Below are positions 1-64,000 of a DNA stretch of 64,000 nt, piece by piece. A program made the position numbers and the translations under genes. How positions within the stretch are numbered: position 1 is the first letter of the stretch; the number at the start of each line of letters is the position of its first letter. This DNA comes from Escherichia coli. GTDB lineage: Bacteria; Pseudomonadota; Gammaproteobacteria; Enterobacterales; Enterobacteriaceae. The notes under the pieces are model-generated. The model did not search any database. It had not been told where the DNA came from and saw only the letters and a list, made by a program, of their open reading frames with translations. The stretch lies in assembly GCF_011045215.1 (NCBI RefSeq), contig NZ_CP049201.1; one strand, 5' to 3'.

Positions 1-577
1 TGTTGGCGACGGCCAGCGCGTTGGTTTCATGCCCGGCGTTGACGGTGCGTTTGAAGTCGCTGGCGGAGATATTGTTTTTGGCGAAGACGTAGTAGCCGGG
101 GACGAGGAAGCCAGAGGTGGAGTTAGGATCGCCATTGCCGAAGGTGAGATCTTTCCGCTTCGCCAGCAGATCGCTCAGGTTGTTGATCGGGCTGTCTTTG
201 TTGACGATTAACACGCTCCAGTAACCCGGCGATCCATCCGCCGCGACGGTCTGAGCGAAGACCTGACCGTTGGCGCGATCCACTGCTTCCATCGCCGACA
301 GGTTGCCGTACCAGGCGATATCCACTTTGTTGAAACGCATTCCCTGGATAATGCCCGCGTAGTCCGGGGCAAAGAAGGCGTTGACCTTCACGCCCAGCTT
401 CTTCTCCATATCCTGTAAAAACGGCGTCCATTGCGGTTTCAGGTTTTGCTGTGATTCCGTTGAAATAATGCCGAAATTCAGCGCCTTTTCCTGCTCTTCG
501 GCGTGCGCCGGGCTAAACAGGGTGCTGAGGCTGAACATGCTGGTGAAGGCCAGCGAGGCAATTATCTTAGCGTTCAT
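1..577 (-). CDS. phnD: Phosphonate ABC transporter periplasmic binding protein PhnD (N-terminal ~192 codons; the 3' end runs off the window)
   Basis: The minus-strand frame is open from the ATG (rc of 575-577) to the window edge. The translation starts MNAKIIASLAFTSMFSLSTL..AEEQEKALNFGIISTE, which matches E. coli PhnD as I remember it. It lies downstream of phnC, as in the phnCDE operon. Confidence 0.9.
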   Translation of the reverse strand, partial: MNAKIIASLAFTSMFSLSTLFSPAHAEEQEKALNFGIISTESQQNLKPQWTPFLQDMEKKLGVKVNAFFAPDYAGIIQGMRFNKVDIAWYGNLSAMEAVDRANGQVFAQTVAADGSPGYWSVLIVNKDSPINNLSDLLAKRKDLTFGNGDPNSTSGFLVPGYYVFAKNNISASDFKRTVNAGHETNALAVAN

Positions 578-601
578 TCGTTTTCCTCAATGATGGGGAT
601 G

Positions 602-1390
602 TCAGGCAGCTTTCGCGTTCTCTTCGATGCGATTAATGCTGCGGTAGAGATGGTCAAAACGTTCGTTATCAAACTGTTGGCTGCTGCCGTCGTAGAAGAC
701 GTGCCCCTGGCGCAGGGCGACGATGCGCTCGCAGTAGCGCAGGGCGTAATCCACCTGATGCAGCGTGACGACCACGGTGATGCCGTCGTTCTGGTTGATG
801 TCGCGCAGGGTGTCCATCACGATGCGCGCCGATTCCGGGTCCAGCGAGGCGATCGGTTCGTCGGCGAGAATCACCTTCGCCTGCTGCATTAGCGCGCGGG
901 CAATCGCTACACGCTGTTGCTGACCGCCGGAGAGGGTGGAAACGCGCTGATGGGCAAAATGCACCATGCCAACGCGGGTCAGCGCCTGTAACGCGCGCTG
1001 TTTCTGCTCGCGGGTGAACCAACTAAAACAGGTGCGCCAGAACGGCGTGCTGCCGAGCGCCCCAATCAGCACGTTCTCCAGTACGCTCAGGCGATTCACC
1101 AGGTTGAATTGTTGGAAGATGTAGCCGGTGTTGGCGCGGCTTTTGCGGATATCGTGGGCCAGGCGGCCTTCGCGCTGGACAGTGCGGCCCAGTAGCTCGA
1201 TATGGCTACCGGCGGATTTATCGCCGGTAATCAAACCGCTTAAATGACGTAAAAGGGTGGATTTGCCGGAACCGGACGGCCCCAGCAGAGCCACCATTTC
1301 ACCGTGATGAATGTTCAGATCAACCGCGTGCAGCGCCTGATGCTGATTAAAGGTTTTGGCGAGCTTCTCGACACGGATAATCGTTTGCAT
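602..1390 (-). CDS. phnC: Phosphonate ABC transporter ATP-binding protein PhnC
   Basis: 262-aa ORF with Walker [13 protein letters not shown] signature LSGGQQQRV and Walker B ILADEP. The synteny matches K-12. Confidence 0.95.
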
Positions 1391-1432
1391 GATGCAGCCT
1401 CCCTAAAAAAGTGGCTCCATCGTGGCGGATTA

Positions 1433-1467
1433 TTGTGACGATTTGGTTAATTAAAAGTGACTAACAG
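1433..1467 (-). promoter_or_regulatory. Putative Pho box of the phnC promoter (three 11-bp phased repeats)
   Basis: The minus strand reads CTGTTAGTCAC TTTTAATTAAC CAAATCGTCAC about 45-75 nt upstream of the phnC ATG. This resembles the CTGTCAT-N4 PhoB box periodicity, and the phn operon is known to be Pho-regulated. Confidence 0.45.
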
Positions 1468-1522
1468 ATGAAGAGTTAACGGGAATTCGATGACAGTGCG
1501 GGAGGGCGGGCCTCCCGGCGGA

Positions 1523-1966
1523 TTATTGCGTTGGTTGTTGTTTGACGACATTAATCATCCACGGTACGCCAAATTTATCGGTGACTTTGCCGAAGCCATG
1601 CGCCCAGAAAGTTTCCTGCCAGGCCATTTCGATTTTTCCGTTGGCTGCAAGATTGTCAAACCAGCGTTTTCCTTCTTCGACCTGTTGCGAATCGAGCACC
1701 AGCGTAAAACCGGAGTAGCTGGCTTTTCCTGACGGTATAGCATCGCTCATCATGATATCGCTTCCGGCAATACGCACATTGGCGTGGGCGATGGCGGTAT
1801 CGGGAAATTGCATTCCGGAAGGGCAGTTCTCGGCGCTGTCCTGCGCTGATTTTGGCATTTCGCCGAAGCTGATTTTATAGAGCAGTTCAGCGCCCAACGT
1901 ACGTTGATAATAAGCAATTGCGTCGGCACAGTTACCGGCAAAAGAGAGGTAGGGACTTAACGGCAT
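1523..1966 (-). CDS. yjdN: PhnB/YjdN family (glyoxalase-fold) protein
   Basis: I use the internal ATG at 1966 (MPLSPYLSFAGNCADAIAYYQ...), which gives 147 aa as in K-12 YjdN. The longer 180-aa ORF upstream runs into a REP element. Confidence 0.9.
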   Translation of the reverse strand: MPLSPYLSFAGNCADAIAYYQRTLGAELLYKISFGEMPKSAQDSAENCPSGMQFPDTAIAHANVRIAGSDIMMSDAIPSGKASYSGFTLVLDSQQVEEGKRWFDNLAANGKIEMAWQETFWAHGFGKVTDKFGVPWMINVVKQQPTQ

Positions 1967-2031
1967 GATGGTGACCTCAGTTAAGAGAAGCCAGTTAAGT
2001 GTAGTTCGAAATTTGTACAGGTGAGGGGGAG

Positions 2032-2110
<79 letters not shown>

Positions 2111-2124
2111 CGATCACAATACAA

Positions 2125-2460
2125 TCAGTTCTTTTTCACGAACTCAGATTTCAGTTTCATCGGACCAAAACCGTCGATTTTGCAATCGATGTTATGGTCG
2201 CCTTCAACCAGGCGGATGTTTTTCACTTTGGTGCCAATTTTCAGCATCGAAGAGCTACCTTTCACCTTCAGATCTTTAATGATGGTAACGCTGTCGCCGT
2301 CAGCCAGCAGATTGCCGTTAGCATCTTTAACGATCAGCTCGTCGCTTTCCTGTGCAGGTTCTGCGTCGTTCCATTCGTAGGCACATTCCGGGCAGATGTA
2401 CATGCCGTTATCTTCGTAGGTGTATTCGGAATTGCATTTTGGGCAGTGTGGTAATGACAT
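2125..2460 (-). CDS. yjdM: Zinc-ribbon protein YjdM (PhnA)
   Basis: 111 aa from the ATG at 2460: [30 protein letters not shown] (CxxC..CxxC), matching K-12 YjdM. Confidence 0.95.
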
Positions 2461-2861
2461 GTGGATTTCCTCAAAAGTCAGCAGGGCAAAAGCGCCAAAA
2501 AACGGCAGATTGCCGAAAAAGGCCGCAATTATACACAAAATCCCTGAGTTTGTCGGGGGTACTGCTGATTTTAGACGACGATCGTTTTCATTTGAAAGGA
2601 AACGCAAAAAGAAAATAATCTTTTTGCCTCCATTTATTATTTAAGATAAGGTTAATGCTCTACTTGTTCTTTTTTTTATTCACATGATATTTTTATCTTT
2701 CTGACGTTTTAAACGTATCGGAAGATGTTATTTATTCTAATAAAAAACAACACTCTAAATATAAAATTATTTCTTGCAGTAATTATAAAAGCCGAAAACA
2801 GAACTCAAAAACAATCTGGCTAAATAAAAGTAATAAAATTTGCTTTAAGGAAGAATTTTCT

Positions 2862-5099
2862 ATGTACACACAGACCCTGTATGAGTTAAGTCAGGAGTCT
2901 GAACGCCTGTTACAGCTTTCTCGCCAACAGTTGCAGTTACTGGAAAAAATGCCTCTCTCTGTACCCGGAGACGATGCGCCACAACGGGCTTTACCCTGGA
3001 GTCAGCCTAATATCGCCGAGCGTCACGCGATGCTGAATAATGAGTTGCGTAAAATTTCCCGACTGGAAATGGTGCTGGCGATTGTCGGTACTATGAAAGC
3101 AGGGAAATCAACCACCATTAATGCCATTGTTGGTACGGAGGTACTGCCTAATCGCAATCGCCCAATGACTGCGCTGCCGACGCTTATTCGCCATACGCCC
3201 GGGCAAAAAGAACCGGTACTGCATTTTTCACATGTCGCACCAATCGATTGTTTAATTCAAAAATTACAACAGCGCCTGCGTGATTGCGATATTAAGCATC
3301 TGACCGATGTGCTGGAAATAGATAAAGATATGCGTGCGCTTATGCAGCGGATCGAAAATGGCGTCGCTTTCGAAAAATATTATCTGGGTGCCCAGCCTAT
3401 TTTTCATTGTCTGAAAAGTTTGAATGATTTAGTGCGACTGGCGAAGGCGCTGGACGTCGATTTTCCTTTTTCTGCTTACGCCGCCATTGAGCATATTCCC
3501 GTGATTGAAGTGGAGTTTGTCCATCTGGCGGGGCTGGAGAGTTATCCCGGTCAGTTGACGTTACTGGATACCCCCGGGCCAAATGAAGCCGGGCAACCGC
3601 ATCTGCAAAAAATGCTTAACCAGCAGCTGGCTCGCGCCTCGGCGGTACTGGCGGTGCTGGCGGTGCTGGATTATACGCAACTGAAATCGATCTCCGATGA
3701 AGAGGTCCGTGAGGCGATTTTGGCGGTGGGGCAATCGGTGCCGCTGTATGTGCTGGTCAATAAGTTCGATCAACAGGATCGTAACAGTGACGACGCCGAC
3801 CAGGTGCGGGCACTGATTTCCGGGACGCTGATGAAAGGCTGTATTACGCCACAGCAGATATTTCCGGTGTCGTCGATGTGGGGCTACCTGGCAAATCGGG
3901 CGCGCCATGAGTTAGCCAACAACGGTAAGTTACCAGCGCCAGAGCAACAACGCTGGGTGGAAGATTTTGCCCATGCCGCGCTCGGCAGGCGCTGGCGTCA
4001 TGCCGATCTGGCGGACCTCGAACATATTCGTCATGCTGCCGATCAGTTGTGGGAAGATTCGCTGTTCGCCCAGCCAATTCAGATGTTGCTTCATGCCGCT
4101 TACGCTAACGCCTCGTTGTATGCTCTGCGATCTGCCGCGCATAAACTGTTGAATTACGCGCAGCAGGCGCGGGAATACCTGGATTTTCGTGCGCACGGGT
4201 TAAACGTCGCTTGTGAACAATTGCGGCAAAATATCCACCAGATCGAAGAAAGTTTGCAGCTATTGCAACTCAATCAGGCGCAGGTGAGCGGCGAGATTAA
4301 ACATGAAATCGAGCTGGCCCTGACCTCCGCCAACCACTTTCTGCGTCAACAGCAAGATGCGCTGAAGGTGCAGTTAGCCGCCTTGTTTCAGGATGATTCG
4401 GAGCCGTTAAGCGAGATTCGTACCCGCTGTGAGACACTGTTACAGACGGCGCAGAACACCATCAGTCGCGACTTTACGCTGCGTTTTGCCGAGCTTGAAT
4501 CCACCCTTTGCCGGGTGTTAACCGATGTTATTCGCCCCATTGAGCAACAAGTCAAAATGGAATTGAGCGAGTCAGGGTTTCGTCCTGGGTTTCATTTTCC
4601 TGTTTTTCACGGCGTAGTTCCCCACTTCAACACTCGCCAGCTGTTCAGTGAAGTCATTTCGCGCCAGGAAGCAACGGACGAGCAGAGCACGCGTTTAGGC
4701 GTTGTGCGTGAGACTTTTTCGCGCTGGTTGAATCAGCCTGACTGGGGACGGGGAAATGAGAAATCCCCGACAGAAACGGTTGATTACAGTGTGTTGCAAG
4801 GAGCATTAAGCGCAGAAGTCGATCTTTATTGCCAACAAATGGCTAAAGTTCTGGCAGAGCAGGTCGATGAATCTGTTACGGCAGGCATGAATACTTTTTT
4901 CGCTGAGTTCGCTTCATGTTTGACGGAATTACAGACGCGTTTACGCGAAAGTCTGGCTCTGCGTCAACAAAATGAATCGGTGGTCAGGCTGATGCAACAG
5001 CAATTGCAGCAGACTGTGATGACTCACGGCTGGATTTACACCGACGCTCAGCTGTTACGCGATGATATTCAAACACTTTTCACGGCAGAACGATATTGA
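2862..5099 (+). CDS. crfC: Dynamin-like GTPase CrfC (YjdA)
   Basis: 745-aa ORF with the P-loop GTMKAGKST and a long coiled-coil C-terminal half. The synteny is as in K-12. It carries one extra 9-bp repeat unit (see findings). Confidence 0.9.
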   Translation: MYTQTLYELSQESERLLQLSRQQLQLLEKMPLSVPGDDAPQRALPWSQPNIAERHAMLNNELRKISRLEMVLAIVGTMKAGKSTTINAIVGTEVLPNRNRPMTALPTLIRHTPGQKEPVLHFSHVAPIDCLIQKLQQRLRDCDIKHLTDVLEIDKDMRALMQRIENGVAFEKYYLGAQPIFHCLKSLNDLVRLAKALDVDFPFSAYAAIEHIPVIEVEFVHLAGLESYPGQLTLLDTPGPNEAGQPHLQKMLNQQLARASAVLAVLAVLDYTQLKSISDEEVREAILAVGQSVPLYVLVNKFDQQDRNSDDADQVRALISGTLMKGCITPQQIFPVSSMWGYLANRARHELANNGKLPAPEQQRWVEDFAHAALGRRWRHADLADLEHIRHAADQLWEDSLFAQPIQMLLHAAYANASLYALRSAAHKLLNYAQQAREYLDFRAHGLNVACEQLRQNIHQIEESLQLLQLNQAQVSGEIKHEIELALTSANHFLRQQQDALKVQLAALFQDDSEPLSEIRTRCETLLQTAQNTISRDFTLRFAELESTLCRVLTDVIRPIEQQVKMELSESGFRPGFHFPVFHGVVPHFNTRQLFSEVISRQEATDEQSTRLGVVRETFSRWLNQPDWGRGNEKSPTETVDYSVLQGALSAEVDLYCQQMAKVLAEQVDESVTAGMNTFFAEFASCLTELQTRLRESLALRQQNESVVRLMQQQLQQTVMTHGWIYTDAQLLRDDIQTLFTAERY

Positions 5100-5974
5100 C
5101 CAAGACGTTACTGGACGGCCCCGGTCGCGTGCTGGAGTCGGTTTATCCCCGCTTTTTAGTGGATCTGGCGCAGGGCGATGATGCCCGCCTTCCACAAGCC
5201 CATCAGCAGCAGTTTCGTGAACGACTGATGCAGGAACTTCTTGCGCGCGTGCAGCTTCAGACATGGACGAACGGCGGCATGTTAAATGCGCCGCTTAGCC
5301 TGCGTCTGACATTGGTGGAAAAACTGGCGTCGATGCTGGATCCCGGTCATCTGGCACTGACGCAGATCGCGCAGCATCTGGCGCTGCTGCAAAAAATGGA
5401 TTACCGCCAGCACTCTGCTTTCCCGGAGCTCCCCCAGCAAATTGCCGCCTTGTATGAGTGGTTTTCAGCCCGTTGTCGCTGGAAGGAAAAGGCGTTAACG
5501 CAACGAGGCCTACTGGTGCAGGCGGGTGAACAGAGCGAGCAAATTTTTACCCGCTGGCGTGCTGGGGCGTATAACGCCTGGTCGTTACCTGGGCGCTGTT
5601 TTATCGTTCTCGAAGAGTTGCGTTGGGGGGCATTTGGCGATGCCTGTCGTCTGGGAAGCCCGCAAGCGGTGGCGTTGTTGCTGGGTGATTTGCGCGTGAA
5701 AGCGACACAACATCTGGCAGAGAGTATCAATGCGGCCCCGACCACGCGTCACTATTACCATCAGTGGTTTGCCTCTTCGACCGTTCCGACGGGCGGGGAT
5801 CATGCTGATTTTTTAAGTTGGCTGGGAAAGTGGACCACGGCAGATAAACAACCCGTTTGCTGGTCAGTGACCCAACGCTGGCAAACTGTCGCGCTGGGGA
5901 TGCCACGACTCTGTTCAGCGCAGCGTCTGGCGGGGGCAATGCTCGAGGAAATCTTCTCTGTAAATTTGGTGTAA
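5096..5974 (+). CDS. yjcZ: YjcZ family protein (CrfC partner)
   Basis: 292-aa ORF with a TTG start that overlaps the crfC stop (TTGA), starting MTKTLLDGPGRVLESVYPRF as in K-12 YjcZ. Confidence 0.85.
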   Translation: MTKTLLDGPGRVLESVYPRFLVDLAQGDDARLPQAHQQQFRERLMQELLARVQLQTWTNGGMLNAPLSLRLTLVEKLASMLDPGHLALTQIAQHLALLQKMDYRQHSAFPELPQQIAALYEWFSARCRWKEKALTQRGLLVQAGEQSEQIFTRWRAGAYNAWSLPGRCFIVLEELRWGAFGDACRLGSPQAVALLLGDLRVKATQHLAESINAAPTTRHYYHQWFASSTVPTGGDHADFLSWLGKWTTADKQPVCWSVTQRWQTVALGMPRLCSAQRLAGAMLEEIFSVNLV

Positions 5975-6237
5975 ATAATCAGTTACATCAATGAGTCCTA
6001 AACGAAATCCATGTGTGAAGTTGATCACAAATTTAAACGCTGGTAGGGTAAAAAGGTCATTAACTGCCCAATTCAGGCGTCAACTGGTTTGATTGTACAT
6101 TCCTTAACCGGAGGGTGTAAGCAAACCCGCTACGCTTGTTACAGAGATTGCATCCTGCAATTCCCGCTCCCCTTTTGCGGCCGTCGCGCTGATTTTTCTG
6201 GCGTTTGCGGAAATGGGCCAACTCTGCGAGGAAAGCT

Positions 6238-7740
6238 ATGCTGAAAAGGAAAAAAGTAAAACCGATTACCCTTCGTGATGTCACCATTATTGATGACGGT
6301 AAACTGCGTAAAGCCATTACCGCAGCATCACTGGGTAATGCAATGGAATGGTTTGATTTTGGTGTTTATGGTTTTGTTGCTTACGCATTAGGTAAAGTTT
6401 TTTTCCCGGGGGCTGACCCCAGCGTGCAGATGGTTGCTGCACTTGCCACTTTCTCCGTTCCCTTTCTGATTCGACCGCTTGGCGGACTCTTCTTTGGTAT
6501 GTTGGGCGATAAATATGGTCGCCAGAAGATCCTCGCTATCACTATTGTGATTATGTCGATCAGTACGTTCTGTATTGGCTTAATACCGTCCTACGACACG
6601 ATTGGTATTTGGGCACCGATTCTGCTGTTGATCTGTAAGATGGCACAAGGTTTCTCGGTCGGCGGTGAATATACCGGGGCGTCGATATTTGTTGCGGAAT
6701 ACTCCCCTGACCGTAAACGTGGCTTTATGGGCAGCTGGCTGGACTTCGGTTCTATTGCCGGGTTTGTGCTGGGTGCGGGCGTGGTGGTGTTAATTTCGAC
6801 CATTGTCGGCGAAGCGAACTTCCTCGACTGGGGCTGGCGTATTCCGTTCTTTATTGCTCTGCCGTTAGGGATTATCGGGCTTTACCTGCGCCATGCGCTG
6901 GAAGAAACTCCGGCGTTCCAGCAGCATGTTGATAAACTGGAACAGGGCGACCGCGAAGGTTTGCAGGATGGCCCGAAAGTCTCGTTTAAAGAGATTGCCA
7001 CTAAATACTGGCGCAGCCTGTTGACATGTATTGGTCTGGTAATTGCCACCAACGTGACTTACTACATGTTGCTGACCTATATGCCGAGTTATTTGTCGCA
7101 TAACCTGCATTACTCCGAAGACCACGGGGTGCTGATTATTATCGCCATTATGATCGGTATGCTGTTTGTCCAGCCGGTGATGGGCTTGCTGAGTGACCGT
7201 TTTGGCCGTCGTCCGTTTGTGCTACTTGGTAGTGTTGCACTGTTTGTGTTGGCGATCCCGGCGTTTATTCTGATTAACAGTAACGTCATCGGCCTGATTT
7301 TTGCCGGGTTACTGATGCTGGCGGTGATCCTTAACTGCTTTACGGGCGTTATGGCTTCTACCTTGCCAGCGATGTTCCCGACGCATATCCGTTACAGCGC
7401 GCTGGCGGCGGCATTTAATATTTCGGTGTTGGTTGCCGGTCTGACGCCAACACTGGCGGCCTGGCTGGTCGAAAGCTCGCAGAATCTGATGATGCCAGCC
7501 TATTACCTGATGGTAGTGGCGGTGGTTGGTTTAATCACCGGCGTAACCATGAAAGAGACGGCAAATCGTCCGTTGAAAGGTGCAACACCGGCGGCGTCAG
7601 ATATACAGGAAGCGAAGGAAATTCTCGTCGAGCATTACGATAATATCGAGCAGAAAATCGATGATATTGACCACGAGATTGCCGATTTGCAGGCGAAACG
7701 TACCCGCCTGGTGCAGCAACATCCGCGAATTGATGAATAA
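6238..7740 (+). CDS. proP: Osmosensing proline/glycine betaine:H+ symporter ProP (MFS)
   Basis: 500 aa from the ATG at 6238 (MLKRKKVKPITLRDVTIIDDG...). It has a 12-TM MFS pattern and the C-terminal coiled coil DIDHEIADLQAKRTRL. Confidence 0.95.
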   Translation: MLKRKKVKPITLRDVTIIDDGKLRKAITAASLGNAMEWFDFGVYGFVAYALGKVFFPGADPSVQMVAALATFSVPFLIRPLGGLFFGMLGDKYGRQKILAITIVIMSISTFCIGLIPSYDTIGIWAPILLLICKMAQGFSVGGEYTGASIFVAEYSPDRKRGFMGSWLDFGSIAGFVLGAGVVVLISTIVGEANFLDWGWRIPFFIALPLGIIGLYLRHALEETPAFQQHVDKLEQGDREGLQDGPKVSFKEIATKYWRSLLTCIGLVIATNVTYYMLLTYMPSYLSHNLHYSEDHGVLIIIAIMIGMLFVQPVMGLLSDRFGRRPFVLLGSVALFVLAIPAFILINSNVIGLIFAGLLMLAVILNCFTGVMASTLPAMFPTHIRYSALAAAFNISVLVAGLTPTLAAWLVESSQNLMMPAYYLMVVAVVGLITGVTMKETANRPLKGATPAASDIQEAKEILVEHYDNIEQKIDDIDHEIADLQAKRTRLVQQHPRIDE

Positions 7741-7793
7741 GCTGAAACGGATGGCCTGATGTGACGCTGTCTTATCAGACCAACAATTGAACT

Positions 7794-7810
7794 CTTAAGG
7801 TTCACTTAAT
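7794..7810 (+). promoter_or_regulatory. PmrA(BasR) box upstream of pmrR
   Basis: CTTAAG-GTTCA-CTTAAT is a direct hexamer repeat with a 5-nt spacer, 45 nt upstream of the pmrR ATG. It matches the YTTAAK-N5-YTTAAK PmrA box. Confidence 0.55.
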
Positions 7811-7854
7811 CTCTGCCGCGCATACTCTGCTCCAGGTTAACGGAGGAGAGTGCA

Positions 7855-7944
7855 ATGAAAAACCGTGTTTATGAAAGTTTAACTACCGTGTTCAGCGTGC
7901 TGGTGGTCAGCAGCTTTCTTTATATCTGGTTTGCCACGTACTGA
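7855..7944 (+). CDS. pmrR: Small membrane peptide PmrR (29 aa)
   Basis: The SD GGAGGAG is followed by an ATG at 7855, giving MKNRVYESLTTVFSVLVVSSFLYIWFATY*. The ORF is too short for the ORF track. Its 3' end overlaps the convergent basS stop region. Confidence 0.7.
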   Translation: MKNRVYESLTTVFSVLVVSSFLYIWFATY

Positions 7945-9011
7945 TCTTTCTTCAGCCGTATCCAGGCGCGCGTGCCAGAAGTCTCTTGCCGGTTTTGCAG
8001 GAAAAACTGCCCGTGATGCAACTGTGTAATGCGGCTGACAATACTTAACCCCAGACCAATCCCGCCATAACGGCTGTCCATACGTACAAACGCTTTACTC
8101 AACTCCCCGCATTTACTCTCATCAATACCCGGTCCTTCATCTTCAACGGCCATGACGGCTCCGCCATCTTCTTGCAGCTTAATCATAATGTTGCTGCCTT
8201 GCGGGCTGTAACGATGGGCATTTTCTACCAGATTTCGCAATAACATCCGCAGCAGGGTTGCATCACCCTGAACGGTGATGTCGGCGGCGCTCTCTGGCAA
8301 TAGCAGGGTTTGCTGGCGCTGGTCGAGCATAGTACTGAGTTCGTCATACGAGGGGAGAATGACATCTTCCAGCAGTTTTACATGTTGATAATTACCGGAA
8401 GAAAATGACTGTCCGGCACGCGCCAGTTGCAGCAGCTGGGAGACGCTCTCCATCATCTGATCAAGCCGTGCCACTAACGGTGCTACATCAATGTGATGCG
8501 TTTTCGCCAGCAGTTCCAGATGCAAACGCACCCCCGCCAGTGGCGTTCGCAGTTCGTGCGCGACGTCAGCGGTAAATAACCTTTCGTTATCCAGCGTGCT
8601 GGTCAGGCGACTGACCAGATCGTTCAACGCCGAAACCACCGCTTCGATTTCGAGGGTGGCGCTGTGAATGGCAATGGGCGTTAAGTTGTCGGCGGTGCGC
8701 GCTTCCAGCTCTTTTTGCAGCTCCGCCAGCGGGCGGGTGATGCGGCGTACCGCCTGATAGCAGATAAATAGCGTCAGGCTGACCATAAAGACGCCGGGGA
8801 CAATCAGGCTGGCGACCGCCTCGCGGATCTCACGCATGATGTGGCGATCGTTGTTGCGATTGTCGCGTAGCGCCTGCTCAAACAGCTGAATCTGCTCGGT
8901 ACTTTCATGCCATAGCCAGAAGACGCTGATCAGCTCAAACACCAACAAAATGGCCCCGATGGTCAATATCAGCCGTTGGCGCAGCGATATTGGTCGGCGC
9001 AGAAAACGCAT
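7920..9011 (-). CDS. basS: Sensor histidine kinase BasS (PmrB)
   Basis: 363 aa from the ATG at 9011 (MRFLRRPISLRQRL...). It has the H-box ADVAHELRTPL and the G-box DEGPGI..GGIGLGLSIV. The ORF track's TTG at 9020 is an alternative start. Confidence 0.9.
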   Translation of the reverse strand: MRFLRRPISLRQRLILTIGAILLVFELISVFWLWHESTEQIQLFEQALRDNRNNDRHIMREIREAVASLIVPGVFMVSLTLFICYQAVRRITRPLAELQKELEARTADNLTPIAIHSATLEIEAVVSALNDLVSRLTSTLDNERLFTADVAHELRTPLAGVRLHLELLAKTHHIDVAPLVARLDQMMESVSQLLQLARAGQSFSSGNYQHVKLLEDVILPSYDELSTMLDQRQQTLLLPESAADITVQGDATLLRMLLRNLVENAHRYSPQGSNIMIKLQEDGGAVMAVEDEGPGIDESKCGELSKAFVRMDSRYGGIGLGLSIVSRITQLHHGQFFLQNRQETSGTRAWIRLKKDQYVANQI

Positions 9012-9020
9012 CAGATTCAA

Positions 9021-9689
9021 TTAGTTTTCCTCATTCGCGACAAGCATATAGCCAAAGCCGCGCACGGTGCGGATACGGGCTTTGCCCACTTTGTCGCGCA
9101 GATTGTGGATATGCACTTCCAGGGTGTTGGTCGAGGGTTCATTGTCCCAGTTATAGATGTCGTTGTAGAGAATTTCCCGATGCACCGGACTGCCTGCTTT
9201 GAGCATTAACCGTGACAGCAGAGCATATTCTTTGGGCGTCAGAATCAACTCTTCACCGCCCATCCATACCTGACGGCGACCCATGTTCAGCGTCAGATTG
9301 CCAACAATCAGCTCACTTTCGCCCTGATTATTATGGCGTCGTAGCAGGGCGCGGATACGGGCGTGTAACTCTTCCAGTGCAAAAGGCTTCACCAGATAGT
9401 CATCGGCACCGACATCCAGCCCGGCGATTTTGTCAGTCAGCGTATCGCGAGCGGTGAGGATCAGTACCGGCAGGGTATATTTTTTCTGCCGGATACGGGC
9501 GAGAAAATGCAGTCCATCTTCGTCGGGTAACCCTAAATCCAGTACCACCAGGCTGTAATGACCTGCCTCAAGGCTTTGTTCCGCCATCCGCGCGGTTGTC
9601 ACGCCATCGCACGCGTAGCCTTCGGTTTGCGCCGCCAGAATCAGTCCCTGCAATAACAGCGTATCGTCTTCAACAATCAGAATTTTCAT
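9021..9689 (-). CDS. basR: OmpR-family response regulator BasR (PmrA)
   Basis: 222 aa starting [16 protein letters not shown], with a receiver domain (DLGLPDEDG) and a winged-helix C-terminus. Confidence 0.95.
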
Positions 9690-11329
9690 TCACTCACTCT
9701 CCTGCAAGTTTGCAGAATATCATCCGCAGCCTGGTAATACTTCGTCTCAACGCCAGTTAATCCCAATAGCGTGGAGAATAAATTGTCTTGTGAATAGTGT
9801 TGCGTTTGCGCCTGTTTTTGCAGACAGTTCTGGTCAACCTGATACCGTTTTTGATAATCCTCCGACAGCCACAGCAGCATCGGCACCTGTTTTTGGCTAT
9901 CCGGGGCGATGGCATAAGGCAGACCGTGCAGATAGATGCCATTTTCACCTAACGATTCACCGTGGTCAGAAAGATAAACCAGGCTGGTGGTAAATTTATC
10001 CTGATGTTCTTTCAGCAGATTAATCGCTTTATCAACAATATAGTCGACGTAAACCAGCGTGTTGTCGTAAGTGTTCACCAGTTGCTCTTTGGTACAGGTC
10101 TGGATCTCATTGGTGTCGCAGGTTGGGGTAAATTTCCTGAACTGCGGCGGATAGCGGTTGTAATAGGTCGGACCGTGGCTGCCGATGGTGTGTAAGACAA
10201 TCACGCCATCACCCTGCAGGTTATTGATGTACTCTTCCAGCCCGTGGAACAGCACTTCGTCATAGCATTCGCCGTTGATGCACTGATCAGGCAGATTCAG
10301 CGCGGTGACATTCTGGTGAGGCACGCGGTCGCAGGCACCTTTACAGCCGCCATCGTTGTCATTCCACAGCACGTTGATGCCCGCTCGCTGAATGATATCC
10401 AGCACGCCTTCCTGGTGCTGTGCCAGCTCTTCTTTGTAGTGCTCTCGCGGCATATCCGAGAACATGCACGGTACTGAAACTGCCGTTGCCGTGCCGCAAG
10501 ATGCGGTATTAGGGAAATAGACCACGTTATCTTTCGCCAGCCGCGGGTTAGTTTCACGCGGGTAGCCGTTGAGGGAGAAGTTCTCCGCCCGCGAGGTTTC
10601 GCCGACAATCAGGATGGTCAAATTTTTACGTTTTTCGTTCTGCATTAACGGGTTGCGGTGCGCGTCTTCACCAATTCGCACCAGCGGCAGATTTGCCAGT
10701 CGCTGATGGGAGTACCATGACCAGCTGGCAACAATGCTGTTAGAGGGGCTTAAGGACTTCACCAGCTCTTTGTTGTTGCGGAACAACGAGGCGTAGTCTT
10801 TATAAAATAGTGCGGCGACCAGCAAAATCAGCAGTACAGAAACCAGAATATTGGCTCCACGGAAAAGAACACTGCGCAGACGCGAGGTGGCAGGTTTGAT
10901 TTTAATCCAGCAGGCAATCAGCGCAGCAAGCACGCCGCTGAATCCCAGCGTTAATAACATTTGCGGTGTCATCAGCGCATAGCTTTCTGCCGGAGTGGTA
11001 TCAATAATATTGGCAATCATCGAGCGGTCGATGACGATGCCGTAAGTCATTATGAAATATTGTGCAGCCGCGCCAACCAGAATAAACAGGCAGGCCAGCG
11101 GTCGATTAAGCCATAAGAAAGAGCTTAGTGTCAGGACAATATTAATCACGCTGAAGGCGACGACCGGCATCGACAAGAAAACCAGTACGTTATGCAGCGA
11201 GTCCAGCGGCAGCGCCTGCAACACCTGTTTAAAAAAGGCAATATTCAGGCAGATAGAGATATAAAAAGCGGCCAACAATAGCCAGGCGAGTAAATTCAAA
11301 GAGGGTCTTTTTAGTAGGCGCTTCAACAT
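9686..11329 (-). CDS. eptA: Lipid A phosphoethanolamine transferase EptA (PmrC)
   Basis: 547 aa from the ATG at 11329 ([19 protein letters not shown]...). It has an N-terminal TM domain and a sulfatase-like domain, and a 4-nt overlap with basR. Confidence 0.9.
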
Positions 11330-11371
11330 CACGGTGTTTCCATCGAACAAAGTGCGCATATGCTCGCAAAG

Positions 11372-11406
11372 CAAAATTAAGCCAACCTTAAGTTCTTAAG
11401 GTTGGC
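11372..11406 (-). terminator. adiC rho-independent terminator hairpin (overlaps the PmrA box)
   Basis: GCCAACCTTAAG-NN-CTTAAGGTTGGC is a perfect 12-bp stem, followed on the minus strand by TTAATTTTG, about 27 nt downstream of the adiC stop. Confidence 0.6.
11376..11392 (-). promoter_or_regulatory. PmrA(BasR) box of the eptA-basRS promoter
   Basis: The minus strand reads CTTAAG-GTTGG-CTTAAT, 47-63 nt upstream of the eptA ATG. The architecture is the same as the box at 7794-7810. Confidence 0.55.
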
Positions 11407-11432
11407 TTTTATCTTTGCTGGATTAAGGGGAA

Positions 11433-12770
11433 TTAATCTTTGCTTATTGGTGCATCTAAGGGATACGGGTTTTTATGCAGCCGGTTGTAATTCAGCGCAT
11501 ACATGGCGGTGATGACCATCAGGGTGACAAATGACCACATAACCTCTTTCGCCCCGGACCCCACCACGGCCCAGATGCAGTAGAGGAAGGCAATGGTAGT
11601 AACTGCCAGATATGCCGGGCGTGCTTTACCAAAGTGACCGTGTCCGAGCAGCAGTAACGCCGCACAGGTGTAAAGATATGGCACCAGTGTAAAGATGACC
11701 GAGACGGAAGAAACCAGACCGAATTCTTTGGTCGCGTTTGGTGAAATGCTGCTGAGCTGGAAGATGGTCATCAAAATACCGACGATAATCAGCCCCGCCA
11801 CTGGCGTACCCGCTTTATTTACACGGGCAAAAATCGGTGGGAACAGTCCGTCATCGGCAGCGGCTTTCGCCGTTTGACCCGCCAGCAATGTCCAGCCGCC
11901 CAGTGAACCTAAGCAACCCGCAGCTGCGCAGAAGGAAACAATGGCCCCGGCGGTGTCACCCAACGCCATCCGTGCGGCATCACCGAATGGCGAAGCAGAA
12001 ACGCGCAGTGCGGCATTAGGGATCATCCCCATAATCGCGGTGGTGGAGAGCACATAGCAAACGGCGGCAATCAATACCCCACCAATGGTGGCGATAGGGA
12101 CGTTGCGTTTCGGGTTTTTCACCACACCTGCGGCAACGGAGGCACTTTCCACACCGATGAACGACCACAGCGTAACGTTAAGGGTACTTTGAATTGCACC
12201 GAAGGTGCCCAGGCCGCTGACGTTCCATGCCGCCATATAGGTTTCACCACGGAACCAGAACCAGCCAAATACGGCAATCCCGACGATGGGGATCAGCGCC
12301 AGCACGGTGGCAACGGCCTGCACACGGGTGATCATTTTCGGACCGACAATGTTCAGCAGGACGAAGATCCACAGCACCATGACGCAGGTGATGGTTAATA
12401 CCAATGGATCTTTCAGAATCGGGAAGAAGTAACTTAAATATCCTACGCCAATGACCACCATGGCGATATTGCCGATCCAGCAGGCCAGCCAGTAGAGGAC
12501 GTTGGTTTGATAACCGAGAAACGGGCCAAAGCAGCGGCGGGCGTAAGCGTAAGAACCACCAGGACTTGGGTCGAGGAACGACATTTTGGCGTATACCATC
12601 GAGAGCCCCAGCGCACCGATAATCGTCACCAACCATCCATAAATGGCAATCCCGCCAGTGGAGGCCAGGTTTGCAGGTAACAGAAAAACACCTGACCCCA
12701 TAATATTCCCCGACACCATCAGGGTGACGGGGATTAAGCCCACTTTGTGAGCATCAGCATCCGAAGACAT
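11433..12770 (-). CDS. adiC: Arginine:agmatine antiporter AdiC (APC family)
   Basis: 445-aa polytopic ORF starting [32 protein letters not shown], adjacent to adiY/adiA. Confidence 0.95.
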
Positions 12771-12906
12771 AATTAAACTCCTGCGAAGGCGAGCTTCGTG
12801 ACAATAAATTACGTCATATCATACGCCTGCATTCGATAGTTGAATTATTATCGACCGGGTTATCGCTGATGCCGTTATTAATATAGCTCTTCGTTAAGGT
12901 TAAAAA

Positions 12907-13668
12907 TCAGGCGACAGTGCGTTCTCTGTGCTGACTAACATAATGCAGCGGCGTCATACCGTAGAAGTCTTTAAAGACAGAAATAAAGTACGACGTACTG
13001 TTGTAGCCGCAGGACTGTGATACCTGAGAGATATTTTTACCGTCCATCATTAATTCATTTACGGCATAACGCATGCGGCAGGTGGTGATTATTTGGCTAT
13101 AACTGGTGTTTTCGCTTTTCAGCTTTTTCTTTAACAGACTTGGGCTAAGACATAAACAACTGGCTACCATACTAAGATTCCAGTCTTTGTGAATATCGCT
13201 TTCAATAATTTGATAAACGCTGTCACTTACACAATTACGTAACATATACATCATTAATGAAAGGAATTTTTTACTGTCGAGAAAACGGGATAGCACCGTG
13301 AATAATAATGCGCGTGTTCGTTCCTTTTCTGACTCAGTTTCTGCGGGCATCATGCTGTGTTGCGCGGCAACGCGAAAGACGTCTGGTGTCAGGCATGGCA
13401 GGGTGAGAATGGGCGTAGCGCTACGTTGCCATACTGGTATTTGCGAGAGATCTTTATTCAGAAACCGGAGGTAATCTTTGATGATGTCGTGACTAATATG
13501 AGCAACCAAAGTGTTGTTAAGAGAGGAGACGTCGATAATATTATTTTCACAATTTAATAACGCCATATGGTTAGCTTTAAGGCTAATAGGTTCTTTCCCA
13601 TTCACCCTTATCCAGACATCTTTTTCAGTCAATAAAACAATACAAGGTTGGTCGCTGCAAATCCTCAT
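12907..13668 (-). CDS. adiY: AraC-family regulator AdiY
   Basis: 253 aa with a C-terminal AraC HTH (SQVSQSCGYNSTSYFISVFKDFYGMTP), located between adiC and adiA. Confidence 0.9.
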   Translation of the reverse strand: MRICSDQPCIVLLTEKDVWIRVNGKEPISLKANHMALLNCENNIIDVSSLNNTLVAHISHDIIKDYLRFLNKDLSQIPVWQRSATPILTLPCLTPDVFRVAAQHSMMPAETESEKERTRALLFTVLSRFLDSKKFLSLMMYMLRNCVSDSVYQIIESDIHKDWNLSMVASCLCLSPSLLKKKLKSENTSYSQIITTCRMRYAVNELMMDGKNISQVSQSCGYNSTSYFISVFKDFYGMTPLHYVSQHRERTVA

Positions 13669-13992
13669 ACATGTACTCCTGAGTGCGAATAAAAGACCAG
13701 TTCTCGCTAAAGCAAAGCGATACCGGGAAATGGTTATATAATTGTATGATGAATATAAACATGCATAAAAATAACGAGTTTTACTAATATTACAAATTTT
13801 TATAGAAATTTCTCATGTACATATTTTTTTACAGGATAAATAACAGGCAAAAAAAAGCGCGGGGTGGGGCCGCGCAAAAAGTATGACATTTTTGTTTGCA
13901 GCAATTTTTATGAAAACGTTGCCATACTCAAAAGGCCTAAGGCCAGGCGGCGTAATGTTATTTAAACAATTACGCCTTCAGCGGAATAGTGG

Positions 13993-16260
13993 TTACGCTT
14001 TCACACACATAACGTGGTAAATACCGTCAATAATTTCAGTCCCTTCAGTTTCGTGTTCAAATCCAGGGAAATGATGATCCCAGGATTGCAGCGAGCGTAA
14101 ATAACTTACTTGCGGACTGTTTTTATCGCCGAAGTTTTCACCAGACAGCAGCATCGGGATTCCTGGCGGATACGGGATAACTGAGTTTGCCGCGATACGT
14201 CCTGGCAGATTTTCAATGGATACCAGTTCGACATTGTTGTCGACAATCGCGTTGTACGCTTCACGCGGGGTGATTTCCGCCACTGGCAGGCCGGAATAGG
14301 CTTCGTTCAACCGTGCGCCAGGGTTGTTTTCTTTCAGCCAGGCAAACATGGTGTCACCCAGATCGTGAATCCCCATGTTCGCATAAGTGTCAGGATATTG
14401 TTCAACAAGTTCCGGCATCACCTGCGCCAGCGGTGTGTTGGCGTCATAGTGGCGTTTGAAGGAGCAAAGGGTGTTAACCAGAGTCCCCCATTTCCCACGG
14501 GTTACGCCCATAGAGAACAGGAACATAATTTGGAAGTCAGTGGTGCGGGTAGGCACAATGCCGTGGCGACCAAGCCAGGCAGTGACCAGCGCCGCCGGAA
14601 CACCGGTTTCTTCCAGTTCACCATCTTCACCCATTCCCGGAGCAAGGATGCTGACTTTAATCGGGTCGAGCATACTCCAGTTATCCGGAATATCTTTGAA
14701 GCCGTGCCAGCTTTCGCCCGGATGCATTACCCAGCAGTCCTGAACGGTGGTCAGCAGTTTGGTTGGTGCGTCAGCAAAGTCATAGGTTTTGCCGGTTTGT
14801 GGGTCGGTGACGACTTCTTTGTTCCACGGTTTGAAGAACCAGCTACCGTCAGCGGTGAACTCTTTATACAGCCGCGCCATCGCCTGACGGAAATCAACCG
14901 CTTCGTCGATCACTTCCTGCGTCAGTGACAGGCCACTGTTGCCGTCCATCATCGACACCGCCACGTCGTTGGATGCGCAGATGGCATACAGCGGGGAGGT
15001 GGTGGCATGCATCATGTAGGCCTGGTTGAAGCGGGAGAAGTTAATCGCCCCACGACCTTCACGTACATGAATATAAGAGGCCTGTGACAGCGCATTCAGT
15101 AGTTTGTGGGTGGAGTGGGTGGCGAAAACGGTAGGACCGTTGTGATCGCCAGGTTCGCCGCGCATGGCATAGTGATCGGCATAGATCGGGTTGAAACGTG
15201 CATAGCCGTACCAGGCTTCGTCAAAGTGCAGACGATCGGAGGTTTTTTCCAGCAGATCCTGCGCTTCTTTAGCGTTATAACACACGCCGTCATAGGTGCA
15301 GTTGGTCACCACGCAGTAAGACGGTTTTTGCCCGGCTTTGTCTTTGGTCAGCGGGCTTTCACTGATTTTCTTCTGCAAGGTTTCAGGTTGCATTTCCTGC
15401 GGATAGATTGGCCCGATAATGCCGTAGCGGTTGCGGCTTGGCACCATATAGACCGGTTTCGCGCCTGTCAGCATCAAACCTTGTTCGATGGATTTATGGC
15501 AGTTACGGTCAACAACCACGACATCGTTATCGGTCATGCAAGCCTGCATGATGGTGCGGTTAGAGCCGGAAGTACCGACGACTACCGACCAGGAGCGATC
15601 GGCACCAAATACGCGTGCGGCATATTTTTCGCTTTCGCCAAATGCGCCAGTATGGTCAAGCAAAGAACCGAGGGAAGTTCGTTCGATGCCCATGTCGGTG
15701 CGGAACAGATTTTCACCATAGTAGTCATGGTAGAAACGTCCGGCGGGTGTTTTGGTAAAACCAACGCCGCCCTGGTGGCCTGGCGCTGCCCAGGAATATT
15801 CATGGATGTCGCTATATTTCATCAGTGCGCTGAACAGTGGCGGCAACAGCTGCTGGCGGTAGCGGGTCATCGCGGCAACGGCGCGTCCGGCGATAAAGTC
15901 GGCGGTATCTTCCAGAATCCAGGCGAATTCATCGACAAGCTCCAGCAGATCCCTGTCCATTGCGGCGAGGGCTTTTTCCCGATCGCCCAACAGGAAGACC
16001 GGCACGTTTTGTTGGCGCTCATGAAGCTTACTGATCAATTGTCTGACGTTTTGATGTTCGTCCGGATGTTCCATTTGATAGCTGAACATCAGGCAGTCAA
16101 TGGCTTCGTTTGAAGAGAGAATGGCAAAACCATCATCAAAGGAGGTGGATTTAATCACGGTAACATTTTGCTGGCTTAAAGCATCTGCCAGACGCTCAAC
16201 AGCGTTACCGACCCAGGTGTCTTGATGGAGAAACTCGCTTTCAACAATTAATACTTTCAT
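13993..16260 (-). CDS. adiA: Biodegradative (acid-inducible) arginine decarboxylase AdiA
   Basis: 755 aa from the second ATG (MKVLIVESEFLHQDTW...). It is a fold-I PLP decarboxylase with STHKLL. The ORF track start at 16263 adds one Met. Confidence 0.95.
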   Translation of the reverse strand: MKVLIVESEFLHQDTWVGNAVERLADALSQQNVTVIKSTSFDDGFAILSSNEAIDCLMFSYQMEHPDEHQNVRQLISKLHERQQNVPVFLLGDREKALAAMDRDLLELVDEFAWILEDTADFIAGRAVAAMTRYRQQLLPPLFSALMKYSDIHEYSWAAPGHQGGVGFTKTPAGRFYHDYYGENLFRTDMGIERTSLGSLLDHTGAFGESEKYAARVFGADRSWSVVVGTSGSNRTIMQACMTDNDVVVVDRNCHKSIEQGLMLTGAKPVYMVPSRNRYGIIGPIYPQEMQPETLQKKISESPLTKDKAGQKPSYCVVTNCTYDGVCYNAKEAQDLLEKTSDRLHFDEAWYGYARFNPIYADHYAMRGEPGDHNGPTVFATHSTHKLLNALSQASYIHVREGRGAINFSRFNQAYMMHATTSPLYAICASNDVAVSMMDGNSGLSLTQEVIDEAVDFRQAMARLYKEFTADGSWFFKPWNKEVVTDPQTGKTYDFADAPTKLLTTVQDCWVMHPGESWHGFKDIPDNWSMLDPIKVSILAPGMGEDGELEETGVPAALVTAWLGRHGIVPTRTTDFQIMFLFSMGVTRGKWGTLVNTLCSFKRHYDANTPLAQVMPELVEQYPDTYANMGIHDLGDTMFAWLKENNPGARLNEAYSGLPVAEITPREAYNAIVDNNVELVSIENLPGRIAANSVIPYPPGIPMLLSGENFGDKNSPQVSYLRSLQSWDHHFPGFEHETEGTEIIDGIYHVMCVKA

Positions 16261-16458
16261 CATTGCTTACCCGGTTATGAAGGAATCTTCGTTGCGGGCA
16301 AGTATCTTCCGGCCTTTTCGGGCTGTAAAGCGCGTGAAAAACAAACATTTTTGAAATATTTGTTTTTATAAACAATGTGTTATGTGATTATTTTAAATTA
16401 TTTTCACTGCTTATTATCGACGGCTAAACTATTTTTTTGGCTGATACTGATATCGTCT

Positions 16459-17367
16459 TTAGCCGGGAAACGTCTGGCGGCGCTGTTGGCTAAGTTTGCG
16501 GTATTGTTGCGGCGACATGCCGACATATTTGCCGAACGTGCTGTAAAAACGACTACTTGAACGAAAGCCTGCCGTCAGGGCAATATCGAGAATACTTTTA
16601 TCGGTATCGCTCAGTAACGCGCGAACGTGGTTGATGCGCATCGCGGTAATGTACTGTTTCATCGTCAATTGCATGACCCGCTGGAATATCCCCATTGCAT
16701 AGTTGGCGTTAAGTTTGACGTGCTCAGCCACATCGTTGATGGTCAGCGCCTGATCATAGTTTTCGGCAATAAAGCCCAGCATCTGGCTAACATAAAATTG
16801 CGCATGGCGCGAGACGCTGTTTTTGTGTGTGCGCGAGGTTTTATTGACCAGAATCGGTTCCCAGCCAGAGAGGCTAAATCGCTTGAGCATCAGGCCAATT
16901 TCATCAATGGCGAGCTGGCGAATTTGCTCATTCGGACTGTTTAATTCCTGCTGCCAGCGGCGCACTTCAAACGGGCTAAGTTGCTGTGTGGCTCGTGATT
17001 TGATCACCATGCCGTGAGTGACGTGGTTAATCAGGTCTTTATCCAGCGGCCAGGAGAGAAACAGATGCATCGGCAGATTAAAAATCGCCATGCTCTGACA
17101 GGTTCCGGTATCTGTTAGTTGGTGCGGTGTACAGGCCCAGAACAGCGTGATATGTCCCTGATTGATATTCACTTTTTCATTGTTGATCAGGTATTCCACA
17201 TCGCCATCGAAAGGCACATTCACTTCGACCTGACCATGCCAGTGGCTGGTGGGCATGATATGCGGTGCGCGAAACTCAATCTCCATCCGCTGGTATTCCG
17301 AATACAGCGACAGCGGGCTGCGGGTCTGTTTTTCGTCGCTGCTGCACATAAACGTATCTGTATTCAT
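16459..17367 (-). CDS. melR: AraC-family melibiose operon activator MelR
   Basis: 302 aa, divergent from melAB, with a C-terminal AraC HTH. Confidence 0.95.
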   Translation of the reverse strand: MNTDTFMCSSDEKQTRSPLSLYSEYQRMEIEFRAPHIMPTSHWHGQVEVNVPFDGDVEYLINNEKVNINQGHITLFWACTPHQLTDTGTCQSMAIFNLPMHLFLSWPLDKDLINHVTHGMVIKSRATQQLSPFEVRRWQQELNSPNEQIRQLAIDEIGLMLKRFSLSGWEPILVNKTSRTHKNSVSRHAQFYVSQMLGFIAENYDQALTINDVAEHVKLNANYAMGIFQRVMQLTMKQYITAMRINHVRALLSDTDKSILDIALTAGFRSSSRFYSTFGKYVGMSPQQYRKLSQQRRQTFPG

Positions 17368-17649
17368 GGATGGCTCTCTTTCCTGGAATATCAGAATTAT
17401 GGCAGGAGTGAGGGAGGATGACTGCGAGTGGGAGCACGGTTTTCACCCTCTTCTCAGAGAGGCTAGGGGACTGTCCGAGCATCATGAGGCCGAAAACTCT
17501 GCTTTTCAGGAAAATTATTCACATAAACTCAGATTTACTGCTGCTTCACGCAGGATCTGAGTTTATGGGAATGCTCAACCTGGAAGCCGGAGGTTTTCTG
17601 CAGATTCGCCTGCCATGATGAAGTTATTCAAGCAAGCCAGGAGATCTGC

Positions 17650-19005
17650 ATGATGTCTGCACCCAAAATTACATTTATCGGCGCTGGTTCGACGATTTTC
17701 GTTAAAAATATTCTTGGTGATGTGTTCCATCGCGAGGCGCTGAAAACGGCGCATATTGCCCTGATGGACATTGACCCCACCCGCCTGGAAGAGTCGCATA
17801 TTGTGGTGCGTAAGCTGATGGATTCAGCAGGGGCCAGCGGCAAAATCACCTGCCACACCCAACAGAAAGAAGCCTTAGAGGATGCCGATTTTGTCGTGGT
17901 GGCATTTCAGATTGGCGGTTATGAACCTTGCACGGTGACTGATTTCGAGGTCTGTAAGCGGCATGGTCTGGAACAAACCATTGCCGATACGTTGGGGCCG
18001 GGCGGTATTATGCGCGCGCTACGTACCATTCCGCATCTGTGGCAAATTTGCGAGGACATGACGGAAGTCTGCCCCGATGCCACCATGCTCAACTATGTTA
18101 ACCCAATGGCGATGAATACCTGGGCGATGTATGCCCGCTATCCGCATATCAAACAGGTCGGGCTGTGCCATTCGGTGCAGGGAACGGCGGAAGAGCTGGC
18201 GCGTGACCTCAATATCGACCCGGCTACGCTGCGTTACCGTTGCGCAGGTATCAACCATATGGCGTTTTACCTGGAGCTGGAGCGCAAAACCGCCGACGGC
18301 AGTTACGTGAATCTCTACCCGGAACTGCTGGCGGCTTATGACGCAGGGCAGGCACCGAAGCCGAATATTCACGGCAATACTCGCTGCCAGAATATTGTGC
18401 GCTATGAAATGTTCAAAAAGCTGGGCTATTTCGTCACGGAATCGTCAGAACATTTTGCTGAGTACACACCGTGGTTTATTAAGCCAGGTCGTGAGGATTT
18501 GATTGAGCGTTATAAAGTACCGCTGGATGAGTACCCGAAACGCTGCGTCGAGCAGCTGGCGAACTGGCATAAAGAGCTGGAGGAGTATAAAAACGCCTCC
18601 CGGATTGATATTAAACCGTCACGGGAATATGCCAGCACAATCATGAACGCTATCTGGACGGGCGAGCCGAGTGTGATTTACGGCAACGTCCGTAACGATG
18701 GTTTGATTGATAACCTGCCACAAGGATGTTGCGTGGAAGTAGCCTGTCTGGTTGATGCTAATGGCATTCAGCCGACCAAAGTCGGTACGCTACCTTCGCA
18801 TCTGGCCGCCCTGATGCAAACCAACATCAACGTACAGACGCTGCTGACCGAAGCTATTCTTACGGAAAATCGCGACCGTGTTTACCACGCCGCGATGATG
18901 GACCCGCATACTGCCGCCGTGCTGGGCATTGACGAAATATATGCTCTTGTTGACGACCTGATTGCCGCCCACGGCGACTGGCTGCCAGGCTGGTTGCACC
19001 GTTAA
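17650..19005 (+). CDS. melA: Alpha-galactosidase MelA (GH4, NAD/Mn dependent)
   Basis: 451 aa starting MMSAPKITFIGAGSTIFVKN (Rossmann GxGS motif), with a GH4 pattern. Confidence 0.95.
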   Translation: MMSAPKITFIGAGSTIFVKNILGDVFHREALKTAHIALMDIDPTRLEESHIVVRKLMDSAGASGKITCHTQQKEALEDADFVVVAFQIGGYEPCTVTDFEVCKRHGLEQTIADTLGPGGIMRALRTIPHLWQICEDMTEVCPDATMLNYVNPMAMNTWAMYARYPHIKQVGLCHSVQGTAEELARDLNIDPATLRYRCAGINHMAFYLELERKTADGSYVNLYPELLAAYDAGQAPKPNIHGNTRCQNIVRYEMFKKLGYFVTESSEHFAEYTPWFIKPGREDLIERYKVPLDEYPKRCVEQLANWHKELEEYKNASRIDIKPSREYASTIMNAIWTGEPSVIYGNVRNDGLIDNLPQGCCVEVACLVDANGIQPTKVGTLPSHLAALMQTNINVQTLLTEAILTENRDRVYHAAMMDPHTAAVLGIDEIYALVDDLIAAHGDWLPGWLHR

Positions 19006-19107
19006 AACGCGACTAAACGCTACTGCGCCGGGGGATTTATTCCGGCGCACACCTCTGACGATACCAATAACAGAAGGCAGGCGTTGGTAACAGCGACCCG
19101 ATACCCT

Positions 19108-20529
19108 ATGAGCATTTCAATGACTACAAAACTCAGTTATGGATTTGGAGCGTTCGGGAAGGATTTTGCGATCGGCATTGTGTATATGTACCTCATGTAT
19201 TACTACACCGATGTCGTCGGGCTGTCTGTGGGTTTGGTCGGTACTTTGTTTCTGGTGGCGAGGATCTGGGATGCTATTAACGATCCGATTATGGGATGGA
19301 TTGTAAATGCTACGCGATCGCGATGGGGTAAGTTCAAACCCTGGATCCTGATCGGTACGTTGGCAAACTCTGTAATCTTATTTCTCCTCTTTAGTGCGCA
19401 TCTGTTTGAAGGTACTACTCAGATTGTCTTTGTTTGCGTGACCTACATCCTCTGGGGCATGACTTACACCATTATGGATATTCCCTTCTGGTCGCTGGTT
19501 CCAACCATCACGCTCGATAAACGTGAGCGTGAACAACTGGTTCCTTATCCGCGTTTTTTTGCCAGTCTGGCGGGCTTTGTTACGGCAGGTGTGACGCTAC
19601 CATTTGTTAATTATGTCGGCGGTGGCGATCGGGGATTTGGCTTTCAGATGTTCACACTGGTACTGATCGCCTTTTTTATTGTTTCAACCATCATCACTCT
19701 GCGCAATGTGCATGAAGTCTTTTCGTCAGACAATCAACCGTCTGCTGAAGGAAGCCATCTGACACTTAAAGCCATCGTTGCGCTTATTTATAAAAACGAT
19801 CAGCTTTCATGCCTCTTGGGTATGGCTCTTGCTTATAATGTAGCCAGCAATATTATTACCGGCTTTGCTATCTATTATTTCTCATATGTTATCGGTGATG
19901 CGGATTTGTTCCCCTATTATCTGTCGTATGCGGGAGCTGCTAACCTGGTGACGTTAGTATTCTTCCCACGCTTAGTTAAATCATTATCCCGACGCATTTT
20001 ATGGGCCGGAGCATCTATTCTTCCGGTGTTAAGCTGTGGTGTTCTCCTGTTAATGGCATTAATGAGCTATCACAACGTCGTCCTCATTGTGATTGCGGGT
20101 ATTTTGCTGAATGTGGGAACGGCGCTTTTCTGGGTATTACAGGTCATCATGGTGGCAGATACCGTTGATTACGGTGAATATAAACTGCACGTACGCTGTG
20201 AAAGCATCGCTTACTCCGTGCAGACTATGGTGGTGAAGGGCGGTTCAGCCTTTGCGGCTTTTTTCATTGCGGTTGTGTTAGGGATGATTGGCTATGTACC
20301 GAATGTTGAACAGTCTACGCAAGCCCTATTAGGTATGCAGTTTATTATGATTGCTCTACCGACTCTGTTTTTCATGGTAACGCTGATTCTCTACTTCCGT
20401 TTCTATCGCCTCAATGGCGACACGCTGCGCAGGATCCAGATTCATCTGCTGGATAAATATCGCAAAGTACCGCCCGAGCCTGTTCATGCTGATATTCCGG
20501 TCGGTGCAGTGAGTGATGTGAAAGCCTGA
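19108..20529 (+). CDS. melB: Melibiose:cation symporter MelB (GPH family)
   Basis: 473 aa from the ATG at 19108 ([20 protein letters not shown]...). The upstream GTG-type start in the ORF track is less likely. Confidence 0.9.
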
Positions 20530-20552
20530 CGTGGACAATGGCTAACGAAAAT

Positions 20553-20650
20553 GGCCTGATGCGATATGTTTATCAGGCCACGTCTTAATGTAATGCTTTG
20601 GATTTGCAAATTTTGTAGACCGGATAAGGAATTCACGCCGCATCCGGCAT
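20553..20650. repeat. REP elements downstream of melB
   Basis: GGCCTGATGCGATATGTTTATCAGGCC and GTAGACCGGATAAGGAATTCACGCCGCATCCGGCAT are REP-type palindromic units. Confidence 0.6.
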
Positions 20651-20667
20651 CAACAAAGTGCACGTTG

Positions 20668-21297
20668 TTATCCGGTTATCAAGCCAAAGCGCCGTAGCTG
20701 GCGGCAATGAAAGCGAGCGAGGAATATCACCGTCGTTAATGCGCCAAGTAGCGCGCAGAACATATCGGATTGCGTGTCCCACTGGTCGCCCTGGGTGCCG
20801 AGAAAATCATCCGCTCCCTGGCCCATTGCCAGCGCCGCCCACCACTCGATTAATTCATACATCGCGCTTATCGCCAGCGCCACGCAACAGACCAGAAACG
20901 CCACCATTTTACGTCCGCGAACGTACATCCCGCGCACAAGGATCTCACGTGCCACCAGTGCAGGCACCAGCCCCTGGAAAAAATGCCCCAGCTTGTCATA
21001 CGGATTACGGCTCAACTTCAGCCATTCCTGCACCTCAAAACCAACGGGGACTTTCGCGTAGGTGTATTGTCCGCCGACCATCAGGATGATGGCGTGAAAG
21101 AAAATGAGCGTATAGAGCAGCGGTGTTAACGGATAACGTTTAGCGGTGGCAAGCAGTAGCGGCACGACAATAATCACCGGTGTCACTTCCATCAGCCAGG
21201 TGAGTTTGTCATGGGCCGAAATGCCGGTATAAATGAGGATTAACGTTAGCGCCAGTGCGCCGGTGTTAAGAATTAACGGCTTGAGTGTGCGGGTCAT
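20668..21297 (-). CDS. yjdF: Inner membrane protein YjdF (DUF2238)
   Basis: 209-aa polytopic ORF in the K-12 syntenic position. Confidence 0.9.
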   Translation of the reverse strand: MTRTLKPLILNTGALALTLILIYTGISAHDKLTWLMEVTPVIIVVPLLLATAKRYPLTPLLYTLIFFHAIILMVGGQYTYAKVPVGFEVQEWLKLSRNPYDKLGHFFQGLVPALVAREILVRGMYVRGRKMVAFLVCCVALAISAMYELIEWWAALAMGQGADDFLGTQGDQWDTQSDMFCALLGALTTVIFLARFHCRQLRRFGLITG

Positions 21298-21419
21298 GGT
21301 GAGTTCGCAAGTCAGGGAAAATACTGACTATTCACCAGCAAGCGTGAAATTACAATCGCAAAAGAGGTGGCCCAGGGGGATCACCTGGCAGCATGCTGCC
21401 AGGCGCTGGGCCGAAGAGG

Positions 21420-23066
21420 TTACTTAGTGCAGTTCGCGCACTGTTTGTTGACGATTTGCTGGAAGAAGTCGTTACCTTTGTCATCGACCAGGATAAACGC
21501 CGGGAAATCTTCTACTTCGATTTTCCAGATAGCTTCCATACCCAGCTCCGGATAAGCGACGCATTCCAGATGCTTGATGCTCTGCTGCGCCAGTACCGCC
21601 GCCGGACCGCCGATGCTACCGAGGTAGAAGCCGCCGTGTTTATGACACGCGTCGGTAACCTGCTGACTGCGGTTACCTTTCGCTAGCATGATCATGCTGC
21701 CGCCGTGGGATTGCAGCAGATCCACGTAGGAGTCCATACGACCTGCGGTAGTTGGGCCAAGTGAACCTGATGGATAACCGGCAGGGGTTTTCGCCGGACC
21801 CGCGTAGTAGATCGGGTGATCTTTGATGTACTGCGGAAGTTCTTTACCGGCGTCAATCAGCTCTTTCAGCTTGGCGTGTGCAATATCTCGGCCCACGATA
21901 ATGGTGCCGGTGAGCGACAAACGAGTGGAAACCGGATATTGCGAAAGCTGGGCGAGGATCTCTTTCATCGGGCGGTTAAGGTCGACCTTCACCGCTTCGC
22001 CTTCACCGGCCTGGCGCAGTTCTTGTGGAATGTACTGACCTGGATTGTGTTCCAGTTTTTCGATCCAGATACCTTCGCGGTTGATTTTCGCTTTAATGTT
22101 ACGGTCAGCGGAGCAGGAGACGCCCATGCCTACCGGGCAGGATGCGCCGTGACGTGGCAGACGGATAACGCGAATGTCGTGCGCGAAGTATTTACCGCCA
22201 AACTGCGCGCCAAGACCGAGTTTCTGGGCCTCTTCCAGCAGTTCCTGTTCCAGCTGGACATCGCGGAACGCCTGACCATGTTCGTTCCCTTCCGTCGGCA
22301 GTTCATCGTAATAGTGAGCGCTTGCTAACTTAACGGTTTTCAGGTTGGTTTCCGCAGACGTACCGCCAATCACAAACGCGATATGGTACGGCGGGCAGGC
22401 TGCAGTACCGAGGGTACGCATTTTCTCGACGAGGAAGTTTTTCAGTTTGCCGGGAGTCAGCAGGGCTTTGGTTTCCTGGTAGAGATAGGTTTTGTTGGCA
22501 GAGCCGCCGCCTTTCGCAACGCAAAGGAATTTGTACTCATCGCCATCTACCGCGTACAGGTCGATTTGTGCAGGCAGGTTAGTGCCGGTGTTGACCTCTT
22601 TGTACATGTCCAGCGCCGCGTTTTGCGAGTAGCGCAGGTTATCCTCGATATAGGTGTTATAGACGCCTTTCGACAGCGCTTCTTCATCACCGCCACCGGT
22701 CCACACGCGCTGGCCTTTTTTACCGACGATGATCGCGGTGCCGGTATCCTGGCAGGTCGGCAGCACGCCTTTGGCGGCGATTTCGGAGTTTCTTAAGAAT
22801 TGCAGTGCCACGTACTTGTCGTTTTCGCTGGCTTCTGGATCGTGAAGAATAGCCGCAACCTGTTTCTGGTGTGCCGGACGGAGCATGAAAGAAGCGTCGT
22901 GAAAGGCTTGCTGCGCCAGCAGGGTCAGGGCTTCTGGTTCCACTTTCAGGATGGTTTCGCCGTCGAAGTCGGCAACGCTAACGTAATCGGAAGTGAGTAG
23001 ATAGTATTCGGTATTGTCTTTCCCCATCGGGAAAGGTGCCTGGTAGATAAAGGGTTTGTTTGACAT
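21420..23066 (-). CDS. fumB: Class I (Fe-S) fumarate hydratase FumB
   Basis: 548 aa starting [29 protein letters not shown], located downstream of dcuB. Confidence 0.95.
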
Positions 23067-23143
23067 AGCTTCCAGCCTGTAACTCTGTATTTGTTATTCG
23101 AAAATGGCGTGCCGCGTAGTAACGGGCGGCACGCAAAGTGCAT

Positions 23144-24484
23144 TTATAAGAACCCGTACATCGCGGCGAAGATCCAGCCGAAGACGCACGATACGCTCAC
23201 ACCAATCAACCCCGGCAGAATAAAGCTGTGGTTGATGACGAAGCGACCGATGTGGGTGGTGCCGGAACGGTCAAACTGAATCGCTGCCAGATCGCTCGGA
23301 TAAGTCGGCAGGATGTAATAACCGTAGCAAGCCGGTGCTGAAGCCACGATGTATGCCGGATCAACGCCGATCGCTAGCGCGACCGGAACAATCGCCGCCA
23401 GCGCCGCAGCCTGAGAGTTTACAAACTTGGAAACCAGCAGCAGAACAATGGCATAGGCCCACGGATACTCTTTCACCATTTCACCCAGTACGCCCTGAAT
23501 TTCAGACATATGCGCACCGAACATGGTTTCTGCCATCCATGCGATACCGTACACCGCCACGATGGCGATCATACCGGAACGGAAGACTTCGTTTTTTGAG
23601 ATAGACGCGGGATTGGTTTTGGTCAGGATAATAATCAGCGCCCCGGTCAGCAGCATAAACATCTGAATAACCAGTACCATCGACAGCGGTTTGCCGCCGA
23701 AGGATGGACGCAGGTCCGAATCAGCACCAAGAAGTGCGACTACAGCGATTGCCCCGAGGAAAATCCACATTGCCAGCCAGTTGCTTTTCGGCAGTTTTTT
23801 ATCCAGCAGCGTCGCGGTATCACCGTAAACATACTCACGGTTTTCCGGTACGGAGATGAATTTCTGGAACTCTTCGTCTTTATCCAGATCTTTACCGCGG
23901 AACCAGCTGAAGATACCGATCGCCAGGATACCGATTAACGTCGATGGAATGGTGATTGCCAGCAGGTCGAGGAACTCAAGATGGCGACCATCAAAGGTGA
24001 CATTACCCAGCATTGCAACCAGAGACACGACCGCAACCGACACCGGACTGGCGATAATCCCCATCTGTGCACCGATAGAACTTGCCGCCATCGGACGTTC
24101 CGGACGGATGTTGTTCTTAATGGCGACGTCGTAGATGATCGGCAGAATGGTGTAAACCACATGACCCGTACCGCAAAGAATGGTCAGCGTACAGGTCACA
24201 AACGGCGCGACAATTGAGACATATTTCGGGTTGCGGCGCAGCAGCTTCTCGGCAATTTGCAGCATGACATCAAGACCGCCCGAAGCTTGCAAGGTCGCCG
24301 ATGCCGCAACCACCGCAATGATAACCAGCATGACATCAACCGGTGGTTTACCTGGCTGAAGGTGGAAGACGAAGACCAGAATGACCAGACCGATACCGCC
24401 TAATAAACCCAGCGCGATACCACCCTTTCTGGCACCATAAAACAGACATATCAGTATTATGATAAGTTGGATAGTAAATAACAT
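23144..24484 (-). CDS. dcuB: Anaerobic C4-dicarboxylate transporter DcuB
   Basis: 446-aa polytopic ORF starting [27 protein letters not shown] long AT-rich regulatory region lies upstream (24485-25054). Confidence 0.95.
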
Positions 24485-25054
24485 GTGTGAACCCTCGCGA
24501 TAATCCTATTTAAATTTTTGCTGAATAGATCACAGTCACGTTCTGTTTTGTATGAACTGTTTTCAGAGCCTGACTAAATATCCGTTTGGTCGTTACCGGC
24601 TTTAGCAAATACCTCACAGTGAATATTGGCTGATTAAAGCAGCGGCAAATTTATGCACTGTGATAAGCGGCTTTTTCAGAGAGAAAAACTCTCTGGCGAT
24701 GGGTTTAAAGTTTGTACTGCGCAGATGTTAATGTTTTGTTTGCTGTTATCTTATTGATATTTATCGGTCTATTTTTTGTTCTCAGGGCAGATATCATTAG
24801 GTTTATAGATTAATCTGATCTACCCATTTGTGGGTAAAAATACACATAATGCGGGTGACATAATAGTTAATTAACTTTTGTTAGCGTTTTGAAATTAAAA
24901 ACACCGTTCACCTGAAGAGATATTAATTTTTAGCGATGATGGAGGGATAATTATATTTGATCTGGCACAAGTTTTACTGATGAAGGATGTAACTTGTGCC
25001 AGGGGTATTTTGCATTACGGTAATAATTATTACTTACAGATAACCAGCGATCCG

Positions 25055-25774
25055 TTATTGGCAATATTGTTTCAGTAGTGAGTAGTGTTCTGCCTGAATA
25101 CGGTAACGGTAAACCGGACGCCCCGTGACGCCATAATGGATACTGGTGAACAAGATGTGGCAGTTGACCAGCCAGATGAGGTATTTACGGCAGGAAACAC
25201 GCGAGATGTTAACCTCGTTAGCCAGCTCGTCGGTTGAAAACTCATAGTCCTGATGCGCGTCAATCCACTGGCACAGCGTGCGTAACGTCTGCGGCGTTAA
25301 GCCTTTTGGCAAGCGACGAGGATCCTGCTCGTTGGAGCTGCTGCCGTGGATTAACTGATCAAGCTCGGCCTGGTCATAATACTGATGTTTTTCCAGCGCC
25401 ATTTTCTTTTGCCGCCAGCCGGTGAGCGCCTCTTCAAAGCGGGAAGCCTGGAAGGGTTTGATCAGGTAATCCACGACACCGTAATGCAGCGAATCTTTAA
25501 TGGTTGCCGCATCGGCTGCGGAGGAGATGACAATCACATCACTTTTGTAACGCGCGTTATGCAGGACAGGCAGTAAATCGAGCCCGTTCTCTTTTTGCAT
25601 ATAGATATCGAGCAATATCAGGTCGATAGGCGTATCGCTATTGAAGATAATCTCTTTGGCTTTCTCCAGCGTCGAGGCTGTTCCACAGCATTGAAAGCCT
25701 GGGATTTGTGCTACGTATCGGCGATTCAGCTCCGCAACCATTGCGTCGTCATCGATAATTAATACATTGATCAT
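25055..25774 (-). CDS. dcuR: Response regulator DcuR (CitB family)
   Basis: 239 aa starting MINVLIIDDDAMVAEL. It has a 4-nt overlap with dcuS. Confidence 0.95.
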   Translation of the reverse strand: MINVLIIDDDAMVAELNRRYVAQIPGFQCCGTASTLEKAKEIIFNSDTPIDLILLDIYMQKENGLDLLPVLHNARYKSDVIVISSAADAATIKDSLHYGVVDYLIKPFQASRFEEALTGWRQKKMALEKHQYYDQAELDQLIHGSSSNEQDPRRLPKGLTPQTLRTLCQWIDAHQDYEFSTDELANEVNISRVSCRKYLIWLVNCHILFTSIHYGVTGRPVYRYRIQAEHYSLLKQYCQ

Positions 25775-27402
25775 CTGTTCGACCTCTCCCCGTCCCAGGG
25801 TATCTGGACAAAAAATTGTGTGAAAATCCCGGGTTCCGATTCCACGGCGATGCTGCCGCCGAGATTTTCTACCTGTTGTTTGACAAGTGCTAAACCGACG
25901 CCTCGCTCGCTTCCTTTTGTCGAGACACCTTTGTCAAAAATGTGATCGATTTTGTCGGGTGCGATCCCCGGTCCATCATCGTTAACTTCGCAGTGCAGCC
26001 AGCCGTGACGGTAGTGCAATGTTACGCTAATTTCGCCACCGGGTTCCGGCCCTAATGCTTCCAGCGCGTTTTCTATCAGATTTCCCAATGTGGTAATCAG
26101 CGTCGCGACCTGGTCCTCACTGCCGCTGTCTGGCAGCTGGCTTTCACTGTTTAAAATCAGCGTATGGCCTAAATCGGTCGCGCGGTTAATCTTGCTGATT
26201 AAAAAACCAGCGATAACCGGAGATTTGATCTTACCCAGCAGAGAGCCAATCTCTTCCTGATAGTTATTGGCTGTTTTGAGAATGTAATCTTCCAACTGCT
26301 TATAACTCTTCAGATGCAATAATCCGAGAATCACATGCAATTTATTCATAAATTCGTGGGATCGTTCACGAAGTGCGTCAGCATAGTTGACCAGACCATC
26401 GAGTCGCTGCATCAGTTTACGTACTTCAGTTTTGTCCCTGAAGGTTGAAATGGCACCGATGATAACGCCATTACTGCGCACCGGAACGGTGTTGATCAGT
26501 AATAGCCGATCTTTAATCGTAATCTCTTCGTCGCGGCGCGGGGTACCGTCGCGTAACACTTCCGAGACATCTACCACCTGTGACCACGAGTGGCTGAGCG
26601 TCGACAGTTTCTCATCGTCCTGCGACTTACGGTAATTCAGCAATTCTTGTGCGGCATCGTTGATCAGCGTGACCTCGCCGCGATCGTCCACGGCAACGAC
26701 GCCTTCTTTGATAGACTGCAACATGGCCTGGCGTTGCTCAAACAGCGTGGAGATTTCGTAGGGTTCCAGGCCGAAAAGGATTTTTTTCAGTACTTTAACC
26801 AGAATGCAGGTGCCAATCAGTCCGACCAGCATGCCAAATAATACTGACCAGATAATGCTCCAGCGACTGTCATTGATCTGTTGGGTCACGCGGCTTAACT
26901 CAAGGCCGATCGCCACCACGCCAATTTGTTTATGATTTTCATCATAGATGGGGGTAAATACGCGTAAAGCCTGCGCCAGAAAACCGCGATTGATAGCGAC
27001 ATTTTCTTCGCCCTTCAGCGCTTTAAGGATGTCATCACCTTTAAATGGCTGACCAATACGCTGGGCTTCAGGATGCGAGTAGCGAAGACTTTGCATATCG
27101 GTAACGACAATAAACAGCAGATCGTTGCGTTTGCGCACGGCTTCCGCGATGGCCTGGATGCCGCTCTCCTGCGGTTTTTTCTGCAAGCCCTGACGGATTT
27201 CCGGCGAGTCGGCGAGAGTACGCGCCACTGCCAGTGCCTTGTTGGCTAGCCCGTCTCGCGTCATATCACTGATTTGCGAGAAGTAAATCAGATGCACCAC
27301 CAATAGCACCGAGAACAGTACCGCGCTGACCATTAAGATCACTGTGGTACTCAATTTCATCGGACGTTTGCGTAACATGCGGTAGGGCAATGAATGTCTC
27401 AT
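25771..27402 (-). CDS. dcuS: C4-dicarboxylate sensor histidine kinase DcuS
   Basis: 543 aa with two TM segments, a periplasmic PASp domain, a PASc domain and a kinase domain with DDGPGI..GVGLALV. Confidence 0.95.
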   Translation of the reverse strand: MRHSLPYRMLRKRPMKLSTTVILMVSAVLFSVLLVVHLIYFSQISDMTRDGLANKALAVARTLADSPEIRQGLQKKPQESGIQAIAEAVRKRNDLLFIVVTDMQSLRYSHPEAQRIGQPFKGDDILKALKGEENVAINRGFLAQALRVFTPIYDENHKQIGVVAIGLELSRVTQQINDSRWSIIWSVLFGMLVGLIGTCILVKVLKKILFGLEPYEISTLFEQRQAMLQSIKEGVVAVDDRGEVTLINDAAQELLNYRKSQDDEKLSTLSHSWSQVVDVSEVLRDGTPRRDEEITIKDRLLLINTVPVRSNGVIIGAISTFRDKTEVRKLMQRLDGLVNYADALRERSHEFMNKLHVILGLLHLKSYKQLEDYILKTANNYQEEIGSLLGKIKSPVIAGFLISKINRATDLGHTLILNSESQLPDSGSEDQVATLITTLGNLIENALEALGPEPGGEISVTLHYRHGWLHCEVNDDGPGIAPDKIDHIFDKGVSTKGSERGVGLALVKQQVENLGGSIAVESEPGIFTQFFVQIPWDGERSNR

Positions 27403-27582
27403 CAGCTTCCTTGTGTGACAAATTTCTTAAGCATTATCTCTGATGAGGCGGGTAATTCAAAGGGAGTAAGAATGATTGGCTATATAGGGGAAGAGACTCT
27501 GGCAACGGAAACTGCCAGTGCTGTATGAAGATTCCAGGGCTATGCTTATAGTGAAAACCATACTGATGAGAGAGGGAAGGTC

Positions 27583-27813
27583 ATGGATCAGGCGCTACTG
27601 GACGGGGGTTATCGCTGTTATACCGGCGAAAAGATCGATGTCTATTTCAACACTGCGATATGTCCGCATTCTGGCAATTGCGTACGTGGCAACGGCAAGT
27701 TATTTAATCTCAAACGAAAGCCGTGGATCATGCCGGATGAAGTCGACGTTGCCACTGTGGTTAAAGTGATTGATACGTGCCCGAGCGGCGCGCTGAAATA
27801 CCGTCATAAATAA
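27583..27813 (+). CDS. yjdI: Small Cys-rich (iron-binding-like) protein YjdI
   Basis: 76 aa starting [36 protein letters not shown], in the K-12 syntenic position. Confidence 0.85.
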
Positions 27814-27824
27814 GCGAGGGTAAA

Positions 27825-28097
27825 ATGGAAATACGCGAAGGCCACAATAAATTTTACATTAATGATGAACAGGGCAAGCAAATCGCTGAAATTGTCTTTG
27901 TGCCGACCGGAGAGAATTTAGCAATTATCGAACATACCGATGTCGATGAAAGCCTGAAAGGGCAAGGGATTGGTAAACAGCTGGTTGCGAAAGTCGTGGA
28001 AAAAATGCGTCGGGAAAAACGAAAAATTATCCCATTATGTCCATTTGCGAAACACGAATTTGATAAAACGCGGGAGTATGATGATATTCGCAGTTGA
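27825..28097 (+). CDS. yjdJ: GNAT-like small acetyltransferase-fold protein YjdJ
   Basis: 90 aa containing the GNAT-like QGIGKQLV motif. Confidence 0.85.
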
Positions 28098-28323
28098 TGG
28101 GAGAGTACAGATTCACGATATTTTTCATGCTCTCCACGGTGTGATGCAGGAGAGCATCTGAAGGGTAGGGGGATGCACAAAGAATGGGCAGAGAGCGCGT
28201 TTTTTTGTCCCAAGTCATCCCCTTTACTGAGCAAAAAAAAGAATATCTCCTATATGAGAATCATCAATCGGGGTTAATAAGTTTTGCGTCCCCAGAGTGT
28301 TCAATATTGATAGGAGTCATATT

Positions 28324-28620
28324 ATGGAAGGTAAAAACAAGTTCAATACTTATGTTGTTTCTTTTGATTATCCATCATCTTATTCCTCAGTGTTCTTAAG
28401 GTTAAGATCATTGATGTATGATATGAATTTCTCTTCTATCGTGGCTGATGAATATGGGATACCACGACAATTGAATGAAAACTCCTTCGCAATAACGACA
28501 TCGTTAGCCGCAAGTGAAATCGAAGATTTAATCAGGCTTAAATGCTTAGACTTACCGGATATTGACTTTGACCTCAACATTATGACAGTTGATGACTATT
28601 TCCGTCAGTTTTACAAGTAG
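28324..28620 (+). CDS. ghoS: Type V antitoxin (endoribonuclease) GhoS
   Basis: 98 aa from the ATG at 28324 (MEGKNKFNTYVVSFDYPSSYSS...), matching GhoS/YjdK as remembered. The ORF track start at 28297 is 9 codons longer. Confidence 0.85.
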   Translation: MEGKNKFNTYVVSFDYPSSYSSVFLRLRSLMYDMNFSSIVADEYGIPRQLNENSFAITTSLAASEIEDLIRLKCLDLPDIDFDLNIMTVDDYFRQFYK

Positions 28621-28647
28621 CCAGGAAGGATAAGAAGAACATAAAAA

Positions 28648-28821
28648 ATGGCACTATTCTCTAAAATATTAATTTTTTATGTGATTGGTGTGAACATATC
28701 CTTTGTCATTATCTGGTTTATCTCACATGAGAAAACACATATTCGTTTACTTAGTGCATTCCTGGTCGGAATAACCTGGCCAATGAGTCTGCCTGTGGCA
28801 TTACTTTTTTCTCTCTTTTAG
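28648..28821 (+). CDS. ghoT: Type V toxin, small membrane-lytic peptide GhoT
   Basis: 57-aa ORF below the ORF-track cutoff: MALFSKILIFYVIGVNISFVIIWFISHEKTHIRLLSAFLVGITWPMSLPVALLFSLF*. It has two predicted TM helices and lies directly downstream of ghoS. Confidence 0.8.
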   Translation: MALFSKILIFYVIGVNISFVIIWFISHEKTHIRLLSAFLVGITWPMSLPVALLFSLF

Positions 28822-28896
28822 GAGCTGTAGTTGAGTGGACCCGCTGGTTATCGTGAAACGAAGCGTCTCTCCTCAAAACTGGATTTGCGGAACGAT

Positions 28897-28926
28897 GAAC
28901 GAAGCAGTCGCCTGACTGCTTCGTTC
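28897..28926. terminator. Bidirectional terminator hairpin between ghoT and lysU
   Basis: GAACGAAGCAGTC-gcct-GACTGCTTCGTTC is a 13-bp perfect stem between convergent genes. Confidence 0.55.
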
Positions 28927-28939
28927 ACTAAAGTGAAAT

Positions 28940-30457
28940 TTATTTCTGTGGGCGCATCGCCGGGAAGAGAATAACGTCGCGAATAGTATGACTGTTTGTA
29001 AACAGCATAATCATTCGGTCGATACCAATACCCAGACCAGCGGTTGGCGGCAGACCATATTCCAGCGCAGTCACGTAATCTTCGTCATAGAACATGGCTT
29101 CGTCGTCACCTGCAGCTTTAGCGTTAACCTGTTCCTGGAAACGTTCAGCCTGATCTTCTGCGTCGTTTAATTCGCTAAAACCATTACCGATTTCACGACC
29201 ACCGATGAAGAATTCAAAACGGTCGGTGATTTCCGGGTTAACATCATTACGGCGTGCCAGCGGTGACACTTCTGCCGGATATTCCGTAATAAAGGTTGGC
29301 TGAATCAGATGTGCTTCTGCCACTTCATCAAAGATCTCCGTGACAATACGTCCCAGCCCCCAGCTTTTCTCTACCGTAATACCGATAGATTCAGCTAATG
29401 CTTTAGCAGCATCAAAATTATCCAGGTCGGCCATATCGGTTTCTGGACGATATTTTTTGATTGCTTCGCGCATGGTGAGTTTTTCAAACGGTTTGCCGAA
29501 ATCAAACACATGCTCGCCATAAGTGACTTTAGTGGTACCCAGAACCTCTTGTGCCAGGGTGCGGAACAGTGACTCTGTCAGTTCAATCAAATCGTGGTAA
29601 TCCGCATACGCCATGTAGAGTTCCATCATTGTGAACTCAGGATTATGGCGAACAGAAATACCTTCATTACGGAAGTTACGGTTGATTTCGAATACCCGTT
29701 CAAAACCGCCTACAACCAGACGTTTCAGATACAGCTCCGGCGCGATACGCAGATACATATCTAAATCCAGAGCATTATGATGGGTAATAAACGGGCGAGC
29801 AGATGCCCCACCTGGAATTACCTGCATCATCGGGGTTTCTACTTCCATAAAGCCGCGCGCGACCATGAACTGACGGATAGCGGCCAGAATTTTTGAACGG
29901 ACAACAAACGTTTGACGGGATTTATCGTTAGCGATGAGGTCCAGATAACGTTGACGATAACGGACTTCCTGATCCTGCAGACCATGGAATTTATCTGGTA
30001 AAGGACGTAGTGCTTTTGTCAGCAGGCGCAGCTCAGTACAGTGAATGGAAAGCTCACCCGTTTGCGTCTTAAACAGCGTACCGCGGGCACCGATAATGTC
30101 ACCCAGATCCCATTTTTTAAACTGATCGTTATAAACACCTTCTGGCAGGCTATCTCGTGCGACGTACAGTTGAATACGGCCACCGACATCCTGCAACGTT
30201 ACAAAGGAGGCTTTCCCCATGATACGACGGGTCATCATTCGGCCAGCAACCGAGACTTCAATGTTTAAGGATTCCAGTTCCTGGTTATCCTTCGCATCAA
30301 ACTCTTCGTGCAACTGGTCAGAGGTATGGTCGCGGCGAAAATCATTGGGAAACGCCACACCTTGCTGACGTAGTGCCGCCAGTTTTTCGCGGCGATTTCT
30401 CAGTTCATCGTTAAAATCAATAGCCTCATTGGCTCCCCGTGTTTCTTGTTCAGACAT
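28940..30457 (-). CDS. lysU: Lysyl-tRNA synthetase, heat-inducible isoform LysU
   Basis: 505 aa from the ATG at 30457 ([26 protein letters not shown]...). It is a class II aaRS, and its position next to dtpC/cadA identifies it as lysU rather than lysS. Confidence 0.95.
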
Positions 30458-30693
30458 TTTGGTTCCTCTAAATCCAGCTTTCAATTTAGCGTAGATAAAG
30501 AGACAGATCGGTACACTGTATTATCTGCCTCGACTATTAGTAACTCAGTTTATCTTATCGAAACTAACGCTTACCTCAAGTTGATATCACTAATAAATAA
30601 CCATCAAAATGGTTTAAATGACTTATTAATATCGATTTGCTAGTGTTATAAACTGAAAGTTAATTTATTCATAACTAATTGTTTTTACGACAG

Positions 30694-32151
30694 TTAATCG
30701 TTGCTCTCCTGTACCATATTCGTCGGCGTGCTAAACAGAAAACGGGTAGCAAAGGCCAATACGACGATGATCGCGACACAAGCCAACGTCCACTCTCCCA
30801 TCTGAGAAAAGAATCGCTGGTAAGCTGCAATTGCCATACCGCTAATTTGCGACTCTGTCGTCTGCTGTGCCACTACGCCTGCCAGCCAGTTGGCGACCGC
30901 GCCTGTTGCCAGCATATAAATCCCGGTTAATACGCCAGACATTTTCAGACGCGTGATTTGCGCAATCGCCACCGGGTCAATAAAGAGTTCGGCAAAGCCC
31001 ATTAGCGCCAGCCCGGATACCATCACGCCCATTGACGCTTGACCGTCAGCCGCTGCATGTCGGGCATCAAATGCCAGCAACATAAAGCCACAAGCCATCA
31101 GCAGTAAGCCAAAGGCAAACTTCAGCCAGACGCGCAATGTTGAGTTGCCGTGGCTTTCTGGCGACGCCAGCCAGGCCAGAACAACCCCAGCGAGCATCAC
31201 CGCAATTGCATTCACCGACTGGAATAGTGCAGTAGGTACTTCAATATTGAATGCCTGACGATTCACAAAGCGATCGATAAACAGACTGATGGTACTGCCG
31301 CCCTGTTGTGCCAGTACCCAGAACAATGTCCCGACAAACATCAACAATACAATTTGCCAAAGAGCACGGCGGTGTTCGGGGAATTTGATCATCATGCGGG
31401 CAATGATTTGTGCGGCAATGAGGCAAACGATCGCCAGCAAATATCCGGACCAGTCGTTCTCCAGCAGCAGGGTAAAAAATACTGGGGCTAAACAGAGCAT
31501 CACCACTAACCAGCTCCATACTGGTAAGGCAAATTTCACGCTAGTGAGCGCTTTTTTATCCATACTACGCGTGGACTGGAAATGACGATGACCGCTTAAG
31601 AAAATCAACAAACCGATAAACATGCCGCCACCCGCAAGGGCAAAGCCAACATGCCATCCATACCACTGAGCAGCCAGGCCGCAGGCGATGGGGGCTGCGA
31701 TAGAACCGATATTGCCCGCAGCATACAGCAGCGAAAAACCGCCATCACGTCGATGATCGTTCTCGTCGTAGAGCTCGCCAAGCAAACAGCTGATGTTTGA
31801 TTTGAATAAACCGTAGCCACAAATAATGATTGCCAGCGCCAGATACAGGCTAAAGGTTGAATTTGTATCAATGCCCAGCACCACATGGCCAAGGGTCATT
31901 AACAGCGCGCCGGCAATCACTGCAGTGCGGTTGCCGAGCAGGCGGTCGGCAAGCCAGCCGCCGAGAATAGGGGTAACGTAAACCAGAGAAGCATATGCGC
32001 TGAACAGGCTGATGGCATGGTTATCATCAAAACCAAGCTGATGGGTGAGATAGAGAATGAGTAAGGCACGCATGCCGTAAAAACTGAAGTACTCCCAGAT
32101 TTGGATCGCCACGATATAGTATATCGCGCGCGGCTGTGAGGGTGTTTTCAT
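30694..32151 (-). CDS. dtpC: Dipeptide/tripeptide:H+ permease DtpC (YjdL, POT family)
   Basis: 485 aa starting [35 protein letters not shown] (POT signature). Confidence 0.9.
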
Positions 32152-32167
32152 GTGTTCTCCTTATGAG

Positions 32168-32198
32168 CAAAAAAGGGAAGTGGCAAGCCACTTCCCTT
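32168..32198 (-). terminator. cadBA rho-independent terminator
   Basis: The minus strand reads AGGGAAGTGGC-tt-GCCACTTCCCT followed by TTTTTTGC, 12 nt after the cadA stop. Confidence 0.75.
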
Positions 32199-32209
32199 GT
32201 ACGAGCTAA

Positions 32210-34357
32210 TTATTTTTTGCTTTCTTCTTTCAATACCTTAACGGTATAGCGGCCATCAGCCTGACGGTATGCACCGTGAATATCGGTTTCAAAGCCCGGA
32301 TAGTGAGCGCCGATTTCACACAGCATCTGCAGGAACTCCAGAACCGGACGGCTTTCTTCGGTGATCATTTCACCCGGCATTACCAGAGGAACTCCCGGCG
32401 GATATGGAAGGATCATATTGGCGTTAATACGACCTACCATTTCGTCGAGGTAAACTTCTTCGATCATACCGTGCAGCTCTTTCTGGAACGCAGCATACGG
32501 AGTCATTACCATTGTCGGCAGCACTTCAAATGCGCGATACATCAGATCCGGCAGATTGTGGTGAACAATCCGTTTGTGGATATTCTGAGCCAGTTCCTGA
32601 ATACGCATGTTTTCATAGAATTCAGGATCTTCACGATACAGAGACGGCAGCATGTTTTTCACACGCAGGTTCAGGTCGAACGCACGTTTGAAGTCAGTCA
32701 GAGCACGCAGCAGGCTCAGTGCTTTGGTCTTATCGATACCGATGCTGAACAGGAACAGCAGGTTATACGGACCGGTTTTCTCAACAACGATGCCATGTTC
32801 GTCGAGGTATTTCGCCACGATGCTGGCCGGAATACCAAAGTCGCTCATGGTGCCGTCTTTTTCCATCCCCGGAGTCAGCAGGGTGACTTTGATCGGGTCA
32901 AGATACATGTGCTCGTTATCGATGTTTTTGAAGCCGTGCCAGGTGCTGTCAGAACGCAGCGGCCAGCATTCAGTCGTATCGATATGATCCGGCTGCCAAA
33001 CATCAAAGAACCAGCCATCAGATTCCGTTCTCAGACGTTTGATCTCTTTACGGAATTTGATCGCACGTTCAATGGAACCGTTGATCAGACGCTTACCAGC
33101 ATTACCTTTCATCATCGCCGCAGCGGTTTCAGTGGACGCCACGATACCGTAGTGTGGAGAAGTGGTGGTGTGCATCATGTAGGCTTCGTTAAAGGTTTCT
33201 TCGTTTACGTCACCTTTAACGTGGATCATGGAAGCCTGAGAGAACGCCGCCAGCAGTTTGTGAGTAGACTGGGTTTCGTAAATCACTTTCCCTTCTACAC
33301 GGCCACCGCTCATACCGCATTTACCTTCGTAAATCGGTGAGAAGTTGGTGTAAGGCACCCACGCGGAGTCAAAGTGGATGGATTTCACATCCAGTGTTTT
33401 CTTGATGAAGTCGGTGTTGTACAGCAGACCATCATAGGTAGAGTTAGTAATTACAGCATGTACCGGCCAGGTTGCGTTTGGTGTTTCCTTCACGCGCTTA
33501 GCAATGGTAGCGTGCTGGAATTCACTCTGTGGGATACCACCAAGAATACCGTAAGCGTTACGGGTCGGGCGGAAATAGATTGGCGTAACATCGCTCATCA
33601 TCATCAGGTGGGTCAGCGATTTGTGGCAGTTACGGTCAATCAGAATGGTGCTGCCTGCTGGAGCAGAGTACATACCAACAATTTTGTTCGCAGTGGAAGT
33701 ACCGTTGGTCACCATGTAGCTGCGGTCTGCGTTAAAGACGCGAGCGATATACTGTTCTGCTTCTTTGTGTGGACCACTGTGATCCAGCAGAGAACCCAGT
33801 TCAGATACTGAAATGGAAATATCAGATTTCATGGTATTCGGACCAAAGAAATCATAGAACAGGCTACCTACCGGGCTTTTCTGGAATGCAGTACCGCCCA
33901 TGTGACCAGGAGTACAGAAAGTATATTTACCTTCACGAACATATTTAAACAGTGCTTTAGTCAGCGGAGGCAGAATAGTGTTGATATATTCGTCAGTGGT
34001 CTGCTTGATCTTGTTAGCAATATCTTCAGCAGCACCTAGCGCATATTCAAAGAAGCTAATCTGTAAACGCAGGTCATTCAGGCTTACATCGAGAGTGGAA
34101 TACGTATTAGCGAACGCGTACAACGGCAGGTTCTCGTTCATTTTGCTAATTTCTTCGCACAGCTCGAGATTATATTTATCCCAGTCAAAAATAACGCCGC
34201 ACAGACGCGCATTGTTTTCGATCAGTTTTAATAAGTCGTCACGGTCGTTCGGGTAAACAATCTGGAAGTTCAGACGTTCAAGCGCGCGATGAAGTTCACG
34301 GATGGGTTCTTCTTTAAAATAAACCCCCATGTGATTCAATATTGCAATAACGTTCAT
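32210..34357 (-). CDS. cadA: Inducible lysine decarboxylase CadA
   Basis: 715 aa from the ATG at 34357 (MNVIAILNHMGVYFKEEPIRELH...). It is a PLP enzyme with STHKLL. The ORF track start is 13 codons longer. Confidence 0.95.
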   Translation of the reverse strand: MNVIAILNHMGVYFKEEPIRELHRALERLNFQIVYPNDRDDLLKLIENNARLCGVIFDWDKYNLELCEEISKMNENLPLYAFANTYSTLDVSLNDLRLQISFFEYALGAAEDIANKIKQTTDEYINTILPPLTKALFKYVREGKYTFCTPGHMGGTAFQKSPVGSLFYDFFGPNTMKSDISISVSELGSLLDHSGPHKEAEQYIARVFNADRSYMVTNGTSTANKIVGMYSAPAGSTILIDRNCHKSLTHLMMMSDVTPIYFRPTRNAYGILGGIPQSEFQHATIAKRVKETPNATWPVHAVITNSTYDGLLYNTDFIKKTLDVKSIHFDSAWVPYTNFSPIYEGKCGMSGGRVEGKVIYETQSTHKLLAAFSQASMIHVKGDVNEETFNEAYMMHTTTSPHYGIVASTETAAAMMKGNAGKRLINGSIERAIKFRKEIKRLRTESDGWFFDVWQPDHIDTTECWPLRSDSTWHGFKNIDNEHMYLDPIKVTLLTPGMEKDGTMSDFGIPASIVAKYLDEHGIVVEKTGPYNLLFLFSIGIDKTKALSLLRALTDFKRAFDLNLRVKNMLPSLYREDPEFYENMRIQELAQNIHKRIVHHNLPDLMYRAFEVLPTMVMTPYAAFQKELHGMIEEVYLDEMVGRINANMILPYPPGVPLVMPGEMITEESRPVLEFLQMLCEIGAHYPGFETDIHGAYRQADGRYTVKVLKEESKK

Positions 34358-34436
34358 AGTCATATCTCCAGGTAAAAAAGGCCCCTCCCAACACATGGGA
34401 CAAAATGAAAGGAGGAGCCTCGGAAAATACTTTTAA

Positions 34437-35771
34437 TTAATGTGCGTTAGACGCTGTTTGGTTATCCATTGAGTGGCTCTGGCGCTCGTGCATTTTGCGA
34501 GCGTAGAACATCAGGATAATCAGGCTGACGATGAAGGTACCTGCCAGCTCGAAGGAGCTTGCGCCCATCAGCGCGATGAAGCAGAACACGCAACCCAGTA
34601 CAGAGCAGATCAGGCTGACAAAGTTGCGGATGTTAACGCCTTCAAAACGAATCAGGTCAACGCAAGAGTAGAAGTACGGCAGCATAGTCAGCAGTACTGC
34701 GATACCGGTCAGTTCACCGAACAGGTCAGATGCTTTACCACCGGCAGAGTTCATCAGAGTGATGAGGATCATCAGGGCAGTCATTTTCACTGCAGCCAGC
34801 AGCAGACCTTTTTTCGGAATACCGTTGCTGTCGACTTCACCATAAACTTTCGGGAAGTTACCGTCGTTAGCGGCACGTACACCTGCCTGGCCTACCAACA
34901 TCATCCAGGAGCCCAGAGAAGTCAGGCACGCAAAGGCGGTGAATGCAGAAACCAGCGGCGCAGCCCAGTTACCGAGGATAGTTGAAGCACTGATTGCAAA
35001 CGGAGCACCGGAAGCCGCCATTACAGAAGACGGATACATACCGGAAAGCACCTGAGTCGCAGCGATGTAAACAATACCTGCTAAACCAGTACCCAGCATG
35101 GTTGCCAGCGGAACGGTACGTTTCGGGTTTTTAACCATACCAGTACTTACAGCTGCGGATTCAACACCCACGAAGGCCCACAGGCAGAGCAGAATACTTT
35201 TAATGATCGCATGACCATCAGTGGTATCCGCAGTATTCCAGTTAGCTGCATAAGTTGCCGCATCAAACCAATGCCAGCCAACAATAGCAGTCATCACCAC
35301 AGGAATAAGAACCAGCACCAGACCAATAGTGGTTAAACGGCTTACCCAGGTACCGCCGAGCATATTTACAAAGGTAAATACCCAGACGATAGCAATACAG
35401 GCGATACCCGCCGGAACAGGATCATTTAATACTGGGAAGAAGGTGGAAAGATAAGATACAGCGGTAATACCAATCGCCAGGTTACCAATCCAGTTAGCAT
35501 GGTAATAAAGAACACCTGTCTGAAAACCAAATGCAGGGGAAATTTCTCCGGCATAAGCAATTGGGCCACCTTGTTGCGGGTTTTTTGTTGCCAGTCGGGC
35601 ATATACATACGCCAGCGACATTGCACCAATAATAGAGATAATCCAACCCCAGATAGCAATACCACCGATACTTGCTAGGTTCGCAGGTAATAATGCAATA
35701 CCGCTCCCCATCATATTACCGGCAACAACACCGGTACAGGCAAATAGCCCGATCTTCTTGGCAGAACTCAT
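34437..35771 (-). CDS. cadB: Lysine:cadaverine antiporter CadB
   Basis: 444-aa APC-family ORF, a paralogue of AdiC in this window. Confidence 0.95.
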   Translation of the reverse strand: MSSAKKIGLFACTGVVAGNMMGSGIALLPANLASIGGIAIWGWIISIIGAMSLAYVYARLATKNPQQGGPIAYAGEISPAFGFQTGVLYYHANWIGNLAIGITAVSYLSTFFPVLNDPVPAGIACIAIVWVFTFVNMLGGTWVSRLTTIGLVLVLIPVVMTAIVGWHWFDAATYAANWNTADTTDGHAIIKSILLCLWAFVGVESAAVSTGMVKNPKRTVPLATMLGTGLAGIVYIAATQVLSGMYPSSVMAASGAPFAISASTILGNWAAPLVSAFTAFACLTSLGSWMMLVGQAGVRAANDGNFPKVYGEVDSNGIPKKGLLLAAVKMTALMILITLMNSAGGKASDLFGELTGIAVLLTMLPYFYSCVDLIRFEGVNIRNFVSLICSVLGCVFCFIALMGASSFELAGTFIVSLIILMFYARKMHERQSHSMDNQTASNAH

Positions 35772-35976
35772 GCTCTTCTCCTAATTTCATTTTTGAATTT
35801 GGAGTCCGGGTCATGATGTATAACTATTTCCTGACCAGACCAAACTGGCGATAAGATTACTCACGAAAAAAGGATTAATCCTAAAGATTAGGTGAAATAA
35901 CACAAAAGTTTCTGTAAGTGAGAACTTGAGGTTTTTTATTAACACATCAGGATCGCAAGTTGATATCATGAAAAGA

Positions 35977-35993
35977 TAAACATTCAATGTTTA
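35977..35993 (-). promoter_or_regulatory. Quasi-palindrome in the cadBA promoter (candidate CadC Cad1 site)
   Basis: TAAACAT-TCA-ATGTTTA is an inverted repeat about 205-220 nt upstream of the cadB ATG. Its position is consistent with the reported upstream CadC site. Confidence 0.5.
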
Positions 35994-36136
35994 CAATGGA
36001 TTGCGTGACATTGTCTGGTTAAATTTATGTAATAAAAATTATGCGGCAAATAAATTGCCGCAACATATTATACCAACAGGAACATACAAAAACTCAACAA
36101 CAAATATTCCCTGGCATGAATCAACCCGGGAGTTAC

Positions 36137-37675
36137 TTATTCTGAAGCGAGAAATTTGTCGAGATAAGGTACAACATAAGGAACAGAAGTCTGGAATATA
36201 CCATTTTCAATCCAGTAAAGGGTGTTTGCCCCTGGGCGTAAATTAAAGGCGGTGAGATATGCATCAGCTGCTTCCCGATTCATCCCCTTCATTTCATAAA
36301 CCTTGCCAAGCAATACATAATTTAGCCAGGACATTTCAAGATCAATGCCAGTATTTATCGCCTGGTAAGACTCATCTGTTTTACCTTTTACCAGAGCACT
36401 GACCGCTTTTATTTGATATATAATGGACAGGTTATTCAATTCCGGTAGTGTAACAATGTTATCTATTTCTGTGTTCAGTGCTGCTAATTGTTTTTCATCT
36501 AAAGGATGTTGAGAATGGCGCACGATATCAACTAATGCTTTTTCTGCTCTCGCGTAGGTAAATTCTGGAGATGATTGAACAATCTCACCTAATAATTCAC
36601 TGGCACGGTTCAATGATTTATCATCGCCATGCAGTAAATAATCATGTGCCTGATAAAAATTAGTTAATAACGCACCACGATGAGGCAAAATTTGCTGGAG
36701 CGTCTCCTGCATTCGTTGTGGCCACGGTTGGTTTAACGCTTTTGATAAACTCTCCAGTAAATCATTTTGAATCGCCAGCTGATTACCGTTAGTGATGACA
36801 TAACGTTTATCCAGCATGGTTGAACCATCTGCATTGTCTACCAATTTTATCGACATAAAGCATTGTTGAGCACGGTATTGGCGCTGATTAACAAACGCAA
36901 TAGATAATGTTTTACCGGAACTGCTCGGTTCATCAATGTTGTAGTTGATTTTGTCATGCACCATAAAGGTGGAGAAGGTGTTAAGTGATGTCGCCACCAA
37001 ATCACCCACGCCTATCGCGTAAGAGAGCTGATACGGGGAACTCCAGCTGTTACAACTTTTATTTACCATATTAATGTCAATATCGCGTGGATTGAGCAAA
37101 ATACGCGATTTGCTCATCGGAAGACGTGTATCAAGACTTGAAAACGCTACCAGTGCTACACAGATACCTAAGGACAACAGGAAAAAAAACCATACCCAAA
37201 AGGTAGTGAATCGTTTGCTTTTAACTGGGGATTGTTCAGGTGGCGTTGCGGTGTTTTGAATGTTAAGGCTGTGGGAGGGAGAATCTGTGGCAGGAACCGC
37301 CTCTGGTATAGGGGGAGGCGAAGATAGCATTATTTCCTCTCCCTCTTCTTCGCTGTACCAGATAACCGGCACCATTAATTTATAGCCGCGCTTTGGTACA
37401 GTAGCGATATAGACAGGACTATCTTCATCATTATCTTTTAATGACTTACGTAGTTCTGAGATACTCTGCGTCACAACGTGATTGGTGACAATACTTCTCT
37501 TCCAGACATTATCGATAAGTTCATCCCTGCTAAGTACTTCGCCACTGTGTTGAGCAAAGAAAACCAGAAGATCGATTAATCTCGGCTCAAGGGTAAGTTG
37601 ACGCCCATTGCGGCTAATTTGGTTTATGGACGGAGTAACAAGCCATTCGCCAACGCGAACTACAGGTTGTTGCAT
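36137..37675 (-). CDS. cadC: ToxR-like membrane-integrated transcriptional activator CadC
   Basis: 512 aa with an N-terminal winged-helix domain (MQQPVVRVGEWLVTPSINQISRNGRQLTLEPRLIDLL), a single TM segment and a periplasmic sensor domain. Confidence 0.95.
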   Translation of the reverse strand: MQQPVVRVGEWLVTPSINQISRNGRQLTLEPRLIDLLVFFAQHSGEVLSRDELIDNVWKRSIVTNHVVTQSISELRKSLKDNDEDSPVYIATVPKRGYKLMVPVIWYSEEEGEEIMLSSPPPIPEAVPATDSPSHSLNIQNTATPPEQSPVKSKRFTTFWVWFFFLLSLGICVALVAFSSLDTRLPMSKSRILLNPRDIDINMVNKSCNSWSSPYQLSYAIGVGDLVATSLNTFSTFMVHDKINYNIDEPSSSGKTLSIAFVNQRQYRAQQCFMSIKLVDNADGSTMLDKRYVITNGNQLAIQNDLLESLSKALNQPWPQRMQETLQQILPHRGALLTNFYQAHDYLLHGDDKSLNRASELLGEIVQSSPEFTYARAEKALVDIVRHSQHPLDEKQLAALNTEIDNIVTLPELNNLSIIYQIKAVSALVKGKTDESYQAINTGIDLEMSWLNYVLLGKVYEMKGMNREAADAYLTAFNLRPGANTLYWIENGIFQTSVPYVVPYLDKFLASE

Positions 37676-38254
37676 AATAGAAACTCATTCGAAAAGGGAA
37701 TGATGCAATGATAATTGCCACAACCTATTTTTACCATCTATAGATGGGTTTATTTACATATTATTGGTGAATGCAAGACGTTATTTTTACCAGCCATAAA
37801 CTTCTTGATTACATGGTATTAAGAAAGGATTTTACTGAGAACCAGAAGTAATATTCCTTACCATCAAAATTCATCATCTTTGCCAAAGAAAAATGTTCAG
37901 AAAATAATCCATGGAAAATTGTCCGGAGCGCTTACTATTTTAATGGATTGTTAGTCTTTGCATGAGCAAGCGGACTGATACATTTCTCTTTGTTCTCATT
38001 CAGAAAATCTCATCAGTCGCCGTTCAGACCGGTGTTGTGCTTTATGGATGCGTTACGCTCCTGATGACGTCATTTGACGTTCAACAGCATCACGGGGTCG
38101 CACGACATTTCACGTCAGTTAGTGCTATAGCTCAGGAACAAATTTTCCCGAATTGGGATATGCCCGCAAATTGCTGGTGATGTGGGGAGAATCTGGTTGA
38201 GTTCGGTAGAATTGATTTGGCGGCAGAACGCTTAAATCGTGGCGTCCTGAAACG

Positions 38255-38283
38255 AAAAACGGACCTCCGTGGAGGTCCGTTTA
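38255..38283 (-). terminator. Terminator hairpin 3' of the pheU remnant
   Basis: The minus strand reads AAACGGACCTCC-ac-GGAGGTCCGTTTTT immediately after the CCA end of the tRNA fragment. Confidence 0.7.
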
Positions 38284-38291
38284 TATGAATT

Positions 38292-38340
38292 TGGTGCCCG
38301 GACTCGGAATCGAACCAAGGACACGGGGATTTTCAATCCC
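38292..38340 (-). pseudogene. pheU: 3' 49 nt of tRNA-Phe (pheU), forming the island attachment-site direct repeat; the 5' half is missing
   Basis: The rc reads GGGATTGAAAATCCCCGTGTCCTTGGTTCGATTCCGAGTCCGGGCACCA. This covers the anticodon loop (GAA), variable loop, T arm, acceptor 3' strand and CCA. The match to tRNA-Phe stops abruptly at 38341, where the expected D-arm/acceptor 5' half is replaced by unrelated sequence. Confidence 0.85.
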
Positions 38341-38439
38341 ATGGCAATGAGCTTCTGATAATTAAGAGTTCGTCAAGTAGTTAAAAGAGTTTTTTCATGT
38401 GCATCCAGTCTCAACTTATAAATGAGAAGGATGTGCGTA

Positions 38440-39315
38440 ATGAACATTCTGCCCGTTGTGTCCACCAAAGGTGGCGAAGGAAAATCAACCCAGTCTGCTA
38501 ACCTTGCCGGTTTTCTGGCGGATGCCGGCCTCCGTACCCTGCTGATAGACGGAGACCATGCCCAGCCCACGGCAAGCAATATCTTTCCGCTGACGTATGA
38601 AGCGCCGGCCGGTCTTTTTGAATTACTGATGCGCACGGCTGACCTCAGTCATCCCGACAACATCATTTCCCGCACGGCTATCGACGGCCTTGACCTGATA
38701 GTCTCCAATGACCCCCATGAACAACTGAAAACGGCCATGCTTCATGCGCCGGATGGTCGTCTCCGTCTGCGTAATGTGCTCCAGCATCCGCTTTTCCAGA
38801 GCTATGACGTCATTGTGGTGGATTCACAGGGCGCGCGTTCCGTCATGCTGGAAATGATTGTGCTGTCTGCCACGGAGTCTGTGGTGGGGATGGTGAATCC
38901 GGTTCTGCCGGATGTGCGTGAGTTCATTCGCGGCACAGTCAATGTCATGGAAAACCTGTTGCCCTACCGTGAACTGGGTATCCCCCTGCCGAAAGTCCGC
39001 ACCCTGGTTAACTGCATGGATTATACGGCGCTGGCCAGACAAACACTGGCGGAGCTGACCGACATTATTAACTCCGGTCGCTACAGCAAAGTGCTTCCGG
39101 AAGGCGCGGTCACCCTGCTTTCAACACAGATTTATGACCTGAATATTTACAAACAGGGACACGCAGCCGGCCAGCCGGTGCACCGCCTTGAAAAAGCGTC
39201 TGCCCGTCGCAGTGATTCTGCGCTGGTCACCATGCACAGCCTGGCCTGTGAGTTGTTGCCGGAGTGGAGTGAGTTTTTTGATGTACTGCTGGAAAACGGA
39301 GGTGAAAGCCTGTGA
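38440..39315 (+). CDS. parA: ParA/Soj-family partition ATPase
   Basis: Deviant Walker A VSTKGGEGKST and Walker B VIVVDSQG. The start is placed at the ATG at 38440 (SD AAGGA 8 nt upstream). The ORF track start at 38422 is 6 codons longer. Confidence 0.85.
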   Translation: MNILPVVSTKGGEGKSTQSANLAGFLADAGLRTLLIDGDHAQPTASNIFPLTYEAPAGLFELLMRTADLSHPDNIISRTAIDGLDLIVSNDPHEQLKTAMLHAPDGRLRLRNVLQHPLFQSYDVIVVDSQGARSVMLEMIVLSATESVVGMVNPVLPDVREFIRGTVNVMENLLPYRELGIPLPKVRTLVNCMDYTALARQTLAELTDIINSGRYSKVLPEGAVTLLSTQIYDLNIYKQGHAAGQPVHRLEKASARRSDSALVTMHSLACELLPEWSEFFDVLLENGGESL

Positions 39316-39701
39316 ACAGAAAACTGATATGGCGTGCTGTGGCTTCAGCTTCAGTTTCCTGCCCCGGACACGATGAAGTGCATGTGTTTGTTGAGGCTGC
39401 AGATTACGAAGAAGCGAAAAAACATTTGTATGACCGTCTGGAGGAGGAATGGCAGCTTCCTGTGAGCCACATAACTTTCCACAACGTGTGGAATGAAAAC
39501 GAGCTATGTGAAATGTCTGCAGGTCCGAAGGTGCCTTCAGGCCTTCCCCTGCTTGAGTCGGGTGGGGGAAATGGTGAGGTCTTTTATGACCATAATCCGC
39601 TGCTCCTCATTGCTTCTCAGCGTCTCAGGGCTGTGATTGAAGGGGTGCTGAGTGTCCTGCCAGAGCGTGGTGAACAGGATGAGTGTGGTCGTGGAATTTA
39701 A
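39312..39701 (+). CDS. Hypothetical protein (translationally coupled to parA)
   Basis: 129-aa ORF whose GTG start overlaps the parA stop (GTGA). I recognise no domain. Confidence 0.5.
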   Translation: MNRKLIWRAVASASVSCPGHDEVHVFVEAADYEEAKKHLYDRLEEEWQLPVSHITFHNVWNENELCEMSAGPKVPSGLPLLESGGGNGEVFYDHNPLLLIASQRLRAVIEGVLSVLPERGEQDECGRGI

Positions 39702-39942
39702 GTCTCTGACAGGTCGCAGCCGGACAGTATGTGTCGGGTGTGGTTATTCCGGTGTTCGGTTTGGTGATGCTGCAGGCCAGGACACCCGGCAGTGGGTGAA
39801 GGTGAATCATGAGAGCGGGCTGGGGCTGTGCTCCGGCTGTGATGCCTTTCTTTTGCAGGAACGCCTGCGTCGTCAGCGGCATGACCCGCTTTTTTCATGT
39901 GGTGTTTCCGGCAAACATCGAAAAACAGAGGGGGCGATATGA
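39679..39942 (+). CDS. Hypothetical small zinc-ribbon-like protein
   Basis: The ORF contains CVGC..(34 aa)..CSGC. The start is uncertain (ATG at 39679 or 39652). Confidence 0.4.
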   Translation: MSVVVEFKSLTGRSRTVCVGCGYSGVRFGDAAGQDTRQWVKVNHESGLGLCSGCDAFLLQERLRRQRHDPLFSCGVSGKHRKTEGAI

Positions 39943-39981
39943 CAGTTTTTGTAATGCATATCCCTGTCGGTACCGGGGACA

Positions 39982-40002
39982 GCGGACATGTGTGGTGTCC
40001 GC
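39982..40002. terminator. Hairpin between convergent ORFs
   Basis: GCGGACA-tgtgtgg-TGTCCGC lies between the stop at 39942 (+) and the stop at 40017 (-). Confidence 0.35.
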
Positions 40003-40016
40003 TGCATGCTGATGAA

Positions 40017-40445
40017 TCAGCCTTTACCCGTGAACGGGTCATCCAGCTTATCCAGACGTCTTTCTGCGTTGCGCAACACGTCCTGTGCTCCCGGGGTGGA
40101 TGCATATGCCTCCAGTTCAGCAGCAAGAGCCTGTTCCATTTCTGTTGCTGTCATGGCAGCAACATCGGCCGCAGAGCGGTTGTCGCGAATAATGAGGTAG
40201 CTGTGCAGGATATTAAGTGGTGCCACATTTTTATTGATGTTTTTCAGCCCCTGCTGAACCGCCAGCCAGTCGCCCAGCCACTGCAGGCGATACAGTTTGT
40301 GACGGTTGTAAGTTTCATTCGTTGTGTTACAGGCCATACGCCAGAACTCCTCAGACATGTTGATGAGCGTATTTTCACCTTCCGGCAGACTGAACGCAGC
40401 GAAGTCATCAATGCCGGACGGCAGTTGTTGATGATTTGTATTCAT
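40017..40445 (-). CDS. Hypothetical protein, member A of a small island-specific paralogue family (N-terminus MNTxxQLPSGI)
   Basis: 142 aa with SD AAGGA and an ATG. It shares RHKLYRLQWLGDWL and AADVAAMTATEMEQALAAELEAY with ORF B (DHKLAYRLCWLRHWL, PATVEQMTPAEISLALTDYWSEY). That is similarity at the protein level across diverged DNA. Confidence 0.55.
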   Translation of the reverse strand: MNTNHQQLPSGIDDFAAFSLPEGENTLINMSEEFWRMACNTTNETYNRHKLYRLQWLGDWLAVQQGLKNINKNVAPLNILHSYLIIRDNRSAADVAAMTATEMEQALAAELEAYASTPGAQDVLRNAERRLDKLDDPFTGKG

Positions 40446-40618
40446 GTTTTTTCCTTACTAAGTCAGAGTGTTATGAATATAAAGATGCTGTCCGTACCTT
40501 CTGACCGGGGTCGCCAAACTTGCCGGTCTGAAAACGTACAGACAGTTACCGGGATTTTACTCCCGACAGCTGTACGTCCGGCACCCTTTTTTCTTTTTTT
40601 ACATAGTCCGGTTTCTGG
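40408..40618 (+). repeat. Copy A of the ~210-bp conserved hairpin-rich intergenic element
   Basis: It aligns along its full length with 41414-41621 and 42530-42737. See findings for the helices. Confidence 0.85.
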
Positions 40619-40667
40619 CCCTGTGGGTCGGTATACCTGTTCCCGTTAAATGAGAAGGAGTGGAATC

Positions 40668-41165
40668 ATGAACCGTAATCCGTCTGAAAATCTGTCTGAA
40701 AACGCGTCCCGCCAGTTCCTGTCCCTGGCCTCGCCAGCAGAGGCTGCATGCCATGCACTGCTTCGTTTCATTGAACGTGAGATTCTTGAGAAAAATGCGC
40801 CTGAAGAGCAGGTCCGGGAACGTTGCAGGGTATTCACCACACTGCTTAATGAGGGATTTACTGCCCTGTCTGATAAGGCTGGGCAGAATTTAGCTGACCT
40901 CCGGGAACAGTGCCGGCAACTGGAGCATCACATCACCAGACTTGGAGATGAATGCAACGATGTTAATCGCAGAAGCGCAGAGATTACCCGCAACATCAAT
41001 CGGGCTTTCGATATGAACATAGCGCTTGATATTGCCAGTCGGTCATATAATTCAACGCCTTCTGGCTCGTCCAGTACTCACTCCAGTAGTCCGTCAGAGC
41101 AAGAGATATCTCAGCAGGTGTCATCTGCTCAACCGTTGCCGGGAGCCAGTGATGCTGATGAATAA
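40668..41165 (+). CDS. Hypothetical protein (coiled-coil-like N-terminal part, Ser-rich tail)
   Basis: Strong SD AAGGAG 7 nt before the ATG at 40668. The last ~170 nt overlap the convergent ORF B, so the C-terminal extent is doubtful. Confidence 0.45.
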   Translation: MNRNPSENLSENASRQFLSLASPAEAACHALLRFIEREILEKNAPEEQVRERCRVFTTLLNEGFTALSDKAGQNLADLREQCRQLEHHITRLGDECNDVNRRSAEITRNINRAFDMNIALDIASRSYNSTPSGSSSTHSSSPSEQEISQQVSSAQPLPGASDADE

Positions 41166-41448
41166 GCGCAAACTTAACGGCTTCCGGAATGCTGATGAAG
41201 CCATCATCCCGGAAAAACCAGTGGCGGCTGTGAATCAGCCAGTGTCTGAGCCAGCAGAGTCGGTAGGCGAGCTTATGGTCTGCGCCGGGAAAGATTTCAG
41301 TTCCCTGGTCAAAGAAGGTTTTACAACGTTCCACATCGTCGGGGGCCATGCGTCCGGCTTTCCAGTCTTCAAAGTATTTTTCATTGCTGTCAGTGACATA
41401 AGGACAGTTGTTATCAATGCCGGACGGCAGTTGTTTTTCTGTATTTAT
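40996..41448 (-). CDS. Hypothetical protein, paralogue B; the homologous start codon is ATA (possible pseudogene or downstream start at 41349)
   Basis: The frame is open for 151 codons: (I)NTEKQLPSGIDNNCPYV...MAPDDVERC.... SD AAAGGAG is present, but the position that is ATG in copies A and C reads ATA here. The first in-frame ATG gives the 117-aa ORF 40996..41349. Confidence 0.45.
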   Translation of the reverse strand: MNTEKQLPSGIDNNCPYVTDSNEKYFEDWKAGRMAPDDVERCKTFFDQGTEIFPGADHKLAYRLCWLRHWLIHSRHWFFRDDGFISIPEAVKFALIHQHHWLPATVEQMTPAEISLALTDYWSEYWTSQKALNYMTDWQYQALCSYRKPD

Positions 41449-41621
41449 AAAAATTCTCCTTTAAAACAATCTGTTATGAGTATGCGAATGCTGTCCGTAC
41501 CTTCTGACCGGGGTTGCCAGACTTGCCGGTCTGAAAACGTACAGACAGTTACCGGGATTTTATTCCCGACAGCTGTACGTCCGGCACCCTTTTTCCTTTT
41601 TTTACACAGCCAGGTTTCCGG
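41414..41621 (+). repeat. Copy B of the ~210-bp conserved hairpin-rich intergenic element
   Basis: Direct-orientation repeat of 40408-40618. Confidence 0.85.
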
Positions 41622-41675
41622 TTATCTGCGGGGAAGTGACGCACCTGGCGGGCTGAGAGATATGGAGGTGAAAGT

Positions 41676-48237: not shown

Positions 48238-49482
48238 ATGGCGTTACCTGCGGAAAGCCTGATTGCGTATACCCTGGAAAAAATGAAGCACCGTATGACC
48301 ACCGGAGCCCGGAAGGAGGAGGGGCGAATACGCAGCGGACTGTTGTTCACCGGCAATGTGCACGATGCCATTCCGCGTCGTCTGTTGCTGGATACGCGTC
48401 TTTCACCGCTGGACAAGATGGCATGGATGATGATCCGGCTGTATGCGCAGAATAATGAGGGGGCCATTTTTCCTACTTACGATGAACTGCAACTGCAGCT
48501 GGCATCGCCGGGAAAGGGAAAAGCTTCCAGAGAAACCGTCAGCCGGGTATTGCTGATGTTGCGGATCACGGGCTGGCTGAGCCTGTGTAAACGGGTACGT
48601 GATGATAAAGGCCGGGTTCGGGGAAACATTTACGCCCAGCATGACGAGCCCCTGACGTTCTGCGATGCAGAGGCGATGGATCCGCGTTATCTGGATATAG
48701 TGGCAGAAGCCTGTATGAGCCGGAACCGGACCATCAGTCAGACGGCACGGGATATTCTTTGTGAAATAAAAAATGATCCGGGAATGCGTCACTATCACAG
48801 CCATATCAGTCAGCTGGAAGCCCGGATAGGAAGTGCCCAGACACCGGGGCAGATGGCTGCCCGTCAGCGGGTGACAGAGGACAGAATGCGGCCGGGTTCG
48901 GAAACCGAACCAGTGGTGAGAACACTGAGTTCGGCACCGGAAAAGCTGAGTTCGGAAACCGAACCGGGTAAAAAAATGGGGCAAAAAAGACAGAGTTCGG
49001 ATCCCGAACCATCAGGAAAATCAGCAGGTTATCACAGAGTCCGGGAACCGAACCATTACGTACGTAATATCACACACAGTGTGATTAAAAACACGTACGT
49101 ACTGCCGGCGTCGCTGACGGGGCAAATCAGGGAGGAAGATGCCATCATGCTGACTAGTCAGTTGCAGGCGTTGCCGGAAGCGCTGGCACAGGGGGTGCTG
49201 GAAAGCCTGTCAGGGATGCTGGGCAGTCAGTCACTGCAGAACCCGGTGGGCTGGCTGCTTGCAGTGCTGAAGCGTGCCCGGGAGGGAAATTTTTATCCAC
49301 CGAAACAGAAACAGCGCGTCGCTGCATCAGCCACCATACAGGCGGGAGCGGGAGGGCGCACCACTTCGCAGCCTGTTGTCACCCGGAAACGTACAGAACC
49401 CATTTCAGCAGAACGTCTGAGTGGCATTGTGGCAGGACTACGGGCCTCCCTTCGCAACCGTCCTGCGATGAGAGCCCGGTGA
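48238..49482 (+). CDS. Winged-helix Rep-like protein (STY4528-family 'pathogenicity island replication protein' type)
   Basis: SD GAGGTG before the ATG at 48238. It has a wHTH-like segment SRETVSRVLLMLRITGWLS. Its position upstream of the tandem array is the same as in SPI-7-like islands. The family name is from memory. Confidence 0.65.
   Translation: MALPAESLIAYTLEKMKHRMTTGARKEEGRIRSGLLFTGNVHDAIPRRLLLDTRLSPLDKMAWMMIRLYAQNNEGAIFPTYDELQLQLASPGKGKASRETVSRVLLMLRITGWLSLCKRVRDDKGRVRGNIYAQHDEPLTFCDAEAMDPRYLDIVAEACMSRNRTISQTARDILCEIKNDPGMRHYHSHISQLEARIGSAQTPGQMAARQRVTEDRMRPGSETEPVVRTLSSAPEKLSSETEPGKKMGQKRQSSDPEPSGKSAGYHRVREPNHYVRNITHSVIKNTYVLPASLTGQIREEDAIMLTSQLQALPEALAQGVLESLSGMLGSQSLQNPVGWLLAVLKRAREGNFYPPKQKQRVAASATIQAGAGGRTTSQPVVTRKRTEPISAERLSGIVAGLRASLRNRPAMRAR
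48895..49053. repeat. Cluster of GTTCGG-N3-CCGAAC palindromes inside the Rep-like gene
   Basis: GGTTCGGAAACCGAACC 48895-48911; half-site GTTCGG 48929-48934; GTTCGGAAACCGAAC 48950-48964; GTTCGGATCCCGAAC 48995-49009; GTCCGGGAACCGAAC 49039-49053. Confidence 0.8.
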
Positions 49483-49506
49483 TGGCGTTGTGATTCACGT
49501 TCACAG

Positions 49507-50112
49507 AGAGCAAAAATCAACCAGTGCTGCCAGTGGCAGCATAGAGCAAAAATTAGCCAGTGCTGCTCGGGGCAGCATAGAGCAAAAATTAGCCAGTGCT
49601 GCCCGGGGCAGCATAGAGCAAAAATCAGCCAGTGCTGCCCGGGGCAGCATAGAGCAAAAATCAGCCAGTGCTGCCCGGAGCAGCATAGAGCAAAAATTAG
49701 CCAGTGCTGCCCGGGGCAGCATAGAGCAAAAATTAAGCAGTGCTGCCCGGGGCAGCATAGAGCAAAAATTAGCCAGTGCTGCCCGGGGCAGCATAGAGCA
49801 AAAATCAGCCAGTGCTGCCCGGGGCAGCATAGAGCAAAAATTAAGCAGTGCTGCCCGGGGCAGCATAGAGCAAAAATTAGCCAGTGCTGCCCGGGGCAGC
49901 ATAGAGCAAAAATCAGCCAGTGCTGCCCGGGGCAGCATAGAGCAAAAATCAGCCAGTACTGCCCGGAGCAGCATAGAGGAAAAATTAGTCAGTGCTGCCC
50001 GGGGCAGCATAGAGCAAAAATTAGGCAGTGCAGCCCGGGACAGCATAGAGTGAAAATTAGCCAGTGCTGCCAGTGTCACCAAAGAACAAAAATTATGCTG
50101 CGTCAGCAGCAT
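49507..50112. repeat. Tandem array of a 36-bp unit (about 15 well-conserved and 2 degenerate copies), each with an internal palindrome; candidate iteron/oriV or centromere-like array
   Basis: The unit is AGAGCAAAAAT(T/C)AGCCAGTGCTGCCCGGGGCAGCAT, starting at 49507 and then every 36 bp through 50047, with a shortened copy at 50083. TGCTGCCC-G-GGGCAGCA forms 8-bp inverted arms. The array lies 25 nt after the Rep-like stop codon. Confidence 0.95.
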
Positions 50113-50354
50113 GGAAGGCGGCGGCACTGAATATCCTGAAACATCTGACGGTAAACCGCCGAAGCCCGGCGTCAGCCGGAAACGTCCTGACAGGATGCAG
50201 TGCTCTCCCCGGCCCTGCCAGACCCTGTTTGTTTCAGGAAAAAGCCTGTGTCACATAAAAGAACCGGAGTACAGAGGTAAAACAGAATACTTGCCGCCGT
50301 TTTTTCCGTCAGTATACTTTTTCGTGCTGAAATTCTGGCTAAGGAAAGATTTTT

Positions 50355-51101
50355 ATGACAAATATTAAAATTCTGGCATTCAGTGTGCTGGCAGCCTTTT
50401 CAGTGGGTGCCGCGCATGCGGAAAGTACGCTGACAGTGGGGGCCGGGGTCGGCGTTGTTGAACAATCCTATAAAGGGTATGACGCAAAGGCTTACCTGAT
50501 CCCTGCGGTTTCTTATGACAGTGATTATTTCTGGTTCCGGGGGCTGGGCGGGGGCTTTTATCTGTGGAATGACAGTGCGGATACGCTTTCTGTGACGGCA
50601 TACTGGGCACCGATGTATTTTAAACCGGATGACAGTAATGACCATCAGTTACGTCTGCTGGATGAGCGTAAAAGCACACTGATGGCGGGGATATCCTGGT
50701 CTCATAATACGCCATATGGTTTCCTGCGCACGGGGCTTGCTGCGGATGTACTGGATAACAGTAATGGTGTTGTTGGTGATGTGGCGTGGTTATACCGTTA
50801 TGTGAATGGTGGATTCACCCTGACACCGGGGATTGGTGTGGAGTGGAGCAGCCAGAAACAGAACGACTATTATTATGGCGTATCGCGTCGTGAATCTGCG
50901 CGCAGCGGTCTGGAGCGGTATAAAGCGGATAATGGCTGGTCACCTTACCTTGAAATCAGTGCAAATTACACCTTTGCCGGCAACTGGGGGATCTACGGAA
51001 CCGCACGTTACAGCCGCTTATCTGATGAAGTTAAAAACTCTCCCATGGTGGATAAGTCATGGGATGGACTGTTTTCCACCGGGATCACTTATCGTTTCTG
51101 A
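50355..51101 (+). CDS. mipA: MipA/OmpV-family outer-membrane (MltA-interacting) protein
   Basis: 248 aa with the signal peptide MTNIKILAFSVLAAFSVGAAHA, an alternating beta-strand pattern and a C-terminal ..GITYRF. Confidence 0.8.
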   Translation: MTNIKILAFSVLAAFSVGAAHAESTLTVGAGVGVVEQSYKGYDAKAYLIPAVSYDSDYFWFRGLGGGFYLWNDSADTLSVTAYWAPMYFKPDDSNDHQLRLLDERKSTLMAGISWSHNTPYGFLRTGLAADVLDNSNGVVGDVAWLYRYVNGGFTLTPGIGVEWSSQKQNDYYYGVSRRESARSGLERYKADNGWSPYLEISANYTFAGNWGIYGTARYSRLSDEVKNSPMVDKSWDGLFSTGITYRF

Positions 51102-51121
51102 TATCGGTATGATCTGATGCT

Positions 51122-51149
51122 CACCGGTGCCGGATCATGGGCACCGGTG
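51122..51149 (+). terminator. Hairpin after mipA
   Basis: CACCGGTGCC-ggatcatg-GGCACCGGTG is a 10-bp stem with no U-tract. Confidence 0.4.
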
Positions 51150-51265
51150 TACTGAACTTCCCTTTCTTCCCCATTTTTCTGTGGCCTGAATCTGGTTTTC
51201 TGTTGTTCCTTCTGCGCTTCGTCCTGACGATCTCACTTTATCCCTGATTGTTATAAGGAACTGAT

Positions 51266-51964
51266 ATGAGTGAAGATAAACTGAACCAGAAAGATGTCCG
51301 GGCCGGCGCATTGCAGTCCTCGCTGTCCATTCTGTTACATACCCATTATGCCATTCGTCTTTGGGAAGGACGTTTACCCGGACGAAAGCCCGGGAATATG
51401 CCCTGGATTATGAGTATGCCGCAGGCAATAAAACGTGCCGGGGGGATTTACCGGGATTCCCTGGCGGATAATCCCTATGCCGATGAAGCGATGTGGAAGG
51501 TGGAAAATGCAATTAATGCTGCCAGTGAAAAAGTACATGCTCTGGTTGGCTGGCTGGAGCAGGTTCTGTGTGCCGTGCCGGCGAATATTACCATGACTGA
51601 TGTTGTATCCCGTTCTCCATTAAATATTGGGGTTTACAGTAGTTCTCCGCTGGGGTATCGCTGTGTCTGGCTGCTTGTGGGATATGATCAGATGGCTCTG
51701 AAAGCGTTTCAGGCATCCCACTTTGGCCTGATTTCCCGGCAGAAACGGGACGAGTTACTCTCACATGGCGGGTATCTTATCCGGAAAATTTACGGCATTT
51801 TAAGGGGTTATTATGCCATCCCTGTCACACGACAGGATCTTGAAGAAAAAACACCGGCGGGAGAACAGGCGATGGCACGCCTGGGGCTCCCTGATGCTGA
51901 GATTATGAATGGGCAGTTGCGATCATCATTTTCTCCTCCGCTGAAGAAAAAGAAGAATAAATAG
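51266..51964 (+). CDS. ICE-associated protein (PFL_4669-family-like), upstream of topB
   Basis: 232-aa ORF with a Lys-rich tail (PPLKKKKNK). The family assignment is from memory of PFGI-1-class ICE gene order. Confidence 0.55.
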   Translation: MSEDKLNQKDVRAGALQSSLSILLHTHYAIRLWEGRLPGRKPGNMPWIMSMPQAIKRAGGIYRDSLADNPYADEAMWKVENAINAASEKVHALVGWLEQVLCAVPANITMTDVVSRSPLNIGVYSSSPLGYRCVWLLVGYDQMALKAFQASHFGLISRQKRDELLSHGGYLIRKIYGILRGYYAIPVTRQDLEEKTPAGEQAMARLGLPDAEIMNGQLRSSFSPPLKKKKNK

Positions 51965-51974
51965 TGGGGGATAA

Positions 51975-53984
51975 ATGCAACTTTACTTGTGTGAAAAACC
52001 GTCACAGGCGCGGGATATTGCCCGGGTGCTGGGGCTCAGCGGGCGGGGAGAGGGCTGTATTGAAGGTGATACTGTCACGGTCACCTGGGCTGTGGGGCAT
52101 CTGCTGGAGCTGGCCGCCCCGGAAGCGTACGGGGAACAGTTCGGGGTTCCCTGGCGTATGGAGTCGCTTCCCGTTCTGCCTGAAAAGTGGCAGATGACGG
52201 TTAAACCGCAGACGAAATCCCAGTTTACGGTGATCAGCCGCCTGCTGAAGCGTGCGTCTGAAGTGGTGATTGCCACGGATGCGGACAGGGAAGGAGAAGT
52301 CATCGCCCGGGAACTGCTGACGTACTGCCGGTACCGGGGGCCAGTCCGTCGGCTGTGGCTGTCTGCCCTGGATGAGGCCAGCGTCCGGGAGGCGCTGGCA
52401 AATATTCTGCCCGGTGAGCAGACGGCCCGTCTGTATGATGCCGGCCTGGCCCGTGGTCAGGCTGACTGGCTGATCGGGATGAACCTGACGCGTCTGTATA
52501 CCCTTAAGGCCCGGGCGTCGGGGATCCAGGATGTGTTGTCCGTCGGAAGGGTACAGACGCCGACACTTGCCATGGTGGTCAGACGGGATCAGGAGATTGC
52601 CGGTTTTGTGCCACGCCCCTGGTGGCAGGTGTTTGTCGGGCTGGAGAAAGACGGGATCCGGTTCCGGGTCGTCTGGGTGGCGGCAGAGCAGTACTGCGAT
52701 GAAGAGAAACGGTGCGTGAACGTTCAGGCGGCCCGGGCTGTTCTTCAGTTGTGTCAGCAGACACCGTCAGCGGTGGTGCATGAGGTGACCCGGAAGTGTG
52801 AAAAAACACCGGCTCCGCTCTGTTTTTCGCTGGGTACACTGCAGGAGGCCTGCTCCCGGAAATTTGGTATGGGAGCGCAGACTGTGCTGAATATCGCGCA
52901 GTCCCTGTATGAGACGCACAAAGCCACGACGTATCCCCGGACGGACTGTGGCTATCTGCCTGAATCCATGCAACAGGAAAGCCGGGAGGTACTGGCGGCG
53001 ATGGCGCGTTCAGACCCGGCCCTGACGCCGGTTCTGGCACAGCTCGATCCCGGTTTTGTTTCACGTATCTGGAATGACAAAAAGATTACGGCACACCATG
53101 CCATTATTCCGACCCGGCAGGTCTTTGATATCAGGGCACTGAGTGAAGATGAACTGAAGGTGTATCAGCTTATCCGCCAGCATTATCTGGCCCAGTTTCT
53201 GCCCCTGCAGGAGTCTGATATTACTGATGCAACACTGACACTCGGCGGGCAACGGTTCAGGGCCCGCGGGAAAGTGAATGTGGTGACGGGCTGGCGAAGC
53301 CTGTTTTCCGGGGAGGCTGCAGAAGTTGCTGAAGGTGAAGATGAACAGACGACGGAAATGGCGTTGCCGGCGCTTGAACGGGGAGAGCACTGCCGGATTA
53401 GCGGTTCAGAACTGAAGGACCGGATGACGTCACCTCCGGCACCTTTTACGGAAGGAACCCTGATTGCCGCCATGAAGAATGCTGCCAGTCAGGTCAGCGA
53501 CCCGAAGCTGAAAAAAGTGCTGCGGGAGAATGCCGGTCTGGGGACGGAGGCCACGCGGGCCGGTGTGCTGGAGGTGTTATTTGCCCGGCAGTATCTGGAG
53601 AAGAGCGGGAAGCATATCCGGTCAACGCAACGGGGCAGGGAACTGACGGCCGCCCTGCCGGAAGCCCTGACCAGTCCGGGCATGACGGCGCTGTGGGAGC
53701 AGGCTCTGGATGATATTGCACAGGGCAGAATGTCACTGGATACCTTTATGGGCAGACAGCAGCAGTGGGTGCGTCATCTGGTCTCATCCGGGCGGGAACA
53801 GCCCTTCAGTATGACGGTTCCGGTGACGCCGCCGTGCCCGCTTTGTCAGGGGCCGACCCGGCAGCGAAAGGGAAAGCACGGACTGTTCCGGAGCTGTCAG
53901 CGGTATCCTGAGTGTAAGGGCGTGGTGAACACGCAGAAAAAGGCCGGGCGACGAAAAAACGCGGGAAAAACTAAAACGGAGTAA
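51975..53984 (+). CDS. topB: DNA topoisomerase III (type IA), island-encoded
   Basis: 669 aa with a Toprim N-terminus (MQLYLCEKPSQARDIARVLG, DADREGE), the active-site region TYPRTD and a C-terminal zinc ribbon CPLCQG..CQRYPECKG. Confidence 0.9.
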   Translation: MQLYLCEKPSQARDIARVLGLSGRGEGCIEGDTVTVTWAVGHLLELAAPEAYGEQFGVPWRMESLPVLPEKWQMTVKPQTKSQFTVISRLLKRASEVVIATDADREGEVIARELLTYCRYRGPVRRLWLSALDEASVREALANILPGEQTARLYDAGLARGQADWLIGMNLTRLYTLKARASGIQDVLSVGRVQTPTLAMVVRRDQEIAGFVPRPWWQVFVGLEKDGIRFRVVWVAAEQYCDEEKRCVNVQAARAVLQLCQQTPSAVVHEVTRKCEKTPAPLCFSLGTLQEACSRKFGMGAQTVLNIAQSLYETHKATTYPRTDCGYLPESMQQESREVLAAMARSDPALTPVLAQLDPGFVSRIWNDKKITAHHAIIPTRQVFDIRALSEDELKVYQLIRQHYLAQFLPLQESDITDATLTLGGQRFRARGKVNVVTGWRSLFSGEAAEVAEGEDEQTTEMALPALERGEHCRISGSELKDRMTSPPAPFTEGTLIAAMKNAASQVSDPKLKKVLRENAGLGTEATRAGVLEVLFARQYLEKSGKHIRSTQRGRELTAALPEALTSPGMTALWEQALDDIAQGRMSLDTFMGRQQQWVRHLVSSGREQPFSMTVPVTPPCPLCQGPTRQRKGKHGLFRSCQRYPECKGVVNTQKKAGRRKNAGKTKTE

Positions 53985-54217
53985 TCTTAATTTCTCCCTG
54001 TTCAGGATCGGGTAGTGTGGTTAAGCTTTGATGTATACCCCCGTTATCAGCGGGAGGCTGGCTCAACGAAAACACAACGGCGTTCAGTCAGCTACTGATA
54101 CCACAACCGGCCATCGCACATCCTGTCGGGTTGTAAGGCGCATGCCCTCCGTGAAAAACGCGCCGGGATTTATCCCCGGAGACAAGTGAGATAACCACCG
54201 GGCTGGTACCCCCCTGT

Positions 54218-54248
54218 AACGGCGCTGTATTTGCAGCGCCGTTTTTTA
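54218..54248 (+). terminator. Rho-independent terminator of topB
   Basis: AACGGCGCTG-tattt-GCAGCGCCGTT followed by TTTTTATT. Confidence 0.75.
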
Positions 54249-54255
54249 TTCCGGG

Positions 54256-54284
54256 TTGACTTTCCATGGATGTGTTTTAAAAAT
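54256..54284 (+). promoter_or_regulatory. Candidate sigma70 promoter for the structured leader and DUF3577-like/ssb genes
   Basis: -35 TTGACT (54256-61), a 16-17 nt spacer, then TAAAAA/AAAAAT. The predicted start is ~20 nt before the tandem hairpin element. Confidence 0.4.
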
Positions 54285-54310
54285 AACCGGGCTTATTTGC
54301 TGCATCTGCA

Positions 54311-54404
54311 GCCAGCCAATGTTTCAGCAGTCTGAGAGAAACGCCTTCGGGTGACTGCCAGCCAACGTTTCACCGGCCTGAGAGAAACACCTTCGGGTGG
54401 CCGG
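54311..54404 (+). ncRNA. Tandem (2 x 46 nt) hairpin/pseudoknot element with compensatory stem changes; a STAXI-motif-like leader
   Basis: Unit 1 stem GCAGTC(54327-32)/GACTGC(54353-58). Unit 2 stem CCGGCC(54373-78)/GGCCGG(54399-404). The loop TGAGAGAAAC(G/A)CCTTCGGGT is conserved and contains a C(G/A)CC-UUCG-GGUG mini-hairpin. GTTTC 5' of each stem can pair with GAAAC in the loop to form a pseudoknot. Confidence 0.5.
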
Positions 54405-54567
54405 AATATCCTCGTAGCCTGAAAGAGGATGCCTGTGGGCGGTACATCCGTTTAACCTCTGGAAACGGATATCACTGTTCAGTGATTGAGGTCTTTTTAC
54501 TTCTCAGACAGCCGGAATTCAGCTGATCCGGCATCCCCGACGGGAACATTCACTTCCGTCAGGGATG

Positions 54568-54594
54568 GTGATGTTCTCCGTCATCACATTTTTT
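54568..54594 (+). terminator. Terminator/attenuator-like hairpin in the leader, with an anti-SD loop
   Basis: GTGATG-ttctccgt-CATCAC-A-TTTTTT lies 20 nt before the ATG at 54615. The loop TTCTCC is complementary to the SD GGAGAA (54603-08). Confidence 0.4.
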
Positions 54595-54614
54595 AACTCC
54601 ATGGAGAAATCATC

Positions 54615-55070
54615 ATGTCTGTAAATACTGCTAAAACTGAATACTTTAATCTGACCCTGAAAGGTCTGGGGTATCTCAGTAATGTACGTCAGGTGAATCA
54701 CCAGAACGGCTCGTTTCTCAGCTGTGTGGTGAATGCGCTGAGCGGACCCACGGACAGCCCGTCCTACGTCCGTTTTGATGTCACGGTTGCCGGTAAAGAG
54801 GCGACTGCCCTGATTGCCCGCTGCCAGAAGGCGGTGGATGAAGATCGCAAGGTGCTGCTTGGCTTCACGCTGAGCAACCTGTCCACTGACATCTTCACTC
54901 TGAACAAGGGAGAGCATGCCGGTGAACAACGCGTCAGCCTGAAGGCCCGCCTGATCAAGGTGGACTGGATCAAGATAGGCCAGGAGATGGTTTACAAGGC
55001 TGAAAAATCAGACTCCCAGCCGCCGCAAAACGGCACCATGCAACAGCAATACGCAGAAAACTCTTTCTGA
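54615..55070 (+). CDS. DUF3577-like protein (STY4534-family 'ICE replication protein' type)
   Basis: 151 aa starting MSVNTAKTEYFNLTLKGLGYLSNVRQV.... It sits between topB and ssb, as in SPI-7-like islands. The family name is from memory. Confidence 0.65.
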   Translation: MSVNTAKTEYFNLTLKGLGYLSNVRQVNHQNGSFLSCVVNALSGPTDSPSYVRFDVTVAGKEATALIARCQKAVDEDRKVLLGFTLSNLSTDIFTLNKGEHAGEQRVSLKARLIKVDWIKIGQEMVYKAEKSDSQPPQNGTMQQQYAENSF

Positions 55071-55096
55071 TCGTACTTTTCTCAACCGTCCTGATG

Positions 55097-55135
55097 AAAA
55101 CAGACTGCCTCATCAGGGCGGTCTGTTTTCTTATT
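55097..55135 (+). terminator. Terminator-like hairpin(s) after 54615..55070
   Basis: AAAACAGAC(55097-105)/GTCTGTTTT(55121-29) is followed by CTTATT. It overlaps the alternative hairpin CCTGATGA/TCATCAGG. Confidence 0.5.
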
Positions 55136-55160
55136 GTCTTTATCTTTAAGGAAACTTCTT

Positions 55161-55364
55161 ATGCAACAGCCAAATGGCATGCTGGCCGCACAGGCCGGCT
55201 ATACGTTACCCCTTCAGGTTCTCCGCAGCGTACGTGGTTATTATATTGGTACTCAGTGTGATGAGGGACCGGTGTCCCGCGAATCCGTGGAGTATTACAG
55301 AGACCATGAGCAGGCGGCACAGGCGCTGGAAAGCGGCACCTGGACGCAGCGGACGTGTGCGTGA
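55161..55364 (+). CDS. Hypothetical small protein
   Basis: 67 aa from the ATG at 55161 (SD AAGGAAA): MQQPNGMLAAQAGYTLPLQVLRSVRGYYIGTQCDEGPVSRESVEYY.... Confidence 0.5.
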   Translation: MQQPNGMLAAQAGYTLPLQVLRSVRGYYIGTQCDEGPVSRESVEYYRDHEQAAQALESGTWTQRTCA

Positions 55365-55379
55365 GGATGAGGAGGCTAT

Positions 55380-55913
55380 ATGGCATCACGCGGTATTAAT
55401 AAGGTGATACTGATAGGACATCTTGGACAGGATCCGGAGATTCGTTATCTTCCCAATGGCGGAGCCGTGGCGAACCTGACCCTGGCCACCAGTGAATCCT
55501 GGCGTGATAAACAGAGCGGTGAAATGAAGGAGCAGACCGAGTGGCACCGCGTGGTGATTTTCGGAAAACTGGCGGAGATAGCCGGTGAATACCTGCGTAA
55601 GGGTTCACAGGTGTACATCGAGGGCCAGTTAAAGACCCGGAAGTGGTTCGATCAGCAGAATGGTGTTGATCGCTACGCAACGGAAGTGGTGGTGAGTGTC
55701 AACGGCACCCTGCAGATGCTGGGCTCTCCGCGCCAGCAGGCCAGTGGTGCCGCACCCGTACACAGCGGTCAGGGAACTGCCGGTGCGCCGGCGGGTAACT
55801 CACCGTCACCGGCTTCCGGGAACGGCGGGGGAATGCCGATGGATTTTGACGACGACATTCCCTTCAGTGGACCGGGATATGGCGCTGAACGGCGGATTAT
55901 CCATGCCATGTAA
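55380..55913 (+). CDS. ssb: Single-stranded DNA-binding protein with a 15-aa extension beyond the canonical DDDIPF tip
   Basis: OB fold [44 protein letters not shown], a Gly/Pro/Ala-rich linker, then MDFDDDIPF followed by [15 protein letters not shown]. Confidence 0.9.
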
Positions 55914-55923
55914 TGTTAACCCC

Positions 55924-55947
55924 GGGGGCATCACTGCCCCCATTTTT
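55924..55947 (+). terminator. Rho-independent terminator after ssb
   Basis: GGGGGCA-tcac-TGCCCCC followed by ATTTTT. Confidence 0.7.
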
Positions 55948-55961
55948 ACCAAGGAGGTATC

Positions 55962-56894
55962 GTGAGTGAAAAAAATCATACCACCCCCACGCCACACGAT
56001 GCGGCGTTCAGGGCGATGATGGAAACCCCTTCGGTTGCAAGGGATTTTCTGGAGGCTGCGTTGCCGCCGGCACAGTTACAGCGGTGCGATATGAACACCC
56101 TGAAGCTGGAGCCGGCCACGTTTGTGGATCCGGATTTGCGTCAGTATGCCAGTGACGTTCTGTGGAGCATGAAAACCACCGACGGGCGTGATGGTTACAT
56201 CTACGCGCTGACGGAACATCAGAGCTCTGCGGATCGTTTTATGGCCCTGCGCATGATGCATTATGTGCTGGCGATAATGTATCGTCACCTGAAAACGCAT
56301 AATCAGGCCCCCGTTGTGATCCCGGTGCTTTTTTATCACGGTGAACCCAGTCCGTATCCGTACAGCCTGAACTGGCTGGACTGTCTGGACGATCCGGCGC
56401 TTGGTCGTGAGCTTTACGGCGAAGGAAAGCCGCCCCGCGTCATTGATGTGGGTCTTCTTGATGATGAGGGTATCCGTCACTATCAGCAGATGGCGGCCCT
56501 GATGCTTCTGATGAAGGTCCGTCAGCGGAAGGGCGATCTGATGACGCAGCTTGACTTTCTGTCACAGTTGCTTCAGATACAGGGAACACACGATCAGGTG
56601 GTGGTTCTGTTAAACTATATGGTGAAGGCGTGCGATTCGGCTTCACCGGAATTTATACGGGTGATGGCAGAACATCTGCCCCGGTATGAGGATGATATTA
56701 TGACTATCGCTGAACGACTTGAACTGGCGGGTATCGAAAAAGGTATCGAAAAAGGCCGTCAGGAAGAGAGAGAAAAGGCGCTTGAGAAGACGCTTGAGGC
56801 TGCCCGTCGGATGCAGAAGATGGGGATGTCGCCTGAGAGTATTCAGGAGATCCTGCAGCTTTCTGATGACGAGCTGCGGAAAGCGCTCGGTTAA
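55962..56894 (+). CDS. Rpn-family recombination-promoting nuclease / putative transposase (YhgA-like, PD-(D/E)XK)
   Basis: 310 aa with a GTG start after SD AGGAGG. The N-terminus TPTPHDAAFRAMMETPSVARDFLEAALP and D..LW..K..DG..YIYALTEHQS are typical Rpn/Transposase_31 motifs. Confidence 0.85.
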   Translation: MSEKNHTTPTPHDAAFRAMMETPSVARDFLEAALPPAQLQRCDMNTLKLEPATFVDPDLRQYASDVLWSMKTTDGRDGYIYALTEHQSSADRFMALRMMHYVLAIMYRHLKTHNQAPVVIPVLFYHGEPSPYPYSLNWLDCLDDPALGRELYGEGKPPRVIDVGLLDDEGIRHYQQMAALMLLMKVRQRKGDLMTQLDFLSQLLQIQGTHDQVVVLLNYMVKACDSASPEFIRVMAEHLPRYEDDIMTIAERLELAGIEKGIEKGRQEEREKALEKTLEAARRMQKMGMSPESIQEILQLSDDELRKALG

Positions 56895-56963
56895 TCCGTT
56901 TCCGTGTTATCACGGGGCGGGGTGTGGCTGATATGAGAGGCCACTTTCCGCATAATCAACATC

Positions 56964-56993
56964 ACGCCAGCTTTTACGCTGGCGTTTTTTTTG
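56964..56993 (+). terminator. Rho-independent terminator after rpn
   Basis: ACGCCAGC-ttttac-GCTGGCGT followed by TTTTTTTT. Confidence 0.75.
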
Positions 56994-57079
56994 TTTACTG
57001 ATAATGAGTTGTTCGTTGAGCCTGCCGGCGCTTCTTTGCACAGTGACCGCTGTTTTATCACTGCAGAGGAGTTATCCGG

Positions 57080-57682
57080 ATGAAGATGCAACCCGGGATC
57101 TTATTTTCCCTGGTTACCCTGGCCCTGCTGGCCGGGTGTAACAGCCCACAAAAACTTCAGCAACGTGCGCCGGCCACGCCGGTACCTTCCGTCAGCGTTT
57201 CCCGCAATGTACAGCCGGTGTCACAGGATATTTATGCGCAGCCGGCACCGGAGGTGGTGCGTTACGACCGTTACCTGCTGGTCAGCACGGCACCGCAGGC
57301 CGCGCAGCGTGACCCGCTTTCCCAGGTGATTGATATCCGTATTCCGGCGTCGTTAAAGCCCACCGTGGCTGATGCCATGCGTTATGCCCTGAAACAGTCC
57401 GGTTACACGCTGTGTGTCACCGGGCCGGCCAATGGTGTGTTGTACCGCCAGCCCCTGCCCGCCGTGCAGTATCAGCAGGGACCGGTGCGACTGCGTACGG
57501 CCCTGCAGGTGATGGCGGGACCGGCCTGGCAACTGGAGGTGGATGACGTTCAGCGTGTGGTCTGCCACAGCCTGCGGGCGGGGTATCAGTTACCGGCAGG
57601 CCAGCTGGCACCCGTGTCGGTTTCCCCGGTAATCACGGCCCCGGTGGTGCAACCGGTTAAGGGAGGCTTCCTGAAAAAATGA
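57080..57682 (+). CDS. pilL: PilL-type conjugative-transfer-region lipoprotein (PFGI-1 class)
   Basis: Lipobox LALLAGC, with VVRYDRYLLVSTAPQAAQRDPLSQVIDIRIP..VADAMRYALKQSGYTL resembling the PilL N-domain. Confidence 0.7.
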   Translation: MKMQPGILFSLVTLALLAGCNSPQKLQQRAPATPVPSVSVSRNVQPVSQDIYAQPAPEVVRYDRYLLVSTAPQAAQRDPLSQVIDIRIPASLKPTVADAMRYALKQSGYTLCVTGPANGVLYRQPLPAVQYQQGPVRLRTALQVMAGPAWQLEVDDVQRVVCHSLRAGYQLPAGQLAPVSVSPVITAPVVQPVKGGFLKK

Positions 57683-58452
57683 GCAAACAACAGGAGATGA
57701 TGACACCTGTTCCGGCAGATAACCCCACAACACGCCGGTGTTCACTTCTGCGGGGTGTGGCAGTCGGCTCCCTGATCCTGCTGGTTATGGTGGCGGGCAT
57801 GGCGCTGTATCTGACAGGGCGCGGCATGCTGGCGATGGATACCCGCCTGGCAACACTGGAACAACAGCAGGGGGAGCGTCTGACACCGGCGGCGCTGGCC
57901 CCGTTACAGTCACGACTGAGTGAACTGGAGACGAAGCTGCAGACGGAGAGTGCGCGTCTGGCGCAGCTGGCCCGGCAGCCCGTTCTGACGGAGGTTCAGC
58001 AGACGCAGCTTAATGGACTGCCGGCGTCCCTTGAGCAGATTCAGGCGGCACAGAAGGCCCTTTTCCTGCGGCTGGACACACTGGCGGCACTGGCAGAGAA
58101 GTCACAGTCCCGGGCGGTTCAGTCCGAATCCCCCTCTGCTTCCGGTACTGAGAAAAAGGACGTATCCGGAACGAAAGAACCCTCTCCGGTGGTACAGAAA
58201 ATCGCCCGCCCTGCAACGGCACGCTCAGGTACGTCACACACCTCCCGTTACGCACCGTTTGTGCTGACCGGCACCGAGCGCCGGGGGGCGCTGTCATATG
58301 CGGCGGTGGCACCCCGGGGATATACCAGCCTGTCGCAGGTGGCACTGCTCGGGGAAGGTGAGAGTGTGGCCGGCTGGACACTGATTCATGCCGGTCACGA
58401 ACAGGCGACGTTCCGGGTGAACGGACGTCCGGTACAGGTCAGGGTGGAGTGA
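57679..58452 (+). CDS. ICE transfer-region membrane protein (single TM, coiled coil)
   Basis: 257 aa with an ATGA overlap with pilL. It has an N-terminal TM segment LLRGVAVGSLILLVMVAGMALYL. Confidence 0.55.
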   Translation: MSKQQEMMTPVPADNPTTRRCSLLRGVAVGSLILLVMVAGMALYLTGRGMLAMDTRLATLEQQQGERLTPAALAPLQSRLSELETKLQTESARLAQLARQPVLTEVQQTQLNGLPASLEQIQAAQKALFLRLDTLAALAEKSQSRAVQSESPSASGTEKKDVSGTKEPSPVVQKIARPATARSGTSHTSRYAPFVLTGTERRGALSYAAVAPRGYTSLSQVALLGEGESVAGWTLIHAGHEQATFRVNGRPVQVRVE

Positions 58453-58458
58453 GTGAAG

Positions 58459-59178
58459 ATGAGACTGAAATCCCTGTTACTGGTGATGCTGATACCTGCA
58501 CTGGCGCAGGCTGCAGACCAGAACACGACCGGGACGGACGCGTCCCGCACGGATACGTCACAGCATACGCAGAGCACCACGCAGTCGCTGCAACAGCAGG
58601 CTGGCCGGTGGGGACTGAGTGAGGAGGACTGGGGGCGTTATCAGGAACTGATGGCGGGACCCCGCGGGATACAGTCGCCGGGTCTGGACCCGCTGACAGC
58701 ACTGGGTATTGAGGCCCGTACACCGGCTGAACGCCGTGCATATGCCGAAAAGTGGGTGAAGGAAGAGTATGCCCGTACGGAGAAGGAGCTGGCTTTTCAG
58801 CGGGAGGTTGATGCGGCATGGCAGCGTCTTTATCCCGGAAAGCTGCCGGTCAGTATGGGCAATACCGGTATTCTGACCGGGGACACCGGAGGCAGACTGG
58901 CGCTGTTTGTGAAGGCGAAGGACTGTGCGTCCTGTGATATCCGCCTGAGTAAGGTGCTGGCATCCGGTAAGCCGGTGGATATTTATCTGGTGGACAGTCA
59001 GGGGAAAGACGGAGTGCTTCGTCAGTGGGCACGTGAGCACAACATCCCACCAGAGAAGGTCCGCAGCCGGCATATCACCCTGAACCATGATGCGGGGCGC
59101 TGGCTGCGTTTTGGTGAGGGACAGATGCCGGTGGTACTGCAGCAGGGGGCAGACGGATGGCGCGTGGCTGCATTCTGA
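58459..59178 (+). CDS. Periplasmic ICE protein with a thioredoxin-like CxxC (PFL_4693-family-like)
   Basis: Signal peptide MRLKSLLLVMLIPALAQA and the CASC motif (KAKDCASCD). The ORF track start is GTG at 58453. Confidence 0.55.
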   Translation: MRLKSLLLVMLIPALAQAADQNTTGTDASRTDTSQHTQSTTQSLQQQAGRWGLSEEDWGRYQELMAGPRGIQSPGLDPLTALGIEARTPAERRAYAEKWVKEEYARTEKELAFQREVDAAWQRLYPGKLPVSMGNTGILTGDTGGRLALFVKAKDCASCDIRLSKVLASGKPVDIYLVDSQGKDGVLRQWAREHNIPPEKVRSRHITLNHDAGRWLRFGEGQMPVVLQQGADGWRVAAF

Positions 59179-59819
59179 GTCTTCTGCTGATGACGGGCAT
59201 GTGTCAGGCCGTTGCGCAGACCATTCCGGACGGCTATGTGCAGGTGGCCCGTGCACATGGGATTCCGGCAGAAGTGCTGTATGCCGTCTCCCTGACAGAG
59301 ACCGCCATGGCACCCGGGGATGTGGCCGGCGTCATGCAGTATTCCCGCCGCGACGGGCGTCTGCCGGATGTCTCCCGCCCCTGGCCCTGGACACTCAATG
59401 TGGCCGGGAAGGGGTACCGTTATGCCAGCCGTCTGGAGGCCTGGCAGGCACTGCAGGTGTTTCTGAAACGTTATCCGGCCAGACGCATTGATGTCGGGAT
59501 AGCGCAGGTCAATCTGGGGTGGAATGGTCATCGCTTCCCGTCAACATGGGCGGCCTTTGACCCGTACATCAGTCTTGAGACGGCGGCGGTCATTCTGCAG
59601 GAGTGCCGTCAGCGCCATCCCGACAGCTGGCTGAAGACAGCCGGTTGTTATCACCATCCTGCCGGTGGAAAGCCGGCCGCCCGTTACACCGCTGTGGTCA
59701 GACGTCATCTGGACCGGCTGTATGTCCGGTCAGCAACAACAGGTATGACGTCACGGCAGACAGCCATGCTGGCACCGGCTGCGGATTATATCTGGACAGA
59801 GCCCCGGAGGCGCGAATGA
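59157..59819 (+). CDS. Lytic transglycosylase (SLT domain) of the transfer apparatus
   Basis: It has a signal peptide and the motifs AVSLTET (catalytic Glu region), PWPWTLNV and DVGIAQVN. Confidence 0.75.
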   Translation: MARGCILSLLLMTGMCQAVAQTIPDGYVQVARAHGIPAEVLYAVSLTETAMAPGDVAGVMQYSRRDGRLPDVSRPWPWTLNVAGKGYRYASRLEAWQALQVFLKRYPARRIDVGIAQVNLGWNGHRFPSTWAAFDPYISLETAAVILQECRQRHPDSWLKTAGCYHHPAGGKPAARYTAVVRRHLDRLYVRSATTGMTSRQTAMLAPAADYIWTEPRRRE

Positions 59820-60343
59820 ACAGACTGAAACGGATTATCCCTTTTACTTTTCCTGTATGGCTTCTGTTTTCAGCGAACGTCAGTGCTGAACTGACGGTGA
59901 TTGCTGACCTGGGCGGCAGGGATGCTGCTCCTTTTTTTGAGGGTATCAACCGGCAGGCACCGGCTTCTGCTCCGGTTGTTTCACCACCGCCTCTTCTGCA
60001 GGGGGAAGCCGCGATGCTGCCGGTCAGCACACCTGAAATGTCACCCGGCGAGGTGACACCACGCCCGCTTCAGCTACCGGGCATCGGTGCACTTTTCCTT
60101 GTGGGGGATGATGCGTATTCCCGCGAGTGGCTGCAGAAAAATGCTGCTGCGCTCCGGGCGCGCCATGCCGTCGGGATGGTGGTGAATGTGGCTGATGAAA
60201 ACGGCCTGCGCACGCTGCGTGAACTGGCCCCCGGCGTGGCGATGGCACCGGCATCCGGTTCTGCGCTGGCCCGCCGGTTACAGCTGAAGTCTTACCCGGT
60301 ACTGATAACGGACAACGGGCTGTCACAGGAGGTGGTGCCATGA
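59816..60343 (+). CDS. ICE protein (PFL_4695-family-like), secreted
   Basis: The ATG at 59816 forms an ATGA overlap with the upstream gene. Signal peptide MNRLKRIIPFTFPVWLLFSANVSA. Confidence 0.55.
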   Translation: MNRLKRIIPFTFPVWLLFSANVSAELTVIADLGGRDAAPFFEGINRQAPASAPVVSPPPLLQGEAAMLPVSTPEMSPGEVTPRPLQLPGIGALFLVGDDAYSREWLQKNAAALRARHAVGMVVNVADENGLRTLRELAPGVAMAPASGSALARRLQLKSYPVLITDNGLSQEVVP

Positions 60344-60945
60344 TGCCGGCACCAGTGATAACCGCAGCCCTGCTGGTCAGCCCGGTGCTGATGGCCTGTC
60401 TGATGCTCTGCCTGCTGACCGTGTTGCTGATGCTCATTCTGCGGGAATGTCGACGGAAACGGGGAGGTGTCCGGAACCGTCGCCATCAGCGTTACCGTGC
60501 CACCGCCGCCCGGGTACTGGGCAGACTGAAGACGCTGCCGGGGGATGCGCATCGTCTGAAGTATCTGCGCAAAATCAACCCGTATGTCTTCGAAGAATTG
60601 CTGTTACTGGCCCTGAAGCAGCAGGGGATGACGGTTATCCACAATCCCTGCTACAGCGGTGATGGTGGTCTGGACGGACAGGTGATGATTAACGGTGAGC
60701 GCTGGCTGATACAGGCAAAGCGCTACGGACGGACCATCCGCCCGGCACATATTGATGCCTTCGGGGAACTGCTGCGCCGGGAGGGCTGCCGGGGGTTTTT
60801 TATTCATACCGGCCGTACGGGGCCGGCCAGCCGGGCCAGGCTGACACTGTGGCCGGATATCGAACTGGTCAGCGGGCAGCGTCTGCTGAAACTGCTGAAC
60901 GGAACATTACTGACAGATGAACTTACCAGAGGGGAGCGGAGATGA
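60340..60945 (+). CDS. Membrane-anchored restriction-endonuclease-like (Mrr_cat) protein
   Basis: N-terminal TM segment (VITAALLVSPVLMACLMLCLLTVLLMLIL), then FEELLLLALKQQG..GDGGLDGQV..LIQAKRY, a D-(x)n-QxK PD-(D/E)XK core. Confidence 0.65.
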   Translation: MMPAPVITAALLVSPVLMACLMLCLLTVLLMLILRECRRKRGGVRNRRHQRYRATAARVLGRLKTLPGDAHRLKYLRKINPYVFEELLLLALKQQGMTVIHNPCYSGDGGLDGQVMINGERWLIQAKRYGRTIRPAHIDAFGELLRREGCRGFFIHTGRTGPASRARLTLWPDIELVSGQRLLKLLNGTLLTDELTRGERR

Positions 60946-61454
60946 TGACGGTAAAACGGATGTTTATGCTTTTATTCAGAGTGGTGATTGTCTGGCCGGC
61001 CATGCTGACGGGATGCCTGATGATGCTGTATTTCGCAGAGGTTGCCAGCGGTGGTGTGACAGGGCTGGCGCAGCGTTATGAGGCGGAGTCTGCCCGCTGG
61101 CGTGATGCGCCGGAAGGGGCGGTGATGATGCTCCGGTGTCCGTCGCGTCCCTTTGTGGTGCCGGTAACAACCGGGGAGTGGCGTGCACTGTCCGCCACTG
61201 ATGCAGAATGCCTCCGGGCACCGCGCTCTTTCAGGCAGGCTGCGGAGGCAGATTTTCAGTCACTGCACATACTGGCGCTGACACTGCTGCTGGCATCCGT
61301 GGTTCTGGAAGGCATTTCGGCCGGCATGTTGCGCCGGAAAACCGCATCCGTACCGGTATCACCACACTGTGGATGTGGCCGGGGCCGTGGTGCGGTTGCA
61401 CACTGGCCTGAGCGTGACAGTGATGCGACATCACAGAAGGGAGGCCCGGTATGA
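60942..61454 (+). CDS. Hypothetical membrane protein
   Basis: 170 aa with an ATGA overlap with the upstream gene and two hydrophobic segments. Confidence 0.5.
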   Translation: MMTVKRMFMLLFRVVIVWPAMLTGCLMMLYFAEVASGGVTGLAQRYEAESARWRDAPEGAVMMLRCPSRPFVVPVTTGEWRALSATDAECLRAPRSFRQAAEADFQSLHILALTLLLASVVLEGISAGMLRRKTASVPVSPHCGCGRGRGAVAHWPERDSDATSQKGGPV

Positions 61455-61496
61455 CCGTTTCACTGCTGGCCCGTGTGCAGGCAAATGTTCCTTGCA

Positions 61497-61615
61497 AAAT
61501 GGCATCTGAATCGATCGCAGTTTGGCATTCGAATCGATCATGATTTGGCATCCATCTCCGATCACAGTTTGGCATCACAATCGATCACGATTTGGCATAC
61601 TTCCGATCATTGATT
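61497..61615 (+). repeat. Five ~23-bp phased subterminal repeats of the IS21-family left end
   Basis: TGGCAT occurs at 61500, 61523, 61546, 61570 and 61593, each followed 7-10 nt later by (C)GATC. Multiple terminal repeats are a hallmark of IS21-family ends. Confidence 0.7.
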
Positions 61616-61693
61616 GGAATTCGCCAGTCACTCCGGGAATTAACTCTTTTCACCACAGTCTCCATTGCCGTGTTTAAACCAGTGGAGACGTCA

Positions 61694-63259
61694 ATGTCCA
61701 AAAAGAGAAAATCCAGGAGCACTATGGAAACTTGTTTTAAGATCCTTCAGCTCAAGTTCGATAAGAAGCTGACTAACCGTTGTATCGGACTGACGTTACA
61801 CATCAGCGCCTCAACCGTTTTTGAGGTTCTTGCCCGCTTCAAAGCCTCTTCTCTGTCATGGCCATTACCTGCTGATATATCCCATGACACGCTGGAGAAA
61901 CTCATTTTCCCGCCCAAAGACACCTCTGCGTCAGAGCTTGTTATGCCTGACATGCTGTACTTCGATACGGAAATGAGAAAACCTGGCGTGACGCGCCAAC
62001 TGTTGTGGATGGAATACAAGGCACAGGCGGGTGACAAAGCGATGGGATACTCACACTTCTGCCGTTGCTACCGGAAGTGGAAAAAAACGCGACGCCTCTC
62101 CATGCGACAGGAGCATCGTGCTGGCGAAAAGCTCTTTATCGACTTCTGTGGTCCTACGGTCCCTGTTATTAATCCGGACACCGGAGAGATACGCCGCGTG
62201 GCAATCTTCGTGGCTGTAATGGGGGCGTCCAACTATACCTATGTTGAAGCGTGCGAAGGTCAGGACATGATGTCATGGTTAAATGCCCACAGCCGTTGCC
62301 TGACCTTCCTGGGCGGCGTACCGAAGCTGCTCATCCCCGATAACCTCAGAAGCGCAGTGAAAAAAGCCGATCGCTATGAGCCTGTCATCAACGACAGTTA
62401 TCAGGCGCTGGCTGAGCACTATGGCACGGTTATTATCCCGGCCCGCCCGCGCAAACCTAAAGATAAACCAAAAGCAGAAAACGGCGTCCTCATCGTCGAG
62501 CGATGGCTTCTTGCCCGCATCCGTAATGAAACCTTCCACACGCTCAGGGCGCTGAATGCACGCCTTCGGGAGTTGCTGACGGACATGAATAACCGACCAA
62601 TGAAGGGATACGGTAATCAAACCCGCGCAGAACGCTTCCGCATGCTGGATGCACCAGCACTCTCTCCGCTGCCTCTGGAGCCTTATGAATACACGGAATA
62701 CAAAGCCGTGAAGGTTGGCCCTGACTACCACGTTGAATATGCCCGTCACTGGTACTCCGTTCCACACGAACTGGTCGGTCAGCGTCTGTCACTGAAGGTG
62801 GGGCAGTCGGTGGTACAGCTCTGGCACAAGGGGCAGTGTGTGGCGCAACATCCGCGCAGCACACATGAATATAAACACACAACCAATCCGCTTCACATGC
62901 CAGAACGCCACCGGCGGCATGGGACATGGACACCGGAACGCCTTATCGAGCAGGGAAACCGTACAGGTCCGTCCACAGGCCGGGTGGTTGAATCCATGCT
63001 GAAAGCCAAACCCCATCCGGAGCTGGCTTACCGTGCAGTCCTGGGTCTGCTGGCACTTCAGAAAAAATACGGCCCGGAACGGCTGGAAAAGGCCTGTTAC
63101 GTTGCCCTGCACTATAACGCCCCGGACAGACGCTTTATCGACAATCTGCTGCGTCATCATCGGGATAACGTTGAGCTTCCGTTATCCCGCCAGGGCGAAC
63201 AACATCCGGCATATGCTTCAGAGCATGAAAACCTGCGTGGTCCTGGCTACTACCACTGA
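61694..63259 (+). CDS. istA: IS21-family transposase IstA
   Basis: The start is placed at the ATG at 61694 (SD GGAG). It has an N-terminal HTH and DDE residues in FIDFCGP, LIPDNLRSAV and KPKAENGV. Confidence 0.9.
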   Translation: MSKKRKSRSTMETCFKILQLKFDKKLTNRCIGLTLHISASTVFEVLARFKASSLSWPLPADISHDTLEKLIFPPKDTSASELVMPDMLYFDTEMRKPGVTRQLLWMEYKAQAGDKAMGYSHFCRCYRKWKKTRRLSMRQEHRAGEKLFIDFCGPTVPVINPDTGEIRRVAIFVAVMGASNYTYVEACEGQDMMSWLNAHSRCLTFLGGVPKLLIPDNLRSAVKKADRYEPVINDSYQALAEHYGTVIIPARPRKPKDKPKAENGVLIVERWLLARIRNETFHTLRALNARLRELLTDMNNRPMKGYGNQTRAERFRMLDAPALSPLPLEPYEYTEYKAVKVGPDYHVEYARHWYSVPHELVGQRLSLKVGQSVVQLWHKGQCVAQHPRSTHEYKHTTNPLHMPERHRRHGTWTPERLIEQGNRTGPSTGRVVESMLKAKPHPELAYRAVLGLLALQKKYGPERLEKACYVALHYNAPDRRFIDNLLRHHRDNVELPLSRQGEQHPAYASEHENLRGPGYYH

Positions 63260-63275
63260 CAGAAGGAACAACCGT

Positions 63276-64000
63276 ATGAGTGATAATCTGTTAAACAAAC
63301 TGACCCAACTGAAACTCCCGGCGATGGCCGGGAGCCTGATACGGCAACGGGAAACGCCTCAGACTTACGACGAACTGTCGTTCGAGGAAAGGCTGACACT
63401 GCTGGTTGATGACGAGCTTCTGAGCAGAGAAAACAGTCGTGTGGCACGGTTGAGAAAAAATGCCTGCCTGAAATATCAGGCAACACCGGAAGGGCTGCGT
63501 TATCCGGCCTCAAGAGGTCTGCGGGCTGAACAGATGAGGGAACTGCTGAACGGCCACTACATAATCCACAGGAAAAACCTACTGATAACCGGTCCGACAG
63601 GATGCGGTAAGAGCTGGATAGCCAATGCGCTGGGCGAACAGGCATGTCGACAGAAATACAGCGTCCGGTACTGTAGAACCGGGCGATTACTGGAACAGTT
63701 GGCTCAGGGACGTGTTGATGGCAGTTGGCTGAAATATCTGAAACAGTTGCAAAAAATACAGGTTCTAATCCTGGACGATCTGGGGCTGGAACAGTTAAGT
63801 AACGCCCAGTGTAATGACCTTCTGGAGATCACAGAGGATCGTTACGGACAAAGCAGCACGATAGTGGTAAGCCAGTTCCCGGTAGATAAATGGCATGGTC
63901 TGATGGAGAACCCAACAACAGCAGATGCCATCCTGGACAGACTGGTACATAACTCACACAGAGTGGTCCTTCAGGGAGAGTCCCTGAGGAAAAATCCCCC
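63276..64000 (+). CDS. istB: IS21-family helper ATPase IstB (3' end beyond the window)
   Basis: The ATG is at 63276 and the frame is open to the window edge: MSDNLLNKLTQLKLPAMAG..., with Walker A GPTGCGKS and Walker B VLILDDLG. Confidence 0.9.
   Translation, partial: MSDNLLNKLTQLKLPAMAGSLIRQRETPQTYDELSFEERLTLLVDDELLSRENSRVARLRKNACLKYQATPEGLRYPASRGLRAEQMRELLNGHYIIHRKNLLITGPTGCGKSWIANALGEQACRQKYSVRYCRTGRLLEQLAQGRVDGSWLKYLKQLQKIQVLILDDLGLEQLSNAQCNDLLEITEDRYGQSSTIVVSQFPVDKWHGLMENPTTADAILDRLVHNSHRVVLQGESLRKNP

Follow-up and report, generated by a model that had tools for sequence, protein, structure and literature searches.

The interval from position 38,341 to the end of the 64,000-nt Escherichia coli stretch analysed here (GCF_011045215.1, NZ_CP049201.1; referred to as the window) is, with a probability of about 0.93, the left arm of an ICE of the SPI-7/PFGI-1 class (PAPI-1, pKLC102, ICEclc-ICEHin1056), belonging to an ICEEc2-like Escherichia lineage and placed at the 3′ end of pheU (Table 1). 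A backbone of this class had been proposed in the initial annotation, and the proposal was borne out by curated HMMs matched above their cut-offs, among them the TIGR037xx ICE families suggested as a check, by colinearity with related loci, by the pheU junction, and by the RefSeq names of relatives; each gene that had been named was found in its place and in the order given. The link to SPI-7, PAPI-1, ICEclc, and ICEEc2 is made via HMMs named after their genes and via the literature.

Table 1. Features at and to the right of the pheU junction (positions in the window).
Feature	Position	Strand	Evidence or remark
pheU (tRNA-Phe) 3′ 49 nt, att direct repeat, left junction	38292–38340	-	exact pheU 3′-end match
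parA, Soj-like partition ATPase	38422/38431–39315	+	Pfam AAA_31/CbiA/ParA; ParA annotation in relatives
129-aa accessory gene	39312–39701	+	gene call; 4-nt overlap couples it to parA
142-aa hypothetical gene	40017–40445	-	gene call; start inside element copy 1
Structured element copy 1, three-way junction, ~196 nt	40408–40606	+	covariance model, 217.7 bits
171-aa ORF, coding status uncertain	40650–41165	+	gene call; 3′ of element copy 1
Decayed paralogue of 142-aa gene	40996–41349	-	start codon, inside element copy 2, mutated to ATA
Structured element copy 2	41414–41609	+	covariance model, 215.5 bits
245-aa hypothetical accessory gene	41676–42413	+	annotated in L001
Structured element copy 3	42530–42725	+	covariance model, 213.5 bits
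dnaB-PI, SPI-7-type island replicative helicase	42761–44128	+	NF040583 (dnaB_SPI-7_type), 689.6 bits, cut-off 655
PFGI-1-class ParB (ICE_PFGI_1_parB)	44125–45804	+	TIGR03764, 379 bits, cut-off 143.75
DUF2786/DUF7168 protein	45797–46522	+	domain match; phrog_421
DUF2857 protein	46519–47097	+	PF11198, 222 bits
ParE-like toxin-domain protein	47094–47342	+	PF24732, 68.8 bits
Ead/Ea22-like small genes, two	47416–47691; 47706–48134	+	PF13935; annotation of relatives
STY4528-family island replication protein (‘Rep’)	48214–49482	+	NF040582 (STY4528_fam), 404.6 bits, cut-off 130
Tandem array, 36 bp × 16.4 units	49507–50112	.	repeat units 49507–50095; terminal 16-bp palindrome closes array
mipA, MipA/OmpV-family outer-membrane protein	50355–51101	+	HMM match; annotation of relatives
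PFL_4669-family ICE protein (ICE_PFL4669; Pfam AcaB-like)	51266–51964	+	TIGR03761, 229 bits
topB, DNA topoisomerase III	51975–53984	+	TIGR01056, 818 bits
STAXI RNA motif	54298–54448	+	RF01728, 135.2 bits, gathering score 40.5
STY4534-family ICE replication protein (Pfam DUF3577)	54615–55070	+	NF040584, 196 bits, cut-off 160
ssb, single-stranded DNA-binding protein	55380–55913	+	TIGR00621, 183 bits
rpn, Rpn-family (PDDEXK) recombination-promoting nuclease	55962–56894	+	TIGR01784, 119.5 bits
Start of coupled transfer operon, PilL through 170-aa protein	57080–61454	+	HMMs; annotation of relatives
PilL	57080–57682	+	TIGR03748
257-aa protein gene, between PilL and TIGR03759		+	
TIGR03759 protein	58459–59178	+	curated HMM above cut-off
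Transglycosylase	59157–59819	+	RefSeq annotation of relatives only
PFL_4695	59816–60343	+	TIGR03765
Membrane-anchored Mrr-type nuclease	60340–60945	+	
170-aa membrane protein	60942–61454	+	
262-aa ICE gene, first 14 codons	61451–61492	+	remainder cut off by IS
ISSso4-like IS21-family element	61493–64000, past window end	+	99.8–100% identity to annotated ISSso4 copies
IS terminal multiple repeats	61493–61623		
istA (IS21 IstA)	61694–63259		NF033546, 287 bits
istB	begins 63276		

The boundary between chromosome and island lies exactly at 38341, as first annotated, where a pheU remnant adjoining cadC gives way to the island; a match of this length and exactness to the pheU 3′ end has a chance expectation of 0. 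Island-free E. coli genomes are alignable only to about 38343, divergence from the tRNA-Phe sequence begins at 38341, and parA, the first island gene, follows about 90 nt from the junction. No intact tRNA is present within the window. Some 40 kb past the window there would be an intact pheU copy along with genes for a tyrosine integrase and a TraI relaxase and the remaining type IV secretion genes, since a relative of ~95% identity that occupies this site has the integrase, relaxase, and second pheU there; the element may be complete, judging from relatives only. SPI-7 is likewise integrated at pheU, between a full and a partial copy (PMC4100779), ICEEc2 lies in a tRNA-Phe gene (PMC6761156), and ICEEc2-like ICEs occupy pheV or pheU (PMC6761156, PMC13127887).

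The core order parA-dnaB-parB-DUF2857-STY4528-PFL4669-topB-STY4534-ssb was colinear, with no violation, in 80 of 80 related loci spanning over 25 genera of Enterobacterales, at least five core genes being present in 71 loci and all nine in 44. Among 5426 complete E. coli genomes, 16 have 80% or more of 38341–58000 at 94–96% identity, and in ~95–96% identical E. coli islands RefSeq uses the names ‘SPI-7-type island replicative DNA helicase’ and ‘STY4528 family pathogenicity island replication protein’. The ICE of E. coli UMNK88 (NC_017641.1, about 4,885,9xx–4,951,496) occupies the same site, between cadC and dicD/dsbD. In common with similar islands, found in 16 complete E. coli genomes, it has the same sequence of backbone features, with mipA, rpn, the STAXI RNA, and the 36-bp array among them, and 94–96% nucleotide identity across 81–93% of 38341–58000. 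At its far end stand a UvrD-like helicase, a TraI-domain protein, the integrase, an intact tRNA-Phe, dicD, and dsbD. UMNK88 differs in that its parA-dnaB interval holds a single structured element (three here) and is free of accessory genes, its array comprises 7.4 units with mixed palindrome variants (16.4 here), and its Mrr-type nuclease gene is cut short; it also lacks both the 170-aa gene and an IS in the traD operon.

Among published relatives, ICEEc2 (E. coli BEN374, Roche et al. 2010, pKLC102/PAGI-2 family) is described as a PAPI/pKLC102-type E. coli ICE whose excision was shown (as cited in PMC6761156), and ICEEc2-type ICEs at pheU/pheV are functional, transferring and mobilising chromosomal DNA (PMC13127887). 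The dnaB_SPI-7_type, STY4528, and STY4534 models, all matched above cut-off, connect the island with SPI-7 of Salmonella Typhi, whereas none of the viaB, SopE-phage, and type IVB pilus cargo of that 134-kb island (PMC4100779) is in the window. Likeness to PFGI-1, PAPI-1, and pKLC102 comes through the TIGR03764 ParB, TIGR03761 PFL_4669, TIGR03748 PilL, and TIGR03765 PFL_4695 families; however, these Pseudomonas elements use a tRNA-Lys rather than a tRNA-Phe site, and the long pil cluster of PFGI-1 is not seen here.

ParA/ParB, helicase, Rep-like protein, and repeat array make up a plasmid-like module, pKLC102 has been described as a plasmid (PMC2647930), and the ParB homologue occurs in 48 of 72,556 plasmid records (PLSDB), including 72–82-kb Citrobacter/Salmonella ‘plasmids’ with dnaB-PI adjoining. 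A reading of the region as an integrated conjugative plasmid or as a chromosome-captured pKLC102-like episome is nevertheless very improbable: the junction is a precise tRNA 3′-end repeat, same-site relatives finish with an integrase beside an intact tRNA-Phe, chromosomes account for 1577 of the 1584 E. coli matches, and the plasmid homologues, which may be excised ICE circles, show at most 57% identity in all but one record. A prophage or phage-plasmid, to which one IMG/VR ‘viral’ contig with the same parA-dnaB module and phage-family relatives of the Ead/Ea22-like and DUF2786 (phrog_421) proteins might point, is scarcely credible. These two were the only proteins with matches in PHROGs, in families all of unknown function, and that search found no phage structural or packaging gene in the region; capsid, tail, terminase, and lysis genes are absent, the transfer genes belong to ICE-specific TIGR037xx families, and the contig otherwise has ICE backbone only. 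Placement in a plasmid or a phage, named in the initial annotation as an outcome that would overturn its assignment, was thus not borne out.

The genes from dnaB to the ParE-like toxin form the coupled run that had been described, with 4-nt overlaps at dnaB/parB, DUF2786/DUF2857, and DUF2857/ParE-like and an 8-nt overlap at parB/DUF2786. A protein 100% identical to this ParB is present in NCBI, homologues of the ParE-like gene were found in 59 of the 80 family loci, and PF08900 matches near-identical products of the PFL_4669-family protein. The ParE-like toxin, Ead/Ea22-like, Mrr-type nuclease, 170-aa, and interrupted 262-aa genes and the STAXI RNA had not been listed before.

The STAXI RNA, which all six of the other genera compared have in the matching place, is a backbone feature. 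Three repeat-containing modules between parA and dnaB, mipA, rpn, and an IS21-family element had been listed as departures from the backbone; of these, the IS21-family element alone appears to be strain-specific. Rather than being cargo of the strain, mipA and rpn belong to the fixed backbone of the ICE's Escherichia lineage: they were found in every Escherichia-lineage relative examined and, like the lineage-specific Ead/Ea22-like genes, were confined within the 80 surveyed loci to those of Escherichia type.

The three modules are real, with three copies of a ~196–223-nt repeat, but the interval that holds them is a recurrent accessory slot, its modules recurring in another E. coli strain (L001) and in metagenomic contigs. 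The triplicated repeat is a conserved folded DNA/RNA element outside any Rfam 15 family, none of which it matched; its three-way-junction fold is backed by covariation, and copy 3, which stops 35 nt 5′ of the dnaB-PI start codon, has an MFE of -74.2 kcal/mol (z = -6.9). The 142-aa gene is the sole intact gene call running against the backbone direction, and the order parA, 142-aa gene (opposite strand), element, dnaB is also seen in divergent ICEs. The basic unit of the slot is one opposite-strand gene plus one ~196-nt element 5′ of dnaB; in the present copy the element is triplicated, with additional genes in between. Of the other occupants, the 129-aa gene is absent from related loci L001 and L002 but has equally placed homologues in 11 loci from other genera. 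Homologues of the 171-aa ORF, whose 3′ end overlaps the decayed minus-strand paralogue (annotated in L001 as a 150-aa counterpart), are confined to L001 and two metagenome/viral contigs. The 245-aa protein belongs to a small family confined to Enterobacterales, and a fold search with its AF2 model (pLDDT 66.6) gave no match.

Each unit of the 36-bp array comprises an A-tract and the 17-bp palindrome TGCTGCCCgGGGCAGCA, and the array adjoins the STY4528-family gene. Of 65 related loci examined, 37 have an array with a 36-bp or composite period in the equivalent interval, and the palindrome is present in 52 loci; its variants can coexist in a single array and tracked neither ParB nor STY4528 sequence. 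The array can be read as a family-wide array of palindromic sites and a candidate centromere or set of iterons. In the F-plasmid centromere sopC, a 43-bp unit containing a 16-bp inverted repeat occurs 12 times in tandem; chromosomal parS is the 16-bp palindrome TGTTNCACGTGNAACA. With its 16 tandem 36-bp units, each bearing a 17-bp palindrome TG(C/T)TG...CA(G/A)CA, the array recalls these ParB-bound centromeres, a resemblance that offers a lead, although it lies 3′ of the Rep-like gene and not of parB. A ParB centromere is tentatively and only slightly favoured; Rep iterons are a possibility of nearly the same weight. The homologous array of PFGI-1, called a putative oriV, also carries inverted repeats, lies 5′ of the PFL_4669 homologue, and shares the AGTGTTG motif (PMC2647930); it consists, however, of four 46-bp repeats rather than sixteen 36-bp ones, and PFGI-1 is described as having no Rep protein, while a STY4528-family protein adjoins the array here.

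Coupling had likewise been proposed for the transfer genes from 57080 to 61451, and it holds in the same form at five junctions (4-nt overlaps), the others being one 22-nt overlap and one 6-nt gap. The transglycosylase ORF gave no HMM match. In uninterrupted relatives the 170-aa gene is followed by the 262-aa gene and TraD, and in 6 of 6 relatives with an identical 170-aa protein the traD operon is free of the IS. The insertion is recent, because the IS is 99.8–100% identical to other copies, and transfer by the present copy is probably reduced or lost, because the IS lies 14 codons into the gene before traD, within a translationally coupled operon. It has further to be asked whether this ICE by descent is now an immobilised remnant, its self-transfer ended by the insertion and possibly by more lesions past the window, a matter of functional state and not of family assignment. 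The cut directly 5′ of traD in a run of 4-nt-overlapping genes, the uninterrupted relatives, the start codon lost in one accessory paralogue, and the related ICEKp2, which excises but does not self-transfer (PMC6761156), speak for it. An immobilised remnant appears rather unlikely all the same: the backbone ORFs in the window are all intact and 94–100% identical to relatives, the insertion is recent, a downstream promoter or one carried by the IS could drive traD, and the reading draws on the left arm only.

If the ICE behaves like others of its family, the integrase would recombine the two pheU repeats and release a circle that brings its parA and integrase ends together. ParA, ParB, the helicase, the STY4528 and STY4534 proteins, SSB, and topoisomerase III would maintain and copy this circle, with the palindromic array beside STY4528 as their putative cis site, and the PilL-to-TraD operon would build the mating machinery. 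ICEs of this kind are already known, and as an island the present one is ordinary; what stands out is the structured element, which has no Rfam family.

The island is a known type of ICE, and its identification in the initial annotation as an SPI-7/PFGI-1-class backbone is correct and well bounded; the family, the E. coli lineage and the pheU site have all been described before. The assignment is supported by family HMMs above curated cut-offs, by synteny and by near relatives. Gene identities were taken from NCBIfam and Pfam models, each over its curated cut-off, while the 'SLT' call has the RefSeq annotation of relatives as its sole basis. A search with the TIGR037xx ICE families returned five models above cut-off, namely TIGR03764 (379 bits, cut-off 143.75), TIGR03761 (229, 110.7), TIGR03748 (131, 64.15), TIGR03759 (269, 126.4) and TIGR03765 (135, 59.75). 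The SPI-7-type replication set is complete, comprising the island DnaB, the STY4528 and STY4534 proteins, SSB and TopB.

Features of the island and its junction, with coordinates in the window
Feature	Coordinates	Strand	Basis or remark
cadC	36137-37675	-	Chromosomal side of junction
Structured element, copy 1	40408-40606	+	Copies 1-3 lie upstream of dnaB-PI (the island helicase gene) and two accessory genes
Structured element, copy 2	41414-41609	+	
Structured element, copy 3	42530-42725	+	
SPI-7-type DnaB	42761-44128		NF040583, 689.6 bits (cut-off 655)
PFGI-1-class ParB	44125-45804		TIGR03764
STY4528-family replication protein	48214-49482		NF040582, 404.6 bits (cut-off 130)
Tandem array	49507-50095		16.4 units of 36 bp, each an A-tract plus palindrome TGCTGCCCgGGGCAGCA
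STAXI RNA (RF01728)	54298-54448	+	135.2 bits (gathering 40.5), full model length
STY4534 family protein			NF040584, 196.3 bits (cut-off 160)
DUF2786/DUF7168, DUF2857 and ParE-like proteins			Model matches above cut-off
MipA/OmpV, PFL_4669 family, TopB, SSB, Rpn nuclease			Model matches above cut-off
PilL, TIGR03759 family, PFL_4695 family, Mrr-type nuclease			Model matches above cut-off
IS 23-nt terminal repeats	61500-61623		Multiple; right end and target duplication lie outside the window
IS21 IstA transposase (istA)	61694-63259		NF033546, 287 bits (cut-off 160)
istB	from 63276		Continues past window end

Sixteen complete E. coli genomes carry at least 80% of 38341-58000 at 94-96% identity (megablast), and all 16 islands are chromosomal and annotated with SPI-7-type names. 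Further afield, 80 loci from more than 25 Enterobacterales genera were recovered by ParB alignment from GTDB species representatives and surveyed with 21 window proteins by tblastn. The order and strand of nine core genes were the same in all 80, with at least five core genes present in 71 and all nine in 44. Placement in a different, plasmid-borne element family does not hold, as ParB occurred in only 48 plasmid records and at no more than 57% identity in all but one. The relatives also carry TraD, TIGR03745-03757 proteins, a TraC-like ATPase, TraG, TraI and an integrase, before which the window ends. Papers citing ICEEc2 (E. coli BEN374) give it a host species, tRNA-Phe site and family in common with the present ICE, one of them classing it as an E. 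coli ICE of the PAPI/pKLC102 type, integrated at tRNA-Phe (PMC6761156). The grouping of the wider ICEclc-ICEHin1056 superfamily has been treated elsewhere (PMC5812530).

Several of the compared records merit separate mention. In two related loci, L003 and L004, the PFL_4669/AcaB-like protein is just 57% identical to that of the window while neighbouring proteins are 89-99% identical, a sequence pattern that suggests allele replacement by recombination at a putative regulator. L003 (Vagococcus sp. WN89Y), whose proteins are mostly 89-100% identical to those of the window, and L080 (Pseudomonas lundensis I31) hold Enterobacterales-type copies of the ICE module, and their filing under a Firmicute and Pseudomonas likely reflects contamination or recent transfer. 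The plasmid records H32, H34 and H35 (Citrobacter, 71,960 bp; Salmonella, 81,781 bp) are ICE-sized with dnaB-PI beside a ParB homologue, and could represent related ICEs in excised, circular form. In Xenorhabdus indica, the ICE copy has a group II intron (L019 18533-20511; RF02003, RF00029) just downstream of the STY4534/ssb region.

The start of the island at 38341 proved to be the true junction, because the 3′ end of pheU stops at 38340 and island-free E. coli genomes align only to about 38343; genomes with a related island align through the junction. The last 49 nt of tRNA-Phe (pheU) lie at 38292-38340 on the minus strand, and the 3′ end gives a 23-nt exact match for which the chance expectation is none. 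Comparison with the tRNA-Phe sequence carries the match on to 38340. ARAGORN found no intact tRNA in the window. For integration at a tRNA 3′ end, the left repeat is thus present here, and the second repeat and intact pheU, which would lie beyond the window, are seen in UMNK88, an E. coli with an ICE at the same site. About 65 kb on, that ICE closes with genes for a UvrD-like helicase, a TraI-domain protein and a tyrosine integrase, followed by an intact tRNA-Phe adjoining dicD and dsbD. Its right arm (L125 18751-24400) carries as cargo a CBASS-like set of nucleotidyltransferase, ThiF/E1-like, Mov34/JAB and SAVED-domain proteins, together with an ArdC-family protein and an N-6 DNA methylase. 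SPI-7 itself sits between two pheU copies (PMC4100779).

Four features had initially been listed as departures from the backbone, and they fared differently. Both mipA and rpn occur in every Escherichia-type relative examined (L001-L004, L083-L088) and so do not stand as departures; the Ead/Ea22-like genes are likewise in all of these relatives. mipA and the Ead-like genes are absent from other genera, where the fetched flanks allowed the test. On these sequence comparisons, mipA, rpn and the Ead/Ea22-like genes are lineage markers and not strain cargo. The IS21-family element was borne out as ISSso4-like: relatives without the IS stay homologous to the window through 61492, and E. coli copies annotated as ISSso4 istA-istB match it at 99.8-100% identity from 61493 on. 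It cuts a 262-aa gene, directly upstream of traD, after codon 14 (61451-61493). Relatives have this gene coupled to the preceding 170-aa gene and the following traD, and it is uninterrupted in 6 of 6 relatives sharing an identical 170-aa protein. A polar effect of the IS on traD is likely.

Tight operon coupling, also proposed initially, was found in both blocks. Overlaps of 4 nt join dnaB to parB, the DUF2786 gene to the DUF2857 gene and the latter to the ParE-like gene, with 8 nt between parB and the DUF2786 gene; the transfer block has five 4-nt overlaps, one 22-nt overlap and one 6-nt gap. The coupled ParE-like toxin-domain gene (46519-47342 region) has a homologue in 59 of the 80 family loci, and DUF2857 might act as its antitoxin since no recognisable one is annotated. 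Within the coupled transfer operon, 60340-61454 encodes a membrane-anchored Mrr-type nuclease, truncated in UMNK88, and a 170-aa membrane protein whose gene is missing from L001 (another E. coli strain) and the related locus L002. Near the other end, a 129-aa gene coupled to parA (39312-39701) also follows parA in 11 loci from other genera, presumably in the slot that the small shi gene takes between ICEclc parA and parB.

Two conserved non-coding features accompany the replication genes. STAXI lies between topB and the STY4534/ssb genes, and occupies the same topB-STY4534 position in 6 of 6 other genera tested; it is a backbone feature of the ICE. Roles as RNA and as single-stranded DNA have both been proposed for it (PMC2864571).

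The second is the tandem array, which begins 25 nt after the STY4528 stop codon. Arrays of 36-bp or composite period, with 2-16 copies, fill the STY4528-PFL_4669 interval in 37 of 65 related loci examined, and the palindrome TG(C/T)TG(C/G)(C/G)-NNN-...CA(G/A)CA is found in the same interval of 52 loci besides the window. Its arms co-vary, and its asymmetric centre occurs in both orientations, sometimes within one locus, consistent with a double-stranded, symmetric site that a dimer would bind. Across 49507-50112 and the corresponding interval of L001-L081, the palindrome varies between near-identical ICEs and even within single arrays (e.g. L002), while the first unit of every Escherichia-type array retains TG(C/T)TGCCAGTGGCA(G/A)CA. 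In the window the motif is confined to the array, apart from a single match inside the IS that is probably due to chance, and extra copies sought near parA were not found. Comparison of close relatives did not point to the binding protein, as array variants (window, L001, L002) differ without matching changes in ParB or STY4528. In PFGI-1, 46-bp repeats with a related inverted repeat in the same place were termed a putative oriV (PMC2647930). Symmetric palindromes in both orientations are as compatible with a site for a dimer or a centromere as with iterons. The array architecture resembles sopC and parS. On a reading secondary to that of the structured element below, the array may be a sopC-like centromere for the ICE ParB rather than an oriV.

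The remaining departure is the 3.4 kb between parA and dnaB, genes that follow each other directly in most genera. The repeat-containing modules reported there are real, with three copies of a repeat of ~196-223 nt. At its left edge, each copy carries on the minus strand the beginning of a gene from a small family (MNTxxQLPSGI...), comprising the ribosome site, ATG and ~12 codons; the gene is intact at copy 1 (the 142-aa gene, 40017-40445), has lost its ATG at copy 2 and is a stub at copy 3. The plus-strand gene that follows is a 171-aa ORF, a 245-aa gene and dnaB, respectively. Where the ICEs are divergent (ParB at about 46% identity), parA is followed by an opposite-strand 142-aa-like gene, then by the element and dnaB. 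An integron-like cassette array was considered for the three modules and rejected, since the region lacks an IntI-type integrase and what repeats is an entire divergent intergenic region, not an attC-like site. None of the 129-, 142-, 171-, 117- and 245-aa genes scored above noise against Pfam, NCBIfam, PADLOC or PHROGs, and database searches returned small hypothetical families alone, of 6 clusters in the case of the 142-aa gene and 19 in that of the 245-aa gene. The accessory-gene products gave AlphaFold models of middling quality (pLDDT 65-67), for which Foldseek retrieved nothing from the PDB below E = 0.08.

A covariance model trained on 13 copies of the ~196-nt element detects 66 in all, of which 59 have distinct sequences; they are spread over the window, E. 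coli genomes, further genera, 31 contigs from metagenomes and a single 'viral' contig. A blastn search of 5426 E. coli genomes locates the element at 216 places, distributed among 138 of them, and plasmids gave no match. RNAalifold folds it into a three-way junction of 49 pairs with a 17-bp closing helix, followed by the conserved CACCCTTT and a T-rich run. Over the set of 59 distinct sequences, 97.8% of cells are paired, a share that falls to 34-38% when the partners are slid; a smaller sequence set gave the same picture. Both-side changes occur at 14 of 49 pairs, whereas shuffles give 3.9 ± 1.5, with 0 of 500 reaching the observed count; the margin is large even though the alignment was fitted to the model and thereby favours the structure. 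The structure is well supported by covariation, and it sits exactly at the start of the replication operon. No Rfam 15 family matched the element even with lax filters, the best being mraW at 18.6 bits against a gathering threshold of 50; it is neither EFASI nor STAXI. To our knowledge, the element has no prior description.

We put at roughly 45% the reading that this is a structured nucleic-acid class outside the Rfam 15 families that would gate the ICE replication operon and the neighbouring accessory genes. As to how it would act, the chances are about even for a leader or attenuator RNA of the replication operon. The plus strand, which is that of the backbone genes, folds better, with a consensus of -53.8 versus -39.8 kcal/mol and single-sequence z scores of -6.9 versus -4.9 for the minus strand. 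Each copy has 5-9 G-U pairs when read on the plus strand and 0-1 on the minus strand, and many pairs alternate between U-A and U-G. Within 39300-42900, the prediction of sigma-70 promoters gave none, and that of terminators gave 2 terminator-like sites unrelated to the element. About half as likely is an antisense action on the opposite-strand gene, of which the element covers the ribosome site and first 12 codons; folding of a single strand of DNA, in transfer or in replication, stands at the same level. In UMNK88 and at window copy 3, where the opposite-strand gene is gone, the element stays intact.

As an island, this ICE adds little, as public annotation already names its genes. The element merits further work, being covariation-backed, without an Rfam family and at the start of the replication operon. 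The array, conserved in more than 25 genera, is the one candidate for a repeated protein site that the maintenance module offers, and the obvious place to probe replication or segregation of excised ICEs. Excision and self-transfer have been shown for related E. coli ICEs (PMC13127887, PMC6761156). Those at pheU/pheV transfer, mobilise the chromosome and drive Hfr-like chromosome transfer that yields hybrid, fluoroquinolone-resistant E. coli, and for this reason a compact map of the maintenance genes and cis sites is of practical use (PMC13127887).

What the first reader, a model, noticed from the sequence alone, without database searches (positions are those of the whole stretch)
48895..49053. 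Four to five GTTCGG-N3-CCGAAC palindromes embedded in the coding sequence of the Rep-like gene
Within 160 bp of ORF 48238-49482 the following sites occur:
- GGTTCGGAAACCGAACC at 48895-911.
- GTTCGGAAACCGAAC at 48950-64.
- GTTCGGATCCCGAAC at 48995-49009.
- GTCCGGGAACCGAAC at 49039-53.
- A half-site GTTCGG at 48929-34.

The centre-to-centre spacings are 54, 45 and 44 bp.

At the protein level these encode a loose (S)ETEP/DPEP/REPN repeat in what looks like a low-complexity linker. The perfect dyad symmetry is a DNA-level property and is not required by that peptide. This suggests a protein-binding site cluster hidden inside a gene. It could be an autoregulatory operator, a parS-like centromere for the island ParB-like protein, or an auxiliary origin element close to the 36-bp array 450 bp downstream.
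Basis: seen in the sequence. Interest (0 to 1): 0.55.

Follow-up and report, generated by a model that had tools for sequence, protein, structure and literature searches.

The report
Initiator-binding dyads inside the rep gene
The four palindromes are a real DNA signal written into the floppy-linker coding part of this mobile island's replication gene; they are kept from E. coli to Pseudomonas, Ralstonia and Haemophilus, and are most likely binding sites for the replication protein itself, a replication origin hidden inside its own gene.

Summary
Four GTTCGG-N3-CCGAAC dyads and one decayed copy lie at 48896-49053, and nowhere else in the 64 kb window (0.11 expected by chance).

The host gene (48238-49482) belongs to the STY4528 "pathogenicity island replication protein" family of SPI-7/PAPI-1/pKLC102/ICEclc-type ICEs.

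The dyads are selected as DNA, not as peptide:
- They sit at the same place in about 90 orthologues, down to 26-31% amino-acid identity.
- They occur in two reading frames.
- They exceed a synonymous-codon shuffle 24-fold at one mismatch or fewer, and about 130-fold for perfect copies.
- They lie in a 215-bp stretch where synonymous sites are frozen while the encoded peptide is variable and predicted disordered.

Changes in the half-site track substitutions at R98/E99, at the start of the protein's own winged-helix recognition helix. The predicted N-terminal fold is closest to RepA_N/DnaD initiators. Bona fide RepA_N genes of Lachnospiraceae carry the same dyad inside their linkers.

Best reading: these are initiator-binding iterons of an origin inside the rep gene, as in pSK41 Rep boxes or lambda O/ori-lambda.

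The ParB/parS reading is disfavoured. In ICEclc the homologous site ("bisS-3") did not recruit the ParB-like BisD.

The palindrome was already noted in PFGI-1 (2009, "putative oriV") and in ICEclc (2025). Binding and origin activity remain untested.

The parts
48238..49482 (+). The rep gene, STY4528 family (414 aa). It has an N-terminal winged helix, a disordered linker and a helical C-terminal domain.
   Evidence: NCBIfam NF040582 matches at E 5e-121. In the AF2 model, residues 45-200 have pLDDT 80-93, residues 215-286 about 33, and residues 290-350 about 77.
48526..48570 (+). Codons 97-111, the predicted recognition helix (SRETVSRVLLMLRIT). R98 and E99 are the residues that track the dyad half-site.
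   Evidence: Secondary structure; covariation.
48895..48911 (.). Dyad 1: G-GTTCGG-AAA-CCGAAC-C, a perfect 7-N3-7. Read in frame 1 as G-S-E-T-E-P.
48929..48943 (.). Decayed dyad GTTCGGCACCGGAAA (2 mismatches), 33 bp after dyad 1 and 21 bp before dyad 2.
   Evidence: Two orthologues have the 33+21 spacing with a recognisable site at this position.
48950..48964 (.). Dyad 2: GTTCGG-AAA-CCGAAC, perfect. Read in frame 1 as S-S-E-T-E-P.
48995..49009 (.). Dyad 3: GTTCGG-ATC-CCGAAC, perfect. Read in frame 1 as S-S-D-P-E-P.
49039..49053 (.). Dyad 4: GTCCGG-GAA-CCGAAC (1 mismatch). Read in frame 0 as V-R-E-P-N.
   Evidence: This site is perfect (GTTCGGAAACCGAAC) in the 85%-identical E. coli orthologue.
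49056..49102 (.). GTAC-box / A/T-rich module. It consists of TTACGTACGTAA (49056-67), TCACAC-ACA-GTGTGA (49070-84), the A-tract TTAAAAAC (49085-92) and ACGTACGTAC (49093-102). It is a candidate unwinding region.
   Evidence: It is 100% identical in nucleotides to E. coli orthologues with only 64% amino-acid identity. Synonymous-codon identity here is 0.82-0.88 against a background of about 0.4. An equivalent module follows the last dyad in Pseudomonas, Ralstonia, Tistrella, Haemophilus and Pantoea elements.
49507..50095 (.). A 36-bp x 16 array. This is a neighbouring, distinct element. Each unit holds the 8-N1-8 palindrome TGCTGCCC-G-GGGCAGCA, and it is the probable loading site of the ParB-like (BisD-type) protein.
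   Evidence: It is the positional and architectural homologue of ICEclc bisS.
44125..45804 (+). ParB-like protein (TIGR03764, BisD homologue). This is context, not the predicted binder of the dyads.
   Evidence: PMC12409273.
42596..44128 (+). Island-encoded DnaB-type replicative helicase, a candidate client of the initiator.
   Evidence: Pfam DnaB/DnaB_C. That the initiator recruits it is inferred only.

Best explanation
The dyads are iteron-like binding sites for dimers of the STY4528-family replication protein that the same gene encodes. With the adjacent GTAC-flanked A/T-rich module they form the core of a vegetative origin nested in the linker-coding middle of the rep gene.

Proposed mechanism:
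1. The N-terminal winged helix binds each GTTCGG-WWW-CCGAAC dyad as a dimer. The recognition helix starts at S97-R98-E99-T100.
2. Two to six dyads sit 33, 44/45 or 54 bp apart, about 3, 4 or 5 helical turns of 11 bp, which puts the dimers on roughly one face of the DNA so that they can form a higher-order complex.
3. The neighbouring A/T-rich inverted repeat melts.
4. The C-terminal domain recruits replisome parts; here an island-encoded DnaB helicase lies 4 kb upstream.
5. Because the rep mRNA must be transcribed through the occupied sites, the same complex would also throttle rep expression.

The encoded peptide (SETEP / VRKPN) is a by-product: a disordered, length-variable linker.

Shown here by computation: DNA-level selection, family-wide conservation, covariation between half-site and helix, and presence of the same dyad inside bona fide RepA_N genes. 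Predicted: the fold. Inferred by analogy: binding, melting, helicase recruitment and autoregulation.
For: 1. DNA-level selection.
- All 251 sites in 84 sequences (the window and 83 loci) lie inside the gene, 209 in frame 1 and 42 in frame 0.
- The synonymous-codon shuffle gives 224 observed against 9.4 expected. The same result holds for the distant lineages.
- Codon identity given the same amino acid is 0.71-0.88 across codons 217-288, against 0.30-0.50 elsewhere. Amino-acid identity in that stretch is only 0.16-0.5.
- The stretch coincides with the disordered linker of the model.

2. Depth of conservation.
- Dyads lie at gene offsets of about 650-820 nt in 78 of 80 genome loci.
- pKLC102 has 4 perfect sites at 31% amino-acid identity. 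P. veronii, Stutzerimonas and a Pantoea plasmid also carry them.
- Ralstonia and Tistrella carry CTTCGG-N3-CCGAAG.
- ICEHin1056 carries GTTCC-N5-GGAAC with the same two-frame layout.

3. The arms are conserved as sequence, and the spacer is 93% A/T.

4. The binder.
- Of 38 protein columns invariant in 79 GTTCG-type proteins, the CTTCG lineage changes only R98H, apart from one residue encoded by the dyad itself.
- The GTCCG lineage changes E99D and L309, and the GTTCC lineage changes E99K and six others.
- R98 and E99 open the predicted recognition helix.

6. Independent recurrence.
- A metagenome scan for two dyads found 20 loci without an STY4528 gene.
- In 12 of these 20, at least as far as examined, the dyads lie inside another gene that encodes an N-terminal helix-turn-helix protein. 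These include bona fide RepA_N+DUF6017 genes (PF06970, E 4e-27), a Phage_rep_O-like gene and HTH_36 genes.
- In a Lachnospiraceae RepA_N gene, dyads with a 23-bp period cycle through all three frames and are followed by an A/T-rich stretch.

7. Precedent.
- pSK41 Rep binds four Rep boxes centrally within rep, and the encoded linker is dispensable (PMC5703833).
- RepA_N iterons are inverted repeats converging on an A tract (PMC7145576).
- PFGI-1's "putative oriV" begins with four copies of CTGAGTTCGGAATCCGAACTCAGT (PMC2647930).
Against: - No binding or replication experiment exists for any member of the family.
- In ICEclc, the only member studied in depth, replication of the excised element depends on the TraI relaxase and oriT1 (PMC6561031). 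No role has been assigned to orf96323.
- Sequence-level homology to RepA_N is not detectable. Pfam finds nothing for the window protein. Family members give only sub-threshold HTH_36, DnaD_N and RP-C_C hits. hhalign aligns only the dyad-encoded linker.
- No Foldseek hit reaches E <= 0.001, and the model has a mean pLDDT of only 64.
- The covariation rests on three lineage events and is confounded with phylogeny.
- A DnaA-box-like 9-mer in the A/T module is present in 43 of 77 relatives, but in the window it carries 2 mismatches.
- Spacings of 44-54 bp are wider than classical iteron spacings of about 22 bp.
- Plasmid records that carry the gene turned out to be ICEs, or to carry another rep gene, so they do not show autonomy.
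Confidence: 0.6

Rival explanations
1. The sites act only as a Rep operator or roadblock. The STY4528 protein binds the dyads solely to repress or attenuate its own operon, or to pair copies for copy-number control. Replication starts elsewhere, either at the downstream array or by rolling circle from oriT.
For: - It rests on the same binder evidence as the best explanation.
- The sites lie inside the transcribed rep gene, so bound protein must meet RNA polymerase.
- ICEclc replication needs TraI and oriT1.
- The literature places the "oriV" of pKLC102 and ICEHin1056 on the repeat arrays.
Against: - The dyads are always followed by a nucleotide-conserved A/T-rich inverted-repeat module, which an operator does not need.
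- Rep boxes of the same design are the origin in pSK41.
- The same dyads in RepA_N genes are followed by an A/T-rich tract.
- The array palindromes vary by lineage while the Rep recognition helix does not, so Rep is unlikely to read the array.
Confidence: 0.2
2. The sites are a parS-like centromere or clamp-loading site for the island's ParB-like (BisD-type) protein.
For: - They form a palindromic cluster close to the parB-like gene.
- The spacing resembles F sopC, which has a 43-bp period (own knowledge).
- True bisS sites in ICEclc also lie inside genes.
Against: - The homologous ICEclc site (bisS-3) gave no BisD foci. ChIP enrichment peaks at bisS-1 and bisS-2, and occupancy at orf96323 is lower.
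- Proven bisS sites are long arm-N1-arm palindromes. Their positional counterpart here is the 36-bp array.
- The dyads are invariant across lineages whose bisS-type palindromes differ.
Confidence: 0.05
3. The element works as a structure: hairpins in single-stranded DNA or cruciforms. Possible roles are priming of complementary-strand synthesis after conjugative entry, or a strand-displacement origin as once suggested for pKLC102. Recognition would be by shape rather than by a duplex-reading dimer.
For: - Perfect palindromes reach 12-N3-12, for example in pKLC102 site 1.
- The outer arms show compensatory variants, CTGAG/CTCAG against CAGAG/CTCTG and CTTAG/CTAAG.
- The region folds strongly as ssDNA, z = -5.9.
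Against: - The inner arms are conserved as sequence, with T2 and C4 invariant, rather than by free covariation.
- All sites within one element change together, as expected if they follow one protein.
- Mismatched sites persist.
- No RNA family matches.
Confidence: 0.07
4. The sites bind another factor: an ICE protein such as the PFL_4669/InrR (AcaB-like) protein or DUF2857/BisC, or a conserved host protein.
For: These proteins co-occur with the dyads in every lineage examined. No direct binding data exclude them.
Against: - BisC ChIP peaks map to promoters and carry a different 15-nt motif; occupancy at orf96323 is low.
- The same dyads occur inside RepA_N and other winged-helix initiator genes in elements that lack these proteins.
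- Half-site changes track the Rep helix.
Confidence: 0.07
5. This is a chance or peptide-driven repeat with no DNA-level function.
For: The region encodes a low-complexity linker in which short repeats could arise by slippage. Copy number does vary between strains.
Against: - Shuffle controls.
- Two reading frames in this family and three across families.
- The peptide varies exactly where N3 varies.
- The sites are conserved across alpha-, beta- and gammaproteobacteria.
Confidence: 0.01

Closest known systems
PFGI-1 "putative oriV" (P. fluorescens Pf-5; Mavrodi et al. 2009, PMC2647930) and the ICEclc candidate site bisS-3 (Antar et al. 2025, PMC12409273)
   Same: This is the same element. PFGI-1 has four repeats of CTGAGTTCGGAATCCGAACTCAGT upstream of PFL_4669, followed by a second set of repeats that hold a different inverted repeat. 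ICEclc has CTTCGGAtTCCGAAG inside orf96323, the gene in the STY4528 position.
   Different: Both reports were incidental. The PFGI-1 paper called it an origin from sequence alone, stated that the island has no Rep protein, and did not place the palindromes in a coding sequence. The ICEclc paper tested only BisD binding, with a negative result. Neither noted the family-wide conservation, the coding overlap or a link to the gene's own product.
[quoted passage not shown]
   Same: - The protein has an N-terminal DnaD-like winged helix, a dispensable linker and a lineage-specific C-terminal domain.
- Several dyad-containing repeats, with inverted arms converging on an A/T centre, lie in the middle of the rep gene and constitute the origin (PMC5703833, PMC7145576).
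- The predicted fold of the window protein is closest to these.
- Lachnospiraceae RepA_N genes use the very same GTTCGG-AAA-CCGAAC dyad.
   Different: - There is no Pfam RepA_N match and no significant profile-profile similarity outside the dyad-encoded linker.
- Dyads are 33-54 bp apart here, against 23 bp.
- The host elements are proteobacterial ICEs that also encode DnaB, a ParB-like activator clamp and topoisomerase III.
Phage lambda O protein and ori-lambda (own knowledge: Tsurimoto & Matsubara 1981; Zahn & Blattner 1985)
   Same: Four dyad-symmetric iterons plus an adjacent A/T-rich region lie inside the initiator gene, in the part that encodes the flexible linker between the DNA-binding N-terminal domain and the helicase-recruiting C-terminal domain. 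Dimers assemble into a higher-order complex.
   Different: The iteron sequence and spacing differ, and the protein family differs (Phage_rep_O). One metagenomic Phage_rep_O-like gene with GTTCGG dyads was seen, at a weak E of 7.6e-6.
ParB/parS-type sites, including ICEclc bisS and F sopC
   Same: Repeated palindromes lie near a parB-like gene, and true bisS sites also sit inside genes.
   Different: - The homologous site did not recruit BisD.
- bisS-type sites are long arm-N1-arm palindromes that differ between lineages.
- The window's candidates for that role are the 15 palindromes of the 36-bp array.
repABC plasmids (oriV inside repC; PMC3155836, abstract only, seen)
   Same: The origin is embedded in the initiator's coding sequence. 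Seven family members give sub-threshold hits to the RepC C-terminal region.
   Different: The hits are below threshold (best E 0.038). No dyad cluster of this type is described there.

Membership tests
STY4528-family intragenic dyad cluster (the PFGI-1 "putative oriV" / ICEclc bisS-3 element) | The host gene is an STY4528-family gene, downstream of the parB-like and DUF2857 genes and upstream of PFL_4669. | tested here: met
   NF040582 matches at E 5e-121. Gene order.
STY4528-family intragenic dyad cluster (the PFGI-1 "putative oriV" / ICEclc bisS-3 element) | Two to six copies of (CYGR)GTTCGG-WWW-CCGAAC(TCAG) lie at gene offsets of about 650-820 nt. | tested here: met
   The window offsets are 658, 712, 757 and 801. 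Found in 78 of 80 genome loci and in pKLC102 and others.
STY4528-family intragenic dyad cluster (the PFGI-1 "putative oriV" / ICEclc bisS-3 element) | The last dyad is in another reading frame and is followed within about 10 bp by a GTAC-flanked A/T-rich inverted-repeat module. | tested here: met
   window 49039-49102.
STY4528-family intragenic dyad cluster (the PFGI-1 "putative oriV" / ICEclc bisS-3 element) | A second, lineage-specific arm-N1-arm palindrome, single or in an array, lies just downstream of the gene. | tested here: met
   The 36-bp array at 49507-50095; equivalents in other lineages.
RepA_N replication initiators with an intragenic origin | Sequence match to the RepA_N domain (PF06970). 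| tested here: not met
   No Pfam hit for the window protein. No RepA_N hit in any of 40 family members at E <= 10. hhalign against a RepA_N alignment aligns only the linker, at 9.6% probability.
RepA_N replication initiators with an intragenic origin | An N-terminal DnaD-like winged-helix fold. | tested here: met
RepA_N replication initiators with an intragenic origin | Repeated semi-palindromic iterons with an A/T centre lie in the central, linker-coding part of the rep gene. | tested here: met
   The feature is defined in PMC5703833 and PMC7145576.
RepA_N replication initiators with an intragenic origin | The initiator binds the repeats, and the repeats are required in cis for replication. 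| not testable with these tools
   Only indirect support: R98/E99 covary with the half-site.
ParB/parS-type (bisS) loading site | Specific recruitment of the element's ParB-like protein. | not testable with these tools
   For the homologous ICEclc site the published test was negative (PMC12409273).
ParB/parS-type (bisS) loading site | Site architecture and lineage specificity like bisS: long arms, a single central base, and a sequence that differs between lineages. | tested here: not met
   The dyads are 6-N3-6 (up to 12-N3-12) and almost invariant. The array palindromes fit the feature instead.
Classical iteron oriV of Gram-negative plasmids | DnaA box(es) next to the iterons. | tested here: inconclusive
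   TGTGAATAA lies in the A/T module of 43 of 77 relatives. The window has TGTGATTAA, with 2 mismatches, and the motif is absent from the Pseudomonas types.
Classical iteron oriV of Gram-negative plasmids | An A/T-rich unwinding region adjacent to the repeats. | tested here: inconclusive
   GC falls to 0.45-0.50, against 0.56-0.64 in the flanks, and there is a short A-tract. No melting data exist.
Known structured RNA (Rfam) | A match to a curated covariance model. | tested here: not met
   Only a chance miRNA hit inside the array, E 0.58.

The most novel reading that the evidence does not exclude
STY4528-family proteins of proteobacterial ICEs and the RepA_N initiators of Firmicutes conjugative elements are one ancient initiator lineage. 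It has kept the origin-inside-the-gene design and also the same iteron, GTTCGG-WWW-CCGAAC, read by an R-E motif at the start of the recognition helix.

On this reading the ICEclc/PAPI-1/SPI-7/ICEHin1056 family has a true theta-type oriV inside its rep gene. The repeat arrays long annotated as "oriV" in pKLC102, PFGI-1 and ICEHin1056 are instead multi-copy loading sites for the ParB-like CTP clamp.
Probability: 0.35. Interest if true: 0.75.

Novelty: new member of a known kind. Interest (0 to 1): 0.6.

Why it matters
ICEs of the SPI-7/PAPI-1/pKLC102/ICEclc/ICEHin1056 family spread virulence, resistance and catabolic genes through Proteobacteria. How their excised form is replicated and kept is unresolved.

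- The STY4528/orf96323 gene has no assigned function.
- The "bisS-3" palindrome of ICEclc was left unexplained after it failed to bind BisD.
- The "oriV" annotations in this family rest on sequence inspection alone.

This analysis assigns the palindromes to the gene's own product and names two residues (R98, E99) and three natural half-site variants that allow a clean specificity-swap experiment. It also separates the dyads from the ParB-type array next door.

It is also a clear example of a coding region whose peptide is dictated by a DNA signal. That matters for gene annotation, for reading "low-complexity linkers", and for synonymous recoding of mobile elements.

Tried and rejected
- **Sequence search of solved structures** with the family profile gave only noise (TALE repeats, E >= 0.5).
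- **First structure model**, from 14 sequences, was too poor to use (pLDDT 51). The second, from 40 sequences, was used.
- **Profile-profile comparison with RepA_N** did not show N-terminal domain homology. The only aligned stretch is the dyad-encoded linker, so membership of RepA_N by sequence is not claimed.
- **Plasmid records** were examined as possible evidence of autonomous replication. pKLC102 and ICEHin1056 are ICE records, and the Pantoea plasmid carries a separate replication initiator gene, so this was not informative.
- **Promoter scan** found no sigma-70-like site inside the element. An internal-promoter reading was dropped.
- **G-U bias as a test of mRNA structure.** Non-Watson-Crick pairs are mostly A.C and G.T, as expected from single transitions. 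This gave no signal in either direction.
- **Long bisS-like palindromes** inside the PFL_4669 gene of the window: none found. One bisS-like palindrome at 47777-47793 is unique to the window and is probably chance.
- **Literature.** A search for STY4528 gave only annotation mentions. The pKLC102 paper (PMC305764) and the RepA_N review (PMC2652615) are not held in the library.
- **tRNA resemblance.** The similarity to tRNA T-arm sequence (yeast tRNA probe hits) was judged coincidental.
Full report
**1. The observation**

- There are three perfect GTTCGG-N3-CCGAAC dyads, at 48896, 48950 and 48995.
- A fourth, at 49039, has one mismatch (GTCCGG...).
- A decayed copy lies at 48929.

At one mismatch or fewer the pattern occurs four times in the 64-kb window, all here. 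Dinucleotide shuffles give 0.11 expected. Spacings are 54, 45 and 44 bp.

**2. Context**

The ORF 48238-49482 is an STY4528-family "pathogenicity island replication protein" (NF040582, E 5e-121). It has no Pfam domain.

The neighbouring genes are those of an SPI-7/PAPI-1/pKLC102/ICEclc-type integrative conjugative element:
- DnaB helicase, 42596-44128
- ParB-like TIGR03764 protein, 44125-45804
- DUF2786/DUF7168 protein
- DUF2857 protein, 46519-47097
- the rep gene
- a 36-bp x 16 array, 49507-50095
- MipA
- a PFL_4669/AcaB-like protein, 51266
- topoisomerase III, 51975

**3. The dyads are a DNA signal, not a peptide repeat**

- Sites 1-3 are read as x-S-[ED]-x-E-[PL]. Site 4 is read in another frame as V-R-x-P-N.
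- In 83 related loci plus the window, all 251 sites lie inside the gene, 209 in one frame and 42 in another. None lies in the flanks of up to 8 kb on each side.
- The encoded residues vary freely where the spacer N3 varies (E, D, V, N, K, L, G, A). The residue after the second arm is L, P or F, all with codons that keep the arm's last C or T.
- Shuffling synonymous codons within each of 76 distinct genes gives 9.4 sites expected against 224 observed. For perfect sites the figures are 0.96 against 129. The same holds for the distant lineages.
- In a codon alignment of 37 representatives below 85% amino-acid identity, the chance that two sequences with the same amino acid use the same codon is 0.30-0.50 along the gene. 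It rises to 0.71-0.88 for codons 217-288 (window 48886-49101), where amino-acid identity is only 0.16-0.5.
- That stretch matches the segment the structure model leaves disordered: pLDDT about 33 for residues 215-286.
- Divergent E. coli orthologues match the window by megablast only from dyad 3 onward.
- Natural length variants lack whole dyad units.

**4. Anatomy of the element**

- Over 225 sites the consensus is C-Y-G-R-GTTCGG-WWW-CCGAAC-T-C-A-G. T2 and C4 of the half-site are invariant and the spacer is 93% A/T.
- Full palindromes reach 12-N3-12.
- Genes carry 1-6 sites, most often 4. Spacings are almost only 33, 42, 44, 45 and 54 bp, within 2 bp of multiples of 11. This suggests rough helical phasing.
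- Directly after the last dyad comes a second nucleotide-conserved module. In the window it is TTACGTACGTAA, TCACAC-ACA-GTGTGA, an A-tract and ACGTACGTAC (49056-49102).
- That module is 100% identical in E. coli orthologues whose proteins are 64% identical.
- Equivalent modules (GTAC box, A/T-rich inverted repeat, A-tract, GTAC box) follow the last dyad in Pseudomonas, Stutzerimonas, Ralstonia, Tistrella, Haemophilus and Pantoea elements.
- In 43 of 77 enterobacterial relatives the module contains a DnaA-box-like TGTGAATAA. The window's copy has two mismatches.

**5. Depth of conservation**

tblastn against plasmid records recovered distant homologues.
- pKLC102 (31% amino-acid identity) has four perfect GTTCGG-N3-CCGAAC sites at gene offsets 675, 719, 773 and 817. 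The window's offsets are 658, 712, 757 and 801.
- P. veronii, pY89, Stutzerimonas and a Pantoea plasmid are alike.
- An ICEclc-like Ralstonia element and the alphaproteobacterium Tistrella have two CTTCGG-N3-CCGAAG sites.
- ICEHin1056 and three metagenomic relatives have three or four GTTCC-AAAAK-GGAAC sites, with the same two-frame layout.

**6. What the literature already says**

Only two papers in the library contain the palindrome.
- Mavrodi et al. 2009 described, in PFGI-1 of P. fluorescens Pf-5, a "putative oriV". Its first half is four repeats of CTGAGTTCGGAATCCGAACTCAGT and its second half is four 46-bp repeats with another inverted repeat. This rested on sequence alone, and the paper stated that the island lacks a Rep protein (PMC2647930).
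- Antar et al. 2025 listed CTTCGGAtTCCGAAG in ICEclc orf96323 as candidate "bisS-3". They found that it does not recruit the ParB-like CTP clamp BisD. BisD loads at GAGCTATCCCCnGGGGATAGCTC in inrR and ssb (PMC12409273).

Gene order in the Ralstonia locus shows that orf96323 occupies the STY4528 position. The element is therefore not new as a sequence. Its function is open, and the parS reading has in effect been tested and failed in a homologue.

**7. A second palindrome family next door**

Just downstream of the rep stop, nearly every locus has arm-N1-arm palindromes whose arms differ by lineage, with compensatory changes on both sides:

| Source | Palindrome |
|---|---|
| Window | TGCTGCCC-G-GGGCAGCA, 15 copies in the 36-bp array |
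| An E. coli relative, and the 57-bp repeats of pKLC102 | TGGTGCCA-N-TGGCACCA |
| Another E. coli lineage | TGTTGGCA-G-TGCCAACA |
| Ralstonia and Tistrella | (C)TATCCCC-A-GGGGATA(G), the core of the proven bisS |

By position and architecture these are the bisS equivalents. Because they vary while the dyads do not, the two sets of sites must have different readers.

**8. Who reads the dyads**

The model's N-terminal domain (pLDDT 80-93) is a winged helix. Its recognition helix starts at S97-R98-E99-T100.

| Helix motif | Dyad half-site | Lineage |
|---|---|---|
| SRET[VI]..., and SRESV in the single Stutzerimonas locus | GTTCG | all other loci |
| SRDTVSRV | GTCCG (four sites per gene, changed on both arms) | L075, L077 |
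| SHETVARA | CTTCG | Ralstonia, Tistrella |
| SRKLVSQT | GTTCC | ICEHin1056 type |

Of the 38 alignment columns invariant in all 79 distinct GTTCG-type proteins:
- the CTTCG lineage changes only R98H, plus N272, which the dyad itself encodes;
- the GTCCG lineage changes E99D and L309, plus two dyad-encoded residues;
- the GTTCC lineage changes E99K and six others.

This amounts to three events and is confounded with phylogeny. Still, the changes fall on the two residues where a winged helix usually reads bases.

**9. Fold**

- The Foldseek hits with the highest probability are RepA-DNA (5KBJ) and a RepA N-terminal domain (4PQL), but their E-values are not significant.
- No sequence-level link to RepA_N could be shown.

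**10. Independent recurrence**

A viral scan returned 5. Of the 125, 105 carry an STY4528-like gene over the dyads.

In at least 12 of the other 20, the dyads lie inside a different gene with an N-terminal helix-turn-helix. They form arrays with 21-23-bp or roughly 45-bp spacing:
- bona fide RepA_N+DUF6017 initiators (PF06970, E 4e-27);
- a Phage_rep_O-like gene;
- HTH_36 genes.

In a Lachnospiraceae parA-parB-repA-...-traG element, seven GAAGTTCGG-AAA-CCGAACTTC dyads recur every 23 bp in the RepA_N linker. They cycle through all three frames (VRKPN, FxNQT, SSETEL) and are followed by an A/T-rich stretch. The only stretch that a profile comparison aligns between the two protein families is this dyad-encoded linker.

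**11. Interpretation**

The design matches origins nested in initiator genes.
- In pSK41, the Rep N-terminal domain binds four Rep boxes in the middle of rep, and the encoded central domain is a dispensable linker (PMC5703833).
- RepA_N iterons are inverted repeats converging on an A tract (PMC7145576).
- Lambda O and ori-lambda follow the same plan (own knowledge).

I therefore read the window's dyads as initiator-binding iterons and the GTAC/A/T module as the likely melting site. Autoregulation by roadblock is a probable side effect.

Binding, melting and helicase recruitment are inferred. The main caveats are these:
- There is no experiment on any family member.
- Replication of excised ICEclc depends on the relaxase and oriT1.
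- The model is of moderate quality.
- The covariation events are few.

**12. Verdict**

The element is a new, well-supported member of a known kind, an origin inside the initiator gene. It had been noticed twice before without explanation.

Noticed in passing
window 49507-50095: Each unit of the 36-bp array holds the 8-N1-8 palindrome TGCTGCCC-G-GGGCAGCA, with 15 copies at 49525+36n. Palindromes of the same architecture, with lineage-specific arms, lie just after the rep gene in nearly all relatives. They include the 57-bp "oriV" repeats of pKLC102 and the proven BisD loading site bisS of ICEclc-type elements. The arrays annotated as oriV in this family may therefore be loading sites for the ParB-like clamp.
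   Followed up: partly
window 49056-49102; L084 7765-7820; L088 5670-5715; L085 5475-5530: A GTAC-box / A/T-rich inverted repeat / A-tract / GTAC-box module follows the last dyad in alpha-, beta- and gammaproteobacterial elements. In the window it encodes HYVRNITHSVIKNTYV, which the structure model leaves disordered even though the peptide is conserved.
   Followed up: partly
L222 3433-3585 (Lachnospiraceae metagenome contig); also L187, L166, L179: Bona fide RepA_N+DUF6017 initiator genes carry the same GTTCGG-AAA-CCGAAC dyad with a 23-bp period inside their linker. The peptide cycles through all three frames (VRKPN / FxNQT / SSETEL). More than 8,000 proteins of this family are in the database, and their lengths vary as if the number of repeats varies.
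   Followed up: partly
L218 9644-9703, L220 12545-12605, L217, L221 (viral contigs): Phage-like contigs carry arrays of the same dyad spaced 22-23 bp apart. They lie inside small genes with an N-terminal winged helix, one of which is weakly Phage_rep_O-like. This suggests the iteron is shared by several initiator families.
   Followed up: partly
L075 and L077 (Trabulsiella guamensis, Erwinia psidii), rep gene offsets about 640-810: All dyads of these two genes have switched together to GAGTCCGG-AAA-(A/T)CGGACTC, with compensatory changes on both arms. The proteins carry E99D in the recognition helix.
   Followed up: yes
window 47777-47793: A single palindrome, GGCTATCC-C-GGATAGCC, resembles the ICEclc bisS half-site and lies inside the Ead/Ea22-like ORF. 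It is absent from all related loci and is probably chance.
   Followed up: yes
window 48150-48176: A G+C-rich 11-N5-11 hairpin, CAGCCCCCTGCATCCAGCAGGGGGCTG, lies in the short gap upstream of the rep start. It may be a terminator or attenuator between the Ead-like ORF and rep.
   Followed up: no
L004 (contig labelled Vagococcus sp. WN89Y): A contig assigned to a Gram-positive Vagococcus carries a rep gene 97% identical to this enterobacterial one. This points to contamination of the assembly or to very recent transfer.
   Followed up: no
proteins P0060 and P0103 versus the window protein: E. coli variants of the protein (396 and 388 aa) lack exactly one or more 54-bp dyad units. Site number therefore varies within a species and the linker peptide is dispensable.
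   Followed up: partly
alignment A5 (40 family members): Seven members give sub-threshold Pfam hits to RP-C_C, the C-terminal region of the RepC initiator of repABC plasmids. That is another system whose origin lies inside the initiator gene.
   Followed up: no

What the first reader, a model, noticed from the sequence alone, without database searches (positions are those of the whole stretch)
49507..50112. 36-bp x ~16 tandem array of palindrome-containing units immediately downstream of the Rep-like gene (candidate ICE oriV iterons or centromere)
**Structure.** Unit starts fall exactly every 36 bp from 49507 to 50047, with a shortened 17th copy at 50083. The consensus is AGAGCAAAAAT(T/C)AGCCAG-TGCTGCCC-G-GGGCAGCA-T. 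Each unit therefore carries an A5 tract and an 8+1+8 inverted repeat.

**Variation.**
- It is confined to 2-3 positions (TTAGCC, TCAGCC, TTAAGC).
- The edge units (49507, 50047, 50083) are degenerate.

**Position.** The array begins 25 nt after the stop of a winged-helix Rep-like protein, and it sits in an island that also encodes ParA, ParB-like, DnaB, TopB and SSB proteins.

**Known parallel.** As I recall, the related element pKLC102 has an oriV made of 16 direct repeats, though of a different unit length (57 bp). This should be verified.

**Spurious ORFs.** Because 36 nt equals 12 codons, the array generates long ORFs on both strands: 49490-50053 with (GSIEQKLASAAR)n, and 49501-50127.

**Candidate functions.**
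- Rep-binding iterons for the excised circular form.
- A ParB or other centromere.
- A hairpin or cruciform array in the transferred single strand.
Basis: partly seen in the sequence, partly recalled or inferred. Interest (0 to 1): 0.75.

Follow-up and report, generated by a model that had tools for sequence, protein, structure and literature searches.

The report
Palindrome array: likely ParB-clamp loading platform
A real 16-copy, 36-bp tandem array just after the 'replication protein' gene of an SPI-7/pKLC102-type conjugative island is the local version of a repeat long assumed to be the island's replication origin, but comparison across 200 related loci suggests it is instead the loading site for the island's ParB-like CTP clamp (BisD) that switches on transfer genes.

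Summary
Window 49507-50095 holds 16.4 copies of a 36-bp unit with no indels. Each unit is an A-tract plus a 17-bp palindrome, and the array starts 24 nt after the stop of an STY4528-family 'Rep' gene.

- **Conservation.** The array is family-wide: 36 bp x2-20 or ~105-109 bp in Enterobacterales, 57 bp x16.6 in a pKLC102-type plasmid, and 132 bp x2-3 in ICEclc-type elements. It always begins just after rep.
- **Symmetry.** Palindrome arms covary, and different symmetric variants coexist in one array.
- **Against Rep iterons.** Rep's recognition helix is invariant while the palindrome changes class. Rep's likelier targets are invariant TTCGG-N3-CCGAA palindromes inside its own ORF (197 inside, 1 outside). 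No DnaA box or AT-rich element flanks the array.
- **For a BisD loading site.** In ICEclc-type loci the experimentally proven BisD loading site bisS-1 lies in this same rep-to-PFL_4669 interval and is itself the last unit of a short tandem array.

My best reading (about 0.6) is a multimerised bisS-like loading platform for the island's BisD-like ParB-CTP clamp. No binding was tested here. The array is not coding, not CRISPR and not a dispersed repeat. It is a new member of a known kind, and its main value is as a testable reinterpretation of the family's 'oriV'.

The parts
49507..50095 (.). Tandem array, 16.4 x 36 bp. Each unit is AGAGC-AAAAA-TTAGCCAG plus the 17-bp palindrome TGCTGCCC-G-GGGCAGCA. 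This is the proposed multimerised bisS-like loading site.
   Evidence: TRF. Unit table. Palindrome census. Covariation. Positional homology to ICEclc bisS-1.
50083..50118 (.). Degenerate terminal 17th unit, with an A-tract and a variant palindrome ATGCTGCGTCAGCAGCAT at 50095-50112.
   Evidence: 19 of 36 mismatches. One search lists the stem-loop.
44125..45804 (+). ParB-family protein of the PFGI-1/ICE class, a BisD homologue and the proposed reader of the array. It has GxxR (G91-R94) and ENxxR (E133-R137) CTP-pocket motifs, an HTH at 164-198 with the recognition helix from about residue 182, a long disordered linker and a conserved C-terminal domain.
   Evidence: TIGR03764, 379 bits against a cutoff of 143.75. 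Alignment A2. 44-46% identity to the proteins encoded beside exact bisS sites. AF2 helices 166-175 and 182-205 with pLDDT 79-89.
46519..47097 (+). DUF2857 protein, a BisC homologue (FlhC-like partner of BisD).
   Evidence: PF11198, E = 3.9e-66. The eLife paper states that BisC is DUF2857.
48238..49482 (+). STY4528-family 'pathogenicity island replication protein', with an N-terminal winged HTH. The array starts 24 nt after its stop codon.
   Evidence: NF040582, 405 bits against a cutoff of 130. Secondary structure. Invariant recognition helix.
48895..49010 (.). Three TTCGG-N3-CCGAA palindromes (48895, 48949, 48994) inside the linker-coding part of rep. They are the candidate Rep binding sites, equivalent to ICEclc 'bisS-3', which BisD does not bind.
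   Evidence: 5 matches against 0.09 expected. (197 inside rep against 1 outside, in 80 of 85 loci)..
50355..51101 (+). MipA/OmpV cargo gene, inserted between the array and PFL_4669 only in the E. coli/Salmonella clade.
   Evidence: Pfam PF06629. Synteny table.
51266..51964 (+). PFL_4669/AcaB-family ICE protein. It marks the downstream boundary of the conserved interval that holds the array.
   Evidence: TIGR03761, 229 bits. Synteny.
42596..44128 (+). Island-encoded DnaB-type helicase, immediately upstream of the BisD-like gene.
   Evidence: Pfam DnaB_C and DnaB. Annotated 'SPI-7-type island replicative DNA helicase' in relatives.
51975..53984 (+). Topoisomerase III, the first gene of the long co-directional block (ssb, pil, T4SS) downstream of the array.
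   Evidence: Pfam. Annotation of the relative.

Best explanation
The array is a multimerised set of parS-like ('bisS-like') loading sites for the island's own ParB-family CTPase, the BisD homologue encoded 3.7 kb upstream (44125-45804).

Proposed mechanism:
1. When the island's transfer-competence programme produces BisD-like and BisC-like (DUF2857) proteins, BisD dimers bind the 17-bp palindromes through their HTH domains.
2. Site binding triggers CTP-dependent closure into sliding clamps.
3. The clamps leave the array and travel mainly downstream, with transcription, over PFL_4669, topB, ssb, the pil genes and the T4SS genes.
4. There they meet BisC-bound promoters and activate them. Together with the island's ParA they may also position the excised circle.
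5. Sixteen adjacent sites would raise the loading flux.

Unit number expands and contracts by slippage and recombination. The arms are kept symmetric either by selection for dimer binding or by hairpin-templated correction.

Shown in the literature, for ICEclc only: BisD forms foci on a cloned bisS, ChIP-seq peaks lie at bisS, spreading covers ~50 kb, bisS stimulates CTP hydrolysis, and BisD with BisC is required for promoter activation.

Shown here: homology of the proteins, positional and architectural homology of the array, and the behaviour of the candidate reader helices.

Inferred: that this element's BisD-like protein binds these particular palindromes. In this reading the neighbouring 'Rep' protein recognises the invariant TTCGG-N3-CCGAA palindromes inside its own gene, not the array.
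For: 1. **Positional homology.** In ICEclc-type loci fetched with the exact verified bisS sequence, the order is BisD - BisC - Rep-like (with TTCGG palindromes inside) - bisS - PFL_4669 - ... - bisS - TopB. This is the same interval as the array.
2. **Architectural homology.** That bisS-1 is itself the last unit of a 2-3 copy, ~132-bp tandem repeat starting just after rep (28 of 39 loci have 2-3 copies). It includes symmetric variants such as GAACTATCCCC.GGGGATAGTTC.
3. **Experimental anchor.** BisD foci on cloned bisS, ChIP-seq maxima at bisS, and CTPase stimulation by 40-bp bisS DNA. BisD does not bind the TTCGGAtTCCGAA-type palindrome (PMC12409273).
4. **Same geometry.** Both are odd-length palindromes around one central base, extending to 10-11-bp arms in many loci.
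TIGR03764, invariant GxxR and ENxxR motifs, linker and C-terminal domain, and a BisC homologue.
6. **Reader helices.** Rep's helix is invariant across palindrome classes. The ParB-like recognition helix changes (S183T, R187Q, E189H) in all 5 loci with the most divergent palindrome, TGATTAGAGTCTAATCA.
7. **Relocation in Pantoea.** In two Pantoea loci the 36-bp palindromic repeat has moved into the ParB-like gene's linker and is absent after rep.
8. **Topology.** The array sits at the head of a long co-directional block of transfer genes, as in ICEclc.
9. **No strand bias.** Mismatches show no strand-specific wobble bias, which is compatible with duplex recognition.
Against: - No binding was tested for this element.
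- The palindrome sequence differs from ICEclc bisS. Only about 6 of 11 half-site positions match, and part of that match falls at positions that are variable.
- The helix-to-site relation is not a clean code. ICEclc-type BisD (SHISRM[A/N]D) resembles Xenorhabdus proteins whose sites are quite different. The pKLC102-type helix is SHISKMLD with class-A-like sites. L077 is an exception.
- L051 combines an L039-type rep and array with an L042-type ParB-like N-terminus.
- The count of clade-specific switches is no higher than in the irrelevant TopB control.
- Several sequence variants coexist in one array, which is unusual for a sequence-specific HTH site.
- The conserved A-tract half of the unit is unexplained.
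- After rearrangements the array stays glued to the rep stop codon rather than to bisD.
- pKLC102-type elements exist as plasmid records, so an origin must lie somewhere in this module.
Confidence: 0.6

Rival explanations
1. Iteron-type vegetative origin. Rep (STY4528 family) binds the repeats, melts adjacent DNA and recruits the island's DnaB to replicate the excised circle. This is the classical reading for pKLC102, PFGI-1 and ICEHin1056.
For: - The array abuts the rep stop codon across the whole family.
- The module encodes DnaB, TopB and SSB.
- Published sequence-based proposals place oriV here (PMC2647930; PMC2258188).
- 35 plasmid records carry this gene, some with no other typed replicon.
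- The invariant A-tract half of the unit could be read by the invariant Rep helix.
Against: - Rep's recognition helix is identical in loci whose palindromes differ completely.
- Multiple palindrome variants occur within one array.
- The unit is 36 bp (about 3.4 helical turns) and palindromic, unlike 17-22-bp directional iterons.
- There is no DnaA box within ~2 kb and no AT-rich unwinding element.
- Array orientation relative to rep is flipped in L043, L058 and L066.
- An invariant palindrome set inside rep is a better match for Rep.
- None of the oriV proposals I could read (PFGI-1, ICEHin1056) reports a replication assay. I could not read the primary pKLC102 paper.
Confidence: 0.15
2. Structure-specific element. 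The palindromes act as hairpins in single-stranded island DNA (the transferred strand or a rolling-circle intermediate), or as cruciforms, for example for priming or for recognition by a structure-specific protein. What is selected is self-complementarity, not sequence.
For: - Arm covariation is strong. 83.8% of cells are paired against 71.7% in shuffles (0 of 500), and double-sided changes number 116 against 56.
- At least 7 inner dinucleotide types occur, each with its complement.
- Variants coexist in one array.
- The innermost pair is dispensable, as expected for a 7-bp stem with a 3-nt loop.
- Two-unit ssDNA folds are far more stable than shuffles, z = -4.5.
Against: - There is no excess of G-T wobble on either strand (20 G-T, 30 A-C, 38 other).
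- Arms of 7-9 bp are short for cruciform extrusion (general knowledge).
- The homologous ICEclc palindrome works as duplex DNA, since 40-bp dsDNA stimulates BisD.
- Symmetric drift can also arise from template-switch mutation at quasi-palindromes without selection (general knowledge).
- There is no Rfam match.
Confidence: 0.1
3. Binding platform for another island protein (PFL_4669/AcaB-like, or the BisC-like protein at the A-tract box), or for a host nucleoid protein. The array would act as a regulatory or architectural element for the downstream promoter.
For: - The array lies upstream of PFL_4669 in most loci.
- The A-tract box G-R-Y-Y-AAAAA is conserved in all enterobacterial classes, and the BisD model does not explain it.
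- In ICEclc a BisDC-activated promoter (PinR) lies in this neighbourhood.
Against: - The A-tract is absent from the Pantoea in-gene repeats, the pKLC102-type units and the ICEclc-type units.
- MipA is inserted between the array and PFL_4669 in this very window, and insertions elsewhere also separate them.
- No promoter-like sites were found in the array.
Confidence: 0.08
4. A translated repeat protein, (GSIEQKLASAAR)n on the + strand or the Cys-rich repeat on the - strand that RefSeq calls 'saposin'.
For: - Long ORFs exist on both strands.
- PGAP annotates them in relatives.
- In Pantoea a related repeat is translated as part of the ParB-like linker.
Against: - Four of six frames are open, so ORFs are automatic.
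- The annotated strand differs between close relatives, and the ORF is split in L001.
- Related arrays have periods that are not multiples of 3 (97, 106, 109, 119, 158, 250).
- Conservation follows an A-tract and complementary arms, not codons.
- There is no family match above cutoff.
Confidence: 0.02

Closest known systems
ICEclc bisS sites and the BisD-BisC system (Antar et al., NAR 2025, PMC12409273)
   Same: - The ICE family and gene order are the same (BisD - BisC - Rep-like - site - PFL_4669 - TopB).
- The site is an odd-length palindrome around one central base.
- It lies just after the rep-like gene and is part of a short tandem repeat.
- The cognate ParB-like protein has GxxR and ENxxR motifs, a long linker and a C-terminal domain.
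- A long co-directional transfer-gene block lies downstream.
   Different: - The palindrome sequence is different (TGCTGCCC-G-GGGCAGCA against GAGCTATCCCC-n-GGGGATAGCTC).
- The array has 16 copies at 36-bp spacing, against 2-3 copies at ~132 bp plus one further site before topB.
- Each unit here carries an A-tract.
- No second site occurs elsewhere in the 64-kb window.
- Binding has not been tested here.
pKLC102 'oriV' (16 direct repeats of 57 bp) and the PFGI-1 putative oriV (4 x 46-bp repeats with a 21-bp inverted repeat, plus 4 x 23-bp palindromes)
   Same: - The locus is homologous, immediately after the STY4528-family gene.
- The repeats are tandem units with embedded palindromes of the same class (GTGTTGCCA-C-TGGCAACAC occurs in the pKLC102-type array).
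- The PFGI-1 23-bp palindrome CTGAGTTCGGAATCCGAACTCAGT is the TTCGG element found inside rep here.
   Different: - The unit is 36 bp, against 57 or 46 bp.
- An A-tract is present.
- The origin function of those repeats was proposed from sequence in the papers I could read, and my analysis suggests the same reinterpretation applies to them.
- The PFGI-1 paper stated that no Rep is encoded, whereas the palindromes lie inside a Rep-like ORF.
F-plasmid sopC centromere (12 x 43-bp tandem repeats, each with an inverted repeat bound by the ParB-family protein SopB; general knowledge)
   Same: It is a tandem array of units that each carry one short palindrome for a ParB-family HTH dimer. Many sites act as one loading or nucleation region, and copy number is dispensable in part.
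   Different: - sopC lies directly after sopB in a sopAB operon, and its repeats are sequence-uniform.
- Here the ParB-like gene is 3.7 kb away, the partner is a transcription co-activator (BisC), and the arms vary symmetrically.
RK2 KorB-OB sites (a ParB-family CTP clamp that regulates promoters at a distance; cited in PMC12409273)
   Same: A ParB-type clamp loads at palindromic operators and acts on promoters at a distance with a partner protein.
   Different: KorB represses, its 12 OB sites are dispersed singly, and its range is hundreds of bp.
Phage lambda O protein and ori-lambda (general knowledge)
   Same: This is relevant to the neighbouring rep gene. It has an N-terminal winged-helix initiator-like protein whose gene carries a cluster of palindromic repeats in the linker-coding segment.
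   Different: It applies to the TTCGG palindromes, not to the 36-bp array. No adjacent AT-rich segment is evident, and initiator function is untested.

Membership tests
bisS-type loading site of a BisD (ParB-CTP clamp) system | Palindromic duplex site with two half-sites around a central base. | tested here: met
   8+1+8 palindrome in 12 of 16 units. 10-11-bp arms in many relatives. Covariation.
bisS-type loading site of a BisD (ParB-CTP clamp) system | Located in the regulatory module of an ICEclc/pKLC102-family ICE, downstream of bisD-bisC and the rep-like gene. | tested here: met
   The array occupies the same rep-to-PFL_4669 interval as exact bisS-1 in 39 ICEclc-type loci.
bisS-type loading site of a BisD (ParB-CTP clamp) system | A cognate BisD homologue (ParB N-domain with GxxR and ENxxR, HTH, linker, C-terminal activator domain) and a BisC (DUF2857) are encoded in cis. 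| tested here: met
   TIGR03764 at 379 bits. Motifs invariant in A2. PF11198. 44-46% identity to the ICEclc-type proteins. The fold search was inconclusive.
bisS-type loading site of a BisD (ParB-CTP clamp) system | Sequence match to the verified bisS, GAGCTATCCCCnGGGGATAGCTC. | tested here: not met
   The sequence is different. The only bisS-like half-site in the window (GGCTATCC-C-GGATAGCC at 47777) lies in an accessory gene and occurs in 5 of 85 loci.
   There is a perfect switch in the Photorhabdus class (5 of 5 loci), but exceptions exist (L051, L077, ICEclc and pKLC102 types), and the control protein TopB shows as many clade switches.
bisS-type loading site of a BisD (ParB-CTP clamp) system | BisD binds the site, forms foci or spreads from it, and the site stimulates CTP hydrolysis. 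| not testable with these tools
   Needs EMSA, ChIP-seq, microscopy and a CTPase assay.
Iteron-type plasmid origin (oriV) | Direct repeats adjacent to the rep gene. | tested here: met
   The array starts 24 nt after the rep stop.
Iteron-type plasmid origin (oriV) | Repeat sequence is specific to, and co-varies with, the initiator's DNA-binding helix. | tested here: not met
   The Rep helix ASRETVSRVLLMLRITGWLSLCKRV is invariant across palindrome classes A, B and C.
Iteron-type plasmid origin (oriV) | An adjacent AT-rich unwinding element, and usually DnaA boxes. | tested here: not met
   The nearest TTWTNCACA matches are at 42714 and 51990. The array is 48-59% GC, and the only dip (35%) is at the mipA start.
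Iteron-type plasmid origin (oriV) | Supports autonomous replication with Rep in trans and exerts incompatibility. | not testable with these tools
   Needs a cloning and replication assay.
Type Ia plasmid centromere (sopC/parS-like) | A cluster of palindromic ParB-family sites working with a ParA ATPase encoded on the element. | tested here: inconclusive
   The architecture matches. A ParA gene lies next to the integrase, about 5.3 kb upstream of the ParB-like gene, in the closest relative. The ParB-like protein carries the BisD-type extra domain, and the partition role is left open even for ICEclc.
CRISPR array | Repeats separated by unique spacers of similar length. | tested here: not met
   Units are head-to-tail with no spacers.
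Dispersed REP/BIME-type extragenic palindromes | Many copies scattered through the host genome. | tested here: not met
   The unit was found in 3 of 5426 E. coli genomes, only at this locus, and only in the array within the window.
Tandem-repeat protein | A conserved reading frame and strand across relatives. | tested here: not met
   See the coding rival.

The most novel reading that the evidence does not exclude
The repeats annotated for two decades as the 'oriV' of the pKLC102/PAPI-1/SPI-7/PFGI-1 island family would not be origins at all. They would be high-capacity loading arrays for a ParB-CTP transcription clamp.

The arms would be kept perfectly symmetric while drifting in sequence. That would imply either that the clamp is loaded by site symmetry or shape rather than by base sequence, or that the array has a second life as hairpins in the transferred single strand.

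The real origin would be the palindrome cluster inside the rep gene, arranged as in lambda O.
Probability: 0.2. Interest if true: 0.7.

Novelty: new member of a known kind. Interest (0 to 1): 0.5.

Why it matters
This ICE family (SPI-7, PAPI-1, pKLC102, ICEclc and SGI4-like elements) spreads virulence, resistance and catabolic genes, yet how its members replicate and switch on transfer outside Pseudomonas is largely unknown.

If the array is the BisD loading platform:
- A feature repeatedly labelled 'oriV' in genome papers needs relabelling.
- The enterobacterial elements gain a concrete, clonable cis-site for studying ParB-CTP clamps that activate genes over tens of kilobases.
- Copy-number variation, measured at 8.6 to 20.5 units in E. 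coli relatives and possibly about 4 to 26 if the length differences between relatives are all due to the array, becomes a candidate tuning knob for transfer frequency.
- The RefSeq 'saposin' and hypothetical proteins over the array are flagged as probable annotation artefacts.

Tried and rejected
- **Structure of Rep.** The AF2 model was too poor to search (pLDDT 49).
- **PDB sequence searches.** Searches with Rep and with the ParB-like protein were empty or noise.
- **Structure of the ParB-like protein.** The AF2 model was good only around the HTH. The Foldseek search of the PDB was non-significant, with Caulobacter ParB-parS 6T1F only at E of about 4.
- **Pfam.** Nothing was found for either protein, even at E = 10.
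- **Primary pKLC102 paper.** It is not held, and 'STY4528' and 'SPI-7 oriV' literature searches were uninformative. I verified the 57-bp array from sequence instead.
- **Candidate true bisS at 47777.** I rejected it because it is confined to an accessory Ead-like gene in 5 of 85 loci.
- **Counting clade-specific residue switches per protein.** The count is not discriminating, because TopB scores as high as the ParB-like protein. Only the position of the switches in the recognition helix carries weight.
- **RNA element.** No Rfam family matched, there is no wobble bias, and no promoter or + strand terminator was found in or next to the array.
- **Dispersed repeat.** Rejected.
- **'18-23 places per genome'.** I attribute this to offset self-alignments of the array. 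One search agrees: it found the unit in only three genomes, and every listed hit lies over the array ORF.
- **Helical-phase regularity of unit lengths** (36, 46 and 57 differ by about one turn). I noted it but did not pursue it, because the ~105-109-bp arrays break the pattern.
Full report
**1. What is there**

TRF reports a single strong array at 49507-50095. It has period 36, 16.4 copies, 92% matches, no indels and score 968. Cutting it in register gives 16 units with 0-7 differences from the consensus AGAGCAAAAATTAGCCAGTGCTGCCCGGGGCAGCAT. Variation sits mostly at unit positions 12 and 14-15, and the edge units are degenerate. A 17th unit at 50083 differs at 19 of 36 positions but keeps an A-tract and carries a different palindrome.

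Each unit is an A5 tract, 8 nt, and then the palindrome TGCTGCCC-G-GGGCAGCA. Unit 1 carries a symmetric variant, TGCTGCCA-G-TGGCAGCA. Twelve of the 17 perfect 7+3+7 palindromes in the 64-kb window lie in the array, and the motif occurs nowhere else. The array begins 24 nt after the stop of the upstream ORF.

**2. Context**

The surrounding genes are the backbone of an SPI-7/pKLC102/ICEclc-family integrative conjugative element:
- DnaB-type helicase
- a ParB-family protein of the PFGI-1 class (TIGR03764, 379 bits)
- DUF2786
- DUF2857
- a small ORF and an Ead-like ORF
- an STY4528-family 'pathogenicity island replication protein' (NF040582, 405 bits)
- the array
- MipA
- a PFL_4669/AcaB-family protein
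- topoisomerase III

In the closest E. coli relative the island continues downstream with ssb, pil and T4SS genes, all on the same strand. The integrase and ParA lie about 10 kb upstream. The exact unit occurs in 3 of 5426 complete E. coli genomes and only at this locus, so it is not a dispersed repeat. Rfam has nothing.

**3. The array is a family-wide feature**

- *E. coli and Salmonella relatives* carry a 36-bp array at the same place, with 8.6, 9.5, 11.4, 14.4, 14.5 and 20.5 copies. Length differences between query and subject are mostly multiples of 36, which suggests a range of about 4-26 copies. This range is an inference.
- *Eighty loci across Enterobacterales*, fetched with a Rep alignment, were scanned. 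About 47 have a TRF-detectable array starting 4-300 bp after rep, with period 36 or about 97-109, 119, 158, 250 or 324. Sixty-two have perfect palindromes of the same design within 1.3 kb.
- *A pKLC102-type P. aeruginosa plasmid* has a 57-bp x16.6 array starting about 47 bp after the homologous gene.
- *The PFGI-1 paper* describes 4 x 46-bp repeats with a 21-bp inverted repeat in the same place and calls the region a putative oriV on sequence grounds. The ICEHin1056 paper does likewise.

**4. The palindrome evolves symmetrically**

I took 102 distinct units from TRF-defined 36-bp arrays and anchored them only on the A-tract, so palindromes were not pre-selected. On these units:
- 83.8% of cells pair, against 71.7% in shuffles (0 of 500 shuffles reach the observed value).
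- Double-sided changes number 116, against 56 in shuffles (0 of 500).
- Slid controls give 23-61% pairing.
- The pairs T22-A32 and G23-C31 are almost invariant, and four other pairs switch between complementary types.

At least seven inner dinucleotide types occur, each with its complement. Different variants also coexist in one array, in L002, L005, L027, L069, L072 and the pKLC102-type array. Mismatches show no G-T bias on either strand (20 G-T, 30 A-C, 38 other). Nothing therefore points to a strand-specific RNA or ssDNA hairpin, although ssDNA hairpins would be stable.

**5. Which protein reads it?**

*Rep.* Its winged-helix recognition segment, ASRETVSRVLLMLRITGWLSLCKRV, is identical in all enterobacterial loci. 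That holds whether the array palindrome is TGYTG... (50 loci), TGATTAGAGTCTAATCA (6 Photorhabdus loci) or GTGTGCCCGTGGCACAC (6 Xenorhabdus loci). An invariant reader is expected to have an invariant site, and one exists. TTCGG-N3-CCGAA palindromes occur 197 times inside rep ORFs and once outside, in 80 of 85 loci, always in the linker-coding segment. There are three copies in this window, at 48895, 48949 and 48994. The arrangement recalls lambda O and ori-lambda (general knowledge). No DnaA box lies within about 2 kb of the array and no AT-rich element flanks it.

*The ParB-like protein.* It has a textbook HTH at residues 164-198, with AF2 helices at 166-175 and 182-205 and pLDDT 79-89. In all five Photorhabdus loci the first two turns of the recognition helix read TSISQMHN instead of S[ST]ISRMED.

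This correlation is suggestive, not decisive:
- TopB shows as many clade-specific switches.
- The Xenorhabdus class tracks only 3 of 4 loci.
- L051 is a recombinant, with an L039-type rep and array and an L042-type ParB-like N-terminus.
- The ICEclc-type and pKLC102-type helices do not form a simple code with their sites.

**6. The experimental anchor**

Antar et al. (NAR 2025) showed that ICEclc BisD is a ParB-like CTPase and reported the following:
- It forms foci on two cloned bisS palindromes, GAGCTATCCCCnGGGGATAGCTC.
- It peaks there in ChIP-seq and spreads about 50 kb into the element.
- Its CTP hydrolysis is stimulated by 40-bp bisS DNA.
- It is required, with BisC (DUF2857), for activating transfer promoters.
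- It does not bind CTTCGGAtTCCGAAG in orf96323.

I fetched ICEclc-type loci by scanning metagenome contigs for the exact bisS and mapped the window's proteins onto them. The order is BisD (44-46% identical over residues 9-297) - BisC - Rep-like (31-35% identical, with TTCGG palindromes inside) - bisS - PFL_4669 - ... - bisS - TopB. The verified loading site therefore lies in the same interval as the array.

It is also not solitary. In 39 loci the interval holds 2 copies (21 loci), 3 copies (7 loci) or 1 copy (6 loci) of bisS-type palindromes at about 132-bp spacing. TRF gives period 132 x2.1 in L099, and symmetric variants occur.

The window protein has the GxxR and ENxxR CTP-pocket motifs, the long linker and the conserved C-terminal domain described for BisD. 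In two Pantoea loci the 36-bp palindromic repeat is absent after rep. It sits instead, in frame, inside the ParB-like linker.

**7. Conclusion on mechanism**

The most economical reading is that the array is the enterobacterial, multimerised counterpart of bisS-1. It would be a loading platform for the BisD-like clamp, which then slides downstream over the co-directional transfer genes. The neighbouring Rep would use the palindromes inside its own gene. I put this at about 0.6.

What is shown is homology and position. What is borrowed from ICEclc is the biochemistry. What is inferred is that this protein binds these sites.

Weak points are the different site sequence, the untidy helix-to-site relation, the coexistence of variants, the unexplained A-tract, and the array's tight linkage to the rep stop codon.

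The rivals are:
- a Rep-iteron oriV (0.15), which is still possible because pKLC102-type elements exist as plasmid records
- a structure-specific ssDNA or cruciform element (0.1)
- a platform for another protein (0.08)
- a repeat protein (0.02), which is contradicted by inconsistent annotated strands, a split ORF, and related arrays whose periods are not multiples of three

**8. Novelty**

Homologous arrays were described in 2004-2009 as putative origins, and bisS was described in 2025. I did not find the two connected in the papers I could read.

The 36-bp array is a new member of that known kind. The useful product here is the testable reinterpretation, plus a warning that RefSeq's 'saposin' and hypothetical proteins over the array are probably artefacts. 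Interest is moderate: a specialist would find the link worth an experiment, but the element is neither unprecedented nor, as yet, mechanistically surprising.

Noticed in passing
window 48895-48911, 48949-48965, 48994-49010 (inside the rep ORF 48238-49482): There are three TTCGG-N3-CCGAA palindromes in the linker-coding part of the Rep-like gene, where they encode an SSE(T/S)EL motif. Across 85 loci there are 197 copies inside rep and 1 outside, with invariant arms. This is the same element as the PFGI-1 '23-bp palindrome' and ICEclc 'bisS-3'. They may be the real Rep sites or origin, arranged like lambda O and ori-lambda.
   Followed up: partly
window 47777-47793 (inside the Ead/Ea22-like ORF 47613-48134): The perfect palindrome GGCTATCC-C-GGATAGCC shares the GCTATCC half-site core with the verified ICEclc bisS. 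It is present in only 5 of 85 loci and always in this accessory gene, so it is probably not the family's BisD site. The resemblance remains unexplained.
   Followed up: yes
window 61490-61623: About six 23-bp repeats of the form TTTGGCAT-N4-8-(ATC)GATCA, rich in GATC (Dam) sites, lie between ORF 60942-61454 and the start of a 555-aa ORF (61592-63259). By synteny with the closest relative that ORF is probably the TraD coupling protein. The repeats could be a regulatory site or an oriT-related element.
   Followed up: no
window 54311-54399: A 46-bp x1.9 direct repeat lies in the gap after topB. Each copy holds a CACC-TTCG-GGTG stem-loop. It sits upstream of the ORF at 54615-55070, which by synteny with the closest relative is probably the 'STY4534 family ICE replication protein' gene.
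   Followed up: no
L001 4529-5273, L002 4401-4748, L003 4426-5196, L004 4489-4947 (RefSeq E. coli records): PGAP annotates the array as 'saposin' or as a hypothetical protein, on different strands in different strains, and split in two in one strain. These are probably spurious CDSs generated by the stop-free repeat.
   Followed up: yes
L045 and L049 (Pantoea), 2531-2657: A 36-bp x3.5 repeat carrying TGTTGCCA(C/G)TGGCAACA lies in frame inside the linker of the ParB-like gene (...VASGNTSEPNSTVATGNTSEP...). No array follows rep, and the rep-to-PFL_4669 gap is only about 110 bp. The cis-site appears to have moved into the gene of its presumed reader.
   Followed up: partly
L085-L164 (ICEclc-type metagenome loci), e.g. 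L099 8132-8411: The published ICEclc bisS-1 is the last unit of a 2-3 copy, ~132-bp tandem repeat just after the rep-like gene. The upstream copies are imperfect or are symmetric variants. The sections of the BisD paper that I read speak of two bisS sites only.
   Followed up: partly
L051 against L039 and L042 (Xenorhabdus): This is a modular recombinant. The rep and array are 95% L039-like, but the ParB-like N-terminus is 91% L042-like. Exchange therefore occurs between the bisD and rep-array modules.
   Followed up: partly
L043, L058, L066: The array is inverted relative to rep, with a T-tract after the palindrome instead of an A-tract before it. In L043 about 0.9 kb is inserted within the array, leaving one palindrome at +30 and two at +936 and +972.
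   Followed up: partly
window 50355-51101: A MipA/OmpV outer-membrane scaffold gene is inserted between the array and PFL_4669, only in the E. coli/Salmonella clade of these elements.
   Followed up: partly
L005 (NZ_JBQPOM010000022.1, labelled Vagococcus sp.): A contig attributed to a Gram-positive Vagococcus carries this enterobacterial island module with a Rep 97% identical to the window's. Contamination or mislabelling is likely.
   Followed up: no
window 42127-42168: A 21-bp x2 direct repeat (ATGAGAACATCGCAACATATG) lies about 430 bp upstream of the dnaB-type gene.
   Followed up: no

What the first reader, a model, noticed from the sequence alone, without database searches (positions are those of the whole stretch)
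54256..54487. Promoter-proximal tandem hairpin/pseudoknot element with compensatory base-pair changes and UUCG loops between topB and the ssb operon (STAXI-like)
**Setting.** The topB terminator (54218-48) is followed by a TTGACT-17-AAAAAT promoter-like site, and then by two 46-nt tandem units at 54311-56 and 54357-404.

**Compensatory changes.** The loop sequences are conserved but the stems differ in a compensatory way. Unit 1 has GCAGTC/GACTGC and unit 2 has CCGGCC/GGCCGG. Three base pairs are changed on both sides (G-C to C-G, A-T to G-C, T-A to C-G).

**Inner hairpin.** Each loop contains a C(G/A)CC-TTCG-GGTG mini-hairpin. The G.U to A-U change together with a UUCG tetraloop argues for an RNA-level structure.

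**Pseudoknot.** GTTTC, 5' of each stem (54321-25, 54367-71), is complementary to GAAAC in the loop (54338-42, 54384-88), which gives an H-type pseudoknot alternative.

**Further hairpins.**
- ATCCTC/GAGGAT at 54408-30.
- ATCCGTTT/AAACGGAT at 54446-70.
- ATCACT/AGTGAT at 54471-86.

**Match to STAXI.** A simple pseudoknot repeated at least twice, next to ssb, topoisomerase and integrase genes in Enterobacteria, is how the STAXI motif was described, and no function is known for it. I cannot confirm the match without the covariance model.
Basis: partly seen in the sequence, partly recalled or inferred. Interest (0 to 1): 0.7.

Follow-up and report, generated by a model that had tools for sequence, protein, structure and literature searches.

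The report
Known STAXI RNA in ICE leader
This is a genuine copy of the already catalogued STAXI RNA motif: three tandem pseudoknots, made from their own promoter at the start of the long leader of the ssb operon of an E. coli integrative conjugative element. The identification is correct, the kind is known, and its function remains unknown.

Summary
Rfam's STAXI model (RF01728) matches window 54298-54448 (+) end to end at 135.2 bits (gathering score 40.5, E 4.7e-29). The stated repeats, stems and pseudoknot pairings are at the stated coordinates. Three details need correcting: there are three units, not two; the inner hairpin has 3 bp; and the pseudoknot coexists with the stems.

Across 53 distinct units from about 30 loci, every pair of the pseudoknot and of the outer stem shows compensatory changes. 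G.U wobbles outnumber A.C by 71 to 9, so the structure is on the sense strand. A sigma70-like promoter sits at a fixed distance upstream in 30 of 31 arrays. This favours a transcribed RNA over single-stranded DNA.

In this ICE context STAXI is the 5' half of a conserved leader of about 325 nt. The 3' half of that leader pairs the Shine-Dalgarno and start codon of the DUF3577-ssb operon. The same ICE carries three promoter-plus-STAXI modules in front of three operons. A module of about 950 bp (STAXI plus EFASI) also rides on small plasmids.

The most likely role is a shared cis-acting RNA leader for post-transcriptional control, but that is inferred. The kind is already known, and interest is modest.

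The parts
54218..54249 (+). Intrinsic terminator of topB (11-bp stem plus T run). It separates the upstream operon from the STAXI promoter.
   Evidence: An equivalent hairpin plus T run precedes the promoter in homologous loci.
54256..54284 (+). Sigma70-like promoter TTGACT-17-AAAAAT (or TTGACT-16-TAAAAA). The inferred transcription start is near 54290-54292.
   Evidence: 9 of 12 matches. A site at the same offset is the best match in 30 of 31 distinct arrays, with TTGACN in 23 of 31 and non-conserved spacers. The start site is inferred, not measured.
54299..54312 (+). 5' hairpin GCUGC-AUCU-GCAGC, the first helix of the Rfam STAXI model.
   Evidence: alignment. Homologues have different stem sequences at the same place (GUCGC/GCGAC, GUUGUC/GACAAC, GUCACC/GGUGAC).
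54316..54358 (+). STAXI unit 1, an H-type pseudoknot: GUUUC 54321-25 with GAAAC 54338-42; outer stem 54327-32 with 54353-58; inner GCC-UUCG-GGU 54343-52; invariant CCAA and UGAGA.
   Evidence: (68.2 bits with the unit model).
54362..54404 (+). STAXI unit 2: GUUUC 54367-71 with GAAAC 54384-88; outer stem CCGGCC 54373-78 with GGCCGG 54399-404; inner ACC-UUCG-GGU.
   Evidence: (58.8 bits).
54408..54445 (+). STAXI unit 3 (degenerate): pseudoknot AUCCUC 54408-13 with GAGGAU 54425-30; outer stem GUAGCC 54414-19 with GG-UAC 54441-45; inner GCC-UGUG-GGC.
   Evidence: alignment (model positions 119-150). It is too diverged for the unit model at E<=1. Equivalent last units are present in homologues.
54446..54492 (+). 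Conserved 3' domain beyond the Rfam model: hairpin H1 54446-70, hairpin H2 54471-86, and GAGGU 54488-92, which can pair with loop ACCUC 54455-59.
   Evidence: H1 and H2 covary (4 of 6 and 5 of 6 pairs with double changes). The loop-tail pairing is kept in 95.7% of cells but shows only one double change. The domain is present in nearly all instances in every context.
54505..54622 (+). Structure enclosing the translation start: outer helix CAGACA 54505-10 with UGUCUG 54617-22; hairpin 54511-32; hairpin 54532-67; anti-SD UUCUCCG 54574-80 paired with UGGAGAA 54602-08 (Shine-Dalgarno); AUG at 54615.
   Evidence: MFE z = -5.5. The consensus fold of 14 homologous leaders has the SD helix paired in 93.9% of cells. 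In independent folds the SD is paired in 14 of 14. No double changes occur in the SD helix, so this is consistent but not proven by covariation.
54615..55913 (+). Downstream operon: DUF3577 / STY4534-family gene (54615-55070), a small ORF, and ssb (55380-55913).
   Evidence: Pfam PF12101 (E 1e-57) and PF00436 (E 5e-39); NCBIfam NF040584; RefSeq annotation. Synteny is conserved in 8 further genera.

Best explanation
**What it is.** The element is a bona fide STAXI RNA.

**Proposed sequence of events.**
- It is transcribed from its own sigma70-type promoter (-35 at 54256, start near 54291).
- It folds into a 5' hairpin, three tandem H-type pseudoknots and a two-hairpin 3' domain.
- It forms the 5' half of a leader of about 325 nt for the DUF3577-orf-ssb operon of an SPI-7/ICEclc-type ICE.
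- The 3' half of that leader locks the Shine-Dalgarno and AUG into a three-way junction, so the default state is translationally closed.

**Proposed function.** The promoter-plus-STAXI cassette is a cis-acting post-transcriptional control module. The ICE uses it three times: for the ssb operon, for an Integrase_1-family recombinase, and for a block of unknown 'establishment-type' genes. The repeated pseudoknots, with invariant unpaired CCAA and UGAGA, would act as a multivalent platform for a trans-acting factor, most plausibly a protein. That factor would set the stability, elongation or start-site accessibility of the mRNA.

**Shown here.** Family membership; the structure and its strand; conservation of the promoter; the leader architecture; the multiple copies.

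**Inferred only.** The transcription start; continuity of the transcript into the operon; cis-regulation; the existence and identity of a binding factor.

**Confidence by claim.** About 0.98 that it is STAXI, about 0.85 that it acts as RNA, and about 0.45 that its role is cis-regulatory as described.
For: - **Membership.** Full-length Rfam hit, 135.2 bits against a gathering score of 40.5.
- **Structure.** On 53 distinct units, 96.4% of cells are paired against 32-69% in slid registers. All 5 pseudoknot pairs and all 6 outer-stem pairs show double changes.
- **Strand.** 71 G.U against 9 A.C in the units, and 40 against 10 in the downstream leader.
- **Promoter.** A promoter-like site lies at -59 to -63 from the first unit in 30 of 31 distinct arrays, with variable spacers.
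- **Leader conservation.** The leader is conserved from the promoter to the ATG in 14 loci of about 10 genera. The SD is paired in 14 of 14 independent folds.
- **Three copies in one ICE.** All are co-directional with downstream genes. Copy 3 precedes an unrelated gene yet has the same leader, including SD sequestration.
- **Transcription.** RNA-seq detected transcription across STAXI downstream of topB in Pectobacterium (PMC4710047). RT-qPCR detected STAXI RNA in E. coli (PMC12370729).
Against: - No transcription start or transcript end has been measured for this locus.
- The SD-sequestering helix and the 3'-domain pseudoknot are nearly invariant, so covariation cannot confirm them.
- STAXI also occurs with no protein gene downstream: on a 3.1-kb plasmid and in the O157 ter/ure island. 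It is followed by weak terminator-like hairpins in copy 2. Both fit a free-standing RNA.
- No candidate RNA-binding protein was found in the ICE annotation.
- In ICEclc the homologous operon has only a 25-nt leader (PMC2892462), so the module is dispensable for this ICE family as a whole.
Confidence: 0.5

Rival explanations
1. STAXI is a free-standing, trans-acting small RNA of about 200 nt, running from the promoter to the T-rich stretch after the 3' domain. Its repeated pseudoknots would sequester or recruit a protein, in the manner of the CsrB/RsmZ sponges. Read-through into the ssb operon would be incidental.
For: - The promoter-STAXI(-EFASI) module exists without any downstream gene on small plasmids and in a decayed O157 island.
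- A T-rich run follows the 3' domain in most homologues.
- A weak terminator-like hairpin follows copy 2.
- Rfam classes STAXI as an sRNA.
- STAXI RNA has been detected in outer-membrane vesicles.
- The repeated identical motifs suit multivalent binding.
Against: - In the window, no terminator is called between 54298 and 54560.
- The sequence from the 3' domain to the ATG is conserved and structured as one unit in 14 loci.
- The same leader design recurs before an unrelated gene, which points to a link with the downstream translation start.
Confidence: 0.25
2. STAXI acts as single-stranded DNA. It could be a single-strand initiation site or origin (ssi/sso) for complementary-strand synthesis after conjugation or rolling-circle replication. 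It could also be a Frpo-like folded ssDNA promoter for early genes.
For: - The neighbours handle ssDNA (ssb, topB, an ICE that transfers as ssDNA). The original authors raised this possibility.
- STAXI is present on a Rep_1 rolling-circle plasmid and on ColE1-type plasmids, always on the same strand as RNAI.
- Folding as DNA is better than shuffles on both strands (z = -3.3 and -2.5).
- From my own knowledge: the complement of cUUCGg is cCGAAg, a GNA-type loop that is very stable in DNA.
Against: - A duplex-type promoter at a fixed offset is conserved. It is not part of any conserved fold-back: promoter-to-leader complementarity has mean z = -0.4 across 14 homologues.
- The wobble asymmetry places the selected structure on the sense strand, not the template strand.
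- In ColE1-type plasmids the sense strand is the leading-strand template (inferred from the RNAI orientation and textbook ColE1 replication).
- RCR relatives of 1.7-2.1 kb, with 70-85% identical Rep, lack STAXI, so it is not that replicon's origin.
- The element is continuous with an SD-sequestering structure, which only has meaning in RNA.
Confidence: 0.07
3. STAXI is a cis-acting processive antiterminator. It would be a nascent RNA structure at the promoter-proximal end that modifies the RNA polymerase which made it, as HK022 put does, so that long ICE operons are read through internal terminators.
For: - Its position immediately after the start site is fixed.
- It heads three long co-directional gene blocks of the ICE.
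- Terminator-like hairpins lie downstream: 54566-54586 in the window and 9972-9988 in L128.
- It needs no element-encoded protein, which would fit its occurrence on tiny plasmids.
Against: - The terminator-like hairpin at 54566-86 is specific to this window. In homologues the same bases form the anti-SD stem.
- There is no sequence or structural resemblance to put or EAR in the permissive Rfam scan.
- On small plasmids there is nothing long to read through.
Confidence: 0.1
4. The repeats act as double-stranded DNA: iterons, or accessory sequences of a recombination site for the neighbouring tyrosine recombinase or a replication protein. The apparent RNA structure would then be incidental.
For: - Direct repeats with a 46-bp period lie next to genes annotated as 'ICE replication protein'.
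- The STAXI-EFASI module lies directly upstream of an Integrase_1-family gene and travels to small plasmids without it, as a resolution site might.
Against: Protein-binding repeats conserve sequence, not pairing. Here the stems differ between units and between loci while 96% of pairs are kept, with double changes at 11 of 14 pairs and a strand-specific wobble bias.
Confidence: 0.03

Closest known systems
STAXI RNA motif (Rfam RF01728; Weinberg et al. 2010, PMC2864571)
   Same: Everything that defines the family matches: the 5' hairpin, tandem pseudoknot units (here 2 canonical plus 1 degenerate), UUCG loops, an enterobacterial host, and location between topB and ssb in an ICE. The model match is full-length at 135 bits.
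   Different: Nothing in the motif itself differs. This work adds points that the passages I read of the 2010 paper and the Rfam model do not cover: a conserved promoter at a fixed offset, a conserved 3' domain beyond the model's end, a downstream SD/AUG-sequestering leader, three copies per ICE, and carriage on small RCR and ColE1-type plasmids.
EFASI RNA motif (Rfam RF02957)
   Same: It is a partner element. It lies 150-550 nt downstream of STAXI on the same strand in 10 of the loci examined, including copy 2 of this ICE.
   Different: It is absent from the window and from the ssb-operon context. It has no conserved complementarity to STAXI's invariant loops. It has a promoter-like site of its own on plasmid L125.
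Phage T4 gene 32 mRNA leader pseudoknot (autoregulation by an ssDNA-binding protein; my own knowledge)
   Same: A pseudoknot lies at the 5' end of the leader of an operon encoding ssDNA-binding protein(s). Both are mobile or viral DNA elements that pass through ssDNA stages.
   Different: T4 has one pseudoknot followed by an unstructured A/U-rich operator. Here there are three pseudoknots followed by a highly structured translation start. STAXI also heads operons without ssb. No binding data exist.
Phage HK022 put RNAs / EAR element (cis-acting processive antitermination RNAs; my own knowledge)
   Same: A promoter-proximal, strongly structured nascent RNA heads long operons of a mobile element.
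   Different: There is no sequence or structural similarity. put elements are two stem-loops, not pseudoknot repeats. Read-through of terminators was not demonstrated.
Frpo / ssi single-strand promoters and initiation sites of plasmid leading regions, and sso of rolling-circle plasmids (my own knowledge)
   Same: They are repeated, structured non-coding elements upstream of ssb and anti-restriction-type genes in conjugative elements. STAXI is also present on a rolling-circle plasmid.
   Different: The promoter here is not within a fold-back. The selected structure is on the non-template strand. RCR relatives lack the element.
PinR promoter region of the orf95213-inrR-ssb operon of ICEclc (PMC2892462, PMC9286271)
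   Same: It is the homologous operon position in the same ICE superfamily, a control point of the transfer-competence regulon.
   Different: ICEclc has a 25-nt leader and an RpoS-like promoter activated by BisDC/InrR. The enterobacterial branch has a near-consensus -35 and a structured leader of about 325 nt instead.

Membership tests
STAXI RNA (RF01728) | Covariance-model score at or above the curated gathering score, over the whole model | tested here: met
   135.2 bits against 40.5; model positions 1-153 of 153; E 4.7e-29; 8.8e-31 on the local stretch.
STAXI RNA (RF01728) | A pseudoknot unit repeated at least twice, usually three times | tested here: met
   Units at 54316-58, 54362-404 and 54408-45. 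Across 31 arrays there are 1-4 canonical units plus a degenerate last one.
STAXI RNA (RF01728) | Stems and pseudoknot supported by compensatory changes | tested here: met
   11 of 14 pairs show double changes, and 96.4% of cells are paired on 53 distinct units. Within this window, three double changes separate units 1 and 2, and unit 3 has a different pseudoknot sequence.
STAXI RNA (RF01728) | UUCG tetraloops in the units | tested here: met
   cUUCGg in units 1 and 2, and UGUG in unit 3. UUCG in 43 of 53 units overall.
STAXI RNA (RF01728) | Enterobacterial host, next to ssb, topoisomerase, integrase or anti-restriction genes | tested here: met
   E. coli chromosome, with topB upstream and DUF3577-ssb downstream.
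Frpo-type single-strand promoter | The -35 and -10 hexamers are made duplex by a conserved long fold-back of the transferred strand | tested here: not met
   Only short palindrome and A/T-run matches occur in the window. There is no conserved complementarity in 14 homologues (mean z = -0.4).
Frpo-type single-strand promoter / ssi on the template strand | The structure is selected on the strand that serves as template for the downstream genes | tested here: not met
   71 G.U against 9 A.C places the structure on the sense strand.
Single-strand origin (sso) of a rolling-circle plasmid | A component of the replicon that is shared by related Rep_1 plasmids | tested here: not met
   Rep_1 plasmids of 1.7-2.1 kb with 70-85% identical Rep are not among the 37 plasmid records carrying STAXI. 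Homology between L125 and the 2.1-kb relative covers only 349-1743. Which strand is nicked could not be established.
T4 gene 32-type autoregulatory leader | A 5' pseudoknot nucleates cooperative binding of the encoded ssDNA-binding protein over an unstructured translation start | tested here: inconclusive
   Pseudoknots upstream of an ssb operon are present. However, the translation start is strongly structured, and binding is not testable with these tools.
Riboswitch (tandem aptamers plus expression platform) | A conserved ligand pocket coupled to an alternative structure that overlaps the expression platform | not testable with these tools
   Invariant unpaired CCAA and UGAGA, and an SD-sequestering stem, exist. 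No mutually exclusive pairing linking them is conserved: the window's 54322-37 / 54502-17 complementarity is absent in homologues. The original authors rated it 'not a switch'.

The most novel reading that the evidence does not exclude
STAXI could be the RNA operator of an ssDNA-sensing regulon. Free ICE ssDNA-binding protein (SSB and/or the DUF3577 protein, which may itself have an OB fold) would bind the tandem pseudoknots and keep STAXI-led mRNAs closed or unstable. These mRNAs encode the ssb operon, a recombinase and establishment genes. When the ICE becomes single-stranded, during transfer, entry or rolling-circle replication, the protein would be titrated away and the regulon would open. 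This would extend the T4 gene 32 autoregulation principle to a whole set of operons. Small plasmids carrying the module would be tapping into, or buffering, the same signal.
Probability: 0.1. Interest if true: 0.75.

Novelty: already known. Interest (0 to 1): 0.35.

Why it matters
STAXI has been an orphan motif since 2010, and about one E. coli genome in eight carries it (685 of 5426). This instance offers a tractable setting. A near-consensus promoter is followed by pseudoknots and then by a leader that closes the ribosome-binding site of the ssb operon. That operon belongs to the replication/stabilisation module of a widespread ICE family; the corresponding module is reported as important for transfer of ICEHin1056 (highlights of PMC3739013, listed). 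If the module is a common post-transcriptional switch for three ICE operons, it would be a new control layer for the transfer of islands that carry virulence and resistance genes. It would also settle the RNA-versus-ssDNA question left open by the motif's discoverers. If it is merely a stable leader or a small RNA of minor effect, the finding is ordinary annotation.

Tried and rejected
1. **Loose genome scan.** My one genome-contig scan used a pattern with 15 specified bases. It returned mostly chance hits in unrelated phyla, and only about 16 of 120 loci were real.
2. **Thermodynamic folding of 54292-54500.** This was uninformative for RNA (z = -0.5 sense, -1.1 antisense), because MFE folding ignores pseudoknots. 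DNA parameters gave z = -3.3 and -2.5 and do not discriminate between the strands.
3. **Frpo-like folded promoter.** The window has TCCATGGA and A/T-run complementarity between the promoter and the RBS region. It is not conserved, so I rejected it.
4. **STAXI as the sso of the 3.1-kb RCR plasmid.** I rejected this because shorter relatives lack the element. The pC194-type nick motif CTTGATA is absent, and its one-mismatch matches are no more frequent than chance, so the displaced strand could not be fixed.
5. **EFASI pairing with STAXI loops.** There is no conserved complementarity.
6. **A conserved small ORF between STAXI and EFASI.** None was found.
7. **A switch between unit 1 and the CAGACA arm.** The window has 54322-37 / 54502-17 complementarity, but it is not conserved in homologues.
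8. **DUF3577 as a recognisable SSB.**
   - No PDB sequence hit.
   - hhalign to the ICE SSB gave probability 0.1%.
   - The AlphaFold model reached only pLDDT 53.
   - Foldseek's top hits are SSB/OB-fold proteins, but at E >= 0.15. This is a lead only.
9. **Phage collection.** No STAXI-like DNA was found.
10. **Literature.** I found no functional study of STAXI.
Full report
**1. Observation.**
- Tandem Repeats Finder reports a 46-nt period, 1.9 copies and 88% matches at 54311-54399.
- The pairings GTTTC/GAAAC and GCAGTC/GACTGC (unit 1), and GTTTC/GAAAC and CCGGCC/GGCCGG (unit 2), are at the stated positions. Three of the six outer-stem pairs differ on both sides between the two units.
- The topB terminator (54218-54243 plus a T run) and a TTGACT-17-AAAAAT site (54256-54284) are both called. 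By itself the promoter match is no better than chance in this stretch (1 found, 0.7 expected).

**2. Identity.** Rfam's STAXI model (RF01728) matches 54298-54448 on the + strand over all 153 model positions at 135.2 bits (gathering score 40.5, E 4.7e-29). The alignment shows a 5' hairpin (54299-54312) and three units, not two.
- The inner hairpin is 3 bp. G54353 belongs to the outer stem.
- The window is 100% identical to E. coli RM11911 over the 421 bases compared. The element lies in an SPI-7/ICEclc-type ICE of about 65 kb between cadC and tRNA-Phe.
- The local gene order is an AcaB-family gene, topB, STAXI, a DUF3577/STY4534-family gene, a small ORF, then ssb.
- This is the setting in which the motif was defined in 2010. 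The authors left RNA versus ssDNA open and leaned towards RNA because of the UUCG loops (PMC2864571). I found no functional study since. There is only RNA-seq detection downstream of topB in Pectobacterium and RT-qPCR detection in E. coli vesicles.

**3. Structure and strand.** I collected STAXI instances from E. coli genomes, plasmids, other Enterobacterales and loci encoding DUF3577 homologues.
- A first alignment of 34 distinct 43-nt units gave 96.2% of cells paired, against 79.7% after shuffling and 32-58% in slid registers. All 5 pseudoknot pairs and all 6 outer-stem pairs showed double changes.
- A unit covariance model then retrieved 67 units, 53 of them distinct, and gave the same result: 96.4% paired and 11 of 14 pairs with double changes.
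- The pseudoknot is therefore real and compatible with the stems.
- G.U wobbles outnumber A.C/C.A by 71 to 9 (40 to 6 in the first set). The closing G.U of the inner hairpin is the commonest state (37 of 53). The selected structure is therefore on the STAXI-sense strand.
- The loop is UUCG in 43 of 53 units.
- CCAA and UGAGA are invariant in the 34-unit alignment and are unpaired in the model.

**4. Promoter.** In 30 of 31 distinct arrays, the best sigma70-like match within 90 nt upstream starts 59-63 nt before the first canonical unit. The -35 hexamer is TTGACN in 23 of 31, and the spacers are unrelated in sequence. The one exception has a degenerate first unit. A conserved duplex-type promoter at a fixed offset, together with the sense-strand wobble bias and UUCG loops, argues that the functional form is a transcript starting near 54291. 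The start site is an inference.

**5. Extent: a long conserved leader.**
- Downstream of the Rfam model, two hairpins (54446-70, 54471-86) are conserved in nearly all instances and covary. A further pairing of the first loop (ACCUC) with GAGGU at 54488-92 is kept in 95.7% of cells but has a single double change.
- In the ICE context (14 loci, about 10 genera) conservation continues to the start codon. It comprises a covarying hairpin (54511-32), a conserved hairpin (54532-67) and a stem pairing UUCUCCG (54574-80) with UGGAGAA (54602-08), which is the Shine-Dalgarno.
- In most homologues an outer helix also pairs CAGAC with GUCUG, which overlaps the AUG.
- Independent MFE folds of the 14 leaders pair the SD in 14 of 14 and the AUG region in about 12.
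- The window's segment 54493-54630 folds with z = -5.5.
- The SD helix is almost invariant, so covariation cannot prove it.
- The terminator-like hairpin called at 54566-86 is specific to this window. It uses the same bases as the anti-SD arm.

**6. A reused module.** The same ICE has two more STAXI copies beyond the window, all on the gene strand.
- Copy 2 is followed by an EFASI motif and an Integrase_1/Phage_int_SAM_2 recombinase gene.
- Copy 3 is followed by a block of unknown genes, then a DUF1281 gene and an N6-methylase gene.
- Both copies have the promoter at the same offset.
- Copy 3's leader repeats the whole design, including a stem that pairs its own, different SD region, although the first gene is unrelated.
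- In ICEclc the homologous orf95213-inrR-ssb operon starts 25 nt upstream of its first ORF. The module is therefore an addition in the enterobacterial branch.

**7. Small plasmids.**
- A unit of about 950 bp (promoter, STAXI, spacer, EFASI), homologous to the copy 2 region, is present on a 3.1-kb plasmid whose only clear gene is a Rep_1 rolling-circle initiator, and on ColE1-type plasmids.
- This first suggested a single-strand origin. However, Rep_1 relatives of 1.7-2.1 kb (Rep 70-85% identical) lack it.
- In the ColE1-type plasmids STAXI is always on the RNAI strand, which by textbook ColE1 replication is the leading-strand template. Those plasmids represent about two independent lineages.
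- A Frpo-type folded ssDNA promoter is not supported. The window's promoter/RBS complementarity is a palindrome plus an A/T run, and it is not conserved (mean z = -0.4).
- The plasmid copies have no protein gene downstream. This is the main argument that STAXI can act without a cis target.

**8. Mechanism.**
- The best-supported reading is an RNA leader module. A constitutive-looking promoter drives a transcript whose 5' half (STAXI) is a multivalent structured platform. Its 3' half keeps the translation start of the operon closed. The ICE uses this design for three operons, which suggests co-regulation by one trans-acting factor. Steps shown and steps inferred are listed in the best explanation. 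I put about 0.45 on this cis-regulatory role.
- The rivals, with probabilities, are: a free-standing sRNA or protein sponge (0.25), processive antitermination (0.10), ssDNA functions (0.07) and double-stranded repeats (0.03).
- A tempting specific version is autoregulation by the encoded ssDNA-binding proteins, as for T4 gene 32. It has no direct support. DUF3577 has no detectable sequence relative in the PDB or similarity to SSB. Its AlphaFold model is of low confidence (pLDDT 53). The SSB/OB-fold proteins at the top of the Foldseek list are not significant (E >= 0.15).

**9. Verdict.** The kind is already known and this is a standard member in the standard context. The added observations sharpen the RNA-versus-DNA question and make the motif experimentally approachable, but they do not reveal its function. 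These are the fixed-offset promoter, the 3' domain, the SD-sequestering leader, the three copies per ICE and the plasmid-borne module.

Noticed in passing
L128 9773-9925, 10426-10583 and 12016-12141 (RM11911 record 3881772-3884140; same ICE, beyond the window's end): The ICE in this window carries two more STAXI copies. One is followed by an EFASI motif and an Integrase_1-family gene. The other is followed by a block of unknown genes, then DUF1281 and N6-methylase genes. Both have the same promoter offset, and copy 3 has the same SD-sequestering leader.
   Followed up: yes
window 54505-54622: The Shine-Dalgarno and AUG of the DUF3577 gene are enclosed in a conserved three-way junction (MFE z = -5.5). 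The SD is paired in 14 of 14 homologous leaders. This implies translational control of the ICE ssb operon.
   Followed up: yes
L125 (NZ_CP059920.1, 3140 bp); L126, L127, L083, L121, L032: A module of about 950 bp (promoter, STAXI, EFASI) without an integrase sits on a Rep_1 rolling-circle plasmid and on ColE1-type plasmids, always on the RNAI strand. RCR relatives of about 2 kb lack it. Its role there is unexplained.
   Followed up: partly
L125 2410-2383 (- strand): A sigma70-like site (TTGAAA-16-AAAAAT) ends exactly where the EFASI match begins, so EFASI may be its own transcript. This was seen in one locus only.
   Followed up: no
window 54615-55070: The DUF3577/STY4534-family protein has no PDB or SSB sequence similarity. 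Its low-confidence model has a beta-beta-alpha-beta-beta topology, and the non-significant top fold matches are OB-fold ssDNA-binding proteins. Its C-terminus (Y-x-x-N-S-F) is invariant in the 17-sequence alignment.
   Followed up: partly
window 54566-54586: A terminator-like hairpin plus T run overlaps the anti-SD arm, giving a mutually exclusive alternative to the SD-sequestering stem. It is present in this window but not in the homologues examined.
   Followed up: partly
window 7786-7951 (+): A full-length match to the enterobacterial sRNA STnc630 (RF02052, 169 bits), outside the ICE.
   Followed up: no
window 2031-2107 (-): A match to naRNA4 / CssrE (RF02564, 104 bits), a REP-type nucleoid-associated RNA element.
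   Followed up: no
window about 38028-38187, and 38534 onward: This is the left end of the ICE. A frameshifted tyrosine-recombinase fragment lies next to cadC, followed by parA, dnaB-PI, parB, DUF2786, DUF2857 and STY4528-family genes. The right end, with TraI, integrase and tRNA-Phe, lies about 39 kb beyond the window.
   Followed up: partly
window 55962-56894: An Rpn/YhgA-like (Transposase_31) recombination-promoting nuclease gene lies directly after ssb inside the ICE. It is also present in a related E. coli ICE (L135) but not in other genera.
   Followed up: no
L032 and L066 1669-1740; L101 2377-2449: tRNA-like matches lie on small STAXI-bearing contigs or plasmids, possibly as attachment-site remnants of integrative elements.
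   Followed up: no
L114 and L036 (MAG 'Proteobacteria bacterium CTSoil_132'): Full STAXI arrays, one with a DUF3577 gene downstream, occur in a soil metagenome-assembled genome whose record title gives only 'Proteobacteria'. Whether this extends the motif beyond Enterobacterales is unknown.
   Followed up: no
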